From an uncultured Actinomycetota bacterium (GTDB taxonomy: Bacteria; Actinomycetota; Actinomycetes; JAHEKZ01), in contig CAVQYR010000001.1 in NCBI GenBank assembly GCA_963718235.1, positions 1,920,001 through 1,984,000 on the forward strand: DNA of 64,000 nucleotides. The letters run 5' to 3'. This document shows, piece by piece, positions 1-64,000 of the stretch. The notes beneath the pieces were generated by a model. The model saw only the letters and a program-made list of their open reading frames with translations, was not told the origin of the DNA and made no database searches. A program made the translations under genes and the position numbers. Numbering within the stretch: position 1 is the first letter of the stretch; each line of letters begins with the position of its first letter.

Positions 1-858
1 GAGGGAATTCGCTTCGGACTGGTCATCGCGTTGGCCGCAGTCGGGCTGTCCCTCATCTACGGGACGACCGGACTCACCAACTTCGCCCACGGTGAGATCG
101 TCACCTTCGGCGCCATCATCACCTGGTGGCTCAACATCACTGTGGGCCTACCGTTCCTGGTTGCCGCTCTGTTGGGCGTCGTTCTTTCCGGCGGATTCGG
201 GTTCCTGAACGACCGGGGTCTGTGGAAACCTCTGCGCAAACGCCAGACAGGCTTGATCGCGATGATGATCGTGTCGATCGGACTGGCTCTGGCGCTGCAG
301 AACATCTACCTGATCTTCTTCGGCGGCGCGAGCCGACCCTTCGCTGCCTATGAGACCCAGGCGGGCATCGAGCTCGGCCCGGTGAGCCTCACCCCCAAGG
401 ACATGGCCGCCATGGTGATCGCCGTCGTCGTACTGACGCTGGCCGGTCTGGCCCTGCTCAAGACGAGGCTGGGCAAGGCGACCAGGGCCGTCTCCGACAA
501 CCCGGCGCTCGCCGCATCCAGCGGCATCGACGTCGAGCGGGTGATCCTGGTCGTCTGGATCGTCGGGGCAGCGCTCGCCGGTCTGGGCGGGATCCTGCAG
601 GGCCTCACGCAGCAGGTCTTTCCGCTGCTCGGGGCCCAGAGCCTGCTGCTGATCTTTGCTGCGGTCACCCTCGGTGGACTGGGAACAGCCTTCGGCGCAC
701 TTGTCGGGAGCCTCCTGGTCGGCCTGTTCATCAACCTTTCGACGCTCATACCCGGCATGACGCCAGAACTGAAGAACGTCGGAGCCCTGCTCCTGCTCAT
801 CGTCGTGCTCATGGTTCGGCCACAGGGGATCCTGGGTCGACGAAGCCGGGTCGGCTGA
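1..858 (+). CDS. livH: Branched-chain amino acid ABC transporter permease (5'-truncated by window)
   Basis: Frame open from base 1; GLSLIYGTTGLTNFAHGE and LGKATRAVSDNPALA motifs; hydrophobic. Confidence 0.9.
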   Translation, partial: EGIRFGLVIALAAVGLSLIYGTTGLTNFAHGEIVTFGAIITWWLNITVGLPFLVAALLGVVLSGGFGFLNDRGLWKPLRKRQTGLIAMMIVSIGLALALQNIYLIFFGGASRPFAAYETQAGIELGPVSLTPKDMAAMVIAVVVLTLAGLALLKTRLGKATRAVSDNPALAASSGIDVERVILVVWIVGAALAGLGGILQGLTQQVFPLLGAQSLLLIFAAVTLGGLGTAFGALVGSLLVGLFINLSTLIPGMTPELKNVGALLLLIVVLMVRPQGILGRRSRVG

Positions 859-868
859 GGAGACCACC

Positions 869-1858
869 ATGGACTGGGATTTCATCTTCACCGCATCGGT
901 CTCGTACGCGTTGGGGGCCGTGACCGTGGCCTACTGCCTCGCCGCCATCGGTCTCAACATGCAGTTCGGCTACACCGGACTCCTCAACTTCGGACAGGCA
1001 GCCTTCCTGGCTGCTGCCGGGTACGGCATGGCTGTCATCGTCACCACATTCGAGCTGCCGTTCTGGGTTGGTCTGTTCGTCGGTCTGCTCGCCACGCTCG
1101 GCCTCGCCCTGCTGCTCGGGCTCCCGACCCTGCGACTGCGCGCGGACTACCTCGCGATCGTCACGATCGCCGCCGCCGAAGTCGTCCGGCTCATCGTGCG
1201 ATCGGTGAAGTTCAAGGAGACTTTCGGCGGCTCGGACGGCCTGCAGCAGTTCGCCGACCAGTTCTACGACCTGAGCCCGCTGCCCGACACGTTCCGGATC
1301 AACTTCGGACCGTTTCTCTTCAGCAACCAAGAGCTCTGGGTCATGATCGTCGGCTGGTCCCTGGTCGGGGTCTTCTCGTTGGTCAGCTTCCTGCTGGTCC
1401 GCAGTCCCTGGGGGCGCATCCTCAAGGGCATCCGTGAGGACGAGGACGCTGTGCGCAGCCTCGGCAAGAACGTCTACTGGTACAAGATGCAGGCGCTCAT
1501 GCTCGGAGCGGCGATGGCCGGGTTCGGTGGGTTCATCATCGGGATCTTCTTCAACGCCGTTTCACCTGACATCTACGCCACTGCCCTCACCTTCGCCATC
1601 TACACGATCTTGATCCTGGGCGGCGCCGCGCGCATTGCTGGGCCAATCCTGGGAGCCATCCTGTTCGGGTTCATCTTCCAGTTCGTGTCGGTGGTCCTGA
1701 ACGAGGCTGTCGCCGCCGACTACATCCAGTTCCTCGACAGCAGCCAGACAGCGCAGGTACGACTCGTGCTCGTCGGGGTGGGACTCATGGTCCTGATGAT
1801 CTTCCGTCCACAAGGGATCCTCGGAGACCGGAGGGAGATCGCACTCGATGCCCGCTGA
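869..1858 (+). CDS. livM: Branched-chain amino acid ABC transporter permease
   Basis: GYTGLLNFGQAAF, LRLRADYLAIVT, SPWGRILKGIREDE motifs; RBS gaggag. Confidence 0.9.
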   Translation: MDWDFIFTASVSYALGAVTVAYCLAAIGLNMQFGYTGLLNFGQAAFLAAAGYGMAVIVTTFELPFWVGLFVGLLATLGLALLLGLPTLRLRADYLAIVTIAAAEVVRLIVRSVKFKETFGGSDGLQQFADQFYDLSPLPDTFRINFGPFLFSNQELWVMIVGWSLVGVFSLVSFLLVRSPWGRILKGIREDEDAVRSLGKNVYWYKMQALMLGAAMAGFGGFIIGIFFNAVSPDIYATALTFAIYTILILGGAARIAGPILGAILFGFIFQFVSVVLNEAVAADYIQFLDSSQTAQVRLVLVGVGLMVLMIFRPQGILGDRREIALDAR

Positions 1859-2807
1859 AACCCCCACGCCGCCTGACGTGATGACGACGCGCAAGGAGGC
1901 GGCCACGGCTGCCCTCGCCGACGTCGCCCGAGAACCCGGCGCCGCGAAGCCCGACCCGGTGCTCGTCGCCGACGGCGTCGTCCGCCGCTTCGGCGGTCTG
2001 ACCGCTGTCAACGTCGACCACGTAGAGATCCAGCGTGGCGCCATCACCGCACTGATCGGACCCAACGGTGCCGGCAAGACCACGTTCTTCAACCTGCTGA
2101 CTGGATTCGACAAGACCGACAAGGGCTCCTGGTGGTTCAACAACACGTCCTTGAACGGTGTCCCACCCTTCAAGGTCGCACGGATGGGCATGGTGCGCAC
2201 GTTCCAGCTCACCAAAGTCCTCTCCAAGCTCACGGTGATCGAGAACATGCGCCTTGGGGCCACCGGTCAACGGGGCGAGCGGCTCTTCTTCGGCCTCATC
2301 CCCCCGCTGTGGCGCAGTCAGGAACGCTCGATCACACAGCGGGCTGACGACCTCCTCGCTCGCTTCCAGCTCGACACCAAGCGCGAGGACTTCGCGGGCT
2401 CGCTGTCAGGGGGTCAGCGCAAGTTGCTCGAGATGGCCCGCGCACTCATGGTCGAGCCGGAGCTGGTGATGCTGGACGAGCCCATGGCCGGCGTCAACCC
2501 CGCGCTCACCCAGTCGCTGCTCGGACACGTCAAGGACCTCCGCGAGCAGGGCATGACGGTCCTGTTCGTCGAGCACGACATGGACATGGTGCGGGACATC
2601 TCCGACTGGGTCATCGTCATGGCGCAGGGTGCCGTGATCGCCGAGGGACCGCCCCTGGAGGTCATGGCCGACCAGCGGGTCATCGACGCCTACCTCGGCG
2701 CCCATCACGACCTCTCACTGGCCGAGATCGTCCAGGAGGAGGGGATCGATGCCCCTGAGATCCTCAGCAGCGAGAGCCCGCCCTCGAGCTCGAAGGATGC
2801 GACGTGA
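1848..2807 (+). CDS. livG: ABC transporter ATP-binding protein (start uncertain)
   Basis: GPNGAGKTT, LSGGQ, MLDEPMAG, C-terminal VIDAYLG. Confidence 0.9.
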   Translation: MPAETPTPPDVMTTRKEAATAALADVAREPGAAKPDPVLVADGVVRRFGGLTAVNVDHVEIQRGAITALIGPNGAGKTTFFNLLTGFDKTDKGSWWFNNTSLNGVPPFKVARMGMVRTFQLTKVLSKLTVIENMRLGATGQRGERLFFGLIPPLWRSQERSITQRADDLLARFQLDTKREDFAGSLSGGQRKLLEMARALMVEPELVMLDEPMAGVNPALTQSLLGHVKDLREQGMTVLFVEHDMDMVRDISDWVIVMAQGAVIAEGPPLEVMADQRVIDAYLGAHHDLSLAEIVQEEGIDAPEILSSESPPSSSKDAT

Positions 2808-3640
2808 GCGAACTCACTCCCACCCCCGGCGAGAAGAACCGCGAGGAGTCCGGGCTGCTTCAGGACCGTGACGCCCCTCGCGAGATCGTCGACCGCTCAG
2901 CCCACCTGTCCGGTGCCAGCGACTCGCTGGTAGTCGCTGACGACCTCATCGCCGGCTACCTCCCAGGGGTCAACATCCTCAACGGGTGCGACCTCTACGC
3001 CAAGCGCGGCGAGCTGGTGGGCATCATCGGACCGAACGGGGCCGGGAAGTCCACACTGCTCAAGGCGCTCTTCGGCCTGGTGGACGTCCGGTCCGGCATG
3101 GTGACGCTGGACGGCCAGGACATCACCAACGTGAAGCCGAACAAGCTGGTCAGCCAGGGCATTGGGTTCGTCCCCCAGACGAACAACGTCTTCCCGAGCC
3201 TGACCATCGAGGAGAACCTGCAGATGGGAGCGTTCCAGGCTCCGTCGAAGTTCAAGGAGCGCTTCGAGTTCGTCTCCTCGCTGTTCCCGGCACTCGCCGA
3301 CCGTCGCAAGCAGCCCGCCGGCTCACTGTCCGGAGGCGAACGTCAGATGGTCGCCATGAGCCGAGCACTGATGATGGACCCTTCGGTGATCCTGCTCGAC
3401 GAGCCGTCTGCCGGCCTCTCCCCCGTCCTCCAGGACGACGTTTTCATCCGCACCAAGCAGATCAACGCCGCGGGCGTCACTGTCATCATGGTGGAGCAGA
3501 ATGCGAGCCGCTGCCTGCAGATCTGCGACCGCGGGTACGTGCTCGACCAGGGCCGCAACGCCTACACCGGCACAGGTGCCGCGCTGCTCAAGGATCCCAA
3601 GGTGATCGAGCTGTACCTCGGCACCCTCACCCAGGTCTGA
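2804..3640 (+). CDS. livF: ABC transporter ATP-binding protein
   Basis: GPNGAGKST, LSGGERQMVA, LLDEPSAGLSP, VIELYLG. Confidence 0.9.
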   Translation: MSELTPTPGEKNREESGLLQDRDAPREIVDRSAHLSGASDSLVVADDLIAGYLPGVNILNGCDLYAKRGELVGIIGPNGAGKSTLLKALFGLVDVRSGMVTLDGQDITNVKPNKLVSQGIGFVPQTNNVFPSLTIEENLQMGAFQAPSKFKERFEFVSSLFPALADRRKQPAGSLSGGERQMVAMSRALMMDPSVILLDEPSAGLSPVLQDDVFIRTKQINAAGVTVIMVEQNASRCLQICDRGYVLDQGRNAYTGTGAALLKDPKVIELYLGTLTQV

Positions 3641-3694
3641 CGACCAGACCGAGGCCCAGCCGCGCTCGCGCTCCCGTCTCCCCAGCTGATCGTG

Positions 3695-3729
3695 CAGAAG
3701 GGGCCCGGCATCACGCCGGGCCCCTTCTG
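3695..3729. terminator. Likely bidirectional terminator hairpin
   Basis: Perfect 15-bp stem cagaaggggcccggc / gccgggccccttctg with 5-nt loop, between convergent genes. Confidence 0.8.
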
Positions 3730-3744
3730 TCAGCACCTACTTGA

Positions 3745-5112
3745 TCACTCGCTGTTCGGGCCGATGCCCTGCTTGACCAGCTCGTCGACCACCTTCGCCG
3801 ACTCGTCAAAGCCGATGAGGACGATCGCGTCCGGGTCGAGGGCCTTGATCTTGCTGACCTCGGCGCTGAACGACTGCGCAGTCGGGTCGTAGAAGATCGC
3901 CTGCTCCTCGGTGTCCTCCTCGGTCACCATGTTGCCGCCGCCCTCTTCGAACGGGAGGGTGGTGTACTTCGCCAGGCCCTCACCATAGGCATCCTGCAAC
4001 GACAGGATCGCGACGTTGGTGCGACCGTCCTCGAGCATGAGGTTCGCGAGGATGCGCCCCTGCAGCACGTCCGAGGGCGCCACGCGCCACAACAGTCCGC
4101 CGTCCTTGACGGTGGTCAGGTCCGGAGATGTCGCCGCGGGCGACATCTGCAGAATGCCCGCATCAGTCACCAGCTTCACGGTGTTCAGGGTCACGCTGGA
4201 GGATGCCGCGCCGACAATCGCATCGACGCCCTTGGCAATGTGCCCCTGAATGGTCTGCGTCCCCTTCTCGAAGTTGGAGGAGTCGCTGGAGTCACCCGGG
4301 AACCACTTGACGTCCTTACCGAGCACCCCGCCCGCTGCGTTGATCTCCTGGATCGCCAGCTCGACACCCGCCACCTCGGGCGCATAGAGGGAGGCAAGCG
4401 AACCCGTCAGAGGAAGGTAGCCACCGATCTGCAGCTGGCCGTCCGCACCGTCGTTGATCTTGTCGGTGAACGCGGGGGGTGTCCCTTCGGTCGGGGGAAT
4501 GCTGTCATCGATGTAGGTGATCGCCTCGCCCTCGGTGTTGTATCCAGGCACCGTGTTGTTGGCGTCGTACTGGTAGATGCCGATGGAGGCCGATGTCGGG
4601 TCACCGAAGGCGTCGTGCTCGATCGGGCCGGACACGCCGTCGTAGTCGATGTCCTCGCCTTGGGCGATCAGCTCGTTGCACTCGGCGAAGGTCGTGCACT
4701 TGGTGCCGTTGAGCGTGGTCTCCTGCATCTGCTTCGCCATGTCGGAGCCAGCGTCGGACTTCGCCGCTTGGGCGGCCAGTGCGATGGTGATCACGGAGTC
4801 ATACGACTCGGGTCCGTACGAGTAGCCGATCGTGGGAAGCTCCGGGTCTACCTCGTTGAGCCGCTCCTTGAAGTCCGCGTCGATCTCCGCACCGGGGAGG
4901 GTTCCCTTGACGCCTTCCATGGTGCCGGGCTGCAGCTCACCCAGGGGGCCGTTGCCGATGTTGCCATCGACGACGTAGAGCGCCGTTCCGGACTCAGCGG
5001 CGGCGGACGGGCTGTCGCCGCCGTCACCTGAGTCACTGCCGCAGGCGGCCAGCGCGACGCCGGCCACTCCGGCCACGGCGACCAGGCGCCATGTGGGGTT
5101 GGGTCGAATCAT
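3745..5112 (-). CDS. ABC substrate-binding lipoprotein, LivK/LivJ-like, apparently circularly permuted
   Basis: Lipobox LAAC; RBS aaggag before ATG 5112; IGGYLPLTGSLA / EINAAGGVLG / AIVGAASS motifs lie mid-protein. Confidence 0.85.
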   Translation of the reverse strand: MIRPNPTWRLVAVAGVAGVALAACGSDSGDGGDSPSAAAESGTALYVVDGNIGNGPLGELQPGTMEGVKGTLPGAEIDADFKERLNEVDPELPTIGYSYGPESYDSVITIALAAQAAKSDAGSDMAKQMQETTLNGTKCTTFAECNELIAQGEDIDYDGVSGPIEHDAFGDPTSASIGIYQYDANNTVPGYNTEGEAITYIDDSIPPTEGTPPAFTDKINDGADGQLQIGGYLPLTGSLASLYAPEVAGVELAIQEINAAGGVLGKDVKWFPGDSSDSSNFEKGTQTIQGHIAKGVDAIVGAASSSVTLNTVKLVTDAGILQMSPAATSPDLTTVKDGGLLWRVAPSDVLQGRILANLMLEDGRTNVAILSLQDAYGEGLAKYTTLPFEEGGGNMVTEEDTEEQAIFYDPTAQSFSAEVSKIKALDPDAIVLIGFDESAKVVDELVKQGIGPNSE

Positions 5113-5290
5113 GCATCTCTCCTTGGTACCAGGACGGTTCGCCGCGGCGTCCCGCGACGATCGGATGCCCTGAAACCTAGCCAGGATCTGGGGCCCGTAC
5201 GGCACCTCCAGGCCGAGTCGCACTCAGGTCGTTGTGGCTTCGTGACCTAGGTTCCCTGCCACTGAGGCGCCGCCCTAGACTTCTGGACCT

Positions 5291-5375
5291 GCCCCGGTGT
5301 CGGAACAGGTAGACGAGGCGGTCTCAAACACCGCTGCTGAAAGGCATGAGGGTTCGAGTCCCTCCCGGGGCACCA
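5291..5375 (+). tRNA. tRNA-Leu(CAA)
   Basis: Acceptor gccccgg/ccggggc + ACCA; anticodon arm gcggt-ctCAAac-accgc; long variable arm; T-loop ggttcgagtccc. Confidence 0.93.
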
Positions 5376-5440
5376 ACCGTTGTCACCGCATCTGGTGGTC
5401 CATCTACCGCGCTGAGCGCGGGAACGTGACCACGAGACGA

Positions 5441-5851
5441 TCAGGAGGCCAGGGTCGGCTTGACCTCCAGGATGCGCCCGAGCAGCCCGTTGACGAACCC
5501 CGGTGACTCATCGGTCGACAGCTCCTTGACGATCTCGACCGCCTCGTCGACCACCACCGCATCGGGGACGTCGTCGCAGTAGAGCAGCTCGAAGACGCCG
5601 AGGCGAAGGACTGCGCGGTCCACTGCGGGCATCCGGTCCAGTGGCCAGTCGACGGCGTAGGTGCTGATCAGCTCGTCGATCCGCTCCTGCGATGCCACCA
5701 CTCCTTCGACCAGCTCGGCCGTGTAGGGGTTGGTGGGGCCACTCGCCCGAGAGGTTCGTTCGGTGAGCACCTGGAGTGGTGGAACCTGGCGTTGGTCGGC
5801 CTCGAACAGGACGTCCACCGCCCGCTTGCGTGCCTTGCTGCGGGCCCCCAC
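5441..5851 (-). CDS. nusB: Transcription antitermination factor NusB
   Basis: ARSKARKRA, DRAVLRLG, FVNGLLG; follows efp. Confidence 0.95.
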   Translation of the reverse strand: MGARSKARKRAVDVLFEADQRQVPPLQVLTERTSRASGPTNPYTAELVEGVVASQERIDELISTYAVDWPLDRMPAVDRAVLRLGVFELLYCDDVPDAVVVDEAVEIVKELSTDESPGFVNGLLGRILEVKPTLAS

Positions 5852-5852
5852 G

Positions 5853-6413
5853 TCAGTTCGCGCGACCCAGGTAGCTGCCGTCGCGGGTGTCGACCTTGAC
5901 CTTCTCGCCCTGGGTGATGAACAGCGGGACGGCGATCTCGTATCCGGTCTCCAGGGTGGCCGGTTTGGTTCCGCCGGTCGACCGGTCGCCCTGCAGCCCT
6001 GGCTCGGTGTAGGTGATGGTCAGCTCGACCGAGGCCGGGAGCTCCACGTACAGCGGAACACCCTCGTGGACGGCGATGACGGCGTCCTGGTTCTCCAGCA
6101 TGAAGTTCTTCGCGTCCCCGACGGTCTGCTGTGGCACGTTGATCTGGTCGTAGGTCTGGGTGTCCATGAACACCAGGTCGGTGCCGTCGGAGTACAGGTA
6201 CTGCATCTCGCGCTTGTCCACGTTGGCGGTCTCGACCTTGACGCCGGCGTTGAAGGTGCGGTCGACGACCTTGCCCGAGAGGACGTTCTTCAGCTTGGTG
6301 CGCACGAAGGCGCCGCCCTTGCCGGGCTTCACGTGCTGGAACTCCACGACGGTCCACAGCTGACCGTCGATGTTGAGGACCAAGCCGTTCTTCAGGTCGT
6401 TCGTGGTGGCCAC
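5853..6413 (-). CDS. efp: Elongation factor P
   Basis: GTG start ATTNDLKNG; [16 protein letters not shown]; KPATLETG. Confidence 0.97.
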
Positions 6414-6450
6414 GGCGTCTGTCTCCTGGTCGTGGTGCCGGCGCCGGCCC

Positions 6451-7529
6451 TCAGCCGAGGACCAGCAGCTCGCGGGTGGTGGTCGTGAGCAGCTCCGGTG
6501 TCCGGCGCCGCACGACGAGGGTGTCCTCGATGCGGATACCACCACGTCCGGGGAGGTACACCCCCGGCTCGACGGTGACCGGAACGCTCTCCGCGAGTCT
6601 ATCCGCGCTGGTGGGGCCGAGGAACGGTGCCTCGTGGATCTCCAGACCGACGCCGTGCCCCAAGCCGTGCGTGAAGTGCTCGGCGAGCCCCGCCTCCTGG
6701 AGCACGGCGCGGGCGGCTTCGTCCACCTCCACCGCGCTGGCTCCCGGTGCGAGAGCCTCGCGCCCTGCCCGCTGGGCCGCGGCGACCGCCAGGTAGATCT
6801 CCTGCTGCCAGTCGGTCGGGGGTCCGCCGAGCACGAAGCTCCGGGTCATGTCTGCGTGGTACCCCCCGTAGAGAGCGCCGAAGTCGATCTTCAGCAGGTC
6901 GCCCTTGCCCAGAGGACGATCGGTCGGGCTGTGGTGCGGGATGGCGCTGTTCGGGCCGGATGCGACGATCGTCTCGAAGCTGACCGACTCCGCACCGGCC
7001 TCCAGCATGAGCCAGTCGAGTCGACGGGCCACCTCCCGCTCGGTCTGCCCCACGGCGATGTCGGGCAGCAGCTCGGCCAGGGCGCGGTCTGAGATCGCGC
7101 ACGCCTCCCTCAGCAGCGCGAGCTCACCGTCGTCCTTGACCTGCCTGAGGTCGCGCAGGGCGTCGCCGAGCCGGGCCAGCCGGGCAGCCGTCGCCTCCCT
7201 CAGCCGGTCGTGCAGCGCGACCGAGACGTCGTCGGCCTGGAAGCCGAGGCTCGAGCTCGGTGCGACCGACGACGCGAGGTCGAGCGCGACCTCTCGGGTG
7301 ATCACGGCCGGCAGGTCCGGCACCTGCTCGCCGACCTGGTCGCGGTAGCGGCCGTCGGTGGCCACGGTCGCCGCCCCGTCGGACCGGACCAGCACGGCAC
7401 CGTTCGACCCGGTGAAGCCGGTGAGGTAGCGGACGTCGACGAGCCGGGTCACCAGCGCGGCGTCCAGGTCGTGATCGGCGAGCCAGGCGGCCAGCCGTCG
7501 CCGTCGTGCCTCCGGTCCCGCCTCGATCG

Positions 7530-7533
<4 letters not shown>
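6451..7533 (-). CDS. pepQ: Xaa-Pro peptidase (M24 family)
   Basis: [44 protein letters not shown]; TTG start overlapping aroQ stop. Confidence 0.88.
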
Positions 7534-9610
<2,077 letters not shown>

Positions 9611-9614
<4 letters not shown>

Positions 9615-10789
9615 CGCACGGTCAGCCGGTCGAGGTACCCGTTGACGTTGTGACGGCTCTCCGCGACGGAGTCTCCGCCGAACTTCTCCAGCATCGCGTC
9701 GGCCAGGACGAGCGCGACCATCGCCTCGGCGACGATGCCGGCCGCGGGTACGGCACACACGTCGGAGCGCTGGTTGATGGCTTTGGCCGGCTCCCCCGTG
9801 CTGACGTCGACCGTGGCCAGGGCTCTGGGGACGGTGGAGATCGGCTTCATCGCCGCCCTGACCCGCAGCTGCTCCCCGGTCGACATCCCGCCCTCGATGC
9901 CCCCCGAACGTCCGCTCGCTCGCCGGATGCCGTCCGCAGTGTTCACGATCTCGTCGTGGGCCACCGAGCCGGTCACTGCCGCCAGCTCGAAACCGTCACC
10001 CACCTCGACCCCCTTGATGGCCTGGATCCCCATCAGCGCGGCGGCCATCCGTGCGTCGAGGCGCCGGTCCCAGTGAACATGGCTGCCCAGACCCGGTGGC
10101 AGCCCGTCGACCACGACCTCCACGACCCCGCCCAGGGTGTCGCCGGCCCGACGTGCCTGCTCGATGGCCTCGACCATGGCCGCGCTCGCCGCACCGTCGA
10201 GGCAGCGGACCGGGTCGGCGTCCAGAGCAGCGACATCGGACTGCGCCGGGACGACGCCGCTGGGGGCCGACGCGGCACCGATCCGCACCACGTGGCTGAC
10301 GACGCCGATGTCGGCGACCTGGCGCAGGAAGGCCGTGGCCACCGCGCCGAGGGCCACTCGAGCCGCCGTCTCTCGTGCGCTGGCCCGCTCGAGCACCGGC
10401 CGCGCATCGTCGAAGCCGTACTTCTGCATGCCCACCAGGTCGGCGTGTCCTGGGCGTGGGCGGGTCAGCGGGGCGTTGCGGGCCTGGTCGGCGAGCACCT
10501 CTTCGGGCACGGGGTCGGCGGACATCACCGTCTCCCACTTGGGCCACTCGCTGTTGCCGACCTCGATCGCCACCGGTGAGCCGATCGTCAGGCCGTGGCG
10601 CACGCCGCCGAGGATGCGGACCTCGTCGCGCTCGAAGGACATCCGGGCCCCGCGCCCATGCCCGAGCCGACGTCGGGCCAGCGCCTCGGCCACACCGTCG
10701 GTCGTGACCTCGACCCCCGCGGGCAGGCCCTCGAGGACCGCCACGAGAGCGGGTCCGTGCGACTCACCTGCCGTCAGCCAACGAAGCAT
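9611..10789 (-). CDS. aroC: Chorismate synthase
   Basis: [44 protein letters not shown]. Confidence 0.97.
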
Positions 10790-10819
10790 GGGGTGCAGTC
10801 TCCCAAATGCCCCGGACGC

Positions 10820-10857
10820 GCCGGTGCCCGCTCCCCCTCAGGGGAGCGGGCACCGGC
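10820..10857 (-). terminator. Hairpin ending the pilus locus, upstream of aroC
   Basis: 17-bp stem gccggtgcccgctcccc / ggggagcgggcaccggc with 4-nt loop. Confidence 0.75.
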
Positions 10858-10881
10858 GTCCGTGCGATGGTCGGTGCGGGG

Positions 10882-11535
10882 TCAGCTCCAGTACAGCGTG
10901 ACCGAGTCGCCCTCGATCAGATCGACGATCGAGCCGCTGCCCAGCCGGATCGAGACGTACGCGCCGCTCTTGTCACTGCCGATCCCGACGACCTCGAACT
11001 GGACGACGGCACCCTTCGGGAGCAGGTCACCCTTCTTGACTCCGCGGAACACGTCGCCGTTCACCGTCAGCGTGGCCGTCTTCTTGGCTGTGTCCACCGA
11101 GGTGGCCGTGACCTTGTAGCTGGTGACGGCCGTGTCGGTCGGAGCTGGTGTCGGCGTGGGTGTCGGGTTGGTCGACGTGTCGGTCGGCTGAGTCGTGGGG
11201 AGGGGTGACTCCTCCACGACCGGTACCTCCTCGGCCGCCAGCGGCTCGAACGGGTCGGTACCGACCTCGTCGTCGAACGTCGCCGGAAGCGTCTGCGCCT
11301 TCTTGGGCCCGGGGGTGGGCTCGGCCGAGGTGGTCGGCCGAGGGGTGACCACGAGGGCAGCTCCCTCGTCGTCCCCACCACCGGAGAAGAACAGCACGTA
11401 GGCGACCCCGAGCACGACCACGGCGGCCACGGCGGCTGCCACGATCACGAGCACACGGCGGTTCGAGCTGCCGCTGCCGGCGTCATCAGCGCTGAAGTCC
11501 GGCGGAGTCTCCACCGTCTGGTTGGTGTCGGACAT
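10882..11535 (-). CDS. Membrane-anchored pilus-associated hypothetical protein (pilP position)
   Basis: One TM helix, DPFEPL motif, Thr/Pro linker, beta-rich C-terminus; follows pilO. Confidence 0.7.
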   Translation of the reverse strand: MSDTNQTVETPPDFSADDAGSGSSNRRVLVIVAAAVAAVVVLGVAYVLFFSGGGDDEGAALVVTPRPTTSAEPTPGPKKAQTLPATFDDEVGTDPFEPLAAEEVPVVEESPLPTTQPTDTSTNPTPTPTPAPTDTAVTSYKVTATSVDTAKKTATLTVNGDVFRGVKKGDLLPKGAVVQFEVVGIGSDKSGAYVSIRLGSGSIVDLIEGDSVTLYWS

Positions 11536-11545
11536 CGCAGATCTC

Positions 11546-12217
11546 CTACTGGGCCGGGGTGGTCGTCGGGGTGGTGGCTGCGGTCGCGTCGGTCGGAGTG
11601 ACGACCTCAGCCGGCGGCACGAGGAACACCTGGGCGGTGATCGTCGCGCTGAGGACGGACGCGTCAGCGCTGTCCTCCGTGGTCGTGGTCGTCGCCGAAC
11701 CGTCGGTCGGCGTGTCGGTCAGGTCGGACTTGTTGACCAGAAGCGCCCGAGGCATGTTCTCGACCTCGTTGAAGAACTGCTGCAGCTCGAAGTAGCCGCC
11801 AGTGGCGACGATCCCCAGCGTGATGGCGTTGAGCGCGCCGGCGGTGTCCGTCACTGTCGTTCCAGGCGTCACCCCGACCACCGCGGGGGCTGACGGCGTC
11901 AGGGAGACGAGGTTCACCCCAGCCTGGTCAGCGGCCTCGGAGAGCTGCCGGATGAGCGTGGGCAGCTGCGGGTCGGAGGGGATCTTGGTCTCCAGCCGAG
12001 CCAGCTTCGCCTGCATCTCCGGAAGGTCCTTGCTCTGTGCCTTCAGCACCGAGATCTGGGTCTCCAGCTGAGCGTTCGCCGCGATCTGGGCATCGGTCTG
12101 GGTAGTGAGGTCTGCCGCGGCCGCCTTCTTGGGCGACACCAGCAGGAACCACGATCCGATGAGCAGGGCGGCCACGAGAACGGCCGTGCCCAGAGCCCAC
12201 TTTCGGGTCTCGGTCAT
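11546..12217 (-). CDS. pilO: Type IV pilus alignment protein PilO
   Basis: TM + coiled coil, IPSDPQLPTLIRQL, GGYFELQQFFNEVENMPR. Confidence 0.85.
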   Translation of the reverse strand: MTETRKWALGTAVLVAALLIGSWFLLVSPKKAAAADLTTQTDAQIAANAQLETQISVLKAQSKDLPEMQAKLARLETKIPSDPQLPTLIRQLSEAADQAGVNLVSLTPSAPAVVGVTPGTTVTDTAGALNAITLGIVATGGYFELQQFFNEVENMPRALLVNKSDLTDTPTDGSATTTTTEDSADASVLSATITAQVFLVPPAEVVTPTDATAATTPTTTPAQ

Positions 12218-12218
12218 G

Positions 12219-12896
12219 TCACTTACCTTCCTTCAGGCCGAAGCGGTTGGACTTCGCGGCCTCGGTCAGCTGAGCGCTGGATGCCCACGAGTAGACGGTG
12301 TCCACCGTGTTGTCCTCGTCCTCGGTGATGCTCTGGGCGTAGGGGTTCTCGTACGAGGGCTGCTTGCGGAAGGACTGCAGCCAGGACGCCACGGCGTCGT
12401 AGCTGACGGCCTTGCCCGTGTACGTGACGGTGCCGGTCGGCGGGATGTACGGAACGCCGGTGGCCGCTGCCGCTGCGGCTGCGGCCGGGTCGCTCGGGGC
12501 GACGACGATCGACATCGTGGTCAGCCGGACCGACTGCGGGATGGTGAGGCTCAGGTCGTTCATCAGGAACGACACGCGCACCTCAGGAGCCATCGCCGTG
12601 GCGAGGTTCGTCTCCGCGGTGGCCACCTGCTGTGCGACGAGGGGAACCTCGGCGTACTGAGCTGCCTCGGCCTGCAGAGCCGCGTTCTCGGCCTGAGCGG
12701 CTTCCAGCTCGGACTGTGCCGACGAGACCTGCCCGCTGGCCCAGAAGTAGAGCAGGCCAGCCAGGACGAGGGCTCCGACCACGATCACGGCCAGGACCTT
12801 CTTCAGCCGGGCCAGCTGCTCGGCCTGCTCGATCTCCGGGGGCAGGAGGTTCACCCGCGGGAGCGCGGCAGCACGAGTGACAGTCAACGTGGTCAT
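12219..12896 (-). CDS. pilN: Type IV pilus alignment protein PilN
   Basis: PilM-binding VNLLPP motif, TM, coiled coil, IPQSVRLT. Confidence 0.85.
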   Translation of the reverse strand: MTTLTVTRAAALPRVNLLPPEIEQAEQLARLKKVLAVIVVGALVLAGLLYFWASGQVSSAQSELEAAQAENAALQAEAAQYAEVPLVAQQVATAETNLATAMAPEVRVSFLMNDLSLTIPQSVRLTTMSIVVAPSDPAAAAAAAATGVPYIPPTGTVTYTGKAVSYDAVASWLQSFRKQPSYENPYAQSITEDEDNTVDTVYSWASSAQLTEAAKSNRFGLKEGK

Positions 12897-13960
12897 GCGG
12901 CACCGCCCAGGGCAAGACCGACCGGCACGGTGGCCAGCGGTTCGACGAACTGCATCTGCTCTGCGGAGAGCCCGGTCTTGCCGACGGTGATGTCAGCGAA
13001 CGGGTTGCCGCGCACGACCTCGATCCGGGTCGCGGACTGCAGCCGCTCGGCCAGTCCTCCGAGCCTTGATCCGCCACCAGTCAGGAGGATCCGCTCGATC
13101 GGCTGTGAGCCGCTGGACGACGAGTAGTAGTCGAGCGAGCCCCGGACCTGGTCGGCGAACGCCTGCCCGGCCGCGTCCATGACCCGCCCGGCGGCCTGCT
13201 CGTCGGCGTCCTCGCCGGAGGCCTGCATGCCCTGCTCGTGCTTCATGGCCTCGGCCTGTGCGGCGCTCACGCCGATCCGCTCGATGACTGCGTCGGTGAC
13301 GTCCTGGCCGCCCATGAGCAGGATTCGGACGAACCGCGGCACGCCGGACTCGTGGATGATGATGTTGGTGACTCGGGCGCCGACGTCGACGAGTGCCTCG
13401 AGTCGCGAACCGCCCATCCCGAGCTCGTCGGTGTCTGCGAGGGACCGCAGCACCGCAAACGCAGTGAGGTCGACCATCACCGGCTTCAGACCGGCCCGCT
13501 GCACTGCCTCCAGCTGGGCGGAGACCATGTCCCTGCTCGCCGCGACCAGCAGGCCACGCAGCAGGCGTGCCCCGCCGTCGCCGGTCAGCTCCTCGAGAGG
13601 GTAGAAGTCCAGCAGTGCCTGCTCGACCGGCATCGGGATGGTCTCTTGGACTTGGTAGCCAAGAGTCTCCTTCAGCTCGTCGAGCGGGGCCCATGGCAGG
13701 TCGACCTGGCGGACGATGACCTTCTGGTTGGCCACGCCGACCACGACGTCCTTGCCGGTGAACTTGGTGTGGGCCCACAGCTGCTTGAGTGCTGCGGTGA
13801 CCGCGGCGGGGTCGTGTACCTCCCCGTCACGTACCGCACCCTCGGGCAGCGCAACCTGCCCGAACTTTTCGAGCGTGATTCCGGACTTGCCGAATGTCAG
13901 CTCTGCTGCGCGTACGCCCGAGGTCCCGATGTCGAGTCCGATGGCGGTTCGTCCTGCCAC
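12893..13960 (-). CDS. pilM: Type IV pilus assembly protein PilM
   Basis: Actin-like motifs IGLDIGTS, VDVGARVT, LTGGGSRL; C-terminal VGLALG. Confidence 0.93.
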   Translation of the reverse strand: MAGRTAIGLDIGTSGVRAAELTFGKSGITLEKFGQVALPEGAVRDGEVHDPAAVTAALKQLWAHTKFTGKDVVVGVANQKVIVRQVDLPWAPLDELKETLGYQVQETIPMPVEQALLDFYPLEELTGDGGARLLRGLLVAASRDMVSAQLEAVQRAGLKPVMVDLTAFAVLRSLADTDELGMGGSRLEALVDVGARVTNIIIHESGVPRFVRILLMGGQDVTDAVIERIGVSAAQAEAMKHEQGMQASGEDADEQAAGRVMDAAGQAFADQVRGSLDYYSSSSGSQPIERILLTGGGSRLGGLAERLQSATRIEVVRGNPFADITVGKTGLSAEQMQFVEPLATVPVGLALGGAA

Positions 13961-14030
13961 GTCGCTTCCCTTTCACCGTGCGGTGTTACTCCGCGTGGGT
14001 GAGCCCTTTTGGGCCATTCCGAGCAGGTCA

Positions 14031-14056
14031 TCGGCGCACAACGGGGTGGGCTTGAG
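14031..14056 (-). promoter_or_regulatory. Putative sigma28/FliA/WhiG-type promoter of pilMNO
   Basis: CTCAAG-N15-GCCGATGA on the minus strand. Confidence 0.75.
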
Positions 14057-14121
14057 CGTTCGGTGGGCGATTGGTGGCCAGTGGCCACAGGTGCTGCAGG
14101 GACGGGTGTGTCGAGCGGCCG

Positions 14122-14919
14122 TCAGCCGAGGACTCCCAGGTAGGCGTCCCACACCCCATCACCGAAGAGCACGGCGAGCCAGGCACCCAGAAGCATGAAC
14201 GGCCCGAACGGGATCTTGGACTTCCGGCCGGCCCGGTGGGACAGCATGAGGGCGCCGCCGACCACGGCCCCGAGCAGGAAGCCCAGGAACCCCCCCACGG
14301 CCAGCACACCCCAGCCCAGCCAGCCCAGGACAAGCCCCAGGACTCCCGCGAGCTTGACGTCCCCGAACCCCATCCCCGACGGGTACACCAGCACCAGGAC
14401 GAAGTAGAGGCCGAACAGAGCGGCTGCGGCGAGCCAGGCCCGCAGGTAGTCCCCCCACGATCCGTCCGCCACCGTTGGGAGCAGCAGCAGTGCCCCGAGA
14501 ACGGGGTACGACGGCAGCGTGAGGGCATCGGGGAGCCGGTGGACATCCAGGTCGATGAGGGCCAGTGCCACGCCAACGGCCCCGAAGTACAGGTAGGCAG
14601 GCAGGACCCAGTCGAACCCGAACCGAAGGGCCATGGACACGAACACCAGGCCGGTGAGCAGCTCGACGAGCGGGTACCGGATGCTGATCGGCGCCCGACA
14701 CTGTCGACAACTTCCGCGCAGCAGCAGCCACGACAGGACCGGGATGTTGTCCAGCGCCCCGATCTCGTAGCCGCACCGAGGGCAGCGGGAGCGTGGGGAG
14801 ACGACCGACTCCCCGCGCGGGACCCGATAGATCACGACGTTAAGGAACGACCCGACGATCAGCCCGAGGACGGCGCACAGGACAGTCAGCACGGCCGTAC
14901 CGTAGTCGCCAAGCACCAC
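14122..14919 (-). CDS. pilD: Prepilin peptidase/N-methyltransferase
   Basis: GSFLNVVIYRVP, two CxxC, IDLDVHRLPD, GMGFGDVKL, IPFGPF. Confidence 0.93.
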   Translation of the reverse strand: MVLGDYGTAVLTVLCAVLGLIVGSFLNVVIYRVPRGESVVSPRSRCPRCGYEIGALDNIPVLSWLLLRGSCRQCRAPISIRYPLVELLTGLVFVSMALRFGFDWVLPAYLYFGAVGVALALIDLDVHRLPDALTLPSYPVLGALLLLPTVADGSWGDYLRAWLAAAALFGLYFVLVLVYPSGMGFGDVKLAGVLGLVLGWLGWGVLAVGGFLGFLLGAVVGGALMLSHRAGRKSKIPFGPFMLLGAWLAVLFGDGVWDAYLGVLG

Positions 14920-14924
14920 CGAAC

Positions 14925-16574
14925 TCAGTACTGAGGACTCAGCTCGGCCGTGGTCTTGGCCCCCCAGACCGCGTTCGTCCACTGCGGGAAGTACGGCGGA
15001 GAGGTGAACTTCAGCCGCGAGTCGTACCCGTAGTCCTTCAGGTACCCGGTACCGCTGCCGCCACTGGTACCCACGATCCCGCGCCAGCGCTGGGCGATGG
15101 ATCCCCGGACGTGCAGGGTGCCCATCTTGGCGCCGTCGTTGTAGGACTGGACCCAGAAGCTGTGCTGCAGCGTCTGCAGCGACGCGTAGATCCACCGGTC
15201 GCCGACCGCGGTCAGGTTGTTGCCGCTGGCGTCGACGGGGTGGTAGACCACGACCGAGTTGGCAGCCACGAGCCCCAGCATGTCGGGACCGCTCGGGGCG
15301 GACCCCACTGGCGCGCCGGCGATCAGCATGTCACCCGTCACGACGATGTTGTTCTGGGCAGCCACGGTGACCCGGCCCAGGAGCGTCCCCTGGATGTAGG
15401 CGTTGCCGTTGCCGCAGTAGAACGTCGGGGTGTTCATGTTGTCGTCGTTGGCGATCGGTAGCCCGTCACCGATCTGGCCCGTGGTGCACTTGGCCTGGGT
15501 CGACGCGTTCTTGACGTAGATGACCTTGTCGTTGGGTACTGGCACCGTTACCGGGGAGGCCCCGGTGAAGGTTCCGCATCCCGCTCCGGTCGAGGTACCC
15601 GCGCTTCGGGTGCTCCAAACTGTCATCGTTCCGTTGCTGTTGAACTTGATCCGGGTGTCGCCGGTGTACTGGCAGCCGGGGTAGCCGCTGAACGCGCTGC
15701 TGTTGTCCGGCAGGTACAGCAGCGGTGCGTAGCGGGGCTGCCCGCCGTTCAGGTTGGGCGTGCCGCTGCCGCGACGGCAGTTGGCGATGCTCGGCGTCTT
15801 GCACTTCGGGTCGGCGGTCTCGTACTGCTTGAGGAACGTCGTCGAGCCGTTGATCAGCGGAGTGTCGTTGAAGTGCACCGCGCCGTCGAGGACGTCACCC
15901 GAGACGAACTGGATCTCGGTGCATCCGCGTGAGCTGTTCTCCCACCAGTAGTCGGCGCTGGCCGGCCCGGACTTGCCGCACGCGTTCGTCGAAGGTCCGG
16001 TCGGGTAGACCTGGGTGTTGCCGGGGTCGGCGTCCTCGAAGTCGGTGTAGTAGAGGAAGTCGGTCGATCCACCGCGCGAGACGAGCACCTGGATCGAGCG
16101 TGAGCTGGTCCGCACCTTGCCGGTCACCGTGACGCGCACCGCGCCCTGGCTGTAGATGCCGCTCGCGTCCACGTCGTAGTGGAAGAGCCCGGCGTCGCTG
16201 TTGCCCGGCTGGACGTACTGCCAGCCCGGGGTGGTCGACGCGTTCCAGCCACAGCTGTTCGTACCGGCCTTGGGCCCCTTGAGCGCCGGGTTCGTGCAGT
16301 CGACCGAGGTCCAGTAGGTGTCGCTCTGGTTGAGCCGGGCAATGTAGTCGTCGACCCCTGCCTGGGCCGCCGCAAGGGCCGCGTTCCAGTCCTGGCTGCG
16401 CCGAGCGCCCGGCTGCGCCTGCAGAGCCATCGTGAAGGCTGCCGCGAGGAGCATGCTGAGGACCGTGATCGACGCCATCACCAAGATCATGGCGATGCCC
16501 TGGTCCTCGCCCGGGTCAGGGGCTCGACCGCTGAGGCGGTTGGCGACGTTTCGGTACATGTCTGCTCCTGTCAC
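14925..16574 (-). CDS. PilX/GspK-like large minor pilin, candidate tip adhesin
   Basis: G|IAMILVMA prepilin-like site lacking E5; AALAAAQAGVDD; Cys-rich beta body; YLKDYGYDSRL tail. Confidence 0.75.
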   Translation of the reverse strand: MTGADMYRNVANRLSGRAPDPGEDQGIAMILVMASITVLSMLLAAAFTMALQAQPGARRSQDWNAALAAAQAGVDDYIARLNQSDTYWTSVDCTNPALKGPKAGTNSCGWNASTTPGWQYVQPGNSDAGLFHYDVDASGIYSQGAVRVTVTGKVRTSSRSIQVLVSRGGSTDFLYYTDFEDADPGNTQVYPTGPSTNACGKSGPASADYWWENSSRGCTEIQFVSGDVLDGAVHFNDTPLINGSTTFLKQYETADPKCKTPSIANCRRGSGTPNLNGGQPRYAPLLYLPDNSSAFSGYPGCQYTGDTRIKFNSNGTMTVWSTRSAGTSTGAGCGTFTGASPVTVPVPNDKVIYVKNASTQAKCTTGQIGDGLPIANDDNMNTPTFYCGNGNAYIQGTLLGRVTVAAQNNIVVTGDMLIAGAPVGSAPSGPDMLGLVAANSVVVYHPVDASGNNLTAVGDRWIYASLQTLQHSFWVQSYNDGAKMGTLHVRGSIAQRWRGIVGTSGGSGTGYLKDYGYDSRLKFTSPPYFPQWTNAVWGAKTTAELSPQY

Positions 16575-17287
16575 GGACTCGGAGTCGTCTGGGCGATGGC
16601 GTCGGCGTTAGGCAGGGTCACCCTGGACGCGAAGGTCGTCGCGGGCACCCGCGTGCCGTTGCCGACCCGCGTCGAGACCACCACGTCGACGCTGTCGACC
16701 AGCGACAGCGCAGTGGCGTTCAGCGTTGCCGTGCCGAGTGACGTCCCCGTGTTGTCGTAGTAGGTGAACACGGTCTGTCCGGGCACCATGTTGCGGGCCA
16801 GGACCCGGCTCTTGACGACGCAGCCTGGACCTGGGGTGCAGTACTGGTAGTTGTAGTCGTTCGCGGCGTGGGCGTTGGGTGCCTGCACGGTCTCGACCAG
16901 CTCGTTCGCGGCGTTCACCGCGTAGCTGACCCGGCTGGGCCCAATGACGTTGTTGTCGTTGTTGATGTTCGCGTAGAACTGCACCGAGGTCGGTGTCCCC
17001 TGGATGAAGGCAGCAAGGTTGCTGCAGCCGGTACAGGTGGCGTTCAGCTGCGAGGGCAACACCGCTGTGCGCAGGTTCTTGGTCACCGACTCGATGGCCT
17101 GGCGGCCCTGCTGGGTCTGGTCGACGCGGTTCGACTGGTCGCTGACGGTGCGCTGCGTCATGATCAGGGCGGTCTGGACCCCGGCCAGCACGACTCCGAG
17201 GATGAAGATCGTGATGATCACCTCGGTGAGGGTGAAGCCGCCGTCGCCGCTGGCGGCCCTGTTGCGGCGTCGAAGGAACTCGGTCAC
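16571..17287 (-). CDS. Minor pilin (PilW-like)
   Basis: G|FTLTEVIITIFILGVV class III signal. Confidence 0.85.
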   Translation of the reverse strand: MTEFLRRRNRAASGDGGFTLTEVIITIFILGVVLAGVQTALIMTQRTVSDQSNRVDQTQQGRQAIESVTKNLRTAVLPSQLNATCTGCSNLAAFIQGTPTSVQFYANINNDNNVIGPSRVSYAVNAANELVETVQAPNAHAANDYNYQYCTPGPGCVVKSRVLARNMVPGQTVFTYYDNTGTSLGTATLNATALSLVDSVDVVVSTRVGNGTRVPATTFASRVTLPNADAIAQTTPSP

Positions 17288-18636
17288 GTCGTCACCGCCG
17301 TCACGGTCGAGGGAGTGGAGGTCGGGAGCAGCCCGGAGATCGTGGGCCAGCTCCCGGAGGGGCTTCGGCCCTGGACCTGGATGACCCAGCTGCCTGCCGG
17401 CAGAGAAGTCAGGAGGTCACCGGACCCGTTGGTGACGCCGAGGTTCAGTGAGGTGTCCGTGGTCAGGCAGCCAGTCGTCGATGAGGGAACCGCGACCACC
17501 GTGGCGTTGGAGAGCCACACCCCGGCTGCGGTCCGGACCCGCACCCGGACAGGTGCCAGCCGGGTCGTGGTCGAGGCCGAGGCGCCCGGCGCTACTACGA
17601 CCGCTGCCGAGCGGGTTCCGCCTGCCGTGGCCGGGTCGGACTGGGAGCAGGTGCCGGCCCAGACCGAGTAGCCGTCGGGGAAGGGCCACAGGGTCGGGAT
17701 CGTCGTGGTGGCGCCGGACGACGCCAGCAGCCGGGTCCCGGTCGGCTGGAGCCCCGTGTTCGCCAGGGTGACGCCAGGCAGGGTCGCGGGCAGGGCATAG
17801 CCGCCCTCGGTCGTGAACGTGACCGCGAGCGTCGAGGCCCGGTCGTAGTTGAAGGTCAGCTGCGAGAGGGTCCCGGAGCTGACGACGACGTTCTTCGAAG
17901 GGCTCTGTGTGCCGTAGAAGTCCACGTAGCCGGCCGTGTTCATCGAGGCGGCGTAGGTACCGAAGCTCGTCACGGAGAAGACCGCGCAGCCGTCGTCTGC
18001 GGTTGTGTCGGTGGAGGTGCCGCCTGGTCCGGACAGCTGAACGAGCTGGCCGATGCGCGGCTGACCGGCGCTGTCCAGGACCTTGACCCCGACGAAGGCC
18101 AGCGTCGAGGACAGGATGCCCTTCTTGGGGGTGAGGATCGTGCTCGTCTCGACCGGCGGCACGTTACCCATCCCCGGCCAGGTCACCTCGACCTTGACCG
18201 ACAGGGTCGGGTACGTGATGGCCGCGCCGCCGTCGCAGGCGCTCTTGCCGGACCCGGCCGGCAGCCACTCCACGTTTCGGGTCACGGTGTATGGCACGCT
18301 GTCGACGTACAGAGGGTTGCCTACCGTTCCCCCGGGCAACGGGTGGGGATTGACCACGAAGTTCGTCGCGGCCAGGGTCGTGGGTCCGGTCAGCGAGGCG
18401 TTGAACTCGTTCCGGACGATCTCCGCCTCACGCGACGCGAGGTTGGCCGCCGCCACCCGGTTCTTGTCCAGCCTCGCCGTCTTCATGACCGCCGCCAGGC
18501 CGGCCACGGTCGCGGCGGCCACGACGGCGAAGATCACCATCGCGATGACCACTTCGATCAGGGTGAGTCCGGCCTCGTCAGAACGAGGTCCGCCACGCGC
18601 GTTGGGGTACCTGGGCACCCGGAAGGCCTTCCGCAT
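17284..18636 (-). CDS. Large minor pilin (PilV-like) with C-terminal beta-sandwich repeats
   Basis: G|LTLIEVVIAMVIFAVV; repeated VKVLD..G / VRVRT..G strands. Confidence 0.8.
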   Translation of the reverse strand: MRKAFRVPRYPNARGGPRSDEAGLTLIEVVIAMVIFAVVAAATVAGLAAVMKTARLDKNRVAAANLASREAEIVRNEFNASLTGPTTLAATNFVVNPHPLPGGTVGNPLYVDSVPYTVTRNVEWLPAGSGKSACDGGAAITYPTLSVKVEVTWPGMGNVPPVETSTILTPKKGILSSTLAFVGVKVLDSAGQPRIGQLVQLSGPGGTSTDTTADDGCAVFSVTSFGTYAASMNTAGYVDFYGTQSPSKNVVVSSGTLSQLTFNYDRASTLAVTFTTEGGYALPATLPGVTLANTGLQPTGTRLLASSGATTTIPTLWPFPDGYSVWAGTCSQSDPATAGGTRSAAVVVAPGASASTTTRLAPVRVRVRTAAGVWLSNATVVAVPSSTTGCLTTDTSLNLGVTNGSGDLLTSLPAGSWVIQVQGRSPSGSWPTISGLLPTSTPSTVTAVTT

Positions 18637-18646
18637 GCCAGATGGG

Positions 18647-18672
18647 TCGGCATCGCCAAACCCCGTCTTGAG
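18647..18672 (-). promoter_or_regulatory. Putative sigma28-type promoter of the minor pilin operon
   Basis: CTCAAG-N15-GCCGAC, ending 10 nt before the ATG at 18636. Confidence 0.7.
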
Positions 18673-18723
18673 CGCCGGATCGGTTGATTTGTGCCGTCCT
18701 GGGGCACTCGACCCCCTGGAACG

Positions 18724-18765
18724 CCCGTGGGCCCCGTCCGGCGTGTGACGGACGGGGCCCACGGG
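18724..18765 (-). terminator. Hairpin downstream of pilin 3
   Basis: cccgtgggccccgtccg-tcacacgc-cggacggggcccacggg. Confidence 0.75.
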
Positions 18766-18774
18766 GTTCGTCGA

Positions 18775-19161
18775 TCAGGTGCAGACGGTCTTGGACAGGC
18801 CGCCTGCGTCGCTGTCGTAGTACCAACGGGTGATCGAGGCATCCACGTTGGCGGCCCGCAGGCAGAATGCTGAGTTGCCACCGGAGATCACCGTGATCGT
18901 GTTGCCGGTCGACGTCTTCAGAGTCGCCGGGAGAGCGGCCAGCGAAGCCGGGTACACGTTGAAGTCGGTGTAGTAGGTCTCCATCTCGTTCGCCACGGTA
19001 CGGAGGTCGGACTTCATCGACGACTCAGTCGCCTTCTTGCGCTGGTTGAGGAAGACCGGGATCGCAATCGCGGCCAGAATACCGATGATGATGATCACGA
19101 CGAGGAGCTCGATCAGCGTGAAGCCGCTGTCGTCCCTCGACGCTCGGATCCGAGCAAACAT
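18775..19161 (-). CDS. pilA: Type IVa major-type pilin, copy 3
   Basis: G|FTLIELLVVIIIIGILAAIAIP; C-terminal Cys pair; RBS ggaagg. Confidence 0.9.
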   Translation of the reverse strand: MFARIRASRDDSGFTLIELLVVIIIIGILAAIAIPVFLNQRKKATESSMKSDLRTVANEMETYYTDFNVYPASLAALPATLKTSTGNTITVISGGNSAFCLRAANVDASITRWYYDSDAGGLSKTVCT

Positions 19162-19238
19162 GACACTTCCTTCCGCAGCTCGCTCGCCGATTTGCCGGAG
19201 GAGCCACAACTCCACGGATTGCTATGACCCTGGATACT

Positions 19239-19265
19239 TCGGACCGCCGACCCACCGAACTTGAG
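19239..19265 (-). promoter_or_regulatory. Near-consensus sigma28-type promoter of pilin 3
   Basis: CTCAAG-N16-TCCGAAG. Confidence 0.55.
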
Positions 19266-19306
19266 CCGGAAGTTGTGTTCGTGTGTTGCACGTGCGGGCC
19301 GCGGAC

Positions 19307-19345
19307 GCCAGAAGGTGGGCCGACTCTCGTCGACCCACCTTCTGG
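19307..19345 (-). terminator. Hairpin downstream of pilin 2
   Basis: ccagaaggtggg...cccaccttctgg inverted repeat. Confidence 0.7.
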
Positions 19346-19359
19346 TGCAACTGCAACGA

Positions 19360-19807
19360 TCAGCCAGTCACGGATCCCCCGAAGCTGCCCCCGACGGAGA
19401 TGGGACAACCTGGAGAGTTCCGGGGCTGGAGGCCGCCGGCCCTGCTGTCGTAGTACCACTTCGAGCCTGCATCGGCGTGCTGGCCCTCGATGCAGTACCC
19501 GAGCGTGTCGTACGAGGTGATGGTCACCGTGACTCCCGGCGAGGCGACGATGATTTGAGCCGTCCGCAGCGAGGTCGGTGACTGTTCCATAGGTGAAGCT
19601 CGACGTGAAGTAGGTCTCCTGGAACTTCGCGGCAACTTCGATGTCGCTCTTGATGGATGCCTCACGAGCTCGCTGCCTCTGTGACAAGAGGTAGGGGATG
19701 GCGATCGCGGCGAGGATTCCGATGATGATGATGACGACGAGCAACTCGATGAGCGTGAAGCCCTGGTCCTGTCTGTCACGGCGAACCGTCGGTGCGCTGT
19801 GATCCAT
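19360..19807 (-). CDS. Divergent type IVa pilin, copy 2, frameshifted near 19555 (error or pseudogene)
   Basis: GFTLIELL N-terminus in one frame; YCIEGQH..KWYYDSRAGGL C-terminus in another. Confidence 0.8.
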
Positions 19808-19826
19808 GACATTTCCCCTTGAGACG

Positions 19827-19870
19827 CCTCATGGGTCCCGCCCGAAGTGTGACGGACGGGACCCATGAGG
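19827..19870 (-). terminator. Hairpin downstream of pilin 1
   Basis: cctcatgggtcccgtccg-tcacactt-cgggcgggacccatgagg. Confidence 0.75.
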
Positions 19871-19877
19871 TTGTCGA

Positions 19878-20270
19878 TCAGGTGCAGACGGTCTTGGACA
19901 GGCCGCCGCCGTCGCTGTCGTAGTACCAGACGGCGATGGACGCGTCCACGTTGTTGGCACGCAGGCAGAATGCCGACGCCCCACCGGACACGACGGTCAG
20001 GGTGTTGCCGGTCGACGTCTTGAGTGTCGCCGGGAGTGCAGCCAGCGAAGCCGGGTACAGGTTGAAGTCGGTGTAGTAGGTCTCCATCTCGTTCGCCACG
20101 GTACGGAGGTCGGACTTCATCGACGACTCAGTCGCCTTCTTGCGCTGGTTGAGGAAGACCGGGATCGCAATCGCGGCCAGAATACCGATGATGATGATCA
20201 CGACGAGGAGCTCGATCAGCGTGAAGCCGCCGTCTCGCTCTTCCATCGCCTTGCGGATACGAGCGTGCAT
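19878..20270 (-). CDS. pilA: Type IVa major-type pilin, copy 1
   Basis: MHARIRKAMEERDGG|FTLIELL; 115-aa mature pilin with Cys pair. Confidence 0.92.
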   Translation of the reverse strand: MHARIRKAMEERDGGFTLIELLVVIIIIGILAAIAIPVFLNQRKKATESSMKSDLRTVANEMETYYTDFNLYPASLAALPATLKTSTGNTLTVVSGGASAFCLRANNVDASIAVWYYDSDGGGLSKTVCT

Positions 20271-20340
20271 CTGATGTCCCTTTCCGGACGAGAATCGTCG
20301 AGCCTTCGACATTCAGCCCTCAAGGACTCTTGTGGAGTCC

Positions 20341-20417
20341 GACCGAGGTAGCTGGGCTGACCCGAGGGTCCCCTGGCTTTGCGTCCCCGCCTCTCGGCGG
20401 GTTTGCCCGTTCTGGCC
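20341..20417 (-). ncRNA. c-di-GMP-I (GEMM-I) riboswitch in the pilin 5' leader
   Basis: Minus strand GGGCAAACCCGCC-GAGA-GGCGGGGACGCAAAGCC...GCUACC matches the class I core, with a GNRA loop. Confidence 0.88.
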
Positions 20418-20441
20418 GTTGGCTCTCTTACGTCTGGGTTT

Positions 20442-20467
20442 TCGGCTCTCCGCTCGCCCATCTTGAG
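20442..20467 (-). promoter_or_regulatory. Putative sigma28-type promoter of riboswitch-pilin 1
   Basis: CTCAAG-N15-GCCGAAAA immediately upstream of the riboswitch. Confidence 0.78.
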
Positions 20468-20515
20468 GGCAATCGGGGTCGACTTCGGGGCGACCCCGCG
20501 AAGGTCGAGTGCTGC

Positions 20516-21739
20516 CTACTTGATGAGGTCGAAGACCTTGAAGATCGGGAGGTACAGGGCGATGATCATCGACCCGACCATGCCACCCAGGACGGCGATC
20601 ATCAGCGGCTCGATCAGCGAGGTGAGCGCCTCAGTGGTGGCCTCGACCTCCTGGTCGTAGAAGTCGCTGATCTTGTGCAGCATCGCGTCCAGCGCGCCCG
20701 TGTCCTCGCCGACGGCGAGCATCTGGACGACCATGGGCGGGAAGACCGAGTGGTTGGCCAGGGGCTGCGTGAGCGACTCACCGTTGCGCACACTCTCCTG
20801 GACGTCCCTGACGGCTCGCGCCACCACGACGTTGCCCGAGGTGTCGGCCACGATGTCCAGGCTCTGCAGGATCGGCACGCCGGCGTGCAGCAGCGTTCCG
20901 AAGTTACGGGTGAAGCGGCTCAGCGCGATCTTCTGGAAGAGGTTGCCGAAGACCGGCAGCTTGAGCTTCAGCGGGTCGACGAAGTTGCGAACCCGCTCGT
21001 CGCGCTTGATCTTCTTCCAGACGACGAGGCTCACGATGCCCAGGATCAGGATGATCGGGAAGAACGTCTTGAGCAGGTTGCTGAGGTTCACCAGGATCAG
21101 CGTGGGCGTCGGGAGCGTCGCTCCGAGACCGTCGAACATCTTGGCGAACACAGGCACGATGAACAGCAGCATGCCCGTGACGGCCAGGAGGGCGATGACG
21201 AAGACCACGACCGGGTACGTCATGGCCGACTTGATCTTGCCCCGCAGCTTCACCTCGGCCTCGTAGTTGGCGGCGATCTGCAGCAGCACCTGGTCCAGGA
21301 AGCCGCCGACCTCACCCGCTCGCACCATGTTCACCATGAGTGGCGGGAAGACATCCTCGTGCGAAGCGAGGGCGTTCGACAGCGACTGACCGGTCTCGAC
21401 CTCGTTGCGGACCTCGCCGAGGACCTCAGCCAGCTTCTTGTTCGGAGTCTGCTCGGACAGGATGTTCAGCGCCCGCAGCAGGGAGAGACCAGAGTTGATC
21501 ATCGTCGCGAACTGCCGAGACATGACCGCCAGGTCCTTGAGCTTGACCTTGGCCCCCATGCCGGGGAGCGTCAGGTCCCGCTTCATCCCAGCCTTGTGCT
21601 CGGAGATCGACATGGGTGCATAGCCCATGCTCTTCAGCTTGCTGGCCACCGCAGACGGTGACTCCGCGTCGAGGGTGCCGGAGACCACGTTCCCGCTGCG
21701 GTCCCGGACGGAGTACTCGTAGGTCGTCGTCGATGCCAT
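20516..21739 (-). CDS. pilC: Type IV pilus platform protein PilC
   Basis: RQFATMINSG, RAGEVGG, KIKSAMTYP, VGEDTGALD, LIEP, YLPIF. Confidence 0.95.
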   Translation of the reverse strand: MASTTTYEYSVRDRSGNVVSGTLDAESPSAVASKLKSMGYAPMSISEHKAGMKRDLTLPGMGAKVKLKDLAVMSRQFATMINSGLSLLRALNILSEQTPNKKLAEVLGEVRNEVETGQSLSNALASHEDVFPPLMVNMVRAGEVGGFLDQVLLQIAANYEAEVKLRGKIKSAMTYPVVVFVIALLAVTGMLLFIVPVFAKMFDGLGATLPTPTLILVNLSNLLKTFFPIILILGIVSLVVWKKIKRDERVRNFVDPLKLKLPVFGNLFQKIALSRFTRNFGTLLHAGVPILQSLDIVADTSGNVVVARAVRDVQESVRNGESLTQPLANHSVFPPMVVQMLAVGEDTGALDAMLHKISDFYDQEVEATTEALTSLIEPLMIAVLGGMVGSMIIALYLPIFKVFDLIK

Positions 21740-21749
21740 GGCTAGCCTC

Positions 21750-23812
21750 TCAGCCCCGTCCGGTGAGTCGGTTGAAGTCCTCGATGTGGTGGCACTTCTC
21801 CATGCCCACCTCGTGGGTGATCCGACCCTTGTTCACCAGGTCGGCGAGGTGCTGGTCCATCGTCTGCATGCCGAACTTGGAGCCGGCCTGCATCGCGCTG
21901 TAGATCTGGTGCGTCTTGCCCTCGCGGATGAGGTTGCGCACCGCAGGAGTGGCGACCATGACCTCTACGGCCACCTGTCGTCCCCGCCCGTCCGCCGTGC
22001 GGCACAGGGTCTGGCAGACCACGCCCTGAAGGGCGCCCGCCAGCTGGGTCCGCACCTGCTGCTGCTGGTGGGGCGGGAAGGCGTCGATCATGCGGTCGAT
22101 CGTCTGGGCGGCGTCCTGGGTGTGCAGGGTGGCGAAGACGAGGTGGCCGGTCTCGGCCGCGGTGAGCGCGATCGAGATCGTCTCCAGGTCACGCATCTCA
22201 CCGACCAGGATGATGTCGGGGTCCTGCCGCAGCACGTGCTTCAGGGCGTTGGCGAACGAACGGGTGTCCTCGCCCACCTCGCGCTGGTTCACGATGCACG
22301 ACTGGTGACGGTGGAGGAACTCGATCGGGTCCTCACACGTCATGATGTGGTCTTTGCGGGTCCGGTTGGCGAGGTCGACGATCGATGCGAGCGTGGTCGA
22401 CTTGCCCGAACCGGTCGGCCCCGTGACGAGCACCATGCCACGGGGGATGTTCGCGAAGTTGGCCACCTGGGGCGGGACGCCGAGCTCCTCCAGCCGCTTG
22501 ATCTCGAACGGGATGAGCCGGAACGCCGCTCCCAGCGAGTCGCGCTGACGGTAGAGGTTGACCCGGAACCGGGCTCGGCCAGGGACCGAGTACGCGAAGT
22601 CCAGCTCGAGCTCCTCCTCGAACTTCTCGCGCTGCTTCTGGGTGATCGCGGCGTACATGATCCGCTGGATCACCGGCGGCGTGAGGACCGGGTAGTCCTC
22701 CATCTGGGCGAGGTGTCCGTTCAGGCGCACCGCTGGGCGGGCTCCGGTCGTGAGGTGGAGGTCGGAGGCGCCGGTCTCCAGCACGTGGATCAGCAGGTCG
22801 GACAGCGAGATCTCCTCGTCGCCCACGGTCTGCTCGGTGCTGCTGCGCTGGTACGCCGACCCGTCCGCCTCGGCGTCCATCAGACCGACCGTCGGCTCGC
22901 CGTAGGGGTCCTCGTAGGTCCCGTCGCCGTCGTGGGCGTCCACCGATGCCAAGGAGCCGGCGAAGTCCTCCGGGCTCGCGCCCGGGTGGACGTGGTCCGC
23001 CACCGGCTCCGGGGCCGCGGGCAGGACCTCGACTGGTTCCGGGGCCACCACCTCGAGGTCAGCGGACTCCTCGGGGGCGGGCTCGGCACTGGACTCCCCC
23101 GCCTGCTCGTAGAAGGCCTGGTAGTCCGTTCGCGAAGGCACCTCGGGGACCAGCTCCACCTGAGCGGCCTCCTCGGCGGCGATCGCCAGCGACATCGGCA
23201 GCGAGCCGCCCAGGGGGGACTCGGGGGCCGACGGCTGGGTCACCGGCTCGACGAGCAACGTCGGGGCAGGCTCGGACTCGCTAACGTCGGCCTGGACCTC
23301 GGGCTGGGCCTGCACCTGCGGCTGCGGCTCGGGCTGGGCCTGGGCCTGGGGCTCGGGCTGGGGCTCGGGCTGGGCCTGGGCCTGGGCTCGGGCTGGGGCT
23401 CGGGCTGGGCCTGGGCCTGGGGCTCGGGCTGCGGCTCGGGCTGGGCCTGGGCCTGGGGCTCGGGCTGCGGCTCGGGCTGGGCCTGGGCCTGGGGCTCGGG
23501 CTGGGGCTCGGGCTGGGCCTGGGCCTGGGGCTCGGGCTGGGCCTGGGCCTGGGGCTCGGGCTGGGCCTGGGGCTCGGGCTGGGCCTGGGGCTCGGGCTGG
23601 GCCTGGGGCTCGGCGTCGACGAAGGCCGACGACGGCTCCGGGGTCGGTGCCGGCTCCGGTGCCGGCTCCGGTGCCGGTTCCGGTGCGTGCGCGGTCGGCG
23701 GCTCGGCCGGCGTCACCGGCGGTGCCTGGGTGAAGAATTCATAGATCGGCGTCGACGTGCGCTCGTCCTCTGACGGCGTGGTTGACGGTCCGCTGTAGCC
23801 CGAGGTCTCCAC
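21750..23812 (-). CDS. pilT: Retraction ATPase PilT with long acidic Pro/Gln N-terminal extension (frameshift near 23385)
   Basis: GPTGSGKSTT, EDPIE, LRQDPD, GHLVFATLH, AVRNLIRE; RBS aaggagg before GTG 23812. Confidence 0.88.
23297..23685. repeat. Coding tandem repeats (QPEPQA)n and (PEPA)n in pilT
   Basis: Arrays of ggctcg / ggctgg / gcctgg hexamers, then ggtgccggctcc units. Confidence 0.92.
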
Positions 23813-23880
23813 GAGACGGGCCTCCTTCGACGCGCGCGGTTGGGTGCGGGCGGTTGCTCGCACGTCCTTCTGGCAGGGCA

Positions 23881-23906
23881 TCGGCGTACCGGCGTCACCC
23901 CTTGAG
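23881..23906 (-). promoter_or_regulatory. Putative sigma28-type promoter of pilT-pilC
   Basis: CTCAAG-N15-GCCGATG. Confidence 0.75.
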
Positions 23907-23947
23907 CCCCCGCCGTACGGACTAGCCCGGCCGTGGTCGGGCCGTCG

Positions 23948-25630
23948 TCACACGACGACGCGCAGGATCTCCTCCATCGAGGTGATCCCCCGGGCGACCT
24001 TGTCCATGCCGTCCAGGCGAAGCGTGATCATTCCCTCGTTGCGCGCGGTCTCGCCGATGACCGTGGCCGAGGAGTGCTCGACCGCATGGCGTTCCACGGC
24101 CTCGGAGACGGCCATCACCTCATGCAGGGCCAGACGGCCCTTGTATCCCGTCTTGGAGCACGAGCTGCAGCCCTTCGGCCGGTGCAGGGTCGGGATCGGC
24201 TCACCGTCCTGCCACGGGTACCTCCCGGCGACGAGCTCCGCGGGGGAGGGCTGGTAGGGCTCCTTGCACTTGCTGCACAGTCTGCGGGCCAGACGCTGGG
24301 CCAGCACGCAGTCCAGCGCCGACCCGACGAGGAACGGCTCGAGCCCCATCTCGGTGAGCCGGGTCACCGCCGAAGGAGCGTCGTTGGTGTGCAGGGTGGA
24401 CAGCACGAGGTGGCCGGTGAGCGCCGCCTCGACAGCGATCTGGGCCGTCTCGTGGTCGCGGATCTCACCGATCAGCACGATGTCGGGGTCACAGCGCAGG
24501 ATCGAGCGCAGGGCCGCGGCGAAGGAGAGACCAGCCTTCGCGTTGGTCTGTACCTGGTTGATCCCGGGGATCCGGTACTCGACCGGGTCCTCCACCGTGA
24601 TCACGTTGACCTCAGGACGCGCGATCTGGTTGAGCGTGGCGTAGAGGGTCGTCGACTTCCCGGAACCGGTCGGTCCGGTCACCAGGATCATCCCGTAGGG
24701 CTTGCTGAAGCTCTGGTGGAAGACGTCGAAGTTGTGCTGGGAGAACCCCAGGTCGGCCAGGTCCAGCCGGGTGTTGGAGTTGTCCAACACACGCATGACC
24801 ACCTTCTCGCCCCACACGGTGGGCAGCGTGGCCACGCGGAGGTCGATCTTGCGGCCCTGGTGGGTCACTGAGAGGCGACCGTCCTGCGGAACACGTCGCT
24901 CGGCGATGTTGATGTCGGCCATGATCTTCAGCCGGCTCGTGACACCGGACTGGATCGTCTTGGGAGACTTCATGACCTCGTGCAGCACCCCGTCGATGCG
25001 GTAGCGCACGATCAGGTGGTGCTCCGTGGGCTCGATGTGGATGTCGGAGGCTCGGTCCTGGATCCCCTGGGTGATGAGCAGGTTGACGTACTTGACGATC
25101 GGGGCGTCCTCGACGACCTCCTTGATCTTGGAGAGGTCGTCCTCCTCGTTGTTGTCCTCGAGCACCGCCTGAAGGTCGTCCAGGGCGTCGTCGGCCCGGA
25201 AGTACCGGTCGATGGCGGCCGCGACGTCGGCCCGCGTCGCCACGACCGGCTTGATGTCGACGAAGATGTTCGCCGACGCCAGCGTCGCCTTGACGTCGTC
25301 GATGGCGAAGACGTTCGCCGGGTCGGCCATCGCCAGCAGCAGCTTGCCGTCGTCGTCGATCCGGATCGGCATGGCGCTGTGCTTGCGGCACATGTTGCCA
25401 GGAACGCGGGCGACGATGCTCGCGTCCACCGGGTAGTCCCCCAGGTCCACGAACTCCAGGCCGATCTGCTGGGCCAGGGCCGCGACCAGCTGGGACTCGG
25501 TCAGCACCCCTTGGTCGACCAGGACCCGGCCGAGTGCCCGCCCCGCCTTCTGGTGCTCGCTGTGGGCGGTGATCAGCTGGTCCTCAGAGACCAGCCCACG
25601 CTCCAGCAGGATGTCCCCCAGCTGCTTCAC
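23948..25630 (-). CDS. pilB: Extension ATPase PilB with MshEN-like N-terminus
   Basis: LGDILLERGLV / LGRVLVDQGVL; ASDIHIEP; GPTGSGKST; two CxxC; GYKGR. Confidence 0.95.
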   Translation of the reverse strand: MKQLGDILLERGLVSEDQLITAHSEHQKAGRALGRVLVDQGVLTESQLVAALAQQIGLEFVDLGDYPVDASIVARVPGNMCRKHSAMPIRIDDDGKLLLAMADPANVFAIDDVKATLASANIFVDIKPVVATRADVAAAIDRYFRADDALDDLQAVLEDNNEEDDLSKIKEVVEDAPIVKYVNLLITQGIQDRASDIHIEPTEHHLIVRYRIDGVLHEVMKSPKTIQSGVTSRLKIMADINIAERRVPQDGRLSVTHQGRKIDLRVATLPTVWGEKVVMRVLDNSNTRLDLADLGFSQHNFDVFHQSFSKPYGMILVTGPTGSGKSTTLYATLNQIARPEVNVITVEDPVEYRIPGINQVQTNAKAGLSFAAALRSILRCDPDIVLIGEIRDHETAQIAVEAALTGHLVLSTLHTNDAPSAVTRLTEMGLEPFLVGSALDCVLAQRLARRLCSKCKEPYQPSPAELVAGRYPWQDGEPIPTLHRPKGCSSCSKTGYKGRLALHEVMAVSEAVERHAVEHSSATVIGETARNEGMITLRLDGMDKVARGITSMEEILRVVV

Positions 25631-27456
25631 TGCGCTTCCTCTCCAGGAACGTCGTCGCCTGACCCCTCCGGGGTCTCATCGGTCGTCTCCCCCTTCTGCT
25701 GGAGCCAGGTGAGCAGTGCGCTCGTCCCCGGGACGGCCTCTTGGGTCGCCGAGCGGACGAGTGCCACGGCGGCCGGGCGCTGGCCCGCAGCCACCAGGAC
25801 GTCGGCCCGCCCCTCGACGGTCGACGGTCGCGGCTGGTCCGGGAAGGCCGCCTCCGACACCTGCAGCCCTTCGGGGACCCGTCCCAGACGGACCAGGGCG
25901 AGGGCACGCGCCTGGGCCAGCACCGGGTCGTCGGCAGCGGCCCGTGCGGTCCGGTCGAACGCCTCTTCGAGCCGGGCCCGGTCCGCGGCGTCGGCCGGGA
26001 CCAACCTGCGCATCGTGGCCAGGTCGACCCGGTCCGTCGGCAGCCCTGCGGCCCATCCCTGGACCAGTCCCGTCGTGCCCAGCAGCCTGCCGACCGGGCC
26101 CAGCATCGACAGCGGCGCCTGCTGGGCTGCGCCGAGCACACTGCTGCCGAGCGCCAGGACGACGGCGACCCCGGTGAGCACGGCCACGGCCCGCGCTGGG
26201 CCGGCGGACGATTCGGGCGTCGGCGACCGCTCGGGGGCCACGAGCACGGCCCCGACGATGGCGAAGGCCGCCAGCAGGGCGGGGTAGTCCCAGTCGAAGT
26301 CGAACAGCGCATGGGCACCCAGGGTGAGGACCGCGGCGGCAGCGGCTGTCCTGGTCACGTCGAGCCGAGCCCGGGTCAGGACGAGCCGAGCCGCGGCCCA
26401 CAGGAGCCAGCCGGTGACCAGCACCACCGGGACGGCGAGCAGCAGTCCGCCGTCGGTCAGCGCCTGCAGCCACCCGTTGTGCACCAGTGCGCTCGCGGAT
26501 GACTCAGCGGGCATCAGGTGCTGACCAGCCGACTCGAACGACCCGAAACCGGCCCCCTGGACCGGGTGCCGCAGCCACAGCTGCCAAGCCGCCGTGAAGT
26601 AGTCGATCCGGATCCCGAGGCTGGACCCGGCGGACTCGACCCGGGAGCCGAGCGCTCCCGAGCCGCTGCCCGAGCCCACCGACAGCGTCAGCACCCGTGC
26701 GACCAGCGGGACGGCGGCGGCCACCGCTGCCAGCCGAACGGCCGCACCCCAGTTGCGCACCGTCGCCGCGGCGACGACCACGGCGATCGCGACCAGCAGC
26801 AAGGTGGCCGCCCGGCTCCCGGACAGCACGATCGCCGCACCGAGGACGGGCGCGAGAACGACACCGAGCGCCCGGGGGCGGCCGGACGCCGACCCGGCGA
26901 GGACCAGCGCGATCGAGGCGGGGGCGAGCATGAAGCCGGCGAAGGAGTTGTGCCAGAAGTACGTGCCGACCCACGGTGCCGTGGCGGTCCCGCCGCCGAA
27001 CCAGGCCCACCAGGCCTGGAACGCCTGGTCCAACCCGACCGCCACGACGACCAGGAGGACCGCCATCCGCCTCTGGGCGGTCGATCCGGCCGCGGCCACG
27101 GCCAGGCCCAGCAGCCCCGCGTACAGCCACGACGCAGCGTCATCCAGGCCCTGCCACCCCGTCGCGCTGATCGCGTTCGAGGCGAGCGCGCACAGGCCCG
27201 GACCGAGAGCGGCAACGAGCGACCACGTCGGGAGCACACGCCAGGGACGGGAGACGACCAGCAAGGGCACCAGGCAGGCCAGGGCCGAGGCGAGAGACAG
27301 CCCGGCCCGTCCCCCTGAGGCGTGACTGAGCCACAGCCCCCATCCCGCGGCCGCCAGCAGCCCGGCTGCTGCCAGGGCCCAGGGGACGTCCGCGGACGGC
27401 GACGCGGTCGCCTCGGCGGGGTCGGTCCTTGCGGGACCGGTCAGGCGCACCGTCAC
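25627..27456 (-). CDS. O-antigen ligase (Wzy_C) family membrane protein, candidate pilin glycosyltransferase
   Basis: Many TMs; SGSRAA, R..YFTAA..HPVQGAGFGSF, HNGWLQAL.DGG, HALFDFDW. Confidence 0.8.
   Translation of the reverse strand: MTVRLTGPARTDPAEATASPSADVPWALAAAGLLAAAGWGLWLSHASGGRAGLSLASALACLVPLLVVSRPWRVLPTWSLVAALGPGLCALASNAISATGWQGLDDAASWLYAGLLGLAVAAAGSTAQRRMAVLLVVVAVGLDQAFQAWWAWFGGGTATAPWVGTYFWHNSFAGFMLAPASIALVLAGSASGRPRALGVVLAPVLGAAIVLSGSRAATLLLVAIAVVVAAATVRNWGAAVRLAAVAAAVPLVARVLTLSVGSGSGSGALGSRVESAGSSLGIRIDYFTAAWQLWLRHPVQGAGFGSFESAGQHLMPAESSASALVHNGWLQALTDGGLLLAVPVVLVTGWLLWAAARLVLTRARLDVTRTAAAAAVLTLGAHALFDFDWDYPALLAAFAIVGAVLVAPERSPTPESSAGPARAVAVLTGVAVVLALGSSVLGAAQQAPLSMLGPVGRLLGTTGLVQGWAAGLPTDRVDLATMRRLVPADAADRARLEEAFDRTARAAADDPVLAQARALALVRLGRVPEGLQVSEAAFPDQPRPSTVEGRADVLVAAGQRPAAVALVRSATQEAVPGTSALLTWLQQKGETTDETPEGSGDDVPGEEAQ
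25679..25704 (-). promoter_or_regulatory. Near-consensus sigma28-type promoter of pilB, inside the upstream gene
   Basis: CTCCAG-N15-ACCGATGA about 50 nt before the pilB start. Confidence 0.5.
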
Positions 27457-27824
27457 CTCGGGGTGATCGGCCGAACGAGTGACGGCCTTGACCTGTTCGC
27501 CGGGTCGGACCCGCCGGCAGGACCGCGAGTCGACCCACGGTCGGTCGGCTGAGGCGGCCGATCGCCGATGAGCGCCGCAGCGACGAGCCGGAAGGCGTGC
27601 GAGCGGGGGTCGTCGCGCAGCAGCTGCACCTGGGTACCGTCACTGAAGCCCAGCGCCACGTCGGCGTCGGGAACCGGGTCCGTGCCTCCTCGAGGCCATC
27701 GGTCGGGGACGGGTCCCACCTCGGAGCTCGCGGGGGCGACCGGGGAGTCGACTGGCCGCACACCCGTGCCGATGCGGTTTCCCGACGCGTGACGGCCACG
27801 AGGCTGTCGCCGGAACCAGCTCAT
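27453..27824 (-). CDS. Hypothetical protein
   Basis: Fills the operon gap, stop overlaps the next start; RGRHA and VALGFSDGTQVQL segments. Confidence 0.6.
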   Translation of the reverse strand: MSWFRRQPRGRHASGNRIGTGVRPVDSPVAPASSEVGPVPDRWPRGGTDPVPDADVALGFSDGTQVQLLRDDPRSHAFRLVAAALIGDRPPQPTDRGSTRGPAGGSDPANRSRPSLVRPITPR

Positions 27825-27842
27825 GGTCTCGCCCGGGACGGG

Positions 27843-28430
27843 CTACACCCCTGCCGGCTGGGCTTCGACGTCGTCCAGCACGGCGTACAGCAGGGCGAGC
27901 AGCACCGACTTGACCGAGTCCTTGTCGGTCGCGTCGCAGGGTACGAGCGGCACGGAGGCGTCGACCCCGACCGCCTGGCGCAGGCGCGCCGACTCGACGT
28001 CGTCCAGCTGCTCCAGCCGGTTGACCGCGACGACGAACGGCACCCGGGCCATCCGCTGGAACGCCTCGCGAATCCCCGACGCCTCGGCAAGGGAGTCGGC
28101 CCGGGTCGGGTCGACGAGCAGGATGTACCCGAGCATCCCCTCGCCGAGGATCTCCCACATGAAGTCGAACCGTTCCTGCCCGGGCGTCCCGAACAGGTAG
28201 AGCACGAGGTCGCGGTCGATCGTGATCCGCCCGAAGTCCATCGCCACCGTCGTCTCGTTCTTGCGGGACTTGGTGTGGTCGGTGATGCCGCGCTCGGTGG
28301 ACAGCACGGTGATCTCCGACACGGTCCGGATGAGCGTCGTCTTGCCCGCGGCGAACGGACCCGTGATGACGATCTTCACCGCCTGGCCGCCGTGGCGACG
28401 CCGCTTGTTGGCGGATTTCGTGGTCATCAC
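27843..28430 (-). CDS. Small Ras-like GTPase (CvnD / MglA-related)
   Basis: KIVITGPFAAGKTT, TTVAMDFG, LYLFGTPGQERFDFMW, VAVN, CDA. Confidence 0.9.
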   Translation of the reverse strand: MMTTKSANKRRRHGGQAVKIVITGPFAAGKTTLIRTVSEITVLSTERGITDHTKSRKNETTVAMDFGRITIDRDLVLYLFGTPGQERFDFMWEILGEGMLGYILLVDPTRADSLAEASGIREAFQRMARVPFVVAVNRLEQLDDVESARLRQAVGVDASVPLVPCDATDKDSVKSVLLALLYAVLDDVEAQPAGV

Positions 28431-29870
28431 AGCCCCCGGACGCCGGCGATGAGCCTCAGCAGGAGGCTGCGGTTGACCGAAGGGTCACGCTCGATCGCGC
28501 TGTGCCCGATCGGTTGGGCAGCAGCGGCGGCCCCACCCATCGAGCCGCCCATGGAGACCGGTGCGCTCATCGGACGGGTGCATCGGGTGGGCCATCGGCT
28601 GGGCCATCGGCTGGGCCATCGGCTGGGCCACGGGACCACTCGGGGGTGCCGCAGCGTGGTGCGCCACGACGTGCTGGGCGGCCGGCTGCTCGACCGCACC
28701 GGGCTGGATGACGGGGGGGCCGGGCACGTTCCTGGGCTGCACCGGTGCGACCGGTGTCCCCGGGGCCGGGAAGCCGGCCCGGGAGGGTGTGGACTCCGGC
28801 TCGGGGTGATCGACGGACCGCTTGGGCAGGAACGGCTCGGGGCGCGGCGGAACCACGTCCTCCGGCTGGTGTGCGCCGCCGAGCCGAGCGGCCGGGGCTT
28901 GCGGGTGCCCCGGGGGCAGGGCCGGCGACGAGGTCGGCTGACCGGGTGGGTACTGCTGGGCCGGCGCCTGGACCGACAGCTGGGCCGACTGCTGGACTGA
29001 CTGCTGGGGGTACGACGAGGGGTCCGCCACCAGCGGGGCCACGATCGACGTGCCGTTCGGCACCGCTTCCGGTGCAGCGTCCGGTCCGGCGTCCGGTGCC
29101 TGCTGGTACCTGCCCTCCAGTACGCCGAGCAGGGCCTGGCGACGCAGGACGACGGTCACATGGTCCGCCGCGTCCTCGTCACGCAGCAGGAGCAGTCCCC
29201 GCTGCACCAGGGAAGCGAGGGCAGCCACGACCCCGTACTGCCCGGCACCACTCAGGGCGACCAGGTCGCCGACGCTTCGGGAGCCGTCGATCAACGACAG
29301 CAGGGCCCACTCGTCGCGGCTGACGCTCGGGTCGTCGTCCAGCACCACCGGCATGGTCAGGACGACGTCGGGCGAGGGGATGACCTTGGAGACCCCGTCC
29401 CAGGTGTCGCGACGGGCCGTCGCCTCGGTCACGACCTCCTCGGAGGACACCGAGATCCCGACCTCGTCGGGGTTGGCCTCGTCGACGGTGAACGAGAAGT
29501 CGCCGTTGGGCCAGCGCAACAGGTCGAAGACGGCGTCGATCGTGTGCTCGGTGGCCAGGGTGCGCAGGACGTCCGCGTCTGCGGAGCCGGACTCAAGAAC
29601 GGCCCGGGCCACCCCGATCGACTCCGCCGCACAGCGATCGACGGCGCGACGCAGCGCGGCGTCGTCGACCACGCCCAGGCCGACGAGGCGACGGGCCAGA
29701 CCCTGCCGGGCCTCGTCGCTCACCGCTCCGGTGATCTCGCCCTGGGCGAAGTAGACCGCGCCGGAGACCTGGCCGTTGGCCAGGTGCAGTCCCCCGGACT
29801 TCTTCGTCAGGCTCAACAGCTGGAAGACGTCCGGGAGGCTGAACGCGTCGAGTGAACCCTCGAGCTTCAC
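28427..29870 (-). CDS. DUF4388 (PATAN-like) domain protein, frameshifted near 28575
   Basis: MKLEGSLDAFSLPDVFQLL..KKSGGL..VYFAQGEI; LLRWPNGDFSF; winged-HTH-like IDGSRSVGDL; shifted tail NRSLLLRLIAGVRGL. Confidence 0.8.
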
Positions 29871-29886
29871 GTCTCGTCCCGTCTCT

Positions 29887-29918
29887 GGGTCTGGTGGGTG
29901 GGTCTGGTGGGTGGGTCT
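29887..29918. repeat. 13-bp intergenic tandem repeat
   Basis: gggtctggtgggt x2 plus a partial copy. Confidence 0.8.
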
Positions 29919-29951
29919 AGGAGCCGGAGCCGTCGGGTCGAGACGCCGGCC

Positions 29952-30689
29952 TCACGACCACGACGCCGGCCCGGTTCGGGGACCTGAGCCGTTGCTGCGG
30001 GTGTCCGGCCCCTGCGGCGGCTCGGGCTGGTAGGTCACCGGCGCAGGGCGCGGGACCTGCTGGGCGACCGGCTCGGCGAGCGGCTGGGCAAGGGGCTGGA
30101 CCACGGGCTGGCGCAGTGGGTCCGGCTGCACCGGGTACTGCGGCTCCGAGCGCTGCGGCGGGTACGGCGCGTCCTCGACCCTCTGCTCGACCGGTCGTTG
30201 GGGAGCCGGGTAGCGGTCGTCGTGGTGCGACGGCGCGACCTGCGGGGGGAACGACGCCGGCTGCTCGGCCGGTCGGTCGTCGACCCGCAGGACGGCTGCG
30301 ACGGCCTGCGCCGCCCGCCTCACCTCGAACAGGAGCAGTCCGACCTTGGCGCCACGGGCACCGACGGCCACGAGCACCGCCTCGTCGTCCGCCGACACCA
30401 GGAAGACCGTGCCGGACTCGCCCTCGACGTAGACCTGGGACAGGTCCCCGCGGCCCAGTCCCTGCGCGGCGCGCTCACCCAGGGACAACAGGGCAGCGCT
30501 CATGGCGGCCACCCGGTCCTCGTCCATGCCCGGCGGCAACGCCGAGGCCATGGGCAGGCCGTCGAAGGAGACCACTGCTGCGGCCTCCATCTCGGGAGCC
30601 TGGCTGAGCAAGGTGGTCAGCACCGCGTCGAGCTGGCCGGATCGGCTGGCAGGACCCGTGCTGAGCAGGTCGGAGTAACGGTCGGTCAT
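29952..30689 (-). CDS. Roadblock/LC7 protein (MglB / CvnB-like) with Pro/Gln tail
   Basis: AAVVSFDGLPMAS, RVAAMSAALLSLGERAAQGLGRG, QVYVEGESG. Confidence 0.9.
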   Translation of the reverse strand: MTDRYSDLLSTGPASRSGQLDAVLTTLLSQAPEMEAAAVVSFDGLPMASALPPGMDEDRVAAMSAALLSLGERAAQGLGRGDLSQVYVEGESGTVFLVSADDEAVLVAVGARGAKVGLLLFEVRRAAQAVAAVLRVDDRPAEQPASFPPQVAPSHHDDRYPAPQRPVEQRVEDAPYPPQRSEPQYPVQPDPLRQPVVQPLAQPLAEPVAQQVPRPAPVTYQPEPPQGPDTRSNGSGPRTGPASWS

Positions 30690-30736
30690 GGCGGACCCTC
30701 TCGCGCTGGCTGCGAGCGGTCGACCACCGCTCACCG

Positions 30737-31660
30737 CTACTGCTTCGGCGGCCCCGCTGCTCCCCTTGAGCGACCGCCGTCCGCGTGACGTCGCTCCCGC
30801 AGCTCGGCCAGACCGGCGTCGCGCAGGACCGAGGCCGAGACGTCGCGCCCGGTCATCAGGGTGACCTGCCCGCGGGCCTGGTGGACCAGCATCTCCAGGC
30901 CACCGGCGACCGCGCCCCCGGCGCTCGCCCACGCGGCGCCCAGCGCGGTCGGCCAGGGCTCGTAAACCACGTCGACGAGCAGTCCCAGCGGGGAGCGACC
31001 TGCGCCCACCGCGTCGACCAGGTGGTCGGCCGCGCCGGTCGGGACGGTGGACACCACGACGTCGGCGTCCAGCCCGGCACCGGCGTCGGACCACGGGCAA
31101 ACCGACACGGCGGGGCCGCCGGCGGGGTCGGGGCCGACCGTGCCGAGCGCGGCCACCTGCTGCACCCATGACGCAAGGTCGGGCAGCGCGTCAGGTCGAC
31201 GCGCACACACGGTGACCTGCTCCGCGCCCACGTCCACGAGCGCGGCGATCGCCGACCGGGCGGTCGCCCCGGATCCCAGCACCGTCGCCGTCCGCGGGCG
31301 GACCACCCCGTGCTCGCCGAGCACGGTGACCAGGCCGGGCACATCGGTGTTGTGACCCACTCGCCCGGCCGGGGTCAGCAGCACCGTGTTCACCGAACGC
31401 AACGTGCGCGCCAGCGGGTCGATGGCGTTGAGCAGCGGGACCACCGACTCCTTCAACGGCATGGTCAGGGAGAGCCCGACCCAGTCGTCGTCCAGTCCGT
31501 CGAGAAAGGCGCCGAGACCGTCCGGGCCCAGGTCGACGGCCTCGTAGGTCCACGGAAGACCGAGCGACCGGTACGCGGCCCGGTGCAGGGCCGGAGACAG
31601 CGAGTGCGTGATCGGACGCCCCAGGACGGCGGCTCGCCGGACGCCGGGCCCGCCCACCAC
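30737..31660 (-). CDS. aroE: Shikimate dehydrogenase
   Basis: HSLSPALH, SLTMPLK, VNT, NTD, LGSGATA, GLEMLVHQA. Confidence 0.93.
   Translation of the reverse strand: MVGGPGVRRAAVLGRPITHSLSPALHRAAYRSLGLPWTYEAVDLGPDGLGAFLDGLDDDWVGLSLTMPLKESVVPLLNAIDPLARTLRSVNTVLLTPAGRVGHNTDVPGLVTVLGEHGVVRPRTATVLGSGATARSAIAALVDVGAEQVTVCARRPDALPDLASWVQQVAALGTVGPDPAGGPAVSVCPWSDAGAGLDADVVVSTVPTGAADHLVDAVGAGRSPLGLLVDVVYEPWPTALGAAWASAGGAVAGGLEMLVHQARGQVTLMTGRDVSASVLRDAGLAELRERRHADGGRSRGAAGPPKQ
30745..30770 (-). promoter_or_regulatory. Putative sigma28-type promoter of the Roadblock-DUF4388-GTPase operon
   Basis: CTCAAG-N15-GCCGAAG in the 3' end of aroE. Confidence 0.72.
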
Positions 31661-32742
31661 TAGGGAACCGCCGCGTAGAACTCGTCCTTCCACACCAGGA
31701 ACTGGTCGTAGTCGGCGGTGAACCGGGTGGCGTCACTTCCCGGGGCCACGGCGACGAAGTAGACCCAGTCCCCGTCCGGTGGGTGGAGCGCGGCGTCGAG
31801 GGCCGCCTCCCCAGGAGAGTTGATCGGTCCGGGCGGGAGTCCGCCGTTGGCATAGGTGTTGTACGGCGAGTCGACCCCGAGCTGGTCGTTGTCCAAGGTG
31901 AGGTCGTCGGTGCCGAGCGCGTAGTTCACCGTCGAGTCGAGCTGCAGGGGCATCCCCGCGTTGAGCCGGTTGTAGACGACCCGGGCCGCCCTCCCGAAGT
32001 CCCGCTCCGCCACCTCGGCCTGCACCAGGCTCGCCACCACCACGGCCTGGCGCGGGGTCAGCCCGACGGCCCGGCTGCTGGCCACCAGGTCCAGCTCCGC
32101 GGCCGCCTGGTCGAAGCGCTGGACCAGCGTGCGCAGCATCTCCTGGGCCGGGACTCCGGGGTCGAAGGCGTACGTCGCGGGGAACAGGAACCCTTCGGCC
32201 TCACCCTCCGCGTACCGCGGCAGGCCGAGCGCGCGCGGGGTCTCCAGGGCCCGCTCGAAGTCCTCCCGTGGGAGCCCGGACGCCTCGACCAGTCGGTCGA
32301 CCGTCTGTGCCACCCGAAGCCCCTCGGGGATCGTCACCTCGGTCTGGACCCGGGCCTCCGGGTCGAGCAGCCGCTCCAGCGCTCCCTGAGCCGACATCTG
32401 CCGGGCCATCGCGTAGATGCCCGGCTGGATGCCCAACGAGCGGTCGTCGGCCGCTGCGGCGTCGACGAACGCGGCAGCGCTGGCCACGACGTCGGCCTGG
32501 GCCAACGTCTCGCCGATCGCGCGGGCCGAGTCGCCGGGCGCCACCTCCACGACCACCTCGCCCTCCCCGGGGCCGGGGTAGTCGGCCGAACCGCCGAGCC
32601 AGCCGCCCAGCAGGGCGGCCCCCATCAAGGCCCCCGCGACCAGCACCAGGACCAGGACGACGACCCCTAGCACCGCTCGACGTCGACGTACGGCCTGGCT
32701 CGGCCCGGGTCTCGCCAGCGGGGCGCGCGGCGGAGCGCTCAC
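31660..32742 (-). CDS. mltG: Endolytic transglycosylase MltG
   Basis: TIPEG, EGFLFPATY, ASLVQAE, LQLDST, SPYNTY, GLPPGPI. Confidence 0.92.
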   Translation of the reverse strand: MSAPPRAPLARPGPSQAVRRRRAVLGVVVLVLVLVAGALMGAALLGGWLGGSADYPGPGEGEVVVEVAPGDSARAIGETLAQADVVASAAAFVDAAAADDRSLGIQPGIYAMARQMSAQGALERLLDPEARVQTEVTIPEGLRVAQTVDRLVEASGLPREDFERALETPRALGLPRYAEGEAEGFLFPATYAFDPGVPAQEMLRTLVQRFDQAAAELDLVASSRAVGLTPRQAVVVASLVQAEVAERDFGRAARVVYNRLNAGMPLQLDSTVNYALGTDDLTLDNDQLGVDSPYNTYANGGLPPGPINSPGEAALDAALHPPDGDWVYFVAVAPGSDATRFTADYDQFLVWKDEFYAAVP

Positions 32743-33212
32743 GACGACCCCGAGGACGCAGCGCTCGGCACCACCAGCTGCCCCGGGGGGCGACCGGTGC
32801 CCCGCTCGGTGTCCAGGGCCGCCTGCAGCACGACCACCGCAGCCGCCTGGTCGATCACCGAGCGTCCGGCCCGGCTGTCCCGTCCGGACGCCTGCAGCGA
32901 CCGGGCGGCCGTCACCGTGCTCAGCCGCTCGTCGACCATCCGGACCTCGATCGGCACCGTGTCGGCGAGCTGCTGGGCGAAGGCTCGGGCGGAGCCGGCC
33001 GCCGCCCCCTCGGCTCCGGAGAGGCTGCGGGGGAGGCCGACCACGATCTCGATCGCGGCCCGCTCGAGCGCACAGCCCGCGATCCGGGCGAGGTCGCCGT
33101 CGCCCCGAGGCACGGTCTCGACGGGCACGGCCAGGACGCCGTCGGGGTCGCTGGCGGCCAGCCCGATCCGGACCTGTCCCGGGTCGACCCCGAGTCGGAC
33201 TCCACGACGCAT
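32739..33212 (-). CDS. ruvX: RuvX/YqgF family nuclease
   Basis: LGVDPGQVRIGLA.SD, VVGLP, VDERLST, IDQAAA. Confidence 0.93.
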   Translation of the reverse strand: MRRGVRLGVDPGQVRIGLAASDPDGVLAVPVETVPRGDGDLARIAGCALERAAIEIVVGLPRSLSGAEGAAAGSARAFAQQLADTVPIEVRMVDERLSTVTAARSLQASGRDSRAGRSVIDQAAAVVVLQAALDTERGTGRPPGQLVVPSAASSGSS

Positions 33213-35887
33213 CAGCCGGGCTCCACCACCGACCGCACCGACGGCACGACCTCGGCCAGACCGGCCCCGATCCCTGACGGGTCCGTGCCGCCGCCCTGGG
33301 CCACGTCGTCCTTGCCTCCGCCTCGTCCGCCGACCAAGGGCAGCACGGCCTGGAGCAGCACCCGGGCGGACAGCCCGAGGGTGCGGGCCTGCTCGTCGGT
33401 GACGGCCACCACCGAGACCTTGCCGTCGGTGGCGCCGGCGCCGACGACCACGCAGGGCTCACCGGACGCCTTGTCCCTGGTCTGCAGCGCCAGGTCGCGC
33501 AGGGCCGCCGGGTCGGTCCCGTCCGGCGCCCGGAACGCCCAGACCCGGGCCGGACCGACCCGGTCGCCCTCCCCCACGATGGAGCCCGCGGCCGCCCGCA
33601 GCTGCCCCTGCTTGTACCGGTCGATCTCCTTCTCGGCGTCGCGCAGGCGGGTCATCAGGTCGGCGACCCGGTCGGGGATCTCCTCGGGTCGGGCCTTGAG
33701 CTGCTCGGTGACCAGGTTGAGCAGGGTGTGCTCACGGGCCAGGTACCGGTAGGCGTCCATGCCGACGAGCGCCTCGATCCGGCGCACCCCGGCTCCGATC
33801 GAGGACTCGCCGAGCAGCTTGACCACACCGAGCTGCCCGGTGCGCCCGGCGTGCGTACCGCCGCACAGCTCGCGGGTCCAGTCCCCGACGCTGACCACGC
33901 GCACGACGTCGCCGTACTTCTCCCCGAACAGTGCCATCGCGCCGGAGGCGCGCGCCTCGTCGATCGGCAGGTACTCGGCATGGACGTCGAGGTCGTTGAT
34001 CAGCACCTCGTTGACCTTCTGCTCGACGTCGGTCAGCACACCGGCCGGCACCGCGCCCGGGTTCGGGAAGTCGAACCTGAACCGCCCGGGCGCGTTCTCC
34101 GAGCCCGCCTGCGTCGCCGTCTCCCCGAGCAGCTCACGCATCGCCTTGTGCACCATGTGCGTGGCCGTGTGCGCTCGCGAGATCGCCCGACGGCGCTCGA
34201 CGTCGACGACCGCACGTGCCGTCAGTCCCGTCTCGGCGGTTCCGTCGAGCACTCTCGCCCGGTGCACGACCAGCCCCTCGAGCGGCGTCTGGACGTCGTC
34301 GACCCGGACGAGCGCCCCGTTCGCCAGTCGGATCTCCCCCTCGTCGGCGAGCTGTCCGCCGCCCTCGGCGTAGAACGGTGTGCGGTCGAGCACCAGCTCG
34401 ACGACGTCGCCCGCCTGGGCCGCCGGGACGAGCTGACCGCCGCGAAGGATCCCCCGAACCGTCGCCTCGGAGTCGGTCTCGACGTACCCGGTGAACTCGG
34501 TCCGGCCGGCCGTGTCGGCGATGGTGCGGTACGCGGCGGGGTCACCGTGCCCCGTCTTCTTGGCCCGCGAGTCGGCCTTGGCCCGCTCGCGCTGCTGCGC
34601 CATGAGCCGGCGGAACCCCTCCTCGTCGACCTCGAGTCCCTGCTCGGCCGCCATCTCCAGGGTCAGGTCGATCGGGAAGCCGAACGTGTCGTGCAGCTTG
34701 AACGCCTCCTCGCCCTCGATCGTGCTGCGCCCGGAGGACTTGACCGAGTGCGCGGCCAGGTCGAAGATCTGGGTCCCCGCCCGCAGGGTCTCCAGGAAGG
34801 TCGCCTCCTCGGCCTCCGCGACGGCATGGATCCTCGCCCGCTCGAGCTCGAGCTCGGGGTACTGCGGGCCCATCGCCTCGATCGTGGCGCTGACCAGCTC
34901 GCGCACGGTGGGCTCGTGCGCGCCCAGGAGGCGCATCGAACGGATGCTCCTGCGCATGATCCGACGCAGGACGTAGCCCCGGCCTTCGTTGCCCGGGGTC
35001 ACCTGGTCGCTGATCAGCATGACGGCGGTCCGGACGTGGTCGCCGATCACGCGGAACCGCACGTCGTCGGCGTGGTCGGCGCCGTAGCGTCGTCCGGTCA
35101 GTCGGGACGCGCGGTCGATGATCTGCTTGCTCGTGTCGATCTCGTAGATGTTGTCGACACCCTGCAGAACGGCGGCCATGCGCTCGAGTCCCATGCCCGT
35201 GTCGATGTTCTTGGCCGGCAGCTCCGCGGTGACGTCGAAGTCGTCCTTGGCCCGCACGGCACTGAGCTCGTACTGCATGAAGACGAGGTTCCAGACCTCG
35301 AGGTAGCGGTCCTCGTCGACGACCGGCCCGCCCTCTTTGCCGAACTCCGGGCCGCGGTCGTAGTAGATCTCGCTGCACGGTCCACCTGGGCCGGGCACTC
35401 CCATGTGCCAGTAGTTGTCCTTCAGCCCGCGCCGCTGGATCCGCGACTCCGGTACCCCGACGTCGCGACGCCAGATCTCCGCGGACTCGTCGTCGTCGGC
35501 GTAGATCGTGGCCCACAGGCGGTCCTCTGGGAACCCGTAGCCACCGTCCGCGACGCTGTTGGTCAGCAGCTCCCACGCGAACGGGATCGCGGTCTCCTTG
35601 AAGTAGTCACCGAAGGAGAAGTTGCCGGCCATCTGGAAGAACGAGGCATGCCGGGTCGTCTTGCCGACCTCCTCGATGTCCAGGGTACGGACCACCTTCT
35701 GGACGCTGACGGCTCTTCGGTAGGGCGGGCTCTGCTCACCCAGGAAGTACGGCTTGAACGGGACCATGCCGGCGTTGACCAGCAGGAGGGTCGGGTCCGG
35801 GAGCGGGAGAGGCGCCGACGGCACGACCGTGTGCTCGCGCTGCTCGAAGAACCGCAGGAAGCGGCTGCGGATCTCGGCGGACTCCAT
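33212..35887 (-). CDS. alaS: Alanine--tRNA ligase
   Basis: [34 protein letters not shown]. Confidence 0.98.
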
Positions 35888-35946
35888 GGTCTCGTGCTCC
35901 TCGTTCGTTCGGCTCGGGTGCTCGACGGTGGGCTGCTCCCGGCCGC

Positions 35947-37347
35947 TCAGCGCTGGGTCGGGCGGCTCCGTGCTGCCTCATCCGACCCTACCGAAGGGCT
36001 CCGCGTCTCCTGGGTTTCGGCGTGGACGACCGACCGCAGGGTGTCGACCCGCTCGCGCAGCCCGTTCTCGAAGCCGTGGGTGCCGGGGGTGTAGTAGCGA
36101 CGGCCGACGACCGGGTCAGGCGCGTACTGCTGGGGTACGACGCCTCGGGGGTCGTCGTGCGGGTAGACGTAACGGCGCCCGTGCCCGAGGTCCTTGGCCC
36201 CGGAGTAGTGGGCGTCGCGCAGGTGGGCCGGCACGGTGCCTACCAGCCCCCGCCGGACGTCGGCCAGCGCGCTGTCGATGGCCACCACCACCGCGTTGGA
36301 CTTGGGGGCGAGTGCCAGGTGGATGACGGCCTGGGCCAGGTTGATCCGCGCCTCGGGCAACCCGACGAACTGCGTGGCCTGCATCGCGGCCACCGCGGCC
36401 AGCAGCGCGGTGGGGTCGGCCAGGCCGATGTCCTCGCTGGCATGGATGACGAGCCGCCGGGCGATGAAGCGCGGGTCCTCGCCGGCCTCGACCATCCGGG
36501 CCAGGTAGTGCAGCGCCGCATCCACGTCGCTGCCACGGATGCTCTTGATGAGGGCACTCGTCACGTCGTAGTGCTGGTCACCGTCACGGTCGTACCGCAC
36601 CGCCGCCCGGTCAACGGCCTGCTCGACGGCGGCGACGTCGATCCTGCTCGACCCGCGGTCCGACGCCACGCCTGCGGCCGCCTCGAGCGCGGTCAGCCCC
36701 CGTCGTGCGTCTCCTCCGGAGAGCCGCACGAGGGTCGACATGGCCTCGTCGTCGACCGCGACGCCTGCCAGCCCTCGCGGGTCGCTGGCGGCGCGGATGA
36801 GCAGCGACTGGATCGCGACGTCGTCCAACGGTCGAAGGGTCAGCAGCAGCGAACGGGACAACAGCGGGGAGACGATCGAGAAGTGCGGGTTCTCCGTGGT
36901 CGCCGCGACGAGCACCACCCACCGGTTCTCCACCGCGGGGAGCAGCGCGTCCTGCTGCGTCTTGGAGAAGCGGTGCACCTCGTCGACGAACAGCACGGTC
37001 TCCTCGCCGGTCGCCAACGAGCGTCGGGCCGCATCGATGACCGCCCTGACCTCCTTGACCCCTGCGGTGACGGCCGAGAGCTCGACGAACCGCCGCCCAG
37101 TGGCCTGGCTGACCAACGAGGCGAGCGTCGTCTTGCCGGTTCCCGGTGGCCCCCACAGGATGAGCGACACCGGACCGGCTGCGGCATCCCCGCCGCCCTC
37201 GACGAGGCGGCGCAGGGGCGAGCCGGGAGTCAGCAGATGGTCCTGCCCGACGACGTCGTCCAGGGAGCGGGGACGCATCCGGGCCGCGAGCGGGCCGGTG
37301 CTGAGCTCCTCGACCGCGGCATCGAACAGGTCCGGCCCTTGCTCCAC
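35947..37347 (-). CDS. rarA: Replication-associated recombination protein A
   Basis: [40 protein letters not shown]. Confidence 0.95.
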
Positions 37348-37390
37348 GCGAACCTCCTCCTTGGCGGGTCGTGCGCGACTCGCTGAGGCG

Positions 37391-39184
37391 CTAGTTCCGG
37401 CGTTCGTCGGGGATGACCTCGTCACCGGGGCGGTTGGCGACCGGGGCTTCCTTGTCCGCCGGTGGCGGTGCGTCGATGCCGGCCTCGGTGCGCTGTGCGG
37501 CCGTGATCGGGGTCGGAGCCCCGGTGAGCGGGTCGCCACCGGACGCGGTCTTCGGGAACGCGATGACCTCACGGATCGACGCCGCCCCCGCGAGCAGGCC
37601 GACCAGACGGTCGAGCCCGAAGGCGATGCCGCCGTGCGGAGGTGGACCGTAGCGCAACGCCTCGAGCAGGAACCCGAACTTGTTCTGCGCCTCCGCGTGG
37701 GACAACCCGATGATGTCGAACACCCGCTGCTGGACCTCGGGCCGGTGGATACGGATCGACCCGCCGCCGATCTCACTGCCGTTGAGCACCATGTCGTAGG
37801 CGTAGGCGAGCGCCCGCCCCGGCTCGACGTCGAAGGCGTCGACCCAGTCCTCGTTGGGTGCGGTGAACGGGTGGTGGACGGCGGTCCAGCCGCCCTCGCC
37901 GTCCGCTTCGAACATCGGTGCGTCGACCACCCACAGGAAGGCCCAGGCCGACTCGTCGATCAAGTCGCACCGCCGGCCGACCTCCAGGCGCGCGGCACCC
38001 AGCAGGGTCAGCGCCTCGGCCCGCCCGCCGGCGGCGAAGAAGACCGCGTCCCCGGGGGCGGCACCCGCCGCCGCGGTGAGCCCCGCTCGCTCGGCGTCGG
38101 AGAGGTTCTTGGCCACCGGTCCACCCAGGGTGCCGTCCTCTTGCACCAGGACGTAGGCGAGGCCGCGGGCCCCCCGGGCCCGGGCCCACTCCTGCCACCC
38201 GTCGAGCTCCTTGCGGCTCTGCGAGGCGCCCCCCGGCATCACGACGCACCCGACGTGCTCAGCCTGGAAGACCCGGAACGTCGTGGCCCCGAAGTACTCG
38301 GTCAGGTCGACCAGCTCGCAGCCGAACCGCACGTCGGGCTTGTCGCTGCCAAAGCGTTCCATCGCGTCCGCGTAGGTGAGGCGGGGCAGCGGCAAGGGCA
38401 CGTCGTACCCGTGCAGCTCGCCCCACAGTGCGGACACGAGCGACTCGCCGACCTCGATCACGTCGTCCTCGTCGACGAAGGACATCTCGATGTCGAGCTG
38501 GGTGAACTCCGGCTGTCGGTCGGCTCGGAAGTCCTCGTCCCGGAAACAACGGACGATCTGGTAGTACCGCTCCATGCCCGCCACCATGAGCAGCTGCTTG
38601 AACAGCTGCGGTGACTGCGGGAGCGCGTACCAGGATCCCGGCTGGAGCCGCACGGGTACCAAGAAGTCCCGTGCCCCCTCCGGCGTCGAGCGGGTCAGGT
38701 ACGGCGTCTCGATGTCCAGGAACCCTCGGGCATCCATGACGTCGCGGATGACCTTGGTGGCTCGGGCCCGCAGCCTCAGCGCCCGGGCGGGTGCGTCGCG
38801 ACGCAGGTCGAGGTAGCGGTAGCGCAGTCGGGCGTCCTCGCCCACGCTCACGTACTCGTCGATCGGGAACGGCAGCGGCTCCGAGGTCGACAGGATCTCG
38901 ACCTCTTGGGCAATGACCTCGACCGCACCGGTCGCGAGCTCTGGGTTCTCGTTGCCGACCGGTCGGGCCACCACCTCGCCGACCACCTTGACGCAGTACT
39001 CACTGCGCAGCTCGTTGGCCACCTCGGCGTCGCGCACCACCACCTGCACCGACCCGGAAGCGTCACGCAGGTCGAGGAAGGCCACCCCACCATGGTCGCG
39101 ACGACGCGCGACCCAGCCCGCGAGCACGACCTCCCGAGAGGCGTCGGACGCGCGCAGGGTCCCCGCGTCGTGGGTGCGGATCAC
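37391..39184 (-). CDS. aspS: Aspartate--tRNA ligase, probably non-discriminating
   Basis: [37 protein letters not shown]. Confidence 0.96.
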
Positions 39185-40529
39185 GGTTGCTCCCTGTCGT
39201 CGAAGGGTACGAGCCCGATGCTCGGAGCGAGGTCGGCCTCCGGTGGCATCCACTCCCCCGGAACGGCAGGGACCTGCTCGCCGCTGCGGATGTCCTTGAC
39301 CGAGTGGCCCCCGTCGGGCTCAGGGAACCAGACGTAGGGGATGCCCCGCCGGTCGGCATGGCGGATCTGCTTGCCGAACTTGGCGGCCGCCGGCGCGACC
39401 TCGGTGCTGATGCCGCGGTCCCGCAACGTGGCGGCAACCCGTTCCGAGGCCCCCCGCGCGCCTCGTCGACGACGGCCACCAGGACGCACGTCGGCACCGC
39501 CCGGCTCGCCCGTACGAGGTCGCGGCCCACGAGGACAGCGAGCAGCCGGGTCACCCCGAGTGAGATCCCCACGCCCGGGTAAGTGGCACGCCCGTCGCTG
39601 GCCAAGGCGTCGTAGCGCCCGCCCGAGCTGACCGACCCCAGGGACTCGTACCCGGTGACGAACGTCTCGTAGACCGTCCCGGTGTAGTAGTCGAGACCCC
39701 GCGCGATGCTCAGGTCGGCCACGACCGCCCCGGGCATCCGCTCGTGGGCGGCCGCGACGAGCGCCTCGAGCTCGGCCAGCCCTTCGTCGAGCAAGGGGTG
39801 CTCGACCCCGAGGGCACGCACCTCGCCGACGAAAGTGGCGTCCGGCGAGCGGATCTCTGCCATCGCCAGGCACCGGGCGGCGGCATCGGGGGTCAACCCC
39901 GCCTCCTCGACCAGGAGTCCGCCGACCCGCTCCGGCCCGAGCTTGCCGAGCTTGTCGATCGCCCGAAGCGCCGCTGACGGGTCAGAAGCCCCCAGCCCCA
40001 GGAAGAAGCCTTCGGCCAGCTTGCGGTTGTTGACCGAGATGACCGCAGGCGGGCAGGGCAGGGCGCGGAAGACCTCGGCCATGACCAGCGCGACCTCGAC
40101 CTCGTGGTGGAAGGCCAGGCTGTCGCGTCCGACCACGTCGATGTCGGCCTGCGTGAACTCCCGGTAGCGGCCGTCCTGAGGACGCTCCCCCCGCCAGGCC
40201 TTCTGGATCTGGTACCGCCGGAACGGGAAGTCCAGCTGCCCGGCGTGCTGGAGCACGTAGCGCGCGAACGGGACGGTGAGGTCGAAGTGCAGCCCGAGGC
40301 CCGGGTCCGCCTCGTCGGCCTCGGCGTGCAGCCGACGAAGGACGTACACCTCCTTGTCGATCTCACCCTTGCGCAGCAGCTGGTCGAGCGGCTCGACCGC
40401 GCGGGTCTCGATCGAGCTGAAGCCGTGCAGCTCGAAGACCCGACGGACCGTGTCCAGGACATAGAGCTCGACGAGCCGCTGGGCCGGTAGGTACTCCGGG
40501 AACCCGGACAGCGCGCTGGGTCGCGACAT
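39181..40529 (-). CDS. hisS: Histidine--tRNA ligase (apparent frameshift near 39455, probably an error)
   Basis: [26 protein letters not shown]; anticodon domain [13 protein letters not shown] in another frame. Confidence 0.93.
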
Positions 40530-40532
40530 CGG

Positions 40533-41252
40533 TCACAACCCCTTTCGCGGCGGCGCCGCGACCAGGTCCGTGGCGAGGAACGGGTTGCCCGCGCGCTCGT
40601 GCCCGATGGTCGTCGCCGGACCGTGCCCGGGCAGCACGAGGACGTCGTCGGCCAGCGGGACGACCTTGCGACTCAGGGAGTCCATCATCTGCTCGTAGGA
40701 CCCCCCGGGCAGGTCGGTGCGCCCGATCGACCCCGCGAACAGGACGTCACCGGAGAGCAGGGTCTGGCTGGGCGTCTCCTCGGCCCCCGTGAGCCCGGAC
40801 GGTGCCCCGGGGACTCGGAACATGACCGACCCCGGTGTGTGGCCGGGGGCATGGTCGACGACCAGCTCGAGCCCGGCCAGCGGCAGGGCCTCTCCGTCGG
40901 CCAGCACCCGCACGTCGTCCGGCTCCTGCCACTCCAGACGCCCGCCGAACATCGCCTGGGTCTCGCGGCTGAGCCCCTTCATCGGGTCGGCCAGGAGCTC
41001 ACGATCGGCGGGGTGGATGTAGGCGGGAATGTGCCGCGAGCCGGCGACCGGGACGACCGAGAAGGTGTGGTCGAGGTGACCGTGGGTCAGCAGCACCGCC
41101 ACGGGCTTCAGCCGGTACTCCAGCAGCAGCGCGTCGATGCCCTCGGCGACGTCGATGCCCGGGTCGACGACCACGCACTCCTCGCCCGGGCCGGGAGCCA
41201 CGACGTACACGTTCGTACCGAACGCCGCGGACGGGAATCCGACGACGAGCAC
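40533..41252 (-). CDS. MBL-fold metallohydrolase
   Basis: THGHLDH, PGHTPGS, SGD.LF.GSIGRTD, PGHG. Confidence 0.92.
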   Translation of the reverse strand: MLVVGFPSAAFGTNVYVVAPGPGEECVVVDPGIDVAEGIDALLLEYRLKPVAVLLTHGHLDHTFSVVPVAGSRHIPAYIHPADRELLADPMKGLSRETQAMFGGRLEWQEPDDVRVLADGEALPLAGLELVVDHAPGHTPGSVMFRVPGAPSGLTGAEETPSQTLLSGDVLFAGSIGRTDLPGGSYEQMMDSLSRKVVPLADDVLVLPGHGPATTIGHERAGNPFLATDLVAAPPRKGL

Positions 41253-41407
41253 GAGCGACTCCCTTCCGGACGTTGACGCCGTGGGACGCCACGGTCCCGC
41301 GAGCCTATCGGCGCCAGGGCGCCCCAGCCGAACGGGTTTGCGACCTCCGCACCACGGGCGCCACGCCGTCCCTAGACTGGGGCGCCGTTCGTCGAGAGGC
41401 AGGTCCG

Positions 41408-42214
41408 GTGTCACCCAGCAAGAAGCAGGCCCAGCGTGCTGCCGCGCGTGAGCGGTACGAGAAGTACCTGGAGCGCCGCCAGCGGAAGCTGCACCGCAAG
41501 CAGCTGGTCCGCCGCGGGCTCTACCTCGCGCTGGCCGCCGCGCTGGTCGTCGGGCTCGGCTTCTGGGGCTTCAGCGCGCTCGGGTCCGACGACGAGGACG
41601 ACATCGCCGCCCTCGTGCCGTCGCCCACGACGAGCCCGACCGACGTCGTGGCGGCCAAAGGCTGCCAGCCGGCCACCGTCGTCCCAGTGACCGAACCCCA
41701 GCAGTTCGACGGCGCCGAACAGGTGCTGGAGCCGGGCCCGGCCACACTCACCTTGAGCACGAACTGCGGTGACCTCTCGATCGCCCTGGAGACCAAGACC
41801 GCCCCGAAGAACTCCAACTCGCTGGCATTTCTCGCCGAGCAGGGATACTTCGACGGCACGGCCTGCCATCGACTGACCACGCAGGGGATCTTCGTCCTGC
41901 AGTGTGGTGACCCGACTGCGGCGGGCTCGGGAGGTCCTGGGTACACCACGAAGGACGAGAACGTCCCGGCCGACGGCGTCTACCCTGCCGGGACCGTGGC
42001 CATGGCCGAGCCGAGCACCGGTGACGCGGGGAGCCAGTTCTTCATCGTGTACCAGGACACCACGCTGCCGCCCAGCTACACCACGGTCGGCCAGGTCACC
42101 GAGGGTCTCGCCGCCGTCAAGGCGGTCGCCCAGGTCGGCGTCGAAGGAGGAGGCAGCGACGGTGCACCGGCGCAGCCCGTGGTCATCGACAAGGCCACGG
42201 TGACCCAGCCATGA
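41408..42214 (+). CDS. Membrane-anchored cyclophilin-type peptidylprolyl isomerase
   Basis: CHRLTT, LQCGDP, GGPGY, GTVAMA, GSQFFIVY. Confidence 0.9.
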   Translation: MSPSKKQAQRAAARERYEKYLERRQRKLHRKQLVRRGLYLALAAALVVGLGFWGFSALGSDDEDDIAALVPSPTTSPTDVVAAKGCQPATVVPVTEPQQFDGAEQVLEPGPATLTLSTNCGDLSIALETKTAPKNSNSLAFLAEQGYFDGTACHRLTTQGIFVLQCGDPTAAGSGGPGYTTKDENVPADGVYPAGTVAMAEPSTGDAGSQFFIVYQDTTLPPSYTTVGQVTEGLAAVKAVAQVGVEGGGSDGAPAQPVVIDKATVTQP

Positions 42215-43464
42215 GCGACCGGGAGGCCGACCCGACTGCGGGGCGTCCCTGGGGCCGGGTCGACGCCGACGGCACCGTCTATGTGCACACCGCCGAGGGT
42301 GAGCGCGCGGTCGGCAGCTGGCTGGCCGGCGACCCCGCCGACGGGCTGGCCTTCTACGAGCGTCGCTACCAGACCCTGTCGGTCGACATCGACCTGCTCC
42401 AGCACCGCCTGACCGGTGCCGGGCTCTCCCCCGAGGAGGCAATGGCCAAGATCGGCAAGCTTCGGACCCAGGTCGACGACCCGGTCTGCGTCGGTGACCT
42501 CGCCGCCTTGCGCGCTCGGCTCGACGCTCTCGTGGGGGTCGTCGGCGAGCAGCGGGAGAAGAAGGTCGCCGAGCGCCAGGCCGCGCGCGACGCGGCGCGG
42601 GCCCAGCGGGAGACCTTGGTGGCGGAGGCCGAACGGCTGGCCGACAGCACCCAGTGGAAGGCCACCGGCGAGCGGTATCGGGCCATGGTCGAGGAGTGGA
42701 AGGCCGCTCCCCGGGTGGACCGGTCCGGTGAGCAGGAGCTCTGGCAGCGGCTCAGCCACGCGCGAGCGGTCTTCGACAAGCGACGCCGTGCCCACTTCGC
42801 CGAGCTGGAGACTCGCCACCACGAGGCGGCAGCGGCCAAGCAGCGGCTGATCAAGGAGGCCGAGCAGCTCTCGTCCAGCACGCAGTGGGGACCGACGGCC
42901 GCGGCGTACCGCGACCTGATGCGGCAGTGGAAGGCAGCCGGACCGGCCGGCAAGGCGCAGGAGGAGAAGCTGTGGCAGGCGTTCCGGGCCGCCCAGGACG
43001 CCTTCTTCACGGCCCGGTCGGAGGCCTTCGCCGAGCGCGACGCGGGGCAGGCTGAGAACCTCCAGGTCAAGCAGGGTCTGCTCGCCGAGGCGGAGGCGCT
43101 GCTCCCGGTGACCGACCACAAGGCGGCGCGACGACAGCTGCGGGCGCTGCAGGACCGGTGGAACGCGGCCGGGCAGGTCCCCCGCGCCGACAAGGAGCCG
43201 CTCGAGGCACGGCTGCGCGCGGTCGAGCAGACGGTGAAGACTGCTGAGGAGTCCCAGTGGCGGCGCAGCAACCCCGAGGCGCGGGCCCGCGCCCAGGCGA
43301 CCGCTGACCAGCTCAACACCGCCTTGGCCAAGCTGGAGCGGCAGCGCAGCGCTGCGTTGGAGGCCGGGGACGAGCGGCGGGTCGGTGAGCTCGACGAGGC
43401 GATCGCCGCCCGGCGGGCGTGGCTCGTGTCGGCCGAGCAGGCGCTCGCCGAGTTCTCCCCCTGA
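42211..43464 (+). CDS. DUF349 domain protein
   Basis: WGRVDADGTVYV; repeated WK.AG...E.LW..F helical units. Confidence 0.85.
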   Translation: MSDREADPTAGRPWGRVDADGTVYVHTAEGERAVGSWLAGDPADGLAFYERRYQTLSVDIDLLQHRLTGAGLSPEEAMAKIGKLRTQVDDPVCVGDLAALRARLDALVGVVGEQREKKVAERQAARDAARAQRETLVAEAERLADSTQWKATGERYRAMVEEWKAAPRVDRSGEQELWQRLSHARAVFDKRRRAHFAELETRHHEAAAAKQRLIKEAEQLSSSTQWGPTAAAYRDLMRQWKAAGPAGKAQEEKLWQAFRAAQDAFFTARSEAFAERDAGQAENLQVKQGLLAEAEALLPVTDHKAARRQLRALQDRWNAAGQVPRADKEPLEARLRAVEQTVKTAEESQWRRSNPEARARAQATADQLNTALAKLERQRSAALEAGDERRVGELDEAIAARRAWLVSAEQALAEFSP

Positions 43465-43540
43465 ACCACCAGACCCACCTCTGGCTGACGATCGGGTTTG
43501 CTGGTCCCGACGTGGGTTTGCCGGCGGGTGCGGGCGAGGG

Positions 43541-45844
43541 TCAGGCGCTGGTGATCCGGTAGGCGTCGAACACGCCCTCCACGTTGCGGACGGCGCTCAG
43601 GACGTGGCCCAGGTGCCGGGTGTCGCCCATCTCGAAGGTGAACCGGGACAAGGCGATCCGGTCCCGCGTCGTGGTGACCGACGCGGACAGGATGTTGACG
43701 TGCTGGTCGGACAGCATCCGGGTGATGTCGGACAGTAGCCGGGCCCGGTCCAGCGCCTCGACCTGGATCGACACCAGGAAGACGCTGTTGGTCGTCGGCG
43801 CCCACTCGACCTCCACGAACCGGTCGGGCTCGGCGGACATGGACTTGACGTTGACGCAGTCGGCCCGGTGCACCGACACCCCGCTGCCCCGCGTGACGAA
43901 CCCGACGATCCGGTCGTTCGGGACCGGGGTGCAGCAGCGCGCGAGCTTCACCCAGACGTCGTCGACGCCCTTGACCACGACCCCCGGGTCACCTTGGGGT
44001 CGCGCACGCTCCTTGGTGAGCGTGGGGGTGGTGGCCTCGGCCAGGTCCTCCTCGGCGCCGTCCTCCCCACCCATCGCCTGCACCAGCCGGTGCACGACGG
44101 TCTGCGCGGACACCTGGCCCTCACCCACGGCGGCGTACAAGTGGGTGATGTCCTTCAGTCGCAGGTCGGTGGCCACCGAGAGGAGCGCGGGCCCGCTGAG
44201 GATCCGCTGGATCGGCAGGCCCTGCTTGCGCATCGCCCGCGCGATGGCGTCCTTGCCCTGCTCGATCGCCTCCTCACGGCGCTCCTTGGAGAACCACGCC
44301 TTGATCTTGTTCCGGGCCCGGGCGCTGGTGACGAAGGACAGCCAGTCTCGGCTCGGTGCTGCGTCGAGGGCCTTCGACGTGATGACCTCGACGACGTCGC
44401 CGTTGTCCAGCGGGCTGTCCAGCGGGACGAGTCGCCCGTTGACGCGTGCACCGACCGTTCGGTGCCCCACCTCGGTGTGGACGGCGTAGGCGAAGTCGAT
44501 CGGTGTCGAGCCCATGGGAAGGGCGATCACGTCGCCCTTCGGGGTGAACACGAAGGTCTCGGAGGCGTTGATCTCAAACCGGAGGGACTCAAGGAACTCG
44601 CCCGGGTCCTCGGTCTCCTGCTGCCAGTCGAGCAGCTGGCGCAGCCACTGCATGTCGTTGGGCGAGCCGGCCTGGTCGACCCGGCCGCGCGCCGAGTCCT
44701 CCTTGTACTTCCAGTGGGCGGCAACGCCGTACTCGGCCCGTCGGTGCATGGCGTGGGTACGGATCTGCAGCTCGACCGGCTTGCCCTCAGGTCCGATCAC
44801 CGTCGTGTGCAACGACTGGTACATGTTGAACTTGGGCATGGCGATGTAGTCCTTGAACCGCCCAGGCACCGGGTTCCATCGCGAGTGGATCGCACCGAGC
44901 GCGGCGTAGCAGTCGCGCACGCTGTCGACCAGGACCCGGATCCCGACCAGGTCGTAGATGTCGGCGAAGTCTCGACCGCGGACGATCATCTTCTGGTAGA
45001 CGCTGTAGTAGTGCTTGGGGCGCCCGGTGACGTCTGCGGAGACCTTGGCGGCACGAAGGTCAGTCGTGACCTCGTCGATCACGGTCTGCAGGTAGTGCTC
45101 GCGGCTCGGCGCGCGGACCTCGACAAGGTGCACGATCTCGTCGTACATCTTGGGGTACAACGTCGCGAAGGAGAGGTCCTCCAGCTCCCACTTGATCGCG
45201 TTCATGCCCAGTCGGTGGGCCAGCGGCGCGTAGATCTCCAGGGTCTCGCGGGCCTTCGACGCCTGCTTCTCCTCGGCCAGGAAGTGCAGGGTCCGCATGT
45301 TGTGCAGTCGGTCGGTCAGCTTGATCACCAGCACGCGGATGTCGCGCGCCATGGCCACGACCATCTTGCGCACCGTCTCGGCCTGGGCCGCCTGTCCGTA
45401 CTTGACCTTGTCGAGCTTGGTGACCCCGTCGACCAGCAGCGCCACCTCGGCGCCGAACTCGGCCCGGACCTGGTCGATGGTGTACTCGGTGTCCTCGACC
45501 GTGTCGTGCAGCAGGGCGGCAGCAAGGGTGGGCGGGGTCATCCCGAGGTCGGCCAGGATCTGGGCCACGGCCAACGGGTGGGTGATGTAGGGGTCACCGC
45601 TACGTCGCAGCTGACCGCGGTGCTTCTCCTCGGCGACGACGTACGCCCGCTCGATCAGCTTGACGTCGGCCCTGGGATGGTTGCCGCGCACGGTGCGGAC
45701 CAGGGGCTCCAGCACCGGAAGGGAGGTCCGGGCGCCGCCGAGGCGGGACAGGGCGGTGCGGACGCGCCCGGCGTAGTGGTCGTCTGGGACGTGCGGGGGC
45801 TCACGGTCGCTGCGGACCGCCGGTGGGCTGACCGGATCGGTCAC
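43541..45844 (-). CDS. relA: Bifunctional (p)ppGpp synthetase/hydrolase
   Basis: [38 protein letters not shown]-terminal ACT. Confidence 0.96.
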
Positions 45845-45898
45845 TCGTCACCCCTGCGCAGGTTGGTCGTGCGCCCAGTGTAGGCGAGCACGGTCGCG

Positions 45899-46432
45899 TC
45901 AGTAGGTGAGCAGCACCTCGACGTCGACGCCAGGCAGCTGCTGCCGACCGTGCAGGAACTCCAGCTCGATCAGGAAGCTCGCCCCGACGACGTCGGCGCC
46001 GGTCTGCCGGATCAGCTCGACGGTGGCTGCGGCGGTGCCTCCTGTGGCCAGGACGTCGTCGACGACGAGTACGCGCTCACCGGGCGACAGCCCGTCGCGG
46101 TGGATCTCCAGCGTGGCACTGCCGTACTCCAGGTCGTACGCCCGCTCGAAGGTCGTGTGCGGCAGCTTGCCGACCTTGCGGACCGGAACGAAACCGGCCC
46201 CGAAGTGGTAGGCGACCGGTGCGGCCAGGATGAAGCCACGAGCCTCGACCCCGACGACCTTGTCGACGCTCCCCCTGCCGTACCGGGCGACGATCGCGTC
46301 GACCACTGCGGAGAAGGCCATCGGGTCGGCCAGCAGCGGGGTGATGTCGCGGAAGACCACACCCGGCTTCGGGTAGTCCGGGACATCGCGGACTCTGGCT
46401 CGCAGCAGCGACTCGAGGTCCGGCAACGTCAC
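45899..46432 (-). CDS. apt: Adenine phosphoribosyltransferase
   Basis: DYPKPGVVFRDITP, EARGF, VDDVLATGGT. Confidence 0.95.
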   Translation of the reverse strand: MTLPDLESLLRARVRDVPDYPKPGVVFRDITPLLADPMAFSAVVDAIVARYGRGSVDKVVGVEARGFILAAPVAYHFGAGFVPVRKVGKLPHTTFERAYDLEYGSATLEIHRDGLSPGERVLVVDDVLATGGTAAATVELIRQTGADVVGASFLIELEFLHGRQQLPGVDVEVLLTY

Positions 46433-46434
46433 GG

Positions 46435-47580
46435 CTACCGCTTGCTGCCCGAGCCGCCCGAGCGTCGCTTGGACGACGGACGTCGCTTCGGCTGGTTCCG
46501 TTGGCCCGCCACGGTGCCGGTGGAGCCAGACCCCTCCGCAGCGACGGTTGCGGTTGCTGCCACCGGTGCAGCCCCTGCACCCGGCTCGGCCTCGACCCCG
46601 CGCGAGGCCCGACGTGCGGTCACTCGGGCGTTCAGCGCCTTCATCGCCGGCTCCCGCTCCTTGAGGTCGGCCAGCACCGGAGTGGCGATGAACACCGACG
46701 AGTAGGTACCCACGGCAATGCCGACGAACAAGGCCAGCGCGAGGTCCTTCAGCGTGCCTGCGCCGAGCACGTACGCGCCCACGAAGAGCAGCGCGGCCAC
46801 GGGCAGCAGACCGACGATCGAGGTGTTGATCGACCGGACCAGCGTCTGGTTGACCGCCAGGTTGGCTGCGTCGCTGTAGGTCATCCGGCTGCCGGCAGTG
46901 AGTCCTCGGGTGTTCTCCTTGACCTTGTCGAACACGACCACGGTGTCGTACAGGGAGTAGCCGAGGATGGTGAGGACACCGATGACCGACGCCGGCGTGA
47001 CCTCGAAGCCCACCAGGGCGTAGATGCCGACAGTGATGAACACATCGTGCGCGAGGGCGACCAGTGCCGCGATGGCCATGCGCCACTCGAAGGCCACCGA
47101 CAGGTAGAGCACGATGGCGGCCAGGAACACCACAAGGCCGGTCAGGGCCTTCTTGGTGATCGACTGGCCCCAGGAGGGCCCGATGACCGTCGTGGACACG
47201 TCGTCGAGCGGTGTGTCGCAGGCACTGGCCAGAGACTCGGCCACGGTGGCGCTGCGTTCGGCACCGAGCGACACGGTCTGCACCCTGATGTCCCGTCCGC
47301 TCGAGCCCTTGACCTCGGTGACGATCGGCTCCTCGGTGGTGACACCAGCATCGGACACCGCGGTACGAGCGGTCTCGACGGTGCAGGTCTCGCTGGGGAC
47401 CGTGAACACCGAACCGCCGGTGAACTCGACGCCGAAGTTGAGCCCGCGAAAGCCGAGTGCGCCCAGCGCGATGATGAGCAGGACGGCCGAGGCCGCGTAC
47501 CAGCGGCGCTGGTTGCCGACGATGTTGAACGAGATGTCACCGCGGTAGAGGTTGTTGCCCAGCTGGGACAGACGTGACAC
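46435..47580 (-). CDS. secF: Protein translocase subunit SecF
   Basis: GVEFTGG, IGPSWG, HD, GYSLYDTVVVFD, RSINT. Confidence 0.96.
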   Translation of the reverse strand: MSRLSQLGNNLYRGDISFNIVGNQRRWYAASAVLLIIALGALGFRGLNFGVEFTGGSVFTVPSETCTVETARTAVSDAGVTTEEPIVTEVKGSSGRDIRVQTVSLGAERSATVAESLASACDTPLDDVSTTVIGPSWGQSITKKALTGLVVFLAAIVLYLSVAFEWRMAIAALVALAHDVFITVGIYALVGFEVTPASVIGVLTILGYSLYDTVVVFDKVKENTRGLTAGSRMTYSDAANLAVNQTLVRSINTSIVGLLPVAALLFVGAYVLGAGTLKDLALALFVGIAVGTYSSVFIATPVLADLKEREPAMKALNARVTARRASRGVEAEPGAGAAPVAATATVAAEGSGSTGTVAGQRNQPKRRPSSKRRSGGSGSKR

Positions 47581-47581
47581 G

Positions 47582-49327
47582 TCAGGCCTCCTTCGTGGCC
47601 GACGCGGTACGTCGACGACGCACGTCCGGCGCGGGACGCGCCTTGGCGCCGAGTCGCTCCGGGGACAGCCCGGACCACTTGCTGCCGCTGTTGAAGAACT
47701 TGGTGCGTGCCAGCAGGCTGATGATCGGCTTGGTGAACATGAACACGACCAGTAGGTCGATCACGGTGGTGAGTCCCAGTGAGAACGCGAAGCCTCGGAC
47801 GCCGCCGACGGACAACAGGTACAGGACCACGGCTGCGATGATCGAGATGAAGTCCGCGGCGACGATGGTGCGACGGGCCCGAGCCCAACCGGTCTCGAGC
47901 GCCACCCGAAGCGACCGTCCGTCGCGGACCTCGTCTCGGATCCGCTCGAAGTACACGATGAACGAGTCTGCGGTGATACCGATCGCAACGATGAGACCGG
48001 CCACACCGGCCAGCGTCAGGGTGAACCCGATCGTCTCGCCGAGCAGGACCACCGAGCCGTAGGTCAACAAGGCCGCGATGACCAAGGAGGCGACGGCGAC
48101 GAGGGCCAGGGCGCGGTAGTAGACCAGCAGGTAGACGACCACGAGCAGCAGACCAAGGGCACCTGCGATCAGACCCCCGCGCAGCTGGTCGGATCCCAGG
48201 CTCGGCGACACGGTCTGCTGCTCGCCGACCTCGAAGGCCAAGGGCAGCGCGCCGTACTTGAGCACCGTGGCGAGGTCGGTGGCCTCCTGCTGGGTGAACG
48301 ACCCGGTGATCTGCGCCGTCCCCCCGAGGATCGGTTCGTTCACCTGGGGTGCTGAGATGACCACCCCGTCGAGCACGATCGCGAACTGGTCGGTCGGCGG
48401 AGTCTGCCCGAACAGCCGGGTCGTGGTGTCGGCGAACTGCTTGGTGCCCTTGCCGTCGAAGGACAACGACACCGCCCAGCTGGTGGAGTTCTGGGGCAGG
48501 ACCGCCGACGCCCCGTCGATGTCGGCGCCGTCGACCGCAACCGGTTCGAGCAGGTACTTGGCGGCCCCGGTCTCGTCGCAGGCGGCAATCGGCTTGGTGG
48601 CATCGGTGACCACGCCGGCACCCGCCTTCGCCGGCTTGCTGCAGTCGAGCTCCTGGAACTGCTGCAGCAGGGCGGCGTCTGGCTGGGCCGGGGTGCTCGG
48701 CGAGGCCGAGGGCGACGGCGTGGGGCTCGGGGACTCCGTGACCGACGGGCTCGGCGAGTCACTCGCCTTCGGGCTGGGTGTCGCCGTCTTGTCGACCCGG
48801 GGCAGCGCAGCCCCATTTGCCGTCGGGTTGGCCGACGGGTCGCCCGAGCTGACCCCCTCCGGCTGCTGGTCCTGCTTCTGGCCGGGCTTCTTCTTGGTCG
48901 GGCTCGGGCTCGGAGACGGTTGGGGCGTGGGGGCGCCCGACGCCACCTGGAGCACCGGGCGGAAGGACAGCCGCGCGGTGCGTCCGACCAGCTCGACCAG
49001 GTCGGACTGGGTGACGCCGGGCACGGAGACGACGATCACCGCCTCCGAGCCGGAACCCTGGGCGGTGACCTCGGCCTCCGAGACACCGAAGGCGTTGACC
49101 CGGTCCTGGATGATCTGGACGGCCTGGTCGATGGACTCGTCGGTGATGTCACCGGTGGCGCCGTCGGCCACGCTGGGCTGCAGCGTGACCGTGGTTCCCC
49201 CCTGGAGGTCGAGGCCCAGCCGCGGGGTGTTGACCCCACTGACCAGCATCCACCCACCCAGCAGGGCACCGATGACGGCGAGCACGAGGAGCGTCCGCCC
49301 CGGTCGCACACTTCCGGCTGTCGCCAC
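47582..49327 (-). CDS. secD: Protein translocase subunit SecD
   Basis: LGLDLQGG, AIVLDG, GALP, IGITADSFIVYFERI. Confidence 0.96.
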   Translation of the reverse strand: MATAGSVRPGRTLLVLAVIGALLGGWMLVSGVNTPRLGLDLQGGTTVTLQPSVADGATGDITDESIDQAVQIIQDRVNAFGVSEAEVTAQGSGSEAVIVVSVPGVTQSDLVELVGRTARLSFRPVLQVASGAPTPQPSPSPSPTKKKPGQKQDQQPEGVSSGDPSANPTANGAALPRVDKTATPSPKASDSPSPSVTESPSPTPSPSASPSTPAQPDAALLQQFQELDCSKPAKAGAGVVTDATKPIAACDETGAAKYLLEPVAVDGADIDGASAVLPQNSTSWAVSLSFDGKGTKQFADTTTRLFGQTPPTDQFAIVLDGVVISAPQVNEPILGGTAQITGSFTQQEATDLATVLKYGALPLAFEVGEQQTVSPSLGSDQLRGGLIAGALGLLLVVVYLLVYYRALALVAVASLVIAALLTYGSVVLLGETIGFTLTLAGVAGLIVAIGITADSFIVYFERIRDEVRDGRSLRVALETGWARARRTIVAADFISIIAAVVLYLLSVGGVRGFAFSLGLTTVIDLLVVFMFTKPIISLLARTKFFNSGSKWSGLSPERLGAKARPAPDVRRRRTASATKEA

Positions 49328-49401
49328 GAATGTCCTATCTCTCGCACCTGGTCAAGCCAAGGAAGTATCCCTGACCAGGCGTGGACACCGGCGCAGCGGG
49401 G

Positions 49402-49713
49402 TCAGTCCGGGCGTGCCGCGTCGTCGCGTTCCGACGCCGGGTCATCTGGCACGGGCGGTGCCGACCGGACCTGGCCCACGGCGGCCTTGACCATCCTCAG
49501 CTCGACGCCCGGTGCCACGCGCAGGGTCACCTCGTCGTCGTCGACCTGGGTCAGGGTGCCGATCACTCCCGCCGTGGTGATGATCTCCTGGCCCGGGGCG
49601 AGGGAGTTGCGCAGCTGCACGGCCTCGCGCTGACGACGCTGGGCCGGGCGGATGATGAGGAACCACAGCGCCGCCACGGGCAGCAACAAGATCAGGATCT
49701 CTGCGCCGCCCAT
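49402..49713 (-). CDS. yajC: Preprotein translocase subunit YajC
   Basis: FLIIRPAQRRQ, LAPGQEIITTAGVIG. Confidence 0.9.
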   Translation of the reverse strand: MGGAEILILLLPVAALWFLIIRPAQRRQREAVQLRNSLAPGQEIITTAGVIGTLTQVDDDEVTLRVAPGVELRMVKAAVGQVRSAPPVPDDPASERDDAARPD

Positions 49714-49795
49714 GGGTTCCCTCTCGGTCTTCGCCGGTCTCTGGCGTCCGGTCCGGCCCGCTACACTGCTCGGTGCCCACCCGGCCGTCTCGAGC

Positions 49796-50905
49796 CTACA
49801 AGCCGGAGTCGAGGTCGGTCGGGTCGAACAGGACGTCACCCACCTGGGTCCCCCTGGGTGGCGCGAGCCCCAGGTGTCGCCAGGCCTCCGCCGTGGCCAC
49901 CCGGCCCCGGGGGGTGCGGGCCAGCAGGCCGCACCGGACGAGGAACGGCTCGGCCACCTCCTCCACGGTCTCCCGCTCCTCGCCGACGGCCACCGCGAGC
50001 GTGGAGGCACCCACGGGTCCCCCTCCGAACCTGCGGACCAGCGCGTCCAGGACCGCCCGGTCGAGGCGGTCCAGTCCTCGCTCGTCGACCTCGTAGACCA
50101 CGAGCGCGGCGGCTGCCGTGGGCCCGTCGACCACTCCGCTCGCTCGGACCTGGGCGTAGTCGCGGACCCGCCGCAGCAGCCGGTTGGCCACCCGGGGCGT
50201 GCCGCGCGACCGCCCGGCGATCTCCGCTGCGCCCTCGTCGGTCAGCGGGACGTCGAGCAGGTGGGCCGAGCGGCGCAGGACGTGCTCGAGCTCCGACGGG
50301 TCGTAGAAGTCCAGATGGGCGGTGAAGCCGAACCGGTCCCGCAGCGGGCTGGGCAGGAGCCCGGCCCTGGTCGTGGCCCCGACCAGGGTGAAGTGCGGGA
50401 GGTCGAGCGGGATGGCGGTGGCCCCTGGCCCCTTGCCGACGATGATGTCGACCCGGAAGTCCTCCATCGCCAGGTAGAGCATCTCCTCCACGGGACGGGC
50501 GAGCCGGTGGATCTCGTCGACGAAGAGCACCTCGCCCTCGCTCAGGGACGACAGCACCGCGGCGAGGTCACCGGCGTGCTGGATCGCCGGCCCGCTGGTG
50601 AGTCGCAAGGGGACCCCGGCCTCGGTCGCGATGATCATCGCCAGGGTCGTCTTGCCCAGACCGGGGGGGCCGGAGAGCAGGACGTGGTCGGGGGCGCCGC
50701 CGCGCTGCTGGGCGGCCTGGAGCACCAGGCTCAGCTGCTCGCGCACCCGGTGCTGGCCGATGAACTCCTCCAGGCTCTTCGGCCGCAGCGCTGCCTCGGC
50801 GGCCTGGTCGTCGGGACCGGCCACCCCGTCGAGCAGTCCGGCCAGCTCGTGAGGGGTCTGCTCGGTGCCGCGCGCGGGCTCGTCCCGGGTGGTCACCGCG
50901 GTCAC
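49796..50905 (-). CDS. ruvB: Holliday junction branch migration ATPase RuvB
   Basis: [30 protein letters not shown]. Confidence 0.96.
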
Positions 50906-51513
50906 CGGGGTCCGAGGGTGCGCAGGGCAGAGCGCAGCAACGCGCCCACGTCGACCCGGAGGCCGGACTCCTCGGCGGCCGCCGCCTCGGGAGCCACCGC
51001 CTCGACCGCCTTGGCGGCATCGGCCGGCGACCAGCCCAGCCCGACCAGCGCGGCGTGCACCTGATCCGCCCACTCCGCGGCCCGACCCGGGTCGGTACCC
51101 GTAGGCGCCGAACCCGCTCCGAGCTTGTCCTTCAGCTCGAGCACCAACCGCTGGGCCCCCTTGCGGCCGATCCCTGGCACCGCCATCAGGGCCGTGACGT
51201 CGTCGGTGGCCACCAGACGGCGCAGCACGTCGGGCCGGTGCACGGCCAGCACCGCCTGGGCCAGCCGCGGCCCGACGCCGGACACGCTCTGGAGCTGCTC
51301 GAACACGGCCCGCTCGTCGTCGTCGGCGAACCCGAACAAGGTCAGGGAGTCCTCGCGCACGACCAGCGCGGTCGCCAGCTGCGCGGACTCGCCGTGGCGC
51401 AGCCCGGCGAGCGTGGCGGGGGTGCACTGGACCGCAAGGCCCACGCCGCCCACCTGCAGCACCGCGTGGTCGCCGTGCACCGCGGCCACCCGCCCCGAGA
51501 CGAAGGCGATCAC
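50902..51513 (-). CDS. ruvA: Holliday junction branch migration protein RuvA
   Basis: [34 protein letters not shown]. Confidence 0.95.
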
Positions 51514-52037
51514 GGCGCGACCTCGGCCCGCTGACGTGCGACCGCCTCGTCGATCCGGCGCTGGGCACCTCCACGCCAGACGTGGCAGATGGCCAGCGCC
51601 AGCGCATCGGCGGCGTCGGCCGGGCGCGGGGTGGTCGGGAGGCGAAGCAGTCGGGTCACCATCGCACCGACCTGGGCCTTGTCGGCCCGTCCCTGTCCGG
51701 TGACCGCGGCCTTGACCTCGCTGGGGGTGTGCAGGGCGACCGGGATCCCTCGACGGGCCGCAGCAGCCAGGGCGACGCCGGACACCTGCGCCACGCCCAT
51801 GACGGTGCGCACGTTGTGCTGGCTGAACACCCGCTCCACCGCCACCGCGTCGGGCCGGTAGGACTCGAGCCAGGCGTCGATGACCCGTTCGATCGCGACG
51901 AGCCTCACCGCGAGGTCGGTGTCCGGGGTGGTCCGGACGACGTCGACCGCCACCAGCGTCAAGGGCCGACCCACGCTGCCGTCGACCACGCCCAGCCCGC
52001 AACGGGTCAGGCCTGGGTCGATCCCGAGCACGCGCAC
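51510..52037 (-). CDS. ruvC: Crossover junction endodeoxyribonuclease RuvC
   Basis: VLGIDPG, AVERVF, VKAAVTG.GRADK.QV, DAADALA. Confidence 0.96.
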
Positions 52038-52055
52038 GCAACGACTCCTTCGGCG

Positions 52056-52073
52056 TCCGAACAGGTGTTCGGA
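52056..52073. promoter_or_regulatory. LexA (SOS) box upstream of ruvCAB
   Basis: tcCGAAC-aggt-GTTCGga, fits the Gram-positive/actinobacterial consensus. Confidence 0.82.
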
Positions 52074-52118
52074 GCGTACCTGCGCGGTCGGACGGCCCAC
52101 GGGCGACGCGCCGGGACC

Positions 52119-52880
52119 TCAGCCGACCGCCGCCATCACCTCGTCGCTGACGTCGAAGTTGGCCCACACGTTCTGTACGTCGTCGGAGTCCTCGAGCGCC
52201 TCGATCAGCCGGAAGACCGAGGTGGCCCCGGCCTCGTCGAGGGGAACGGTCACACTCGGCACGAACGACGCCTCGGCCGACTCGTACTCCAGGCCCGCCT
52301 CCTGCAACGCCGTGCGGACCGACACGAGGTCGGTGGGCTCGCTGACCACCTCGAAGGTCTCCCCGAGATCGTTGACCTCCTCCGCGCCCGCGTCGAGCAC
52401 GGCGGCCAGCACGGTGTCCTCGTCGGCGCCCAGGCCGCCCTGCTCTCGGGGCACCAGCACGATCCCCTTTCGGGTGAACAGGTAGGAGACCGACCCGGGA
52501 TCGGCCATCGAGCCCCCGTTGCGGGTCATCGCCACCCGGACCTCGCTCGCCGCCCGGTTGCGGTTGTCGGTCAGGCACTCGATCAGGACGGCGACGCCCG
52601 ACGGACCGTAGCCCTCGTACATGATCGTCTGGTACTCCGCCCCGCCGGCCTCGAGCCCGGCGCCGCGCTTGAGCGCCCGGTCGATGTTGTCGTTGGGGAC
52701 CGAGCTCTTCTTCGCCTTGACGATCGCGTCGTACAGCGTCGGGTTGGCCGCCGGGTCCGCGCCCCCCACCCGCGCCGCGACCTCGACGTTCTTGATCAGC
52801 TTGGCGAACAGCTTGCCGCGCTTGGCGTCGACGACCGCCTTCTTGTGCTTGGTGGTGGCCCACTTGGAGTGGCCGGACAT
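52119..52880 (-). CDS. yebC: YebC/PmpR family protein
   Basis: MSGHSKW, YEGYGP, TDNRNR, DDVQNVW. Confidence 0.95.
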
Positions 52881-52912
52881 CGCTGGACGCCTCCTGACGG
52901 GGGTGGTCGTGA

Positions 52913-53515
52913 CTACTGCGAGACGACCTGGTCGACGAACCACCGGTGGATCCGGGTGTCGCCGGTCAGCTCGGGGTGGAAGCTGGTGGCCACCAGGTTG
53001 CCCCGGCGGACCGCAACGATCGTACCCGCGTCCGAGCCGTCGGGGATCCGGGCCAGCACCTCCACGCCGGCCCCCACCGACTCGACCCAGGGCGCCCGGA
53101 TGAACACGGCGTGGAAGTCGGGCTTTCCGACGGCCGACAGGCGGACGTCGGTCTCGAACGAGTCGACCTGCCGGCCGAAGGCGTTGCGGCGCACGGTCAT
53201 GTCGATGCCGCCGATGGTCTCCTGGTCGTCACGACCGTCGAGGACCCGGTCGGCGAGCAGGATCATGCCCGCGCAGGTTCCGTAGACCGGCAGCCCCGCA
53301 GCCACGGCGGCGCGAAGGGGCTGCAACAGCTCGAAGGTCACCGCCAGGCGCGACATGGTGGTCGACTCGCCACCGGGCAGGACCAGCGCGTCGACGGCGT
53401 CCAGCTCGCGCACCCGGCGGACCGTGACCGCTGTGGCCCCGACCTGGCGCAGCGCGGTCAGGTGCTCTCGGACGTCCCCTTGCAGCGCAAGGACCCCGAC
53501 GACCGGCGCCGCCAT
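52913..53515 (-). CDS. pdxT: PLP synthase glutaminase subunit
   Basis: LALQG, PGGEST, GTCAG, RNAFGRQ, FHPE. Confidence 0.96.
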
Positions 53516-53543
53516 GCGTTCCCGCCTCTCACCACGTGACGCC

Positions 53544-53571
53544 CCAGGAACCGGTGCGCACCGGTTCCTGG
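53544..53571. repeat. Perfect 28-bp palindrome between pdxS and pdxT
   Basis: ccaggaaccggtgcgcaccggttcctgg is self-complementary. Confidence 0.85.
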
Positions 53572-53577
53572 CCGGTG

Positions 53578-54486
53578 CTACCAGCCGCGGTCGGCGTAGC
53601 GCTCGGACTCAGGGAGCGTGTCGATGTTGATCCCGACCATCGCCTCGCCCAGCCCCCGGGAGACCTTCGCGATGACGTCGGGGTCGTCGTAGAACGTGGT
53701 CGCCTTGACGATGGCTTCGGCCCGCTCGGCCGGGTTCCCCGACTTGAAGATGCCCGATCCCACGAAGACACCCTCAGCGCCCAGCTGCATCATCATGGCG
53801 GCGTCGGAGGGGGTGGCCAGGCCACCCGCGGTGAACAGCACGACAGGCAAGGAGCCACGAGCCGCGACCTCGGCGACGAGCTCGTGCGGGGCGCGCAGCT
53901 CCTTGGCCGCGACGAACAGCTCGGTCTCGTCGAGCGTGGTGAGTCGTCGGATGTCGGCCCGGATCTGGCGCATGTGCCGGGTCGCCTCGACGACGTTCCC
54001 GGTGCCCGCCTCGCCCTTGCTGCGGATCATCGCAGCGCCCTCGGCGATCCGCCGCAGCGCCTCGCCCAGGTTGGTCGCCCCGCACACGAAGGGAACGGTG
54101 AAGGCCCACTTGTCGATGTGGTGCGACTCGTCGGCCGGAGTCAGGACCTCCGACTCGTCGACGTAGTCGACGCCGAGGCTCTGCAGCACCTGCGCCTCGA
54201 CGAAGTGGCCGATCCGGGCCTTGGCCATGACCGGGATCGAGACCGCGGCGATGATCTCGTCGATCATGTCGGGGTCGGACATCCGCGCCACGCCCCCGTC
54301 ACGTCGGATGTCGGCCGGGACCCGCTCGAGCGCCATCACCGCCACGGCTCCGGCGTCCTCGGCGATCTTTGCCTGCTCGGGTGTGACGACATCCATGATC
54401 ACGCCACCCTTGAGCTGCTCGGCCATGCCGCGCTTCACGCGGGCGGTGCCGACCTGGTGGCTGGGCTCGGGCGCGGTGCTGGACAC
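53578..54486 (-). CDS. pdxS: PLP synthase lyase subunit
   Basis: [32 protein letters not shown]. Confidence 0.97.
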
Positions 54487-54596
54487 AAGAACCTCACTGG
54501 TGACACGGCGGACTCGACGGCAGGGCGTTCGTGCGGGCGAGGCCCGCGGGGCCATGGTACGCGGGCGCCTGCCCCGCGGCTCGGTCAGCCGCGGGG

Positions 54597-55652
54597 TCAG
54601 CGGTCGATCTGCGGGCTGCTGCCCTTGTCGAGGAGGACGATCCAGATCTGGCCCGGGTCCATCGGAAACGGCTGACCGCGGTAGCCCCAGGTGGTTCCGC
54701 CGTCAGGCTGCGGGCGGCTCCAGCGGACCCGCCACATGCGGCCGTCGCGGAAGACCCAGGCATTTCCCCGCCCGACCGTCTCGATCTTCGGGGTCGCTCC
54801 CCCGTTGGAGGACGTGAACTGCGACGGTCCGGAACGCACCGACTGCACGATCACCGTCGTGGCGCCCAACCGCCCGCCCTCCTCGGCCATCGAGGCGTCG
54901 CCGTCACTCGTCAGCAGCCAGCGTCCGTCGGACCGAGACCAGCGGAAGGAGACCGAGGAGTCTGGCCACCGCGCAGACACCGCGCGCACCCGGCGGCCGC
55001 GGTCCGGAGTGGAGGGGTCGAAGGTGAAACCGATGTCCGGCGGCTTGCGTGCCCGGGGTGCTCGGGACAGCAGCACCTCGGGGTCGCCGAAGAAGTCCCA
55101 AGGCGCCGTCCGGCCGGGCTCACGCCAGTAGCCCTCGCCGCTGACGTCACCGCTGACGTTGAACATCCGGGCCCGCGCGAGAAGCGGCTGCATCCCCGGC
55201 CGCGCACCGGAGTACGCGAAGGCGGGCTTGCCGAACTGGCGCAGGATGTCCAGGTCGCTGATCCGGGCACTTCGGACCGGACCGACCTCGTCGGGGTACT
55301 GCGAGGAGAAGACCGCCATGAACCGGGTCAGCCCGTACTCGACCTCCTCGACGTAGACGAGGTCGGCCGACTGAAGCCCGGCTTGGGGGTGGCTGAACAC
55401 CGTGTTGTCGATCTTGACGGCGAGCACCGGGCCGTCGTCGCCGATCCGCCCGCTCAGGAGGGTGCGCGGAGGCGTGGGCGAGGGCGACGGCGAGGTCGCC
55501 AACGGCTGCACCGACGCGGGTGGCTCGGATCCCGAGCAGGCCACCGCTGCCGGCCCGACCAGGGCGACGGCGACCAGGGTTGCTGCTGTCCGGACGGTCC
55601 ACCGGGACGGTCGGACCGTCCGGACAGCAGCAACCGACGGGGAAGGGGCCAC
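54597..55652 (-). CDS. DUF3048 family lipoprotein
   Basis: Lipobox VAC; AVKIDN, PQAGL..AD.VYVEEVE.GLTR, GPVRSAR. Confidence 0.85.
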
Positions 55653-55661
55653 TCGTGAAGG

Positions 55662-56219
55662 TTAGGCGCCAGAACCGGGAGAACCGGACAACGACGTCGG
55701 CGGCGCGTCGTCCAGCTCGATGCTCCTGGGGGCCGGGCTGTGACCGGACAACCGGAAGAGGCGCACGAGCGGCCGACCCCGCAGCTCTCGGGCGGCCCGC
55801 ACGGCGTCGTTGTGGAACCGCCGGGCGAGCACGACCCGGTCGCAGGCCTGACGCAGGTCGGCGACCAGCTGCCGACCGACCGGGTCGTCGTTCAGGTCGA
55901 CAGCACCCCCTGCCTCGTCGAGCACCGCCCGCAGGTCCTGGCTCAGGGCACTCTCGGCCGCCTCACGCTCGGGCCCGGACGCCGCCTGGGCGTCGTGGGC
56001 CGCCTGCCCGAGCAGGACGGCGCTCGCCGGGTCGAAGATCCCGCTGGACGCGATCTCGGCGACGACCGCCGACCGCCGCACGAGCTGGGCGTCCAGCGCG
56101 TCATGGGCCGCTTCGAGCCGGACGTTCAGCCGGTCGACCCGGCCGGCCAGTCCCCGCAGGAACAGACCGAGCAGGGCGAGTACACCCACCACCGCGAGCA
56201 GCCACCACGGAGCGTTCAC
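55662..56219 (-). CDS. Conserved membrane-anchored protein (LemA-like) of the PIM operon
   Basis: AGRVDRL, LDAQLVRR, ARRFHNDAV, RLFRLSG. Confidence 0.8.
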   Translation of the reverse strand: MNAPWWLLAVVGVLALLGLFLRGLAGRVDRLNVRLEAAHDALDAQLVRRSAVVAEIASSGIFDPASAVLLGQAAHDAQAASGPEREAAESALSQDLRAVLDEAGGAVDLNDDPVGRQLVADLRQACDRVVLARRFHNDAVRAARELRGRPLVRLFRLSGHSPAPRSIELDDAPPTSLSGSPGSGA

Positions 56220-56234
56220 GCCGGTCGTGCCCCC

Positions 56235-57416
56235 TCAGTCATGGCGACCGCCTCGCAGCCGGCCCGCGAACATGCCTGGCCCCTGCCGGTCGTCCTCGCG
56301 CACCGGGTGACCGGGCACGACCACCGTCTCGTACACATCGACGATCTCGGCGGCGACGGTGTCCCAGTCGTAGCGCTGGACGACCTGGTAGCCCCTGGCC
56401 CGGAACGCGTCCCGGCGCGGGGCGTCACCGAGCAGGTCGACGGTCGCGTCGGCGAGAGCAGCGGCGTCCTCGACCGGCGTGAGCACCCCGGCGCTGCCGC
56501 CGTCGAGCACCGCCTCGAAGGCGACGAGGTCGCTGGCGACGACCGGCGCCCCGGCCGCCATCGCCTCCAGCAGGACGATGCCGAAGCTCTCCCCACCGGT
56601 GTTCGGCGTGACCAGGAGGTCGACCCCGTGCAGCATTGCCGCCTTGTCGGCCTCGTCGATCCGCCCGAGGAAGGTGACCCGGTCGTGCAGGGCACGGGGC
56701 AGCAGTCCGCGCGCGTCGTCCTCGTCTCCCGGGCCGGCGACCAGCAGCCGGGCCGACGGGACCCGCTCGGCGATCCTCGGGAAGGCCGCCATCAGCACCG
56801 GCAGGCCCTTGCGCGGCTCGTCGAGGCGGCCGATGAACCCGATCGTGTCGTTGCCGCGCTCCCACCCGGGAAGCGTCTGGTCCCCAGCGAACCGACGGGT
56901 GTCCACGCCGTTGGGGATCAAGACCGCGTCTCCCCCGAGGTGCTGGACGACGGTGCGACGCGCCTCCTCGCTCACCGCGATCCGGGCGCTCACCTTCTCC
57001 AGCGTGGCCGACAGCAGGCCATAGCCGGCGACCATCGGCCACACCCGACCCTCGTACGAGGCGTGGAAGGTGGCCACGATCGGCCCGATCGCCGCCCAGC
57101 ACGCCACCATGCCGATGCTCGGAGAGATCGGCGAGTGGACGTGCAGCACGTCAAACTCGCCCTCGCGCAGCCAGCGGCGCACCCGGGACGCGGACACCGG
57201 CCCGAACGCCAGGCGGGCCACCGAGCCGTTGTGCCGGACCGGCAGCGCGCGCCCGACGCTGACGACGTAGGGCTCCTCGATGGCGTCCTCGTCGCCGGGT
57301 GCGAGCACGGAGACCTCGTGACCCAGCTCGAGCAGCTTCTCGGCGAGGTCGCGGACGTGGTACTGCACGCCACCGGGGACGTCCCAGGCAAACGGGCACA
57401 CGATGCCGACCCTCAT
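56235..57416 (-). CDS. pimA: Phosphatidyl-myo-inositol mannosyltransferase (GT4)
   Basis: CPFAWDVPGGVQ, EPRKG, GESFGIVLLEAMA; PIM operon context. Confidence 0.88.
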   Translation of the reverse strand: MRVGIVCPFAWDVPGGVQYHVRDLAEKLLELGHEVSVLAPGDEDAIEEPYVVSVGRALPVRHNGSVARLAFGPVSASRVRRWLREGEFDVLHVHSPISPSIGMVACWAAIGPIVATFHASYEGRVWPMVAGYGLLSATLEKVSARIAVSEEARRTVVQHLGGDAVLIPNGVDTRRFAGDQTLPGWERGNDTIGFIGRLDEPRKGLPVLMAAFPRIAERVPSARLLVAGPGDEDDARGLLPRALHDRVTFLGRIDEADKAAMLHGVDLLVTPNTGGESFGIVLLEAMAAGAPVVASDLVAFEAVLDGGSAGVLTPVEDAAALADATVDLLGDAPRRDAFRARGYQVVQRYDWDTVAAEIVDVYETVVVPGHPVREDDRQGPGMFAGRLRGGRHD

Positions 57417-58333
57417 CGCGATTTCCCTTCGTCTCCTTCATCACCGTCGAGCCAGACCCGTTGCAGCATGTGCCAGTCGGCCGGGTGCTCGGTGATGGCC
57501 CGGCCGAGGACGTCGGCGAACTGCTGGGTGAGGTCGGCCACGGCGTCGCGGAACCGGAGTCCGGGCGACGCCGTCAGCCGCTCGTGGATGCGAAGGTGGG
57601 TGTGGGTCTCGTCGTACCAGGAGGACATCGGGAGCAGCGCCGCGCCGGCCCGCTGCGCCAGCGCGGCCGGCCCACCGGGCATCCGAGCCGGTCTACCGAG
57701 CAGCGTGACGTCGACCGCGCTGTGCGCCAGGTCACGATCGGCGAGCAGGGCCAGGACCCGCCCCTGGCGCAGGTGGGCCAGCAGCTCGGTCGTCAGGTCA
57801 CGGTCACCGGTCAGGGGCAGGATCTGCATCCCCAGCGACTCGCGGTAGACGACGAACCGCTCGAAGAGGCGTTCTGGTCGGAGCCGCTCGGCCACCGAGG
57901 TGACGGCGATCCCCTGCCCGGCCGCCCAGGCGGCCACGTGGTCCCAGTTGCCCAGATGTCCGGCGACGACGACCACCCCCTGACCCTCCGCGATTGCGTC
58001 GTCCAACAGGTCGCGGTCGTGGACGACCATGCGTCGCTCGACCTCGGCCGCAGACCACGTCGGGAGTCGGAAGGTCTCTCTCCAGTAGCGCAGGTAGGAG
58101 CGCATCGCGGCCCGGGTGAGTGCCTCCAGCTCGTGGTCAGAGGCTTCGGGGACGACGTGGGCGAGGTTGCGTCGCAGCTGACCGACCCTCTTCCCGTCAA
58201 GACGGTGGGCGAGGTCCCCGGCGGTGTCGAAGAGGGTGCGCGCTGCGGGTTCGGGCAGTCGTTTCACCGCCGACCAGCCGGTCGCGTACGTGAGGTCGCT
58301 GGCCCGGTCGCGCACGGGCGTGAGCAGGCTCAC
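57413..58333 (-). CDS. patA: Phosphatidylinositol mannoside acyltransferase
   Basis: SYLRYWRETFRLP, HLGNWD, LLADRD, DWHMLQ. Confidence 0.88.
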   Translation of the reverse strand: MSLLTPVRDRASDLTYATGWSAVKRLPEPAARTLFDTAGDLAHRLDGKRVGQLRRNLAHVVPEASDHELEALTRAAMRSYLRYWRETFRLPTWSAAEVERRMVVHDRDLLDDAIAEGQGVVVVAGHLGNWDHVAAWAAGQGIAVTSVAERLRPERLFERFVVYRESLGMQILPLTGDRDLTTELLAHLRQGRVLALLADRDLAHSAVDVTLLGRPARMPGGPAALAQRAGAALLPMSSWYDETHTHLRIHERLTASPGLRFRDAVADLTQQFADVLGRAITEHPADWHMLQRVWLDGDEGDEGKSR

Positions 58334-58950
58334 GTGGCCTGGCTCGACGCCTGGCGGCGCACGACGACCATGCGTTGCAGGACGGTGACCCAGGCCACGG
58401 CCGCGAGCACCCAGACACCGACGTCCATGAACACCGGGCGCCACGCGGCCAGCAGTGCGAACACCCCCAGGATCACCAGCCGCTCGGTCCGCTCGCCGAA
58501 GCCCACGTCGGCCCGAAGCCCCAGGCCCTCCGCGCGGGCCCTTGCGTAGGACACCAGGAAGCTGCCGACCAGGGCCAGCCCGCACGCACCGACCATCAGG
58601 ACGTCTGCGTCGGGCTCGGCCTGGGCGTAGTACAGGGCCAGGGCCACGAAGACCGCTGCATCGGTGACCCGGTCGAGGGTGCTGTCCAGGAAGGCGCCCC
58701 AGTCCGACGAGCGTCCGGACAGTCGGGCCATCGTCCCGTCGAGTGCGTCGAAGAACGCGAACAGACCCACCAGCAGCGTCGCCTGCCAGAACATCCCTCG
58801 CGGCAGGAACCACAGCGCCACCGCCGAGGCCGCGACCGTTCCGACCACGGTGACGACGTCGGGACTCACCTTCGCGCGCAGCAGCAGCCTGGCCGGGGGA
58901 GTCATCACGCCACGGATGACGGCGCGGCCCTGTTCGGTGAGAGTGCCCAT
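58330..58950 (-). CDS. pgsA: Phosphatidylinositol phosphate synthase
   Basis: DALDGTMAR..GAFLDSTLDR CDP-alcohol phosphotransferase motif. Confidence 0.9.
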   Translation of the reverse strand: MGTLTEQGRAVIRGVMTPPARLLLRAKVSPDVVTVVGTVAASAVALWFLPRGMFWQATLLVGLFAFFDALDGTMARLSGRSSDWGAFLDSTLDRVTDAAVFVALALYYAQAEPDADVLMVGACGLALVGSFLVSYARARAEGLGLRADVGFGERTERLVILGVFALLAAWRPVFMDVGVWVLAAVAWVTVLQRMVVVRRQASSQAT

Positions 58951-59045
58951 CGTCTGGTCAGCGTAGCGAGGGACCCTCCGGCCCTTGTGCGGATGCCGGA
59001 GCCGGGTGAAGTCTGGGGCGACGATCGATGTCAAGGAGGCACGTC

Positions 59046-61184
59046 ATGGCAGACAAGGGGGCCGCGCCGGGCACACCACCCGTGGCCGACCGACCCGCGG
59101 ACATCCGCAACGTGGTCCTGGTCGGCCACAGTGGGGCCGGCAAGACGACGTTGGTCGAGGCACTGCTGGTTCACACCGGCACGATCGCCCGGGCCGGCCG
59201 GGTGGAGGACGGCACGACCGTGTCCGACTTCGACGACGCCGAGCACCGCCAGCAGCGCAGCGTCTCTCTCACCGTGGCGCCGTTCTCCGCCGAGGGCATC
59301 AAGGTGAACCTGCTCGACACCCCTGGCTACGCGGACTTCGTGGGCGACCTGAGGGCCGGCCTGCGGGGAGCCGACGCGGCGCTGTTCGTCCTGTCGGCCA
59401 CCGAGGACATCGACGGTCCGACCGTGATGCTGTGGGAGGAGTGCGCGGCGGTCGGGATGCCTCGGGCTGTGGTGATCAACAAGGTCGACGCGACCCGCGC
59501 CCACTACGACGACGTCCTGGCCGAGGCGCAGCAGGCCTTCGGTGAGGGCGTGCTCCCCCTGTACCTGCCGATGATGGCCGACGACGAGCGCGTGGCCGGG
59601 CTGATCGCCCTGCTGAGCCAGCGGATCGACGACTACAGCAGCGGGAGTCGCACGGTGCGCGAGCCGGAGAGCCAGCACCTCGAGATCATCGAACCCCACC
59701 GCAACGCGCTGATCGAGGGGATCATCGCCGAGTCGGAGGACGAGACGCTGATGGAGCGCTACCTCGGGGGCGAGGACATCGACTTCGACACCCTGGTGGC
59801 CGACCTCGAGAAGGCGGTCGCCCGTGGGTCCTTCTACCCCGTGATCCCGGTGGCTTCGACCACAGGGCTCGGCGTGGCCGAGGTCGTCGAGCTGGTCACC
59901 CGGGCCTTCCCCTCACCGTTGGAGCACTCCGTGCCGCCGGTGGCCACGCCCTCCGGCGACCCGCGCGGGCCGCTGTCGGCGGATCCGCAGGGCCCCCTGG
60001 TCGCCGAGGTCGTCAAGACCGTCAGCGACCCCTACGTCGGCCGGATCAGTCTGGTCCGGGTCTTCTCCGGGACGCTGCGCCCCGACGTGGTGGTGCATGT
60101 CAGCGGCCACGGCCTCGCCGAGCGCGGCCACGAGGACCACGACGTCGACGAGAAGATCGGAGCCCTGTCCTCCCCCCTCGGGAAGACCCAGCGCACGGTC
60201 TCGAAGTGCATCGCCGGCGACGTCTGCGCGGTCTCCAAGCTGGCCAGGGCCGAGACCGGCGACACGCTGTCCGACAAGGAACAGCCCCTGCTGATGGAGC
60301 CGTGGGTGATGCCCGAGCCGCTGCTACCCGTCGCCATCGTCGCCCGCAGCAAGGCCGACGAGGACAAGCTGTCCCAGGGTCTGGGCCGGCTCGTGGCCGA
60401 GGACCCGACGATGCGCCTGGAGCACAACGCCTCCACCCACCAGCTGGTCATCTGGGCCCTGGGCGAGGCCCACGTCGACGTCCTGCTGGACCGGCTGGCC
60501 AACCGCTACGGCGTTGCGGTCGACGCCGTGCCGCTCCGGGTGCCTCTGCGCGAGACCTTCAGCGGGTCGAGCAAGGGGCACGGCCGGCACGTCAAGCAGT
60601 CCGGCGGCCACGGACAGTTCGCCGTCTGCGACATCGAGGTCGAGGCCCTGCCCGAAGGAGCAGGGTTCGAGTTCGTCGACAAGGTCGTCGGAGGGTCCGT
60701 CCCCCGGCAGTTCATCACCAGCGTCGAGAAGGGCGTACGCGCGCAGATGGAGCGCGGGGTCACCGCCGGATACCCGGTGGTCGACATCCGGGTCACCCTC
60801 GTCGACGGCAAGGCGCACTCGGTCGACTCCTCGGACATGGCGTTCCAGACGGCCGGTGCGCTGGCGCTGAAGGAGGCAGCCAGAGCCGGGTCGGTCCAGC
60901 TGCTCGAGCCAGTGTCACAGGTCAGCGTCCTGGTCGACGACGGCTATGTGGGATCGGTGATGGGTGACCTGTCCGGCCGCCGGGGCCGGGTGTCCGGCAC
61001 CGAGCCGGTCGGGATCGGGCGCACACTGATCCGGGCCGAGGTTCCCGACCTGGAGCTGGTCCGCTACGCCGTCGACCTGCGCTCGCTGTCCCACGGCACC
61101 GGGTCCTTCACCCGGTCCCACGCCCACTACGAGGCCATGCCGCCCCAGCTCGCCGCCCAGCTCCACTCCGACCCCTCAAGTTGA
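59046..61184 (+). CDS. Elongation factor G-like protein EF-G2
   Basis: GHSGAGKTT, DTPGYADF, NKVD, KQSGGHGQF, HSVDSS. Confidence 0.92.
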   Translation: MADKGAAPGTPPVADRPADIRNVVLVGHSGAGKTTLVEALLVHTGTIARAGRVEDGTTVSDFDDAEHRQQRSVSLTVAPFSAEGIKVNLLDTPGYADFVGDLRAGLRGADAALFVLSATEDIDGPTVMLWEECAAVGMPRAVVINKVDATRAHYDDVLAEAQQAFGEGVLPLYLPMMADDERVAGLIALLSQRIDDYSSGSRTVREPESQHLEIIEPHRNALIEGIIAESEDETLMERYLGGEDIDFDTLVADLEKAVARGSFYPVIPVASTTGLGVAEVVELVTRAFPSPLEHSVPPVATPSGDPRGPLSADPQGPLVAEVVKTVSDPYVGRISLVRVFSGTLRPDVVVHVSGHGLAERGHEDHDVDEKIGALSSPLGKTQRTVSKCIAGDVCAVSKLARAETGDTLSDKEQPLLMEPWVMPEPLLPVAIVARSKADEDKLSQGLGRLVAEDPTMRLEHNASTHQLVIWALGEAHVDVLLDRLANRYGVAVDAVPLRVPLRETFSGSSKGHGRHVKQSGGHGQFAVCDIEVEALPEGAGFEFVDKVVGGSVPRQFITSVEKGVRAQMERGVTAGYPVVDIRVTLVDGKAHSVDSSDMAFQTAGALALKEAARAGSVQLLEPVSQVSVLVDDGYVGSVMGDLSGRRGRVSGTEPVGIGRTLIRAEVPDLELVRYAVDLRSLSHGTGSFTRSHAHYEAMPPQLAAQLHSDPSS

Positions 61185-61244
61185 TCATGGAGATGATCTG
61201 CCAGCTCAACCGCTCAGAGGCGCAACTTCTCCATGATCAACTTG
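61177..61244. repeat. 17-bp inverted repeat, REP/MITE-like or terminator
   Basis: caagttgatcatggaga ... tctccatgatcaacttg between convergent genes. Confidence 0.75.
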
Positions 61245-61277
61245 GCCGTGGAGGGCCGGCTGGGAATGGGAGCCGGG

Positions 61278-61793
61278 TCAGGGCGTCGGCCAGGCCTCGG
61301 CGACGAGCGCGCGGGTCTGCGCCAGCAGCTGGGGCAGCACCCTGGTCTGCCCGACGACAGGCATGAAGTTGGTGTCCCCACCCCACCGCGGGACCACGTG
61401 CTGGTGCAGGTGGGCGGCGATCCCGGCACCTGACACCGAACCCTGGTTCATACCCACGTTGAACCCGTGCGCCCCGCTGCACGCCCGGAGCGCGACCATC
61501 GCCTCCTGGGTCAGCAGCCCCAGCTCCAGCGTCTCCTCGGCGCTGCAGTCGGTGTAGTCGGCGACGTGGCGGTACGGACAGACCAGGACGTGTCCGGCGT
61601 TGTACGGGTACAGGTTGAGGACGGCGTAGCACAGCGCACCACGTCGAACGACGAGCCCGTCCTCGTCTGACATCGACGGGGCCTGGCAGAACGGGCACTG
61701 CTCCTCACCGTCGTCGACGGGCTTGTCCTGCCCACGGATGTATGCCATGCGATGGGGAGTCCACAGCCGGTCGAACACCCCCGGGTCGGTCAC
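61278..61793 (-). CDS. HIT family protein (Ap4A phosphorylase-like)
   Basis: [31 protein letters not shown]. Confidence 0.92.
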
Positions 61794-63793
61794 GCGCGGG
61801 CTCGCTCGGCGACCCCGCGCACGATCTCGGCCACGGCGTCCTCGATCGGGACCCCGTTGTTCTGTGTTCCGTCGCGATACCGGAACGACACCGCACCCTT
61901 CGACACGTCGTCGTCGCCGGCGATGAGCATGAACGGCACCTTGTGTCGCTGCGCGTTGCGGATCTTCTTCTGCATGCGGTCGTCGGAGGTGTCGACCTCG
62001 ACCCGCACCCCCTCGGCCCTCAGCCGGGTCGCGACGTCCTTCAGGTACTCGACGTGCTCATCGGTGATCGGGATCCCCACCACCTGGACCGGCGCCAGCC
62101 AGGGAGGGAACGCGCCGGCGTAGTGCTCCAGCAGGATGGCGAAGAACCGCTCGATCGAGCCGAACAGCGCGCGGTGGATCATGATCGGCTGCTGTCGGGT
62201 GCCGTCGGACGCCTGGTACTCCAGCTCGAACCGCTGAGGGCCCTGGAAGTCGACCTGGATGGTCGACATCTGCCAGGTGCGCCCGATCGCGTCCTTGGCC
62301 TGAACCGAGATCTTCGGGCCGTAGAACGCGGCGCCGCCCTCGTCGGGCACCAGCTCGAGGTCCTGCTTCTCCGCAGCCTGACGCAGCGCCTCGGTCGCCT
62401 CGGCCCACTCTGCGTCGGTACCGATCGACTTCTCCGGGTCGCGGGTGGACAGCTCGAGGTAGAAGTCGTCGAGCCCGTAGTCGCGCAGCAGCTCGAGGAC
62501 GAAGGTCAAGAGGCTGTCGAGCTCACCAGGCATCTGCTCCTTGGTGCAGTAGATGTGCGCGTCGTCCTGGGTCATGCCCCGCACCCGGGTCAGCCCGTGC
62601 ACGACGCCGGACTTCTCGTACCGGTAGACCGACCCGAACTCGAACAGCCGCAGGGGCAGCTCTCGGTACGACCGCCCTCTGGCTTTGAAGATGAGGTTGT
62701 GGAAGGGACAGTTCATCGGCTTCAGGTAGTAGTCCTGAGCCGCCCGCCGCAGGTTTCCCTCACTGTCGTACTCGGCGTCCAGCTGCATGGGTGGGTACAT
62801 GCCGTCGGCGTACCACTGCAGGTGACCGGACTGCTCGAACAGCGCCGCCTTCGTGATGTGCGGGCTGTACACGAACTCGTAGCCTCCCTCCTCGTGCCGA
62901 CGCCGTGAGTAGTCCTCCATCGCCCTGCGCACGATGCCGCCTTTGGGGTGGAACACCGCCAACCCGGACCCGATCTCCTCGGGGAAGCTGAACAGGTCGA
63001 GGTCGACACCGAGCCGACGGTGGTCACGACGCTCGGCCTCCTCGAGCAGATGGAGGTACTCCTTGAGCGCCTCGCGGCTGGGCCACGCCGTGCCGTAGAT
63101 CCGCTGGAGCTGCGGGTTGTGCTCGCTTCCCCGCCAGTAGGCCGCCGCAACGCGCATCAGCTTGAACGCCGGGATGAGCCGGGTCGACGGCAGGTGTGGT
63201 CCCCGGCACAGGTCGGTCCAACAGCGCTCATCGGTTCGGGGCGCCACGTTGTCGTACATCGTGAGCTCGCTGCCCCCGACCTCCATCACGTCGGTCAGGT
63301 CGTCCGGGGAGGCCTGACCGCCCTTGAGTCCGATCAGCTCGAGCTTGTACGGCTCGTTGCGCAGCTCGGCCCGTGCCTCTGCGTCGGTGACGACCCTGCG
63401 CTCGAACCGCTGGCCCGCCTTGACGATCCGCTGCATACGCTTCTCGAGCCGAGCAAGGTCGTCGGGTGTGAAGGGTGTCTCCACGTCGAAGTCGTAGTAG
63501 AAGCCATCGGCAACCGGAGGGCCGATCCCCAGTCGAGCCTCCGGGAACTCCTCCTGGACGGCCTGGGCGAGCACGTGCGCCGTGGAGTGACGAAGCACTG
63601 CCAGGCCTTCGGGCGAGTCGATGGCGACCGGCTCGACGACGTCTTCGTCGCTGAGCTCCCACGTGAGGTCTCGCAGCTCACCGTTCACCATCGCGACCAC
63701 GACCGACCGGTCACTGGCGAACAGCTCAGCAGCCGTGGTGCCAGCGTCGACCGCTCGGTGGTCCCCGGCGACGACGACTACGACCTCGGGCAC
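61790..63793 (-). CDS. thrS: Threonine--tRNA ligase
   Basis: [36 protein letters not shown]. Confidence 0.97.
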
Positions 63794-63873
63794 AGCTGCC
63801 TCCGACTCATGGGTGGTCGCGGGGTGGGTCCCCGCCGACTCACTTCGAGCCTAGCCATCTCCGCAAGCCGGAT

Positions 63874-63999
63874 TCAGCGTGCCGTGACCTTCATCCGGTA
63901 GAGGCCACCGCCGTACGTGACCGCCCAGATCTCACCTCGGTCGTCGACGCCGAACGAGGATGGACCGGCGTACTCGCTGCCGAGGCGCTGCGACTGGAG
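63874..63999 (-). CDS. C-terminal fragment, probably PQQ-dependent sugar dehydrogenase family (runs off window)
   Basis: Manual translation ...SSFGVDDRGEIWAVTYGGGLYRMKVTAR*. Confidence 0.55.
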   Translation of the reverse strand, partial: LQSQRLGSEYAGPSSFGVDDRGEIWAVTYGGGLYRMKVTAR

Positions 64000-64000
64000 C

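Follow-up and report, generated by a model that had tools for sequence, protein, structure and literature searches.

The window, the whole stretch of 64,000 nucleotides analysed from an uncultured Actinomycetota bacterium, contains a pilus/GTPase gene block between aroE and aroC (Table 1). All genes of the block are on the minus strand, as found by ORF listing, GC3 filtering and Pfam/NCBIfam scans. The order is Roadblock, PATAN/DUF4388, MglA-like GTPase, a 123-amino-acid open reading frame, Wzy_C, PilB, PilT and PilC, followed by a c-di-GMP-I riboswitch, three pilins, three minor pilins, PilD, PilMNO and a further open reading frame. This order and strand bear out the co-directional block of the original prediction, and the ORF coordinates agree with the overlapping junctions it had placed at 28427-28430, 27453-27456 and 25627-25630. 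The genes make up a type IVa pilus locus in a monoderm actinobacterium, and its first transcription unit appears to encode a three-protein small-G-protein switch.

Table 1. Features of the pilus/GTPase locus (positions in the window)
Feature	Position	Strand	Evidence or remark
Promoter motif, Roadblock	30745..30769	-	about 55 nt upstream of start codon
Roadblock/LC7 (MglB/CvnB-like) protein, 245 aa	29952..30689	-	Pfam Robl_LC7 1.8e-17
PATAN (DUF4388) protein, frame as assembled	28485..29870	-	Pfam DUF4388 2.9e-24
Conserved PATAN C-terminus, ending IERDPSVNRSLLLRLIAGVRGL-stop	28427..28567	-	stop overlaps GTPase start
MglA-family small GTPase, 194 aa from ATG 28427	27843..28430	-	ATP_bind_1 7.5e-19, Ras 7e-7
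Small ORF, 123 aa, no family	27453..27824	-	stop overlaps Wzy_C start
Promoter motif, Wzy_C	27467..27491	-	similar site before Wzy_C or PilB in many loci
Wzy_C/O-antigen-ligase-family membrane protein	25627..27456	-	Pfam Wzy_C 5e-13
PilB extension ATPase, MshEN-like N-terminus	23948..25630	-	T2SSE 5e-138, MshEN 8.8e-20
Promoter motif, PilT	23881..23905	-	
PilT retraction ATPase	21750..23881 (core ORF 21750-23315)	-	TIGR01420 489 bits
PilC platform protein	20516..21739	-	T2SSF 3.5e-70
Promoter motif, riboswitch	20442..20466	-	
c-di-GMP-I riboswitch aptamer, pilA1 leader	20344..20417	-	Rfam RF01051, 56.4 bits (gathering score 35)
Three pilin genes	18775..20312	-	N_methyl motifs; GFTLIE motifs and frames
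pilA1	19878-20312	-	
pilA2	about 19360-19866	-	
pilA3	18775-19215	-	
Three minor-pilin-like genes	14925..18762 (17284-18762, 16571-17287, 14925-16574)	-	prepilin motifs
Promoter motif, minor pilin 1	18647-18671	-	
PilD prepilin peptidase	14122..15195	-	A24_N_bact 3.4e-37, Peptidase_A24
Promoter motif, PilM	14031-14055	-	
PilM	12893-13960	-	PilM_2 2.8e-51
PilN	12219-12896	-	PilN 2.5e-6
PilO	11546-12217	-	PilO 5.4e-10
Membrane ORF	10882-11535	-	

The N-terminus of PilB carries a twin motif. PilT has an N-terminal extension of PEPQAQ repeats, part of which lies in a different frame (ORF 23240-23881); frames and GC3 point to an apparent frameshift. Inspection of GFTLIE motifs and frames indicates that pilA2 is frameshifted, and pilA1 and pilA3 are near-identical. 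N_methyl matches are present in the first two minor-pilin-like genes. The PilD ORF exceeds the gene length, with homology beginning near residue 100.

The Roadblock gene, whose extent was corrected to that in Table 1 by start-codon analysis, is the sole Robl_LC7 match in the genome. Its product, a putative GAP, consists of a Roadblock domain and a Pro/Gln-rich tail. The GTPase is encoded by one copy in the genome and displays the motifs G1 GPFAAGKT, G2 TT, G3 GTPGQ, G4 NRLE and G5 DAT. As the G4 motif is degenerate, guanine specificity is not assured for this GTPase. In the PATAN protein, the PATAN domain has an insert of four helices and is accompanied by a winged helix and a long, disordered linker rich in Pro; residues 1-250 are ordered in the AlphaFold model. 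In the present assembly the conserved C-terminus is out of frame with the remainder of the protein (ORF 28427-28699). Were the frame break genuine, this bacterium would have an impaired switch.

The pattern TCAAN{15,18}GCCGA has eight matches in the window compared with 1.67 ± 1.30 in 100 shuffles, none of which reached eight. Six of the eight are TCAAG-N15-GCCGA on the minus strand, and these precede Roadblock, Wzy_C, PilT, the riboswitch and pilA1, minor pilin 1 and PilM. The promoter motif originally said to recur is thus present in six copies in the locus, the GTPase module included. Genome-wide, 48 such sites are found in 3.17 Mb on both strands, six of them within the 20 kb of the locus. 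Of 61 orthologous loci, 45 also have the motif ahead of Roadblock. From Roadblock through PilB the largest intergenic gap is 81 nt, and no terminator-like sites were found between the genes. A pil-type promoter on the GTPase module and short gaps into PilB are consistent with co-regulation of the module and the pil genes.

TCAAG-N15-GCCGA resembles the FliA/WhiG promoter motif and is a predicted promoter of this type; the exact published consensus has no match in the window. The genome encodes a FliA/WhiG sigma factor (283 bits, cut-off 189.6) and RsiG (PF22802, 111 bits), the latter with twin motifs, and FlhA was not found in the genome (95% completeness). A WhiG-RsiG-c-di-GMP switch drives pil promoters in Rubrobacter (PMC8325347). 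Common to both are FliA/WhiG-type promoters before several pil units in an actinobacterium without flagella, the presence of WhiG together with RsiG, and a GGDEF gene preceded by a similar motif. The two differ in that the -35 element is TCAAG here rather than the published TAAA and in the twin motifs of RsiG, and the available text of PMC8325347 mentions no GTPase, Roadblock or PATAN gene.

A riboswitch is found at the equivalent position in 10 of 15 related loci; two relatives carry the GGC variant RF03167. Clostridioides difficile reportedly has a c-di-GMP riboswitch upstream of the pilin gene pilA1. In both cases the major pilin of a type IV pilus in a Gram-positive host has a c-di-GMP-sensing leader, but here the aptamer is class I (RF01051) and the host belongs to the Actinomycetota. 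The GGDEF domain has 15 matches in the genome, and a GGDEF gene follows a motif similar to the promoter motif of the locus. Because WhiG and RsiG are both present, c-di-GMP input at the level of transcription is plausible. The c-di-GMP input originally proposed holds for the pilin riboswitch and plausibly for transcription; so far as the analysis shows, the signal bears on how the locus is expressed and not on the GTPase module as such.

The position of the GTPase next to pilB is conserved. In 13 of 13 relatives' loci fetched, PATAN and GTPase genes lie upstream of PilB between aroE and aroC, and Roadblock was found in 12 of them. A survey of GTPases at 50% identity or more gave 76 distinct loci, of which 62 have at least 3 kb downstream and 64 at least 2.5 kb upstream. 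PilB is downstream of the GTPase in 54 of the 62 (within 3 kb in 49 of those 54), and the upstream genes include Roadblock in 60 and DUF4388 in 61 of the 64. In an even sample of 301 Actinomycetota genomes, the GTPase (threshold E <= 1e-42) is present in 52. Besides the window's own genome, a PilB match is found within 2.5 kb on the same contig in 48 of 51, the other three being left unscored; six of the 48 are unpublished (G041, G057, G087, G210, G256, G267), and leaving these out gives 42 of 45. The linkage is retained in deep-branching classes, although there aroE sits between the GTPase and pilB. The neighbourhood survey called for by the original prediction thus places the GTPase module beside pil genes, and in Actinomycetota the triad has a fixed place immediately before pilB. 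PilB itself occurs far more widely than the GTPase (217 compared with 52 of the 301 genomes). The pilus therefore works without the switch, and the switch can only be accessory to it. The triad is also found in Aquificota and Chloroflexota, where the PATAN architecture and C-terminal motif likewise adjoin the GTPase.

The nearest paralogues of the GTPase, ten with 41-46% identity, reside in canonical CvnA-D conservons. Roadblock is present beside all ten and DUF742 beside nine (the tenth was not scanned), and a HATPase_c protein adjoins nine, the tenth being at a contig start. As had been claimed for CvnA, no HATPase_c domain is present among the 28 ORFs scanned in the window. A conservon proper was rejected, since the pilus-linked GTPases are without CvnA whereas these paralogues sit in full conservons. 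In a tree without other MglA groups, the pilus-linked GTPases group with CvnD in an Actinomycetota clade (SH-aLRT 96), separate from the Chloroflexota and Aquificota sequences; CvnD itself is a clade with support 100, and for this same restricted tree the AU test did not separate an origin of CvnD inside the pilus-linked clade from one beside it (p 0.668). Across the groups the G motifs run from NKQD outside the phylum through N-R-x-x in the pilus-linked proteins to NxFD with DAR in CvnD.

The order Roadblock, middle protein and GTPase is common to the pilus locus and to conservons/AGPS (CvnA-D; Mfp: MfpE-D-C-B). In the latter, MfpC (DUF742) is described as binding its GTPase and acting as a GEF, and MfpD (Roadblock) as a GAP (PMC11343762, PMC13343842). 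The middle protein here and CvnC share a winged helix and a C-terminal motif. This motif, by a pattern devised after inspection of both the PATAN and CvnC sets, ends 55 of 64 PATAN ORFs, nine of nine CvnC proteins and none of 2150 ORFs of the genome. An hhalign comparison of PATAN residues 150-262 with nine CvnC proteins gave E 3.8e-4 over 71 columns with a probability of 36%, and Pfam DUF742 had no match to 14 PATAN orthologues even at E 10. The C-terminal half of the PATAN protein, winged helix and C-terminal helix motif, thus appears to resemble CvnC/DUF742, but the similarity is weak. [quoted passage not shown] The balance favours the triad being a CvnA-less sister of the conservon proteins CvnB-C-D.

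The reading preferred here, with a probability of roughly 0.6, is that a conservon-like G-protein switch lacking CvnA is linked to the pilus and that c-di-GMP exerts its effect on expression. The MglA-family GTPase would be the core of the switch, the Roadblock protein its GAP, and the PATAN protein both GEF and adaptor by way of the CvnC-like half. The nucleotide state set by these two partners may decide if, and at which site, the PilB/PilT motors engage with the PilM/PilC platform. Contact with the motor is likely made by the PATAN domain, by analogy with cyanobacterial PatA-type regulators (PixG, PixE, LsiR, TaxP1), in which the domain is also tied to the pilus motor; in Synechocystis, PATAN-REC regulators bind PilB1 (preprint 10.1101/2021.06.11.447907). 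The protein here has no receiver domain, however, and input would come from the GTPase instead of phosphorylation, with PilB as the putative contact. FliA/WhiG-type promoters would express the whole locus, switch included, which would therefore probably be under a c-di-GMP-dependent RsiG anti-sigma factor, and the major pilin would have additional control by the riboswitch. The switch may affect pilus number, place or direction. The frequent proximity of MglA/MglB genes to PATAN genes has been noted (preprint 10.1101/2021.06.11.447907; PMC4316618), and no published description of a pilus-linked Roadblock-PATAN-GTPase switch was found in the literature searched.

A strict MglA/MglB polarity and reversal switch, whereby the GTPase would mark a pole, send PilB to one end of the cell and PilT to the other, and reverse twitching by a change of state, is unlikely. 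Roadblock and an MglA-family GTPase do adjoin both PilB and PilT, and MglA and SofG are described as having this role in Myxococcus (PMC4316618, PMC11580455). Shared with MglA/MglB of Myxococcus xanthus and Thermus thermophilus (Group 1, PMC4316618) are a Ras-like GTPase with Thr for Asp in G3, a Roadblock partner and, here from gene context, a tie to type IV pili and the PilB/PilT ATPases. But the intrinsic arginine finger and TVPGQ given in that source as defining Group 1 MglA are missing, with TT and GTPGQ instead, and the sequence match to T. thermophilus MglA reaches no more than E 0.0014. The locus showed no RomR, SgmX or Frz-like genes. Here also the pilus locus encodes the regulators, with a PATAN/CvnC-like protein placed between Roadblock and GTPase, and the host is a monoderm. 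Of the sensor-less conservon/MglAB-like switch originally proposed, the conserved, CvnA-less module with a pil-type promoter and MglA-family G motifs stands; the positioning or reversal of pili gains no support from these analyses, and the GTPase has none of the Group 1 MglA features.

Quite improbable is a transcriptional circuit in which the PATAN protein acts through DNA binding by its winged helix, under modulation by the GTPase and Roadblock protein, and in which expression of pil or other genes is controlled as supposed for Streptomyces conservons. DNA binding is conceivable, as the winged helix has weak MarR_2/HTH matches and VIA structural matches to MarR and Lrp regulators (Z 5.7-6.9). 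A helix-turn-helix nature of DUF742 and an influence of Cvn8 on gene expression are also described (PMC11343762, PMC13343842). The top structural match of the winged helix, however, is a GATOR1 subunit, a GTPase regulator (Z 9.4), and the GEF activity described for MfpC and the action of cyanobacterial PATAN regulators on the motor both favour the G-protein switch. The locus, moreover, already appears to be under sigma/anti-sigma and riboswitch control of its own. That the module belongs to another process, for instance growth of the cell wall, division (mltG lies close by) or the supply of aromatic amino acids, and stands beside pil genes for historical reasons only is consistent with the synteny of alaS-ruvX-mltG-aroE...aroC-aroB-aroQ throughout the class, but is most improbable given the PilB proximity in the genome sample, the retention of the GTPase by pilB where aroE moves and a pil-type promoter that is rare elsewhere in the genome.

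Two genes between the switch and PilB are less constant. The 123-amino-acid open reading frame is patchily conserved, with weak tblastn matches in some loci only, and the Wzy_C gene is present in some loci and absent from others. The Wzy_C protein is probably a pilin O-glycosyltransferase; its match to NCBIfam TfpM is weak (6.5e-5) and far under the TfpM cut-off.

The pilus locus lies in a genome of 3.17 Mb in two contigs, with about 70% G + C; the window is G000:C1:1920001-1984000 (contig C1 of genome G000). The locus is a single co-directional block of minus-strand genes, with aroE (30737-31693) on one side and aroC (9611-10789) on the other. Genes were called by listing open reading frames, filtering on GC3 and scanning with Pfam and NCBIfam. 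This reproduced the gene order and single strand of the original prediction, and the open reading frame coordinates confirmed its three overlapping gene junctions. The block is real and strongly non-random. It holds a complete type IVa pilus set in one locus (PilB, PilT, PilC, PilD, PilM/N/O and pilins with the N-terminal methylation motif), headed by a module of Roadblock, PATAN and small GTPase genes.

Features of the pilus locus in gene order, with window positions
Feature	Position	Strand	Basis
Roadblock	29952-30689	-	Robl_LC7; start codon fixed
PATAN/DUF4388 protein	28485-29870	-	Pfam DUF4388
Small GTPase	27843-28427	-	G motifs, ATP_bind_1
ORF of 123 aa, no family	after GTPase	-	Pfam/NCBIfam scan
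Wzy_C protein	25627-27456	-	own pil-type promoter
PilB, PilT, PilC	after Wzy_C, in that order	-	Pfam/NCBIfam
c-di-GMP-I riboswitch RF01051	20344-20417	-	56.4 bits vs 35
Three pilin genes, then three minor-pilin-like genes	downstream of riboswitch	-	N-terminal methylation motif
PilD, PilM, PilN, PilO, membrane ORF	end of block	-	Pfam/NCBIfam

NCBIfam has no family for the Roadblock protein, the PATAN protein, the 123-amino-acid open reading frame, pilA2 or minor pilin 3. The Wzy_C protein, whose gene is found in only part of the related loci, weakly matches the pilin O-oligosaccharyltransferase TfpM and is probably a pilin glycosylation enzyme. pilA1 and pilA3 are near-identical copies. The pilus locus forms an insertion in a conserved alaS-ruvX-mltG-aroE / aroC-aroB-aroQ stretch (window 7530-35887 in all), a placement kept in many families of the class.

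The tie of the module to the pilus is well supported. Orthologues of the GTPase (at least 64% identity) are present in 27 of 41 related genomes, and paralogues alone (44-49%) in four. All 13 loci fetched from relatives run from aroE through PATAN, GTPase and PilB-PilT-PilC on to aroC; Roadblock is present in 12 of them, and two carry a 9-11 kb insert ahead of Wzy_C/PilB. A scan of one genome per species gave 80 loci, to which the first 13 were added and three duplicates removed; the counts that follow are based on the 76 loci whose GTPase has 50% identity or more. PilB is downstream of the GTPase in 54 of the 62 loci having at least 3 kb of downstream sequence, within 3 kb in 49. The other eight comprise three from Chloroflexota, two from Actinomycetota of another arrangement (loci L079 and L099), two with inserts ending before PilB (L041 and L060) and one with just 3.2 kb downstream (L054). 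Upstream, where at least 2.5 kb of sequence is available, Roadblock is found in 60/64 loci and DUF4388 in 61/64. Deep-branching classes (e.g. 'Candidatus Solincola') have the order mltG-Roadblock-PATAN-GTPase-aroE-PilB-PilT-PilC-PilM-PilO-aroC.

An even sample of the phylum (301 genomes, at least 90% complete; cut-offs E <= 1e-42 for the GTPase and E <= 1e-90 for PilB) has the GTPase in 52 genomes and PilB in 217. Besides the window's own genome, 48 of 51 GTPase-bearing genomes have a listed PilB match at most 2.5 kb away on the same contig, 47 downstream and one upstream; the remaining three involve contig edges or a PilB whose place is not listed. With six unpublished genomes left out, the count is 42/45. 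The conservation next to pil genes on which the original prediction depended is borne out by both the genome and the locus counts. Since most PilB-bearing genomes in the phylum sample are without the module, it is accessory. No cultured organism is among the best 120 matches in a search for GTPase homologues, and the names attached to these are generic ('ATP/GTP-binding protein', 'small GTP-binding protein'). Those relatives that do carry a name are MAGs, assigned to Sporichthyaceae, Frankiaceae, Motilibacteraceae, Acidothermus sp. and Nanopelagicales.

Transcription signals also join the module to the pilus genes. The promoter motif said to recur through the block is real: TCAAN{15,18}GCCGA has 8 sites in the window compared with 1.67 +/- 1.30 in shuffled sequences, a count that not one of 100 shuffles attained. 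On the coding strand, six of these sites have the form TCAAG-N15-GCCGA and immediately precede Roadblock, Wzy_C, PilT, the riboswitch, minor pilin 1 and PilM. This form has 48 sites genome-wide on both strands, so that about 0.3 would be expected per 20 kb. In relatives, the motif is upstream of Roadblock in 45/61 loci; it is found also before PilT, PilB/Wzy_C, the pilin leader, a minor pilin and PilM, with lower counts (22/50, 10/34 and 6/18, in rough search windows) owing to uncertain gene starts. Along the stretch that runs from Roadblock through PilB, intergenic gaps are 81 nt or shorter and hold no terminator-like site; the terminator scan gave two terminator-like sites, both within genes, against 4.6 expected. 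Because of the common promoter motif, the short gaps and the lack of a terminator-like site between genes, the module is predicted to be co-regulated with the pilus genes, and it is probably in part co-transcribed with them.

The locus motif resembles the FliA/WhiG consensus (-35 TAAA, -10 GCCGATAA). This exact consensus has no match in the window, and with up to two mismatches there are 3 window sites compared with 2.9 in shuffles; a sigma-70 promoter scan gave 0 sites. Among the genes of the genome are those for a FliA/WhiG sigma factor (283 bits) and a twin-motif RsiG (Pfam RsiG, 111 bits); FlhA was not found in the genome, which is 95% complete. According to the available text of PMC8325347, this consensus is shown to drive Rubrobacter pil genes under the c-di-GMP-dependent anti-sigma factor RsiG.

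A c-di-GMP input on expression is well supported. The leader between pilC and the first pilin matches RF01051 over model positions 1-87, well above the gathering threshold of 35 bits, and is predicted to bind the ligand; a short hairpin and then the ribosome-binding site come after the aptamer. A riboswitch of the c-di-GMP-I clan occupies the same place in 10 of 15 related loci scanned, and one of the five that lack it appears to end in pilC. Two of the ten, the pilin leaders L011 10755-10830 and L035 14958-15041, score as the c-di-GMP-I-GGC variant RF03167, not as standard class I. The genome has 15 GGDEF matches. At the protein level, the N-terminus of PilB keeps the twin MshEN motif (PMC5013675) save for the first Arg of each half. 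The helical insert of the PATAN protein (residues 55-117) aligns with the MshEN module (E 0.016 with MshE and 1.7e-4 with PilF; rmsd about 2 A over 50 residues), and the likeness extends to PilB, both by sequence profile and by fold. The insert is without most of the ligand-contacting RLG and Gln positions of MshEN.

Judged by its motifs, the GTPase belongs to the MglA family and, in the scheme of PMC4316618, to the Group 2-5 type. Its G motifs are GPFAAGKT (G1), ETT (G2), GTPGQ (G3), NRLE (G4) and DAT (G5). They include the P-loop GxxxxGK[ST] and, in FGTPGQ, a G3 with Thr for Asp and the catalytic Gln; G1 and G3 are conserved in 67 pilus-linked sequences. The Roadblock coupled to MglA-family proteins is present as the Robl_LC7 gene two genes upstream. 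According to the available text of PMC4316618, a TxxGQ G3 marks the family, with GTPGQ in Groups 2-5 and an arginine finger plus TVPGQ in Group 1. Within this scheme, an assignment to Group 5 fails on G4, where [NT]KxD is absent (the pilus-linked consensus is N-R-x-x). Group 1 (MglA, SofG) is contradicted by both G2, which reads ETTVAMD with Thr for Arg, and G3. The GTPase is weakly similar to solved MglA (E 0.0014), and eukaryotic Rabs match it at least as well. In a Chloroflexota locus, L081, a 426-aa open reading frame (2503-3783, minus strand) joins DUF4388 and a Ras-like GTPase domain in one protein; a distinct Roadblock-protoglobin-PATAN-GTPase set lies 6 kb away.

The PATAN domain is found by PF14332 (DUF4388) at E 2.9e-24 and 85.9 bits against a cut-off of 25. 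PatA-type response regulators have a REC domain fused to PATAN; the window protein differs from these, with no Response_reg match in it or in 14 orthologues. In an AlphaFold model built with 37 sequences, residues 1-250 are predicted with confidence (231 residues with pLDDT >= 90) and the rest is disordered. The ordered part has a beta core with a four-helix insert (57-118); after one more helix come a winged helix (about 185-235) and the final helix. Foldseek with the whole model against the PDB gave no match at E <= 0.001. The winged helix has weak MarR_2/HTH matches; its best VIA-align match is the GATOR1 chain 8fw5_B (Z 9.4, 70 aligned, rmsd 3.0), and many winged-helix regulators match at Z 5.7-6.9. 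These values lie partly in the range of common arrangements.

In PATAN orthologues a Pro-rich linker of 100-200 residues follows, then the ending ...IERDPSVNRSLLLRLIAGVRGL or a variant, and the stop codon overlaps the GTPase start. Proteins of the CvnC/DUF742 family, from the actinobacterial CvnA-CvnB-CvnC-CvnD systems termed conservons, have similar C-terminal endings (LLERVLSGLRRL, VLESVLNGISAL). A pattern for the ending, composed after both sets had been seen, finds 55 of 64 PATAN open reading frames, 9/9 CvnC and 0/2150 open reading frames of the genome; of the nine PATAN frames missed, seven are broken and two are near variants. hhalign of PATAN residues 150-262 with nine CvnC proteins gives E 3.8e-4 and a probability of 36%, and Pfam DUF742 has no match in 14 PATAN orthologues at E <= 10. 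That the protein is a PATAN domain fused to a CvnC-like half is held with moderate confidence.

Aquificota and Chloroflexota also have GTPase-adjacent PATAN proteins, of 231-276 aa and with the same build and ending; their neighbours are Roadblock, a HAMP protein or protoglobin, not PilB. Five loci of deep-branching Actinomycetota (L066, L068, L070, L074 and L077) encode PATAN proteins of 1081-1273 aa, three times the usual length. These keep the N-terminal domain and the C-terminal motif, and aroE lies between GTPase and pilB.

Three genes of the window, PATAN, pilA2 and the PilT extension, are apparently frameshifted in or near repeats. The PATAN shift follows an (AQPM)x3 repeat, at a point between about 28,567 and 28,600, and leaves the C-terminal motif out of frame (28427-28699 vs 28485-29870); in the same-genus genome G001 the gene is in one frame throughout. 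pilA2 (19360-19900) is split, with its GFTLIELL N-terminus in one frame and a C-terminus ...WYYDS... in another. The N-terminal extension of PilT is long, acidic and rich in Pro, carries PEPQAQ repeats and continues upstream in another frame (23240-23881 vs 21750-23315) with GC3 near 1.0. Broken PATAN frames are found also in several other long-contig MAGs. Among the public runs compared, which include no listed RNA run, the best shares 0.24 of words. Short-read contigs match 28371-28580 and 28626-28866 without indels, and no piece shown spans the critical 16 bases, 28581-28596. Assembly error is the likelier source of the frameshifts and real decay the less likely one.

The relation to conservons is seen in paralogues of the GTPase. 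Ten GTPase paralogues at 41-46% identity are all within conservons, with Roadblock beside 10/10, DUF742 beside 9/10 (one was not scanned) and a HATPase_c protein beside 9/10 (one is at a contig start), seven of these with a NIT domain. The original prediction described the pilus locus as lacking a CvnA-type sensor, and it does: none of 28 scanned open reading frames has HATPase_c, compared with nine of the ten paralogous loci. In the available text of the 2026 survey of these systems (PMC13343842), they are defined by synteny with cvnA. Assignment of the pilus GTPase to the CvnD type is rejected. CvnD has NxFD at G4 and DAR at G5, and the pilus GTPase, with NRLE and DAT, falls in a separate clade; it matches ATP_bind_1 in part, with 68.9 bits, where CvnD proteins match along the full length with 90-114 bits. 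G4 and G5 can be arranged as a series, from NKQD outside the phylum (Chloroflexota, Aquificota) through N-R-x-x with DAT in pilus-linked sequences to NxFD with DAR in CvnD.

A tree of 97 GTPase sequences was limited to the pilus-linked proteins, CvnD and the relatives from Chloroflexota and Aquificota. The pilus-linked GTPases group with CvnD in a clade of Actinomycetota (SH-aLRT 96) that excludes the Chloroflexota and Aquificota sequences, and CvnD is one long-stemmed clade with support of 100. A quick tree had placed CvnD within the pilus-linked group; an AU test shows that such nesting is not required, as a tree uniting all 69 non-CvnD Actinomycetota sequences in one group scores better by 8.6 log units (p-AU 0.668), and the nested placement was dropped.

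In the conservon termed Mfp, according to the available text of PMC11343762 and PMC13343842, the DUF742 protein MfpC binds its GTPase and works as a GEF, and the Roadblock protein MfpD is a GAP. By analogy, the Roadblock protein of the pilus module would serve as GAP and the CvnC-like part of the PATAN protein as GEF. These roles, contact with PilB/PilT and any part in polarity are predicted functions. [quoted passage not shown] Conservons would have arisen from it by duplication, loss of PATAN and gain of CvnA, and the PATAN domain, with a helical insert that mimics the PilB MshEN N-terminus, would dock on the motor.

The locus is best filed as a combination of known kinds: an MglA/MglB-type switch, the B-C-D core of conservons, a PATAN adaptor, and control by WhiG/RsiG and a riboswitch. 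To our knowledge, the cellular output of conservons is largely unknown. A close relative of their B-C-D core tied to a single machine, the type IV pilus, offers a concrete output to test, and the pilus-linked triad a hypothesis for conservon origin. Small-GTPase control of pili would be extended from Myxococcus and Bdellovibrio to Gram-positive phyla. The GTPase is also linked to PATAN proteins; what these do outside cyanobacteria is a question that the literature leaves open. In the available texts, PATAN genes 'occasionally' neighbour those of MglA/MglB (PMC4316618), PATAN proteins that are unstudied co-occur with SgmX in Myxococcus (PMC11580455), and a Synechocystis preprint (10.1101/2021.06.11.447907) asks whether PATAN domains have a conserved pilus role. 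No account of a Roadblock-PATAN-GTPase module in actinobacterial pilus loci, or of a relation between PATAN protein and CvnC, was found in the parts of the literature available; supplements, Fig. 6B of PMC8325347, the Actinoplanes pilus paper and Makarova et al. 2006 lie outside this scope and may bear on both.

Control by c-di-GMP appears stacked in these common freshwater and soil actinobacteria, with a sigma/anti-sigma pair, a riboswitch and possibly MshEN-like modules. Elsewhere in the genome, a TCAAG...GCCGATAA site at G000:C1:833026 (plus strand) is just upstream of a GGDEF-domain gene (833649-834107, plus strand), one of a cluster of three GGDEF matches at 831.9-838.8 kb. This arrangement recalls the WhiG-controlled dgc genes of Rubrobacter. 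The second DUF4388 protein of the genome, of 894 aa, is encoded on contig C2 (G000:C2, locus L115, 842-3526, minus strand). About 1 kb from its gene and divergent from it is rsiG (L115 4524-5102, plus strand), with the twin c-di-GMP motifs.
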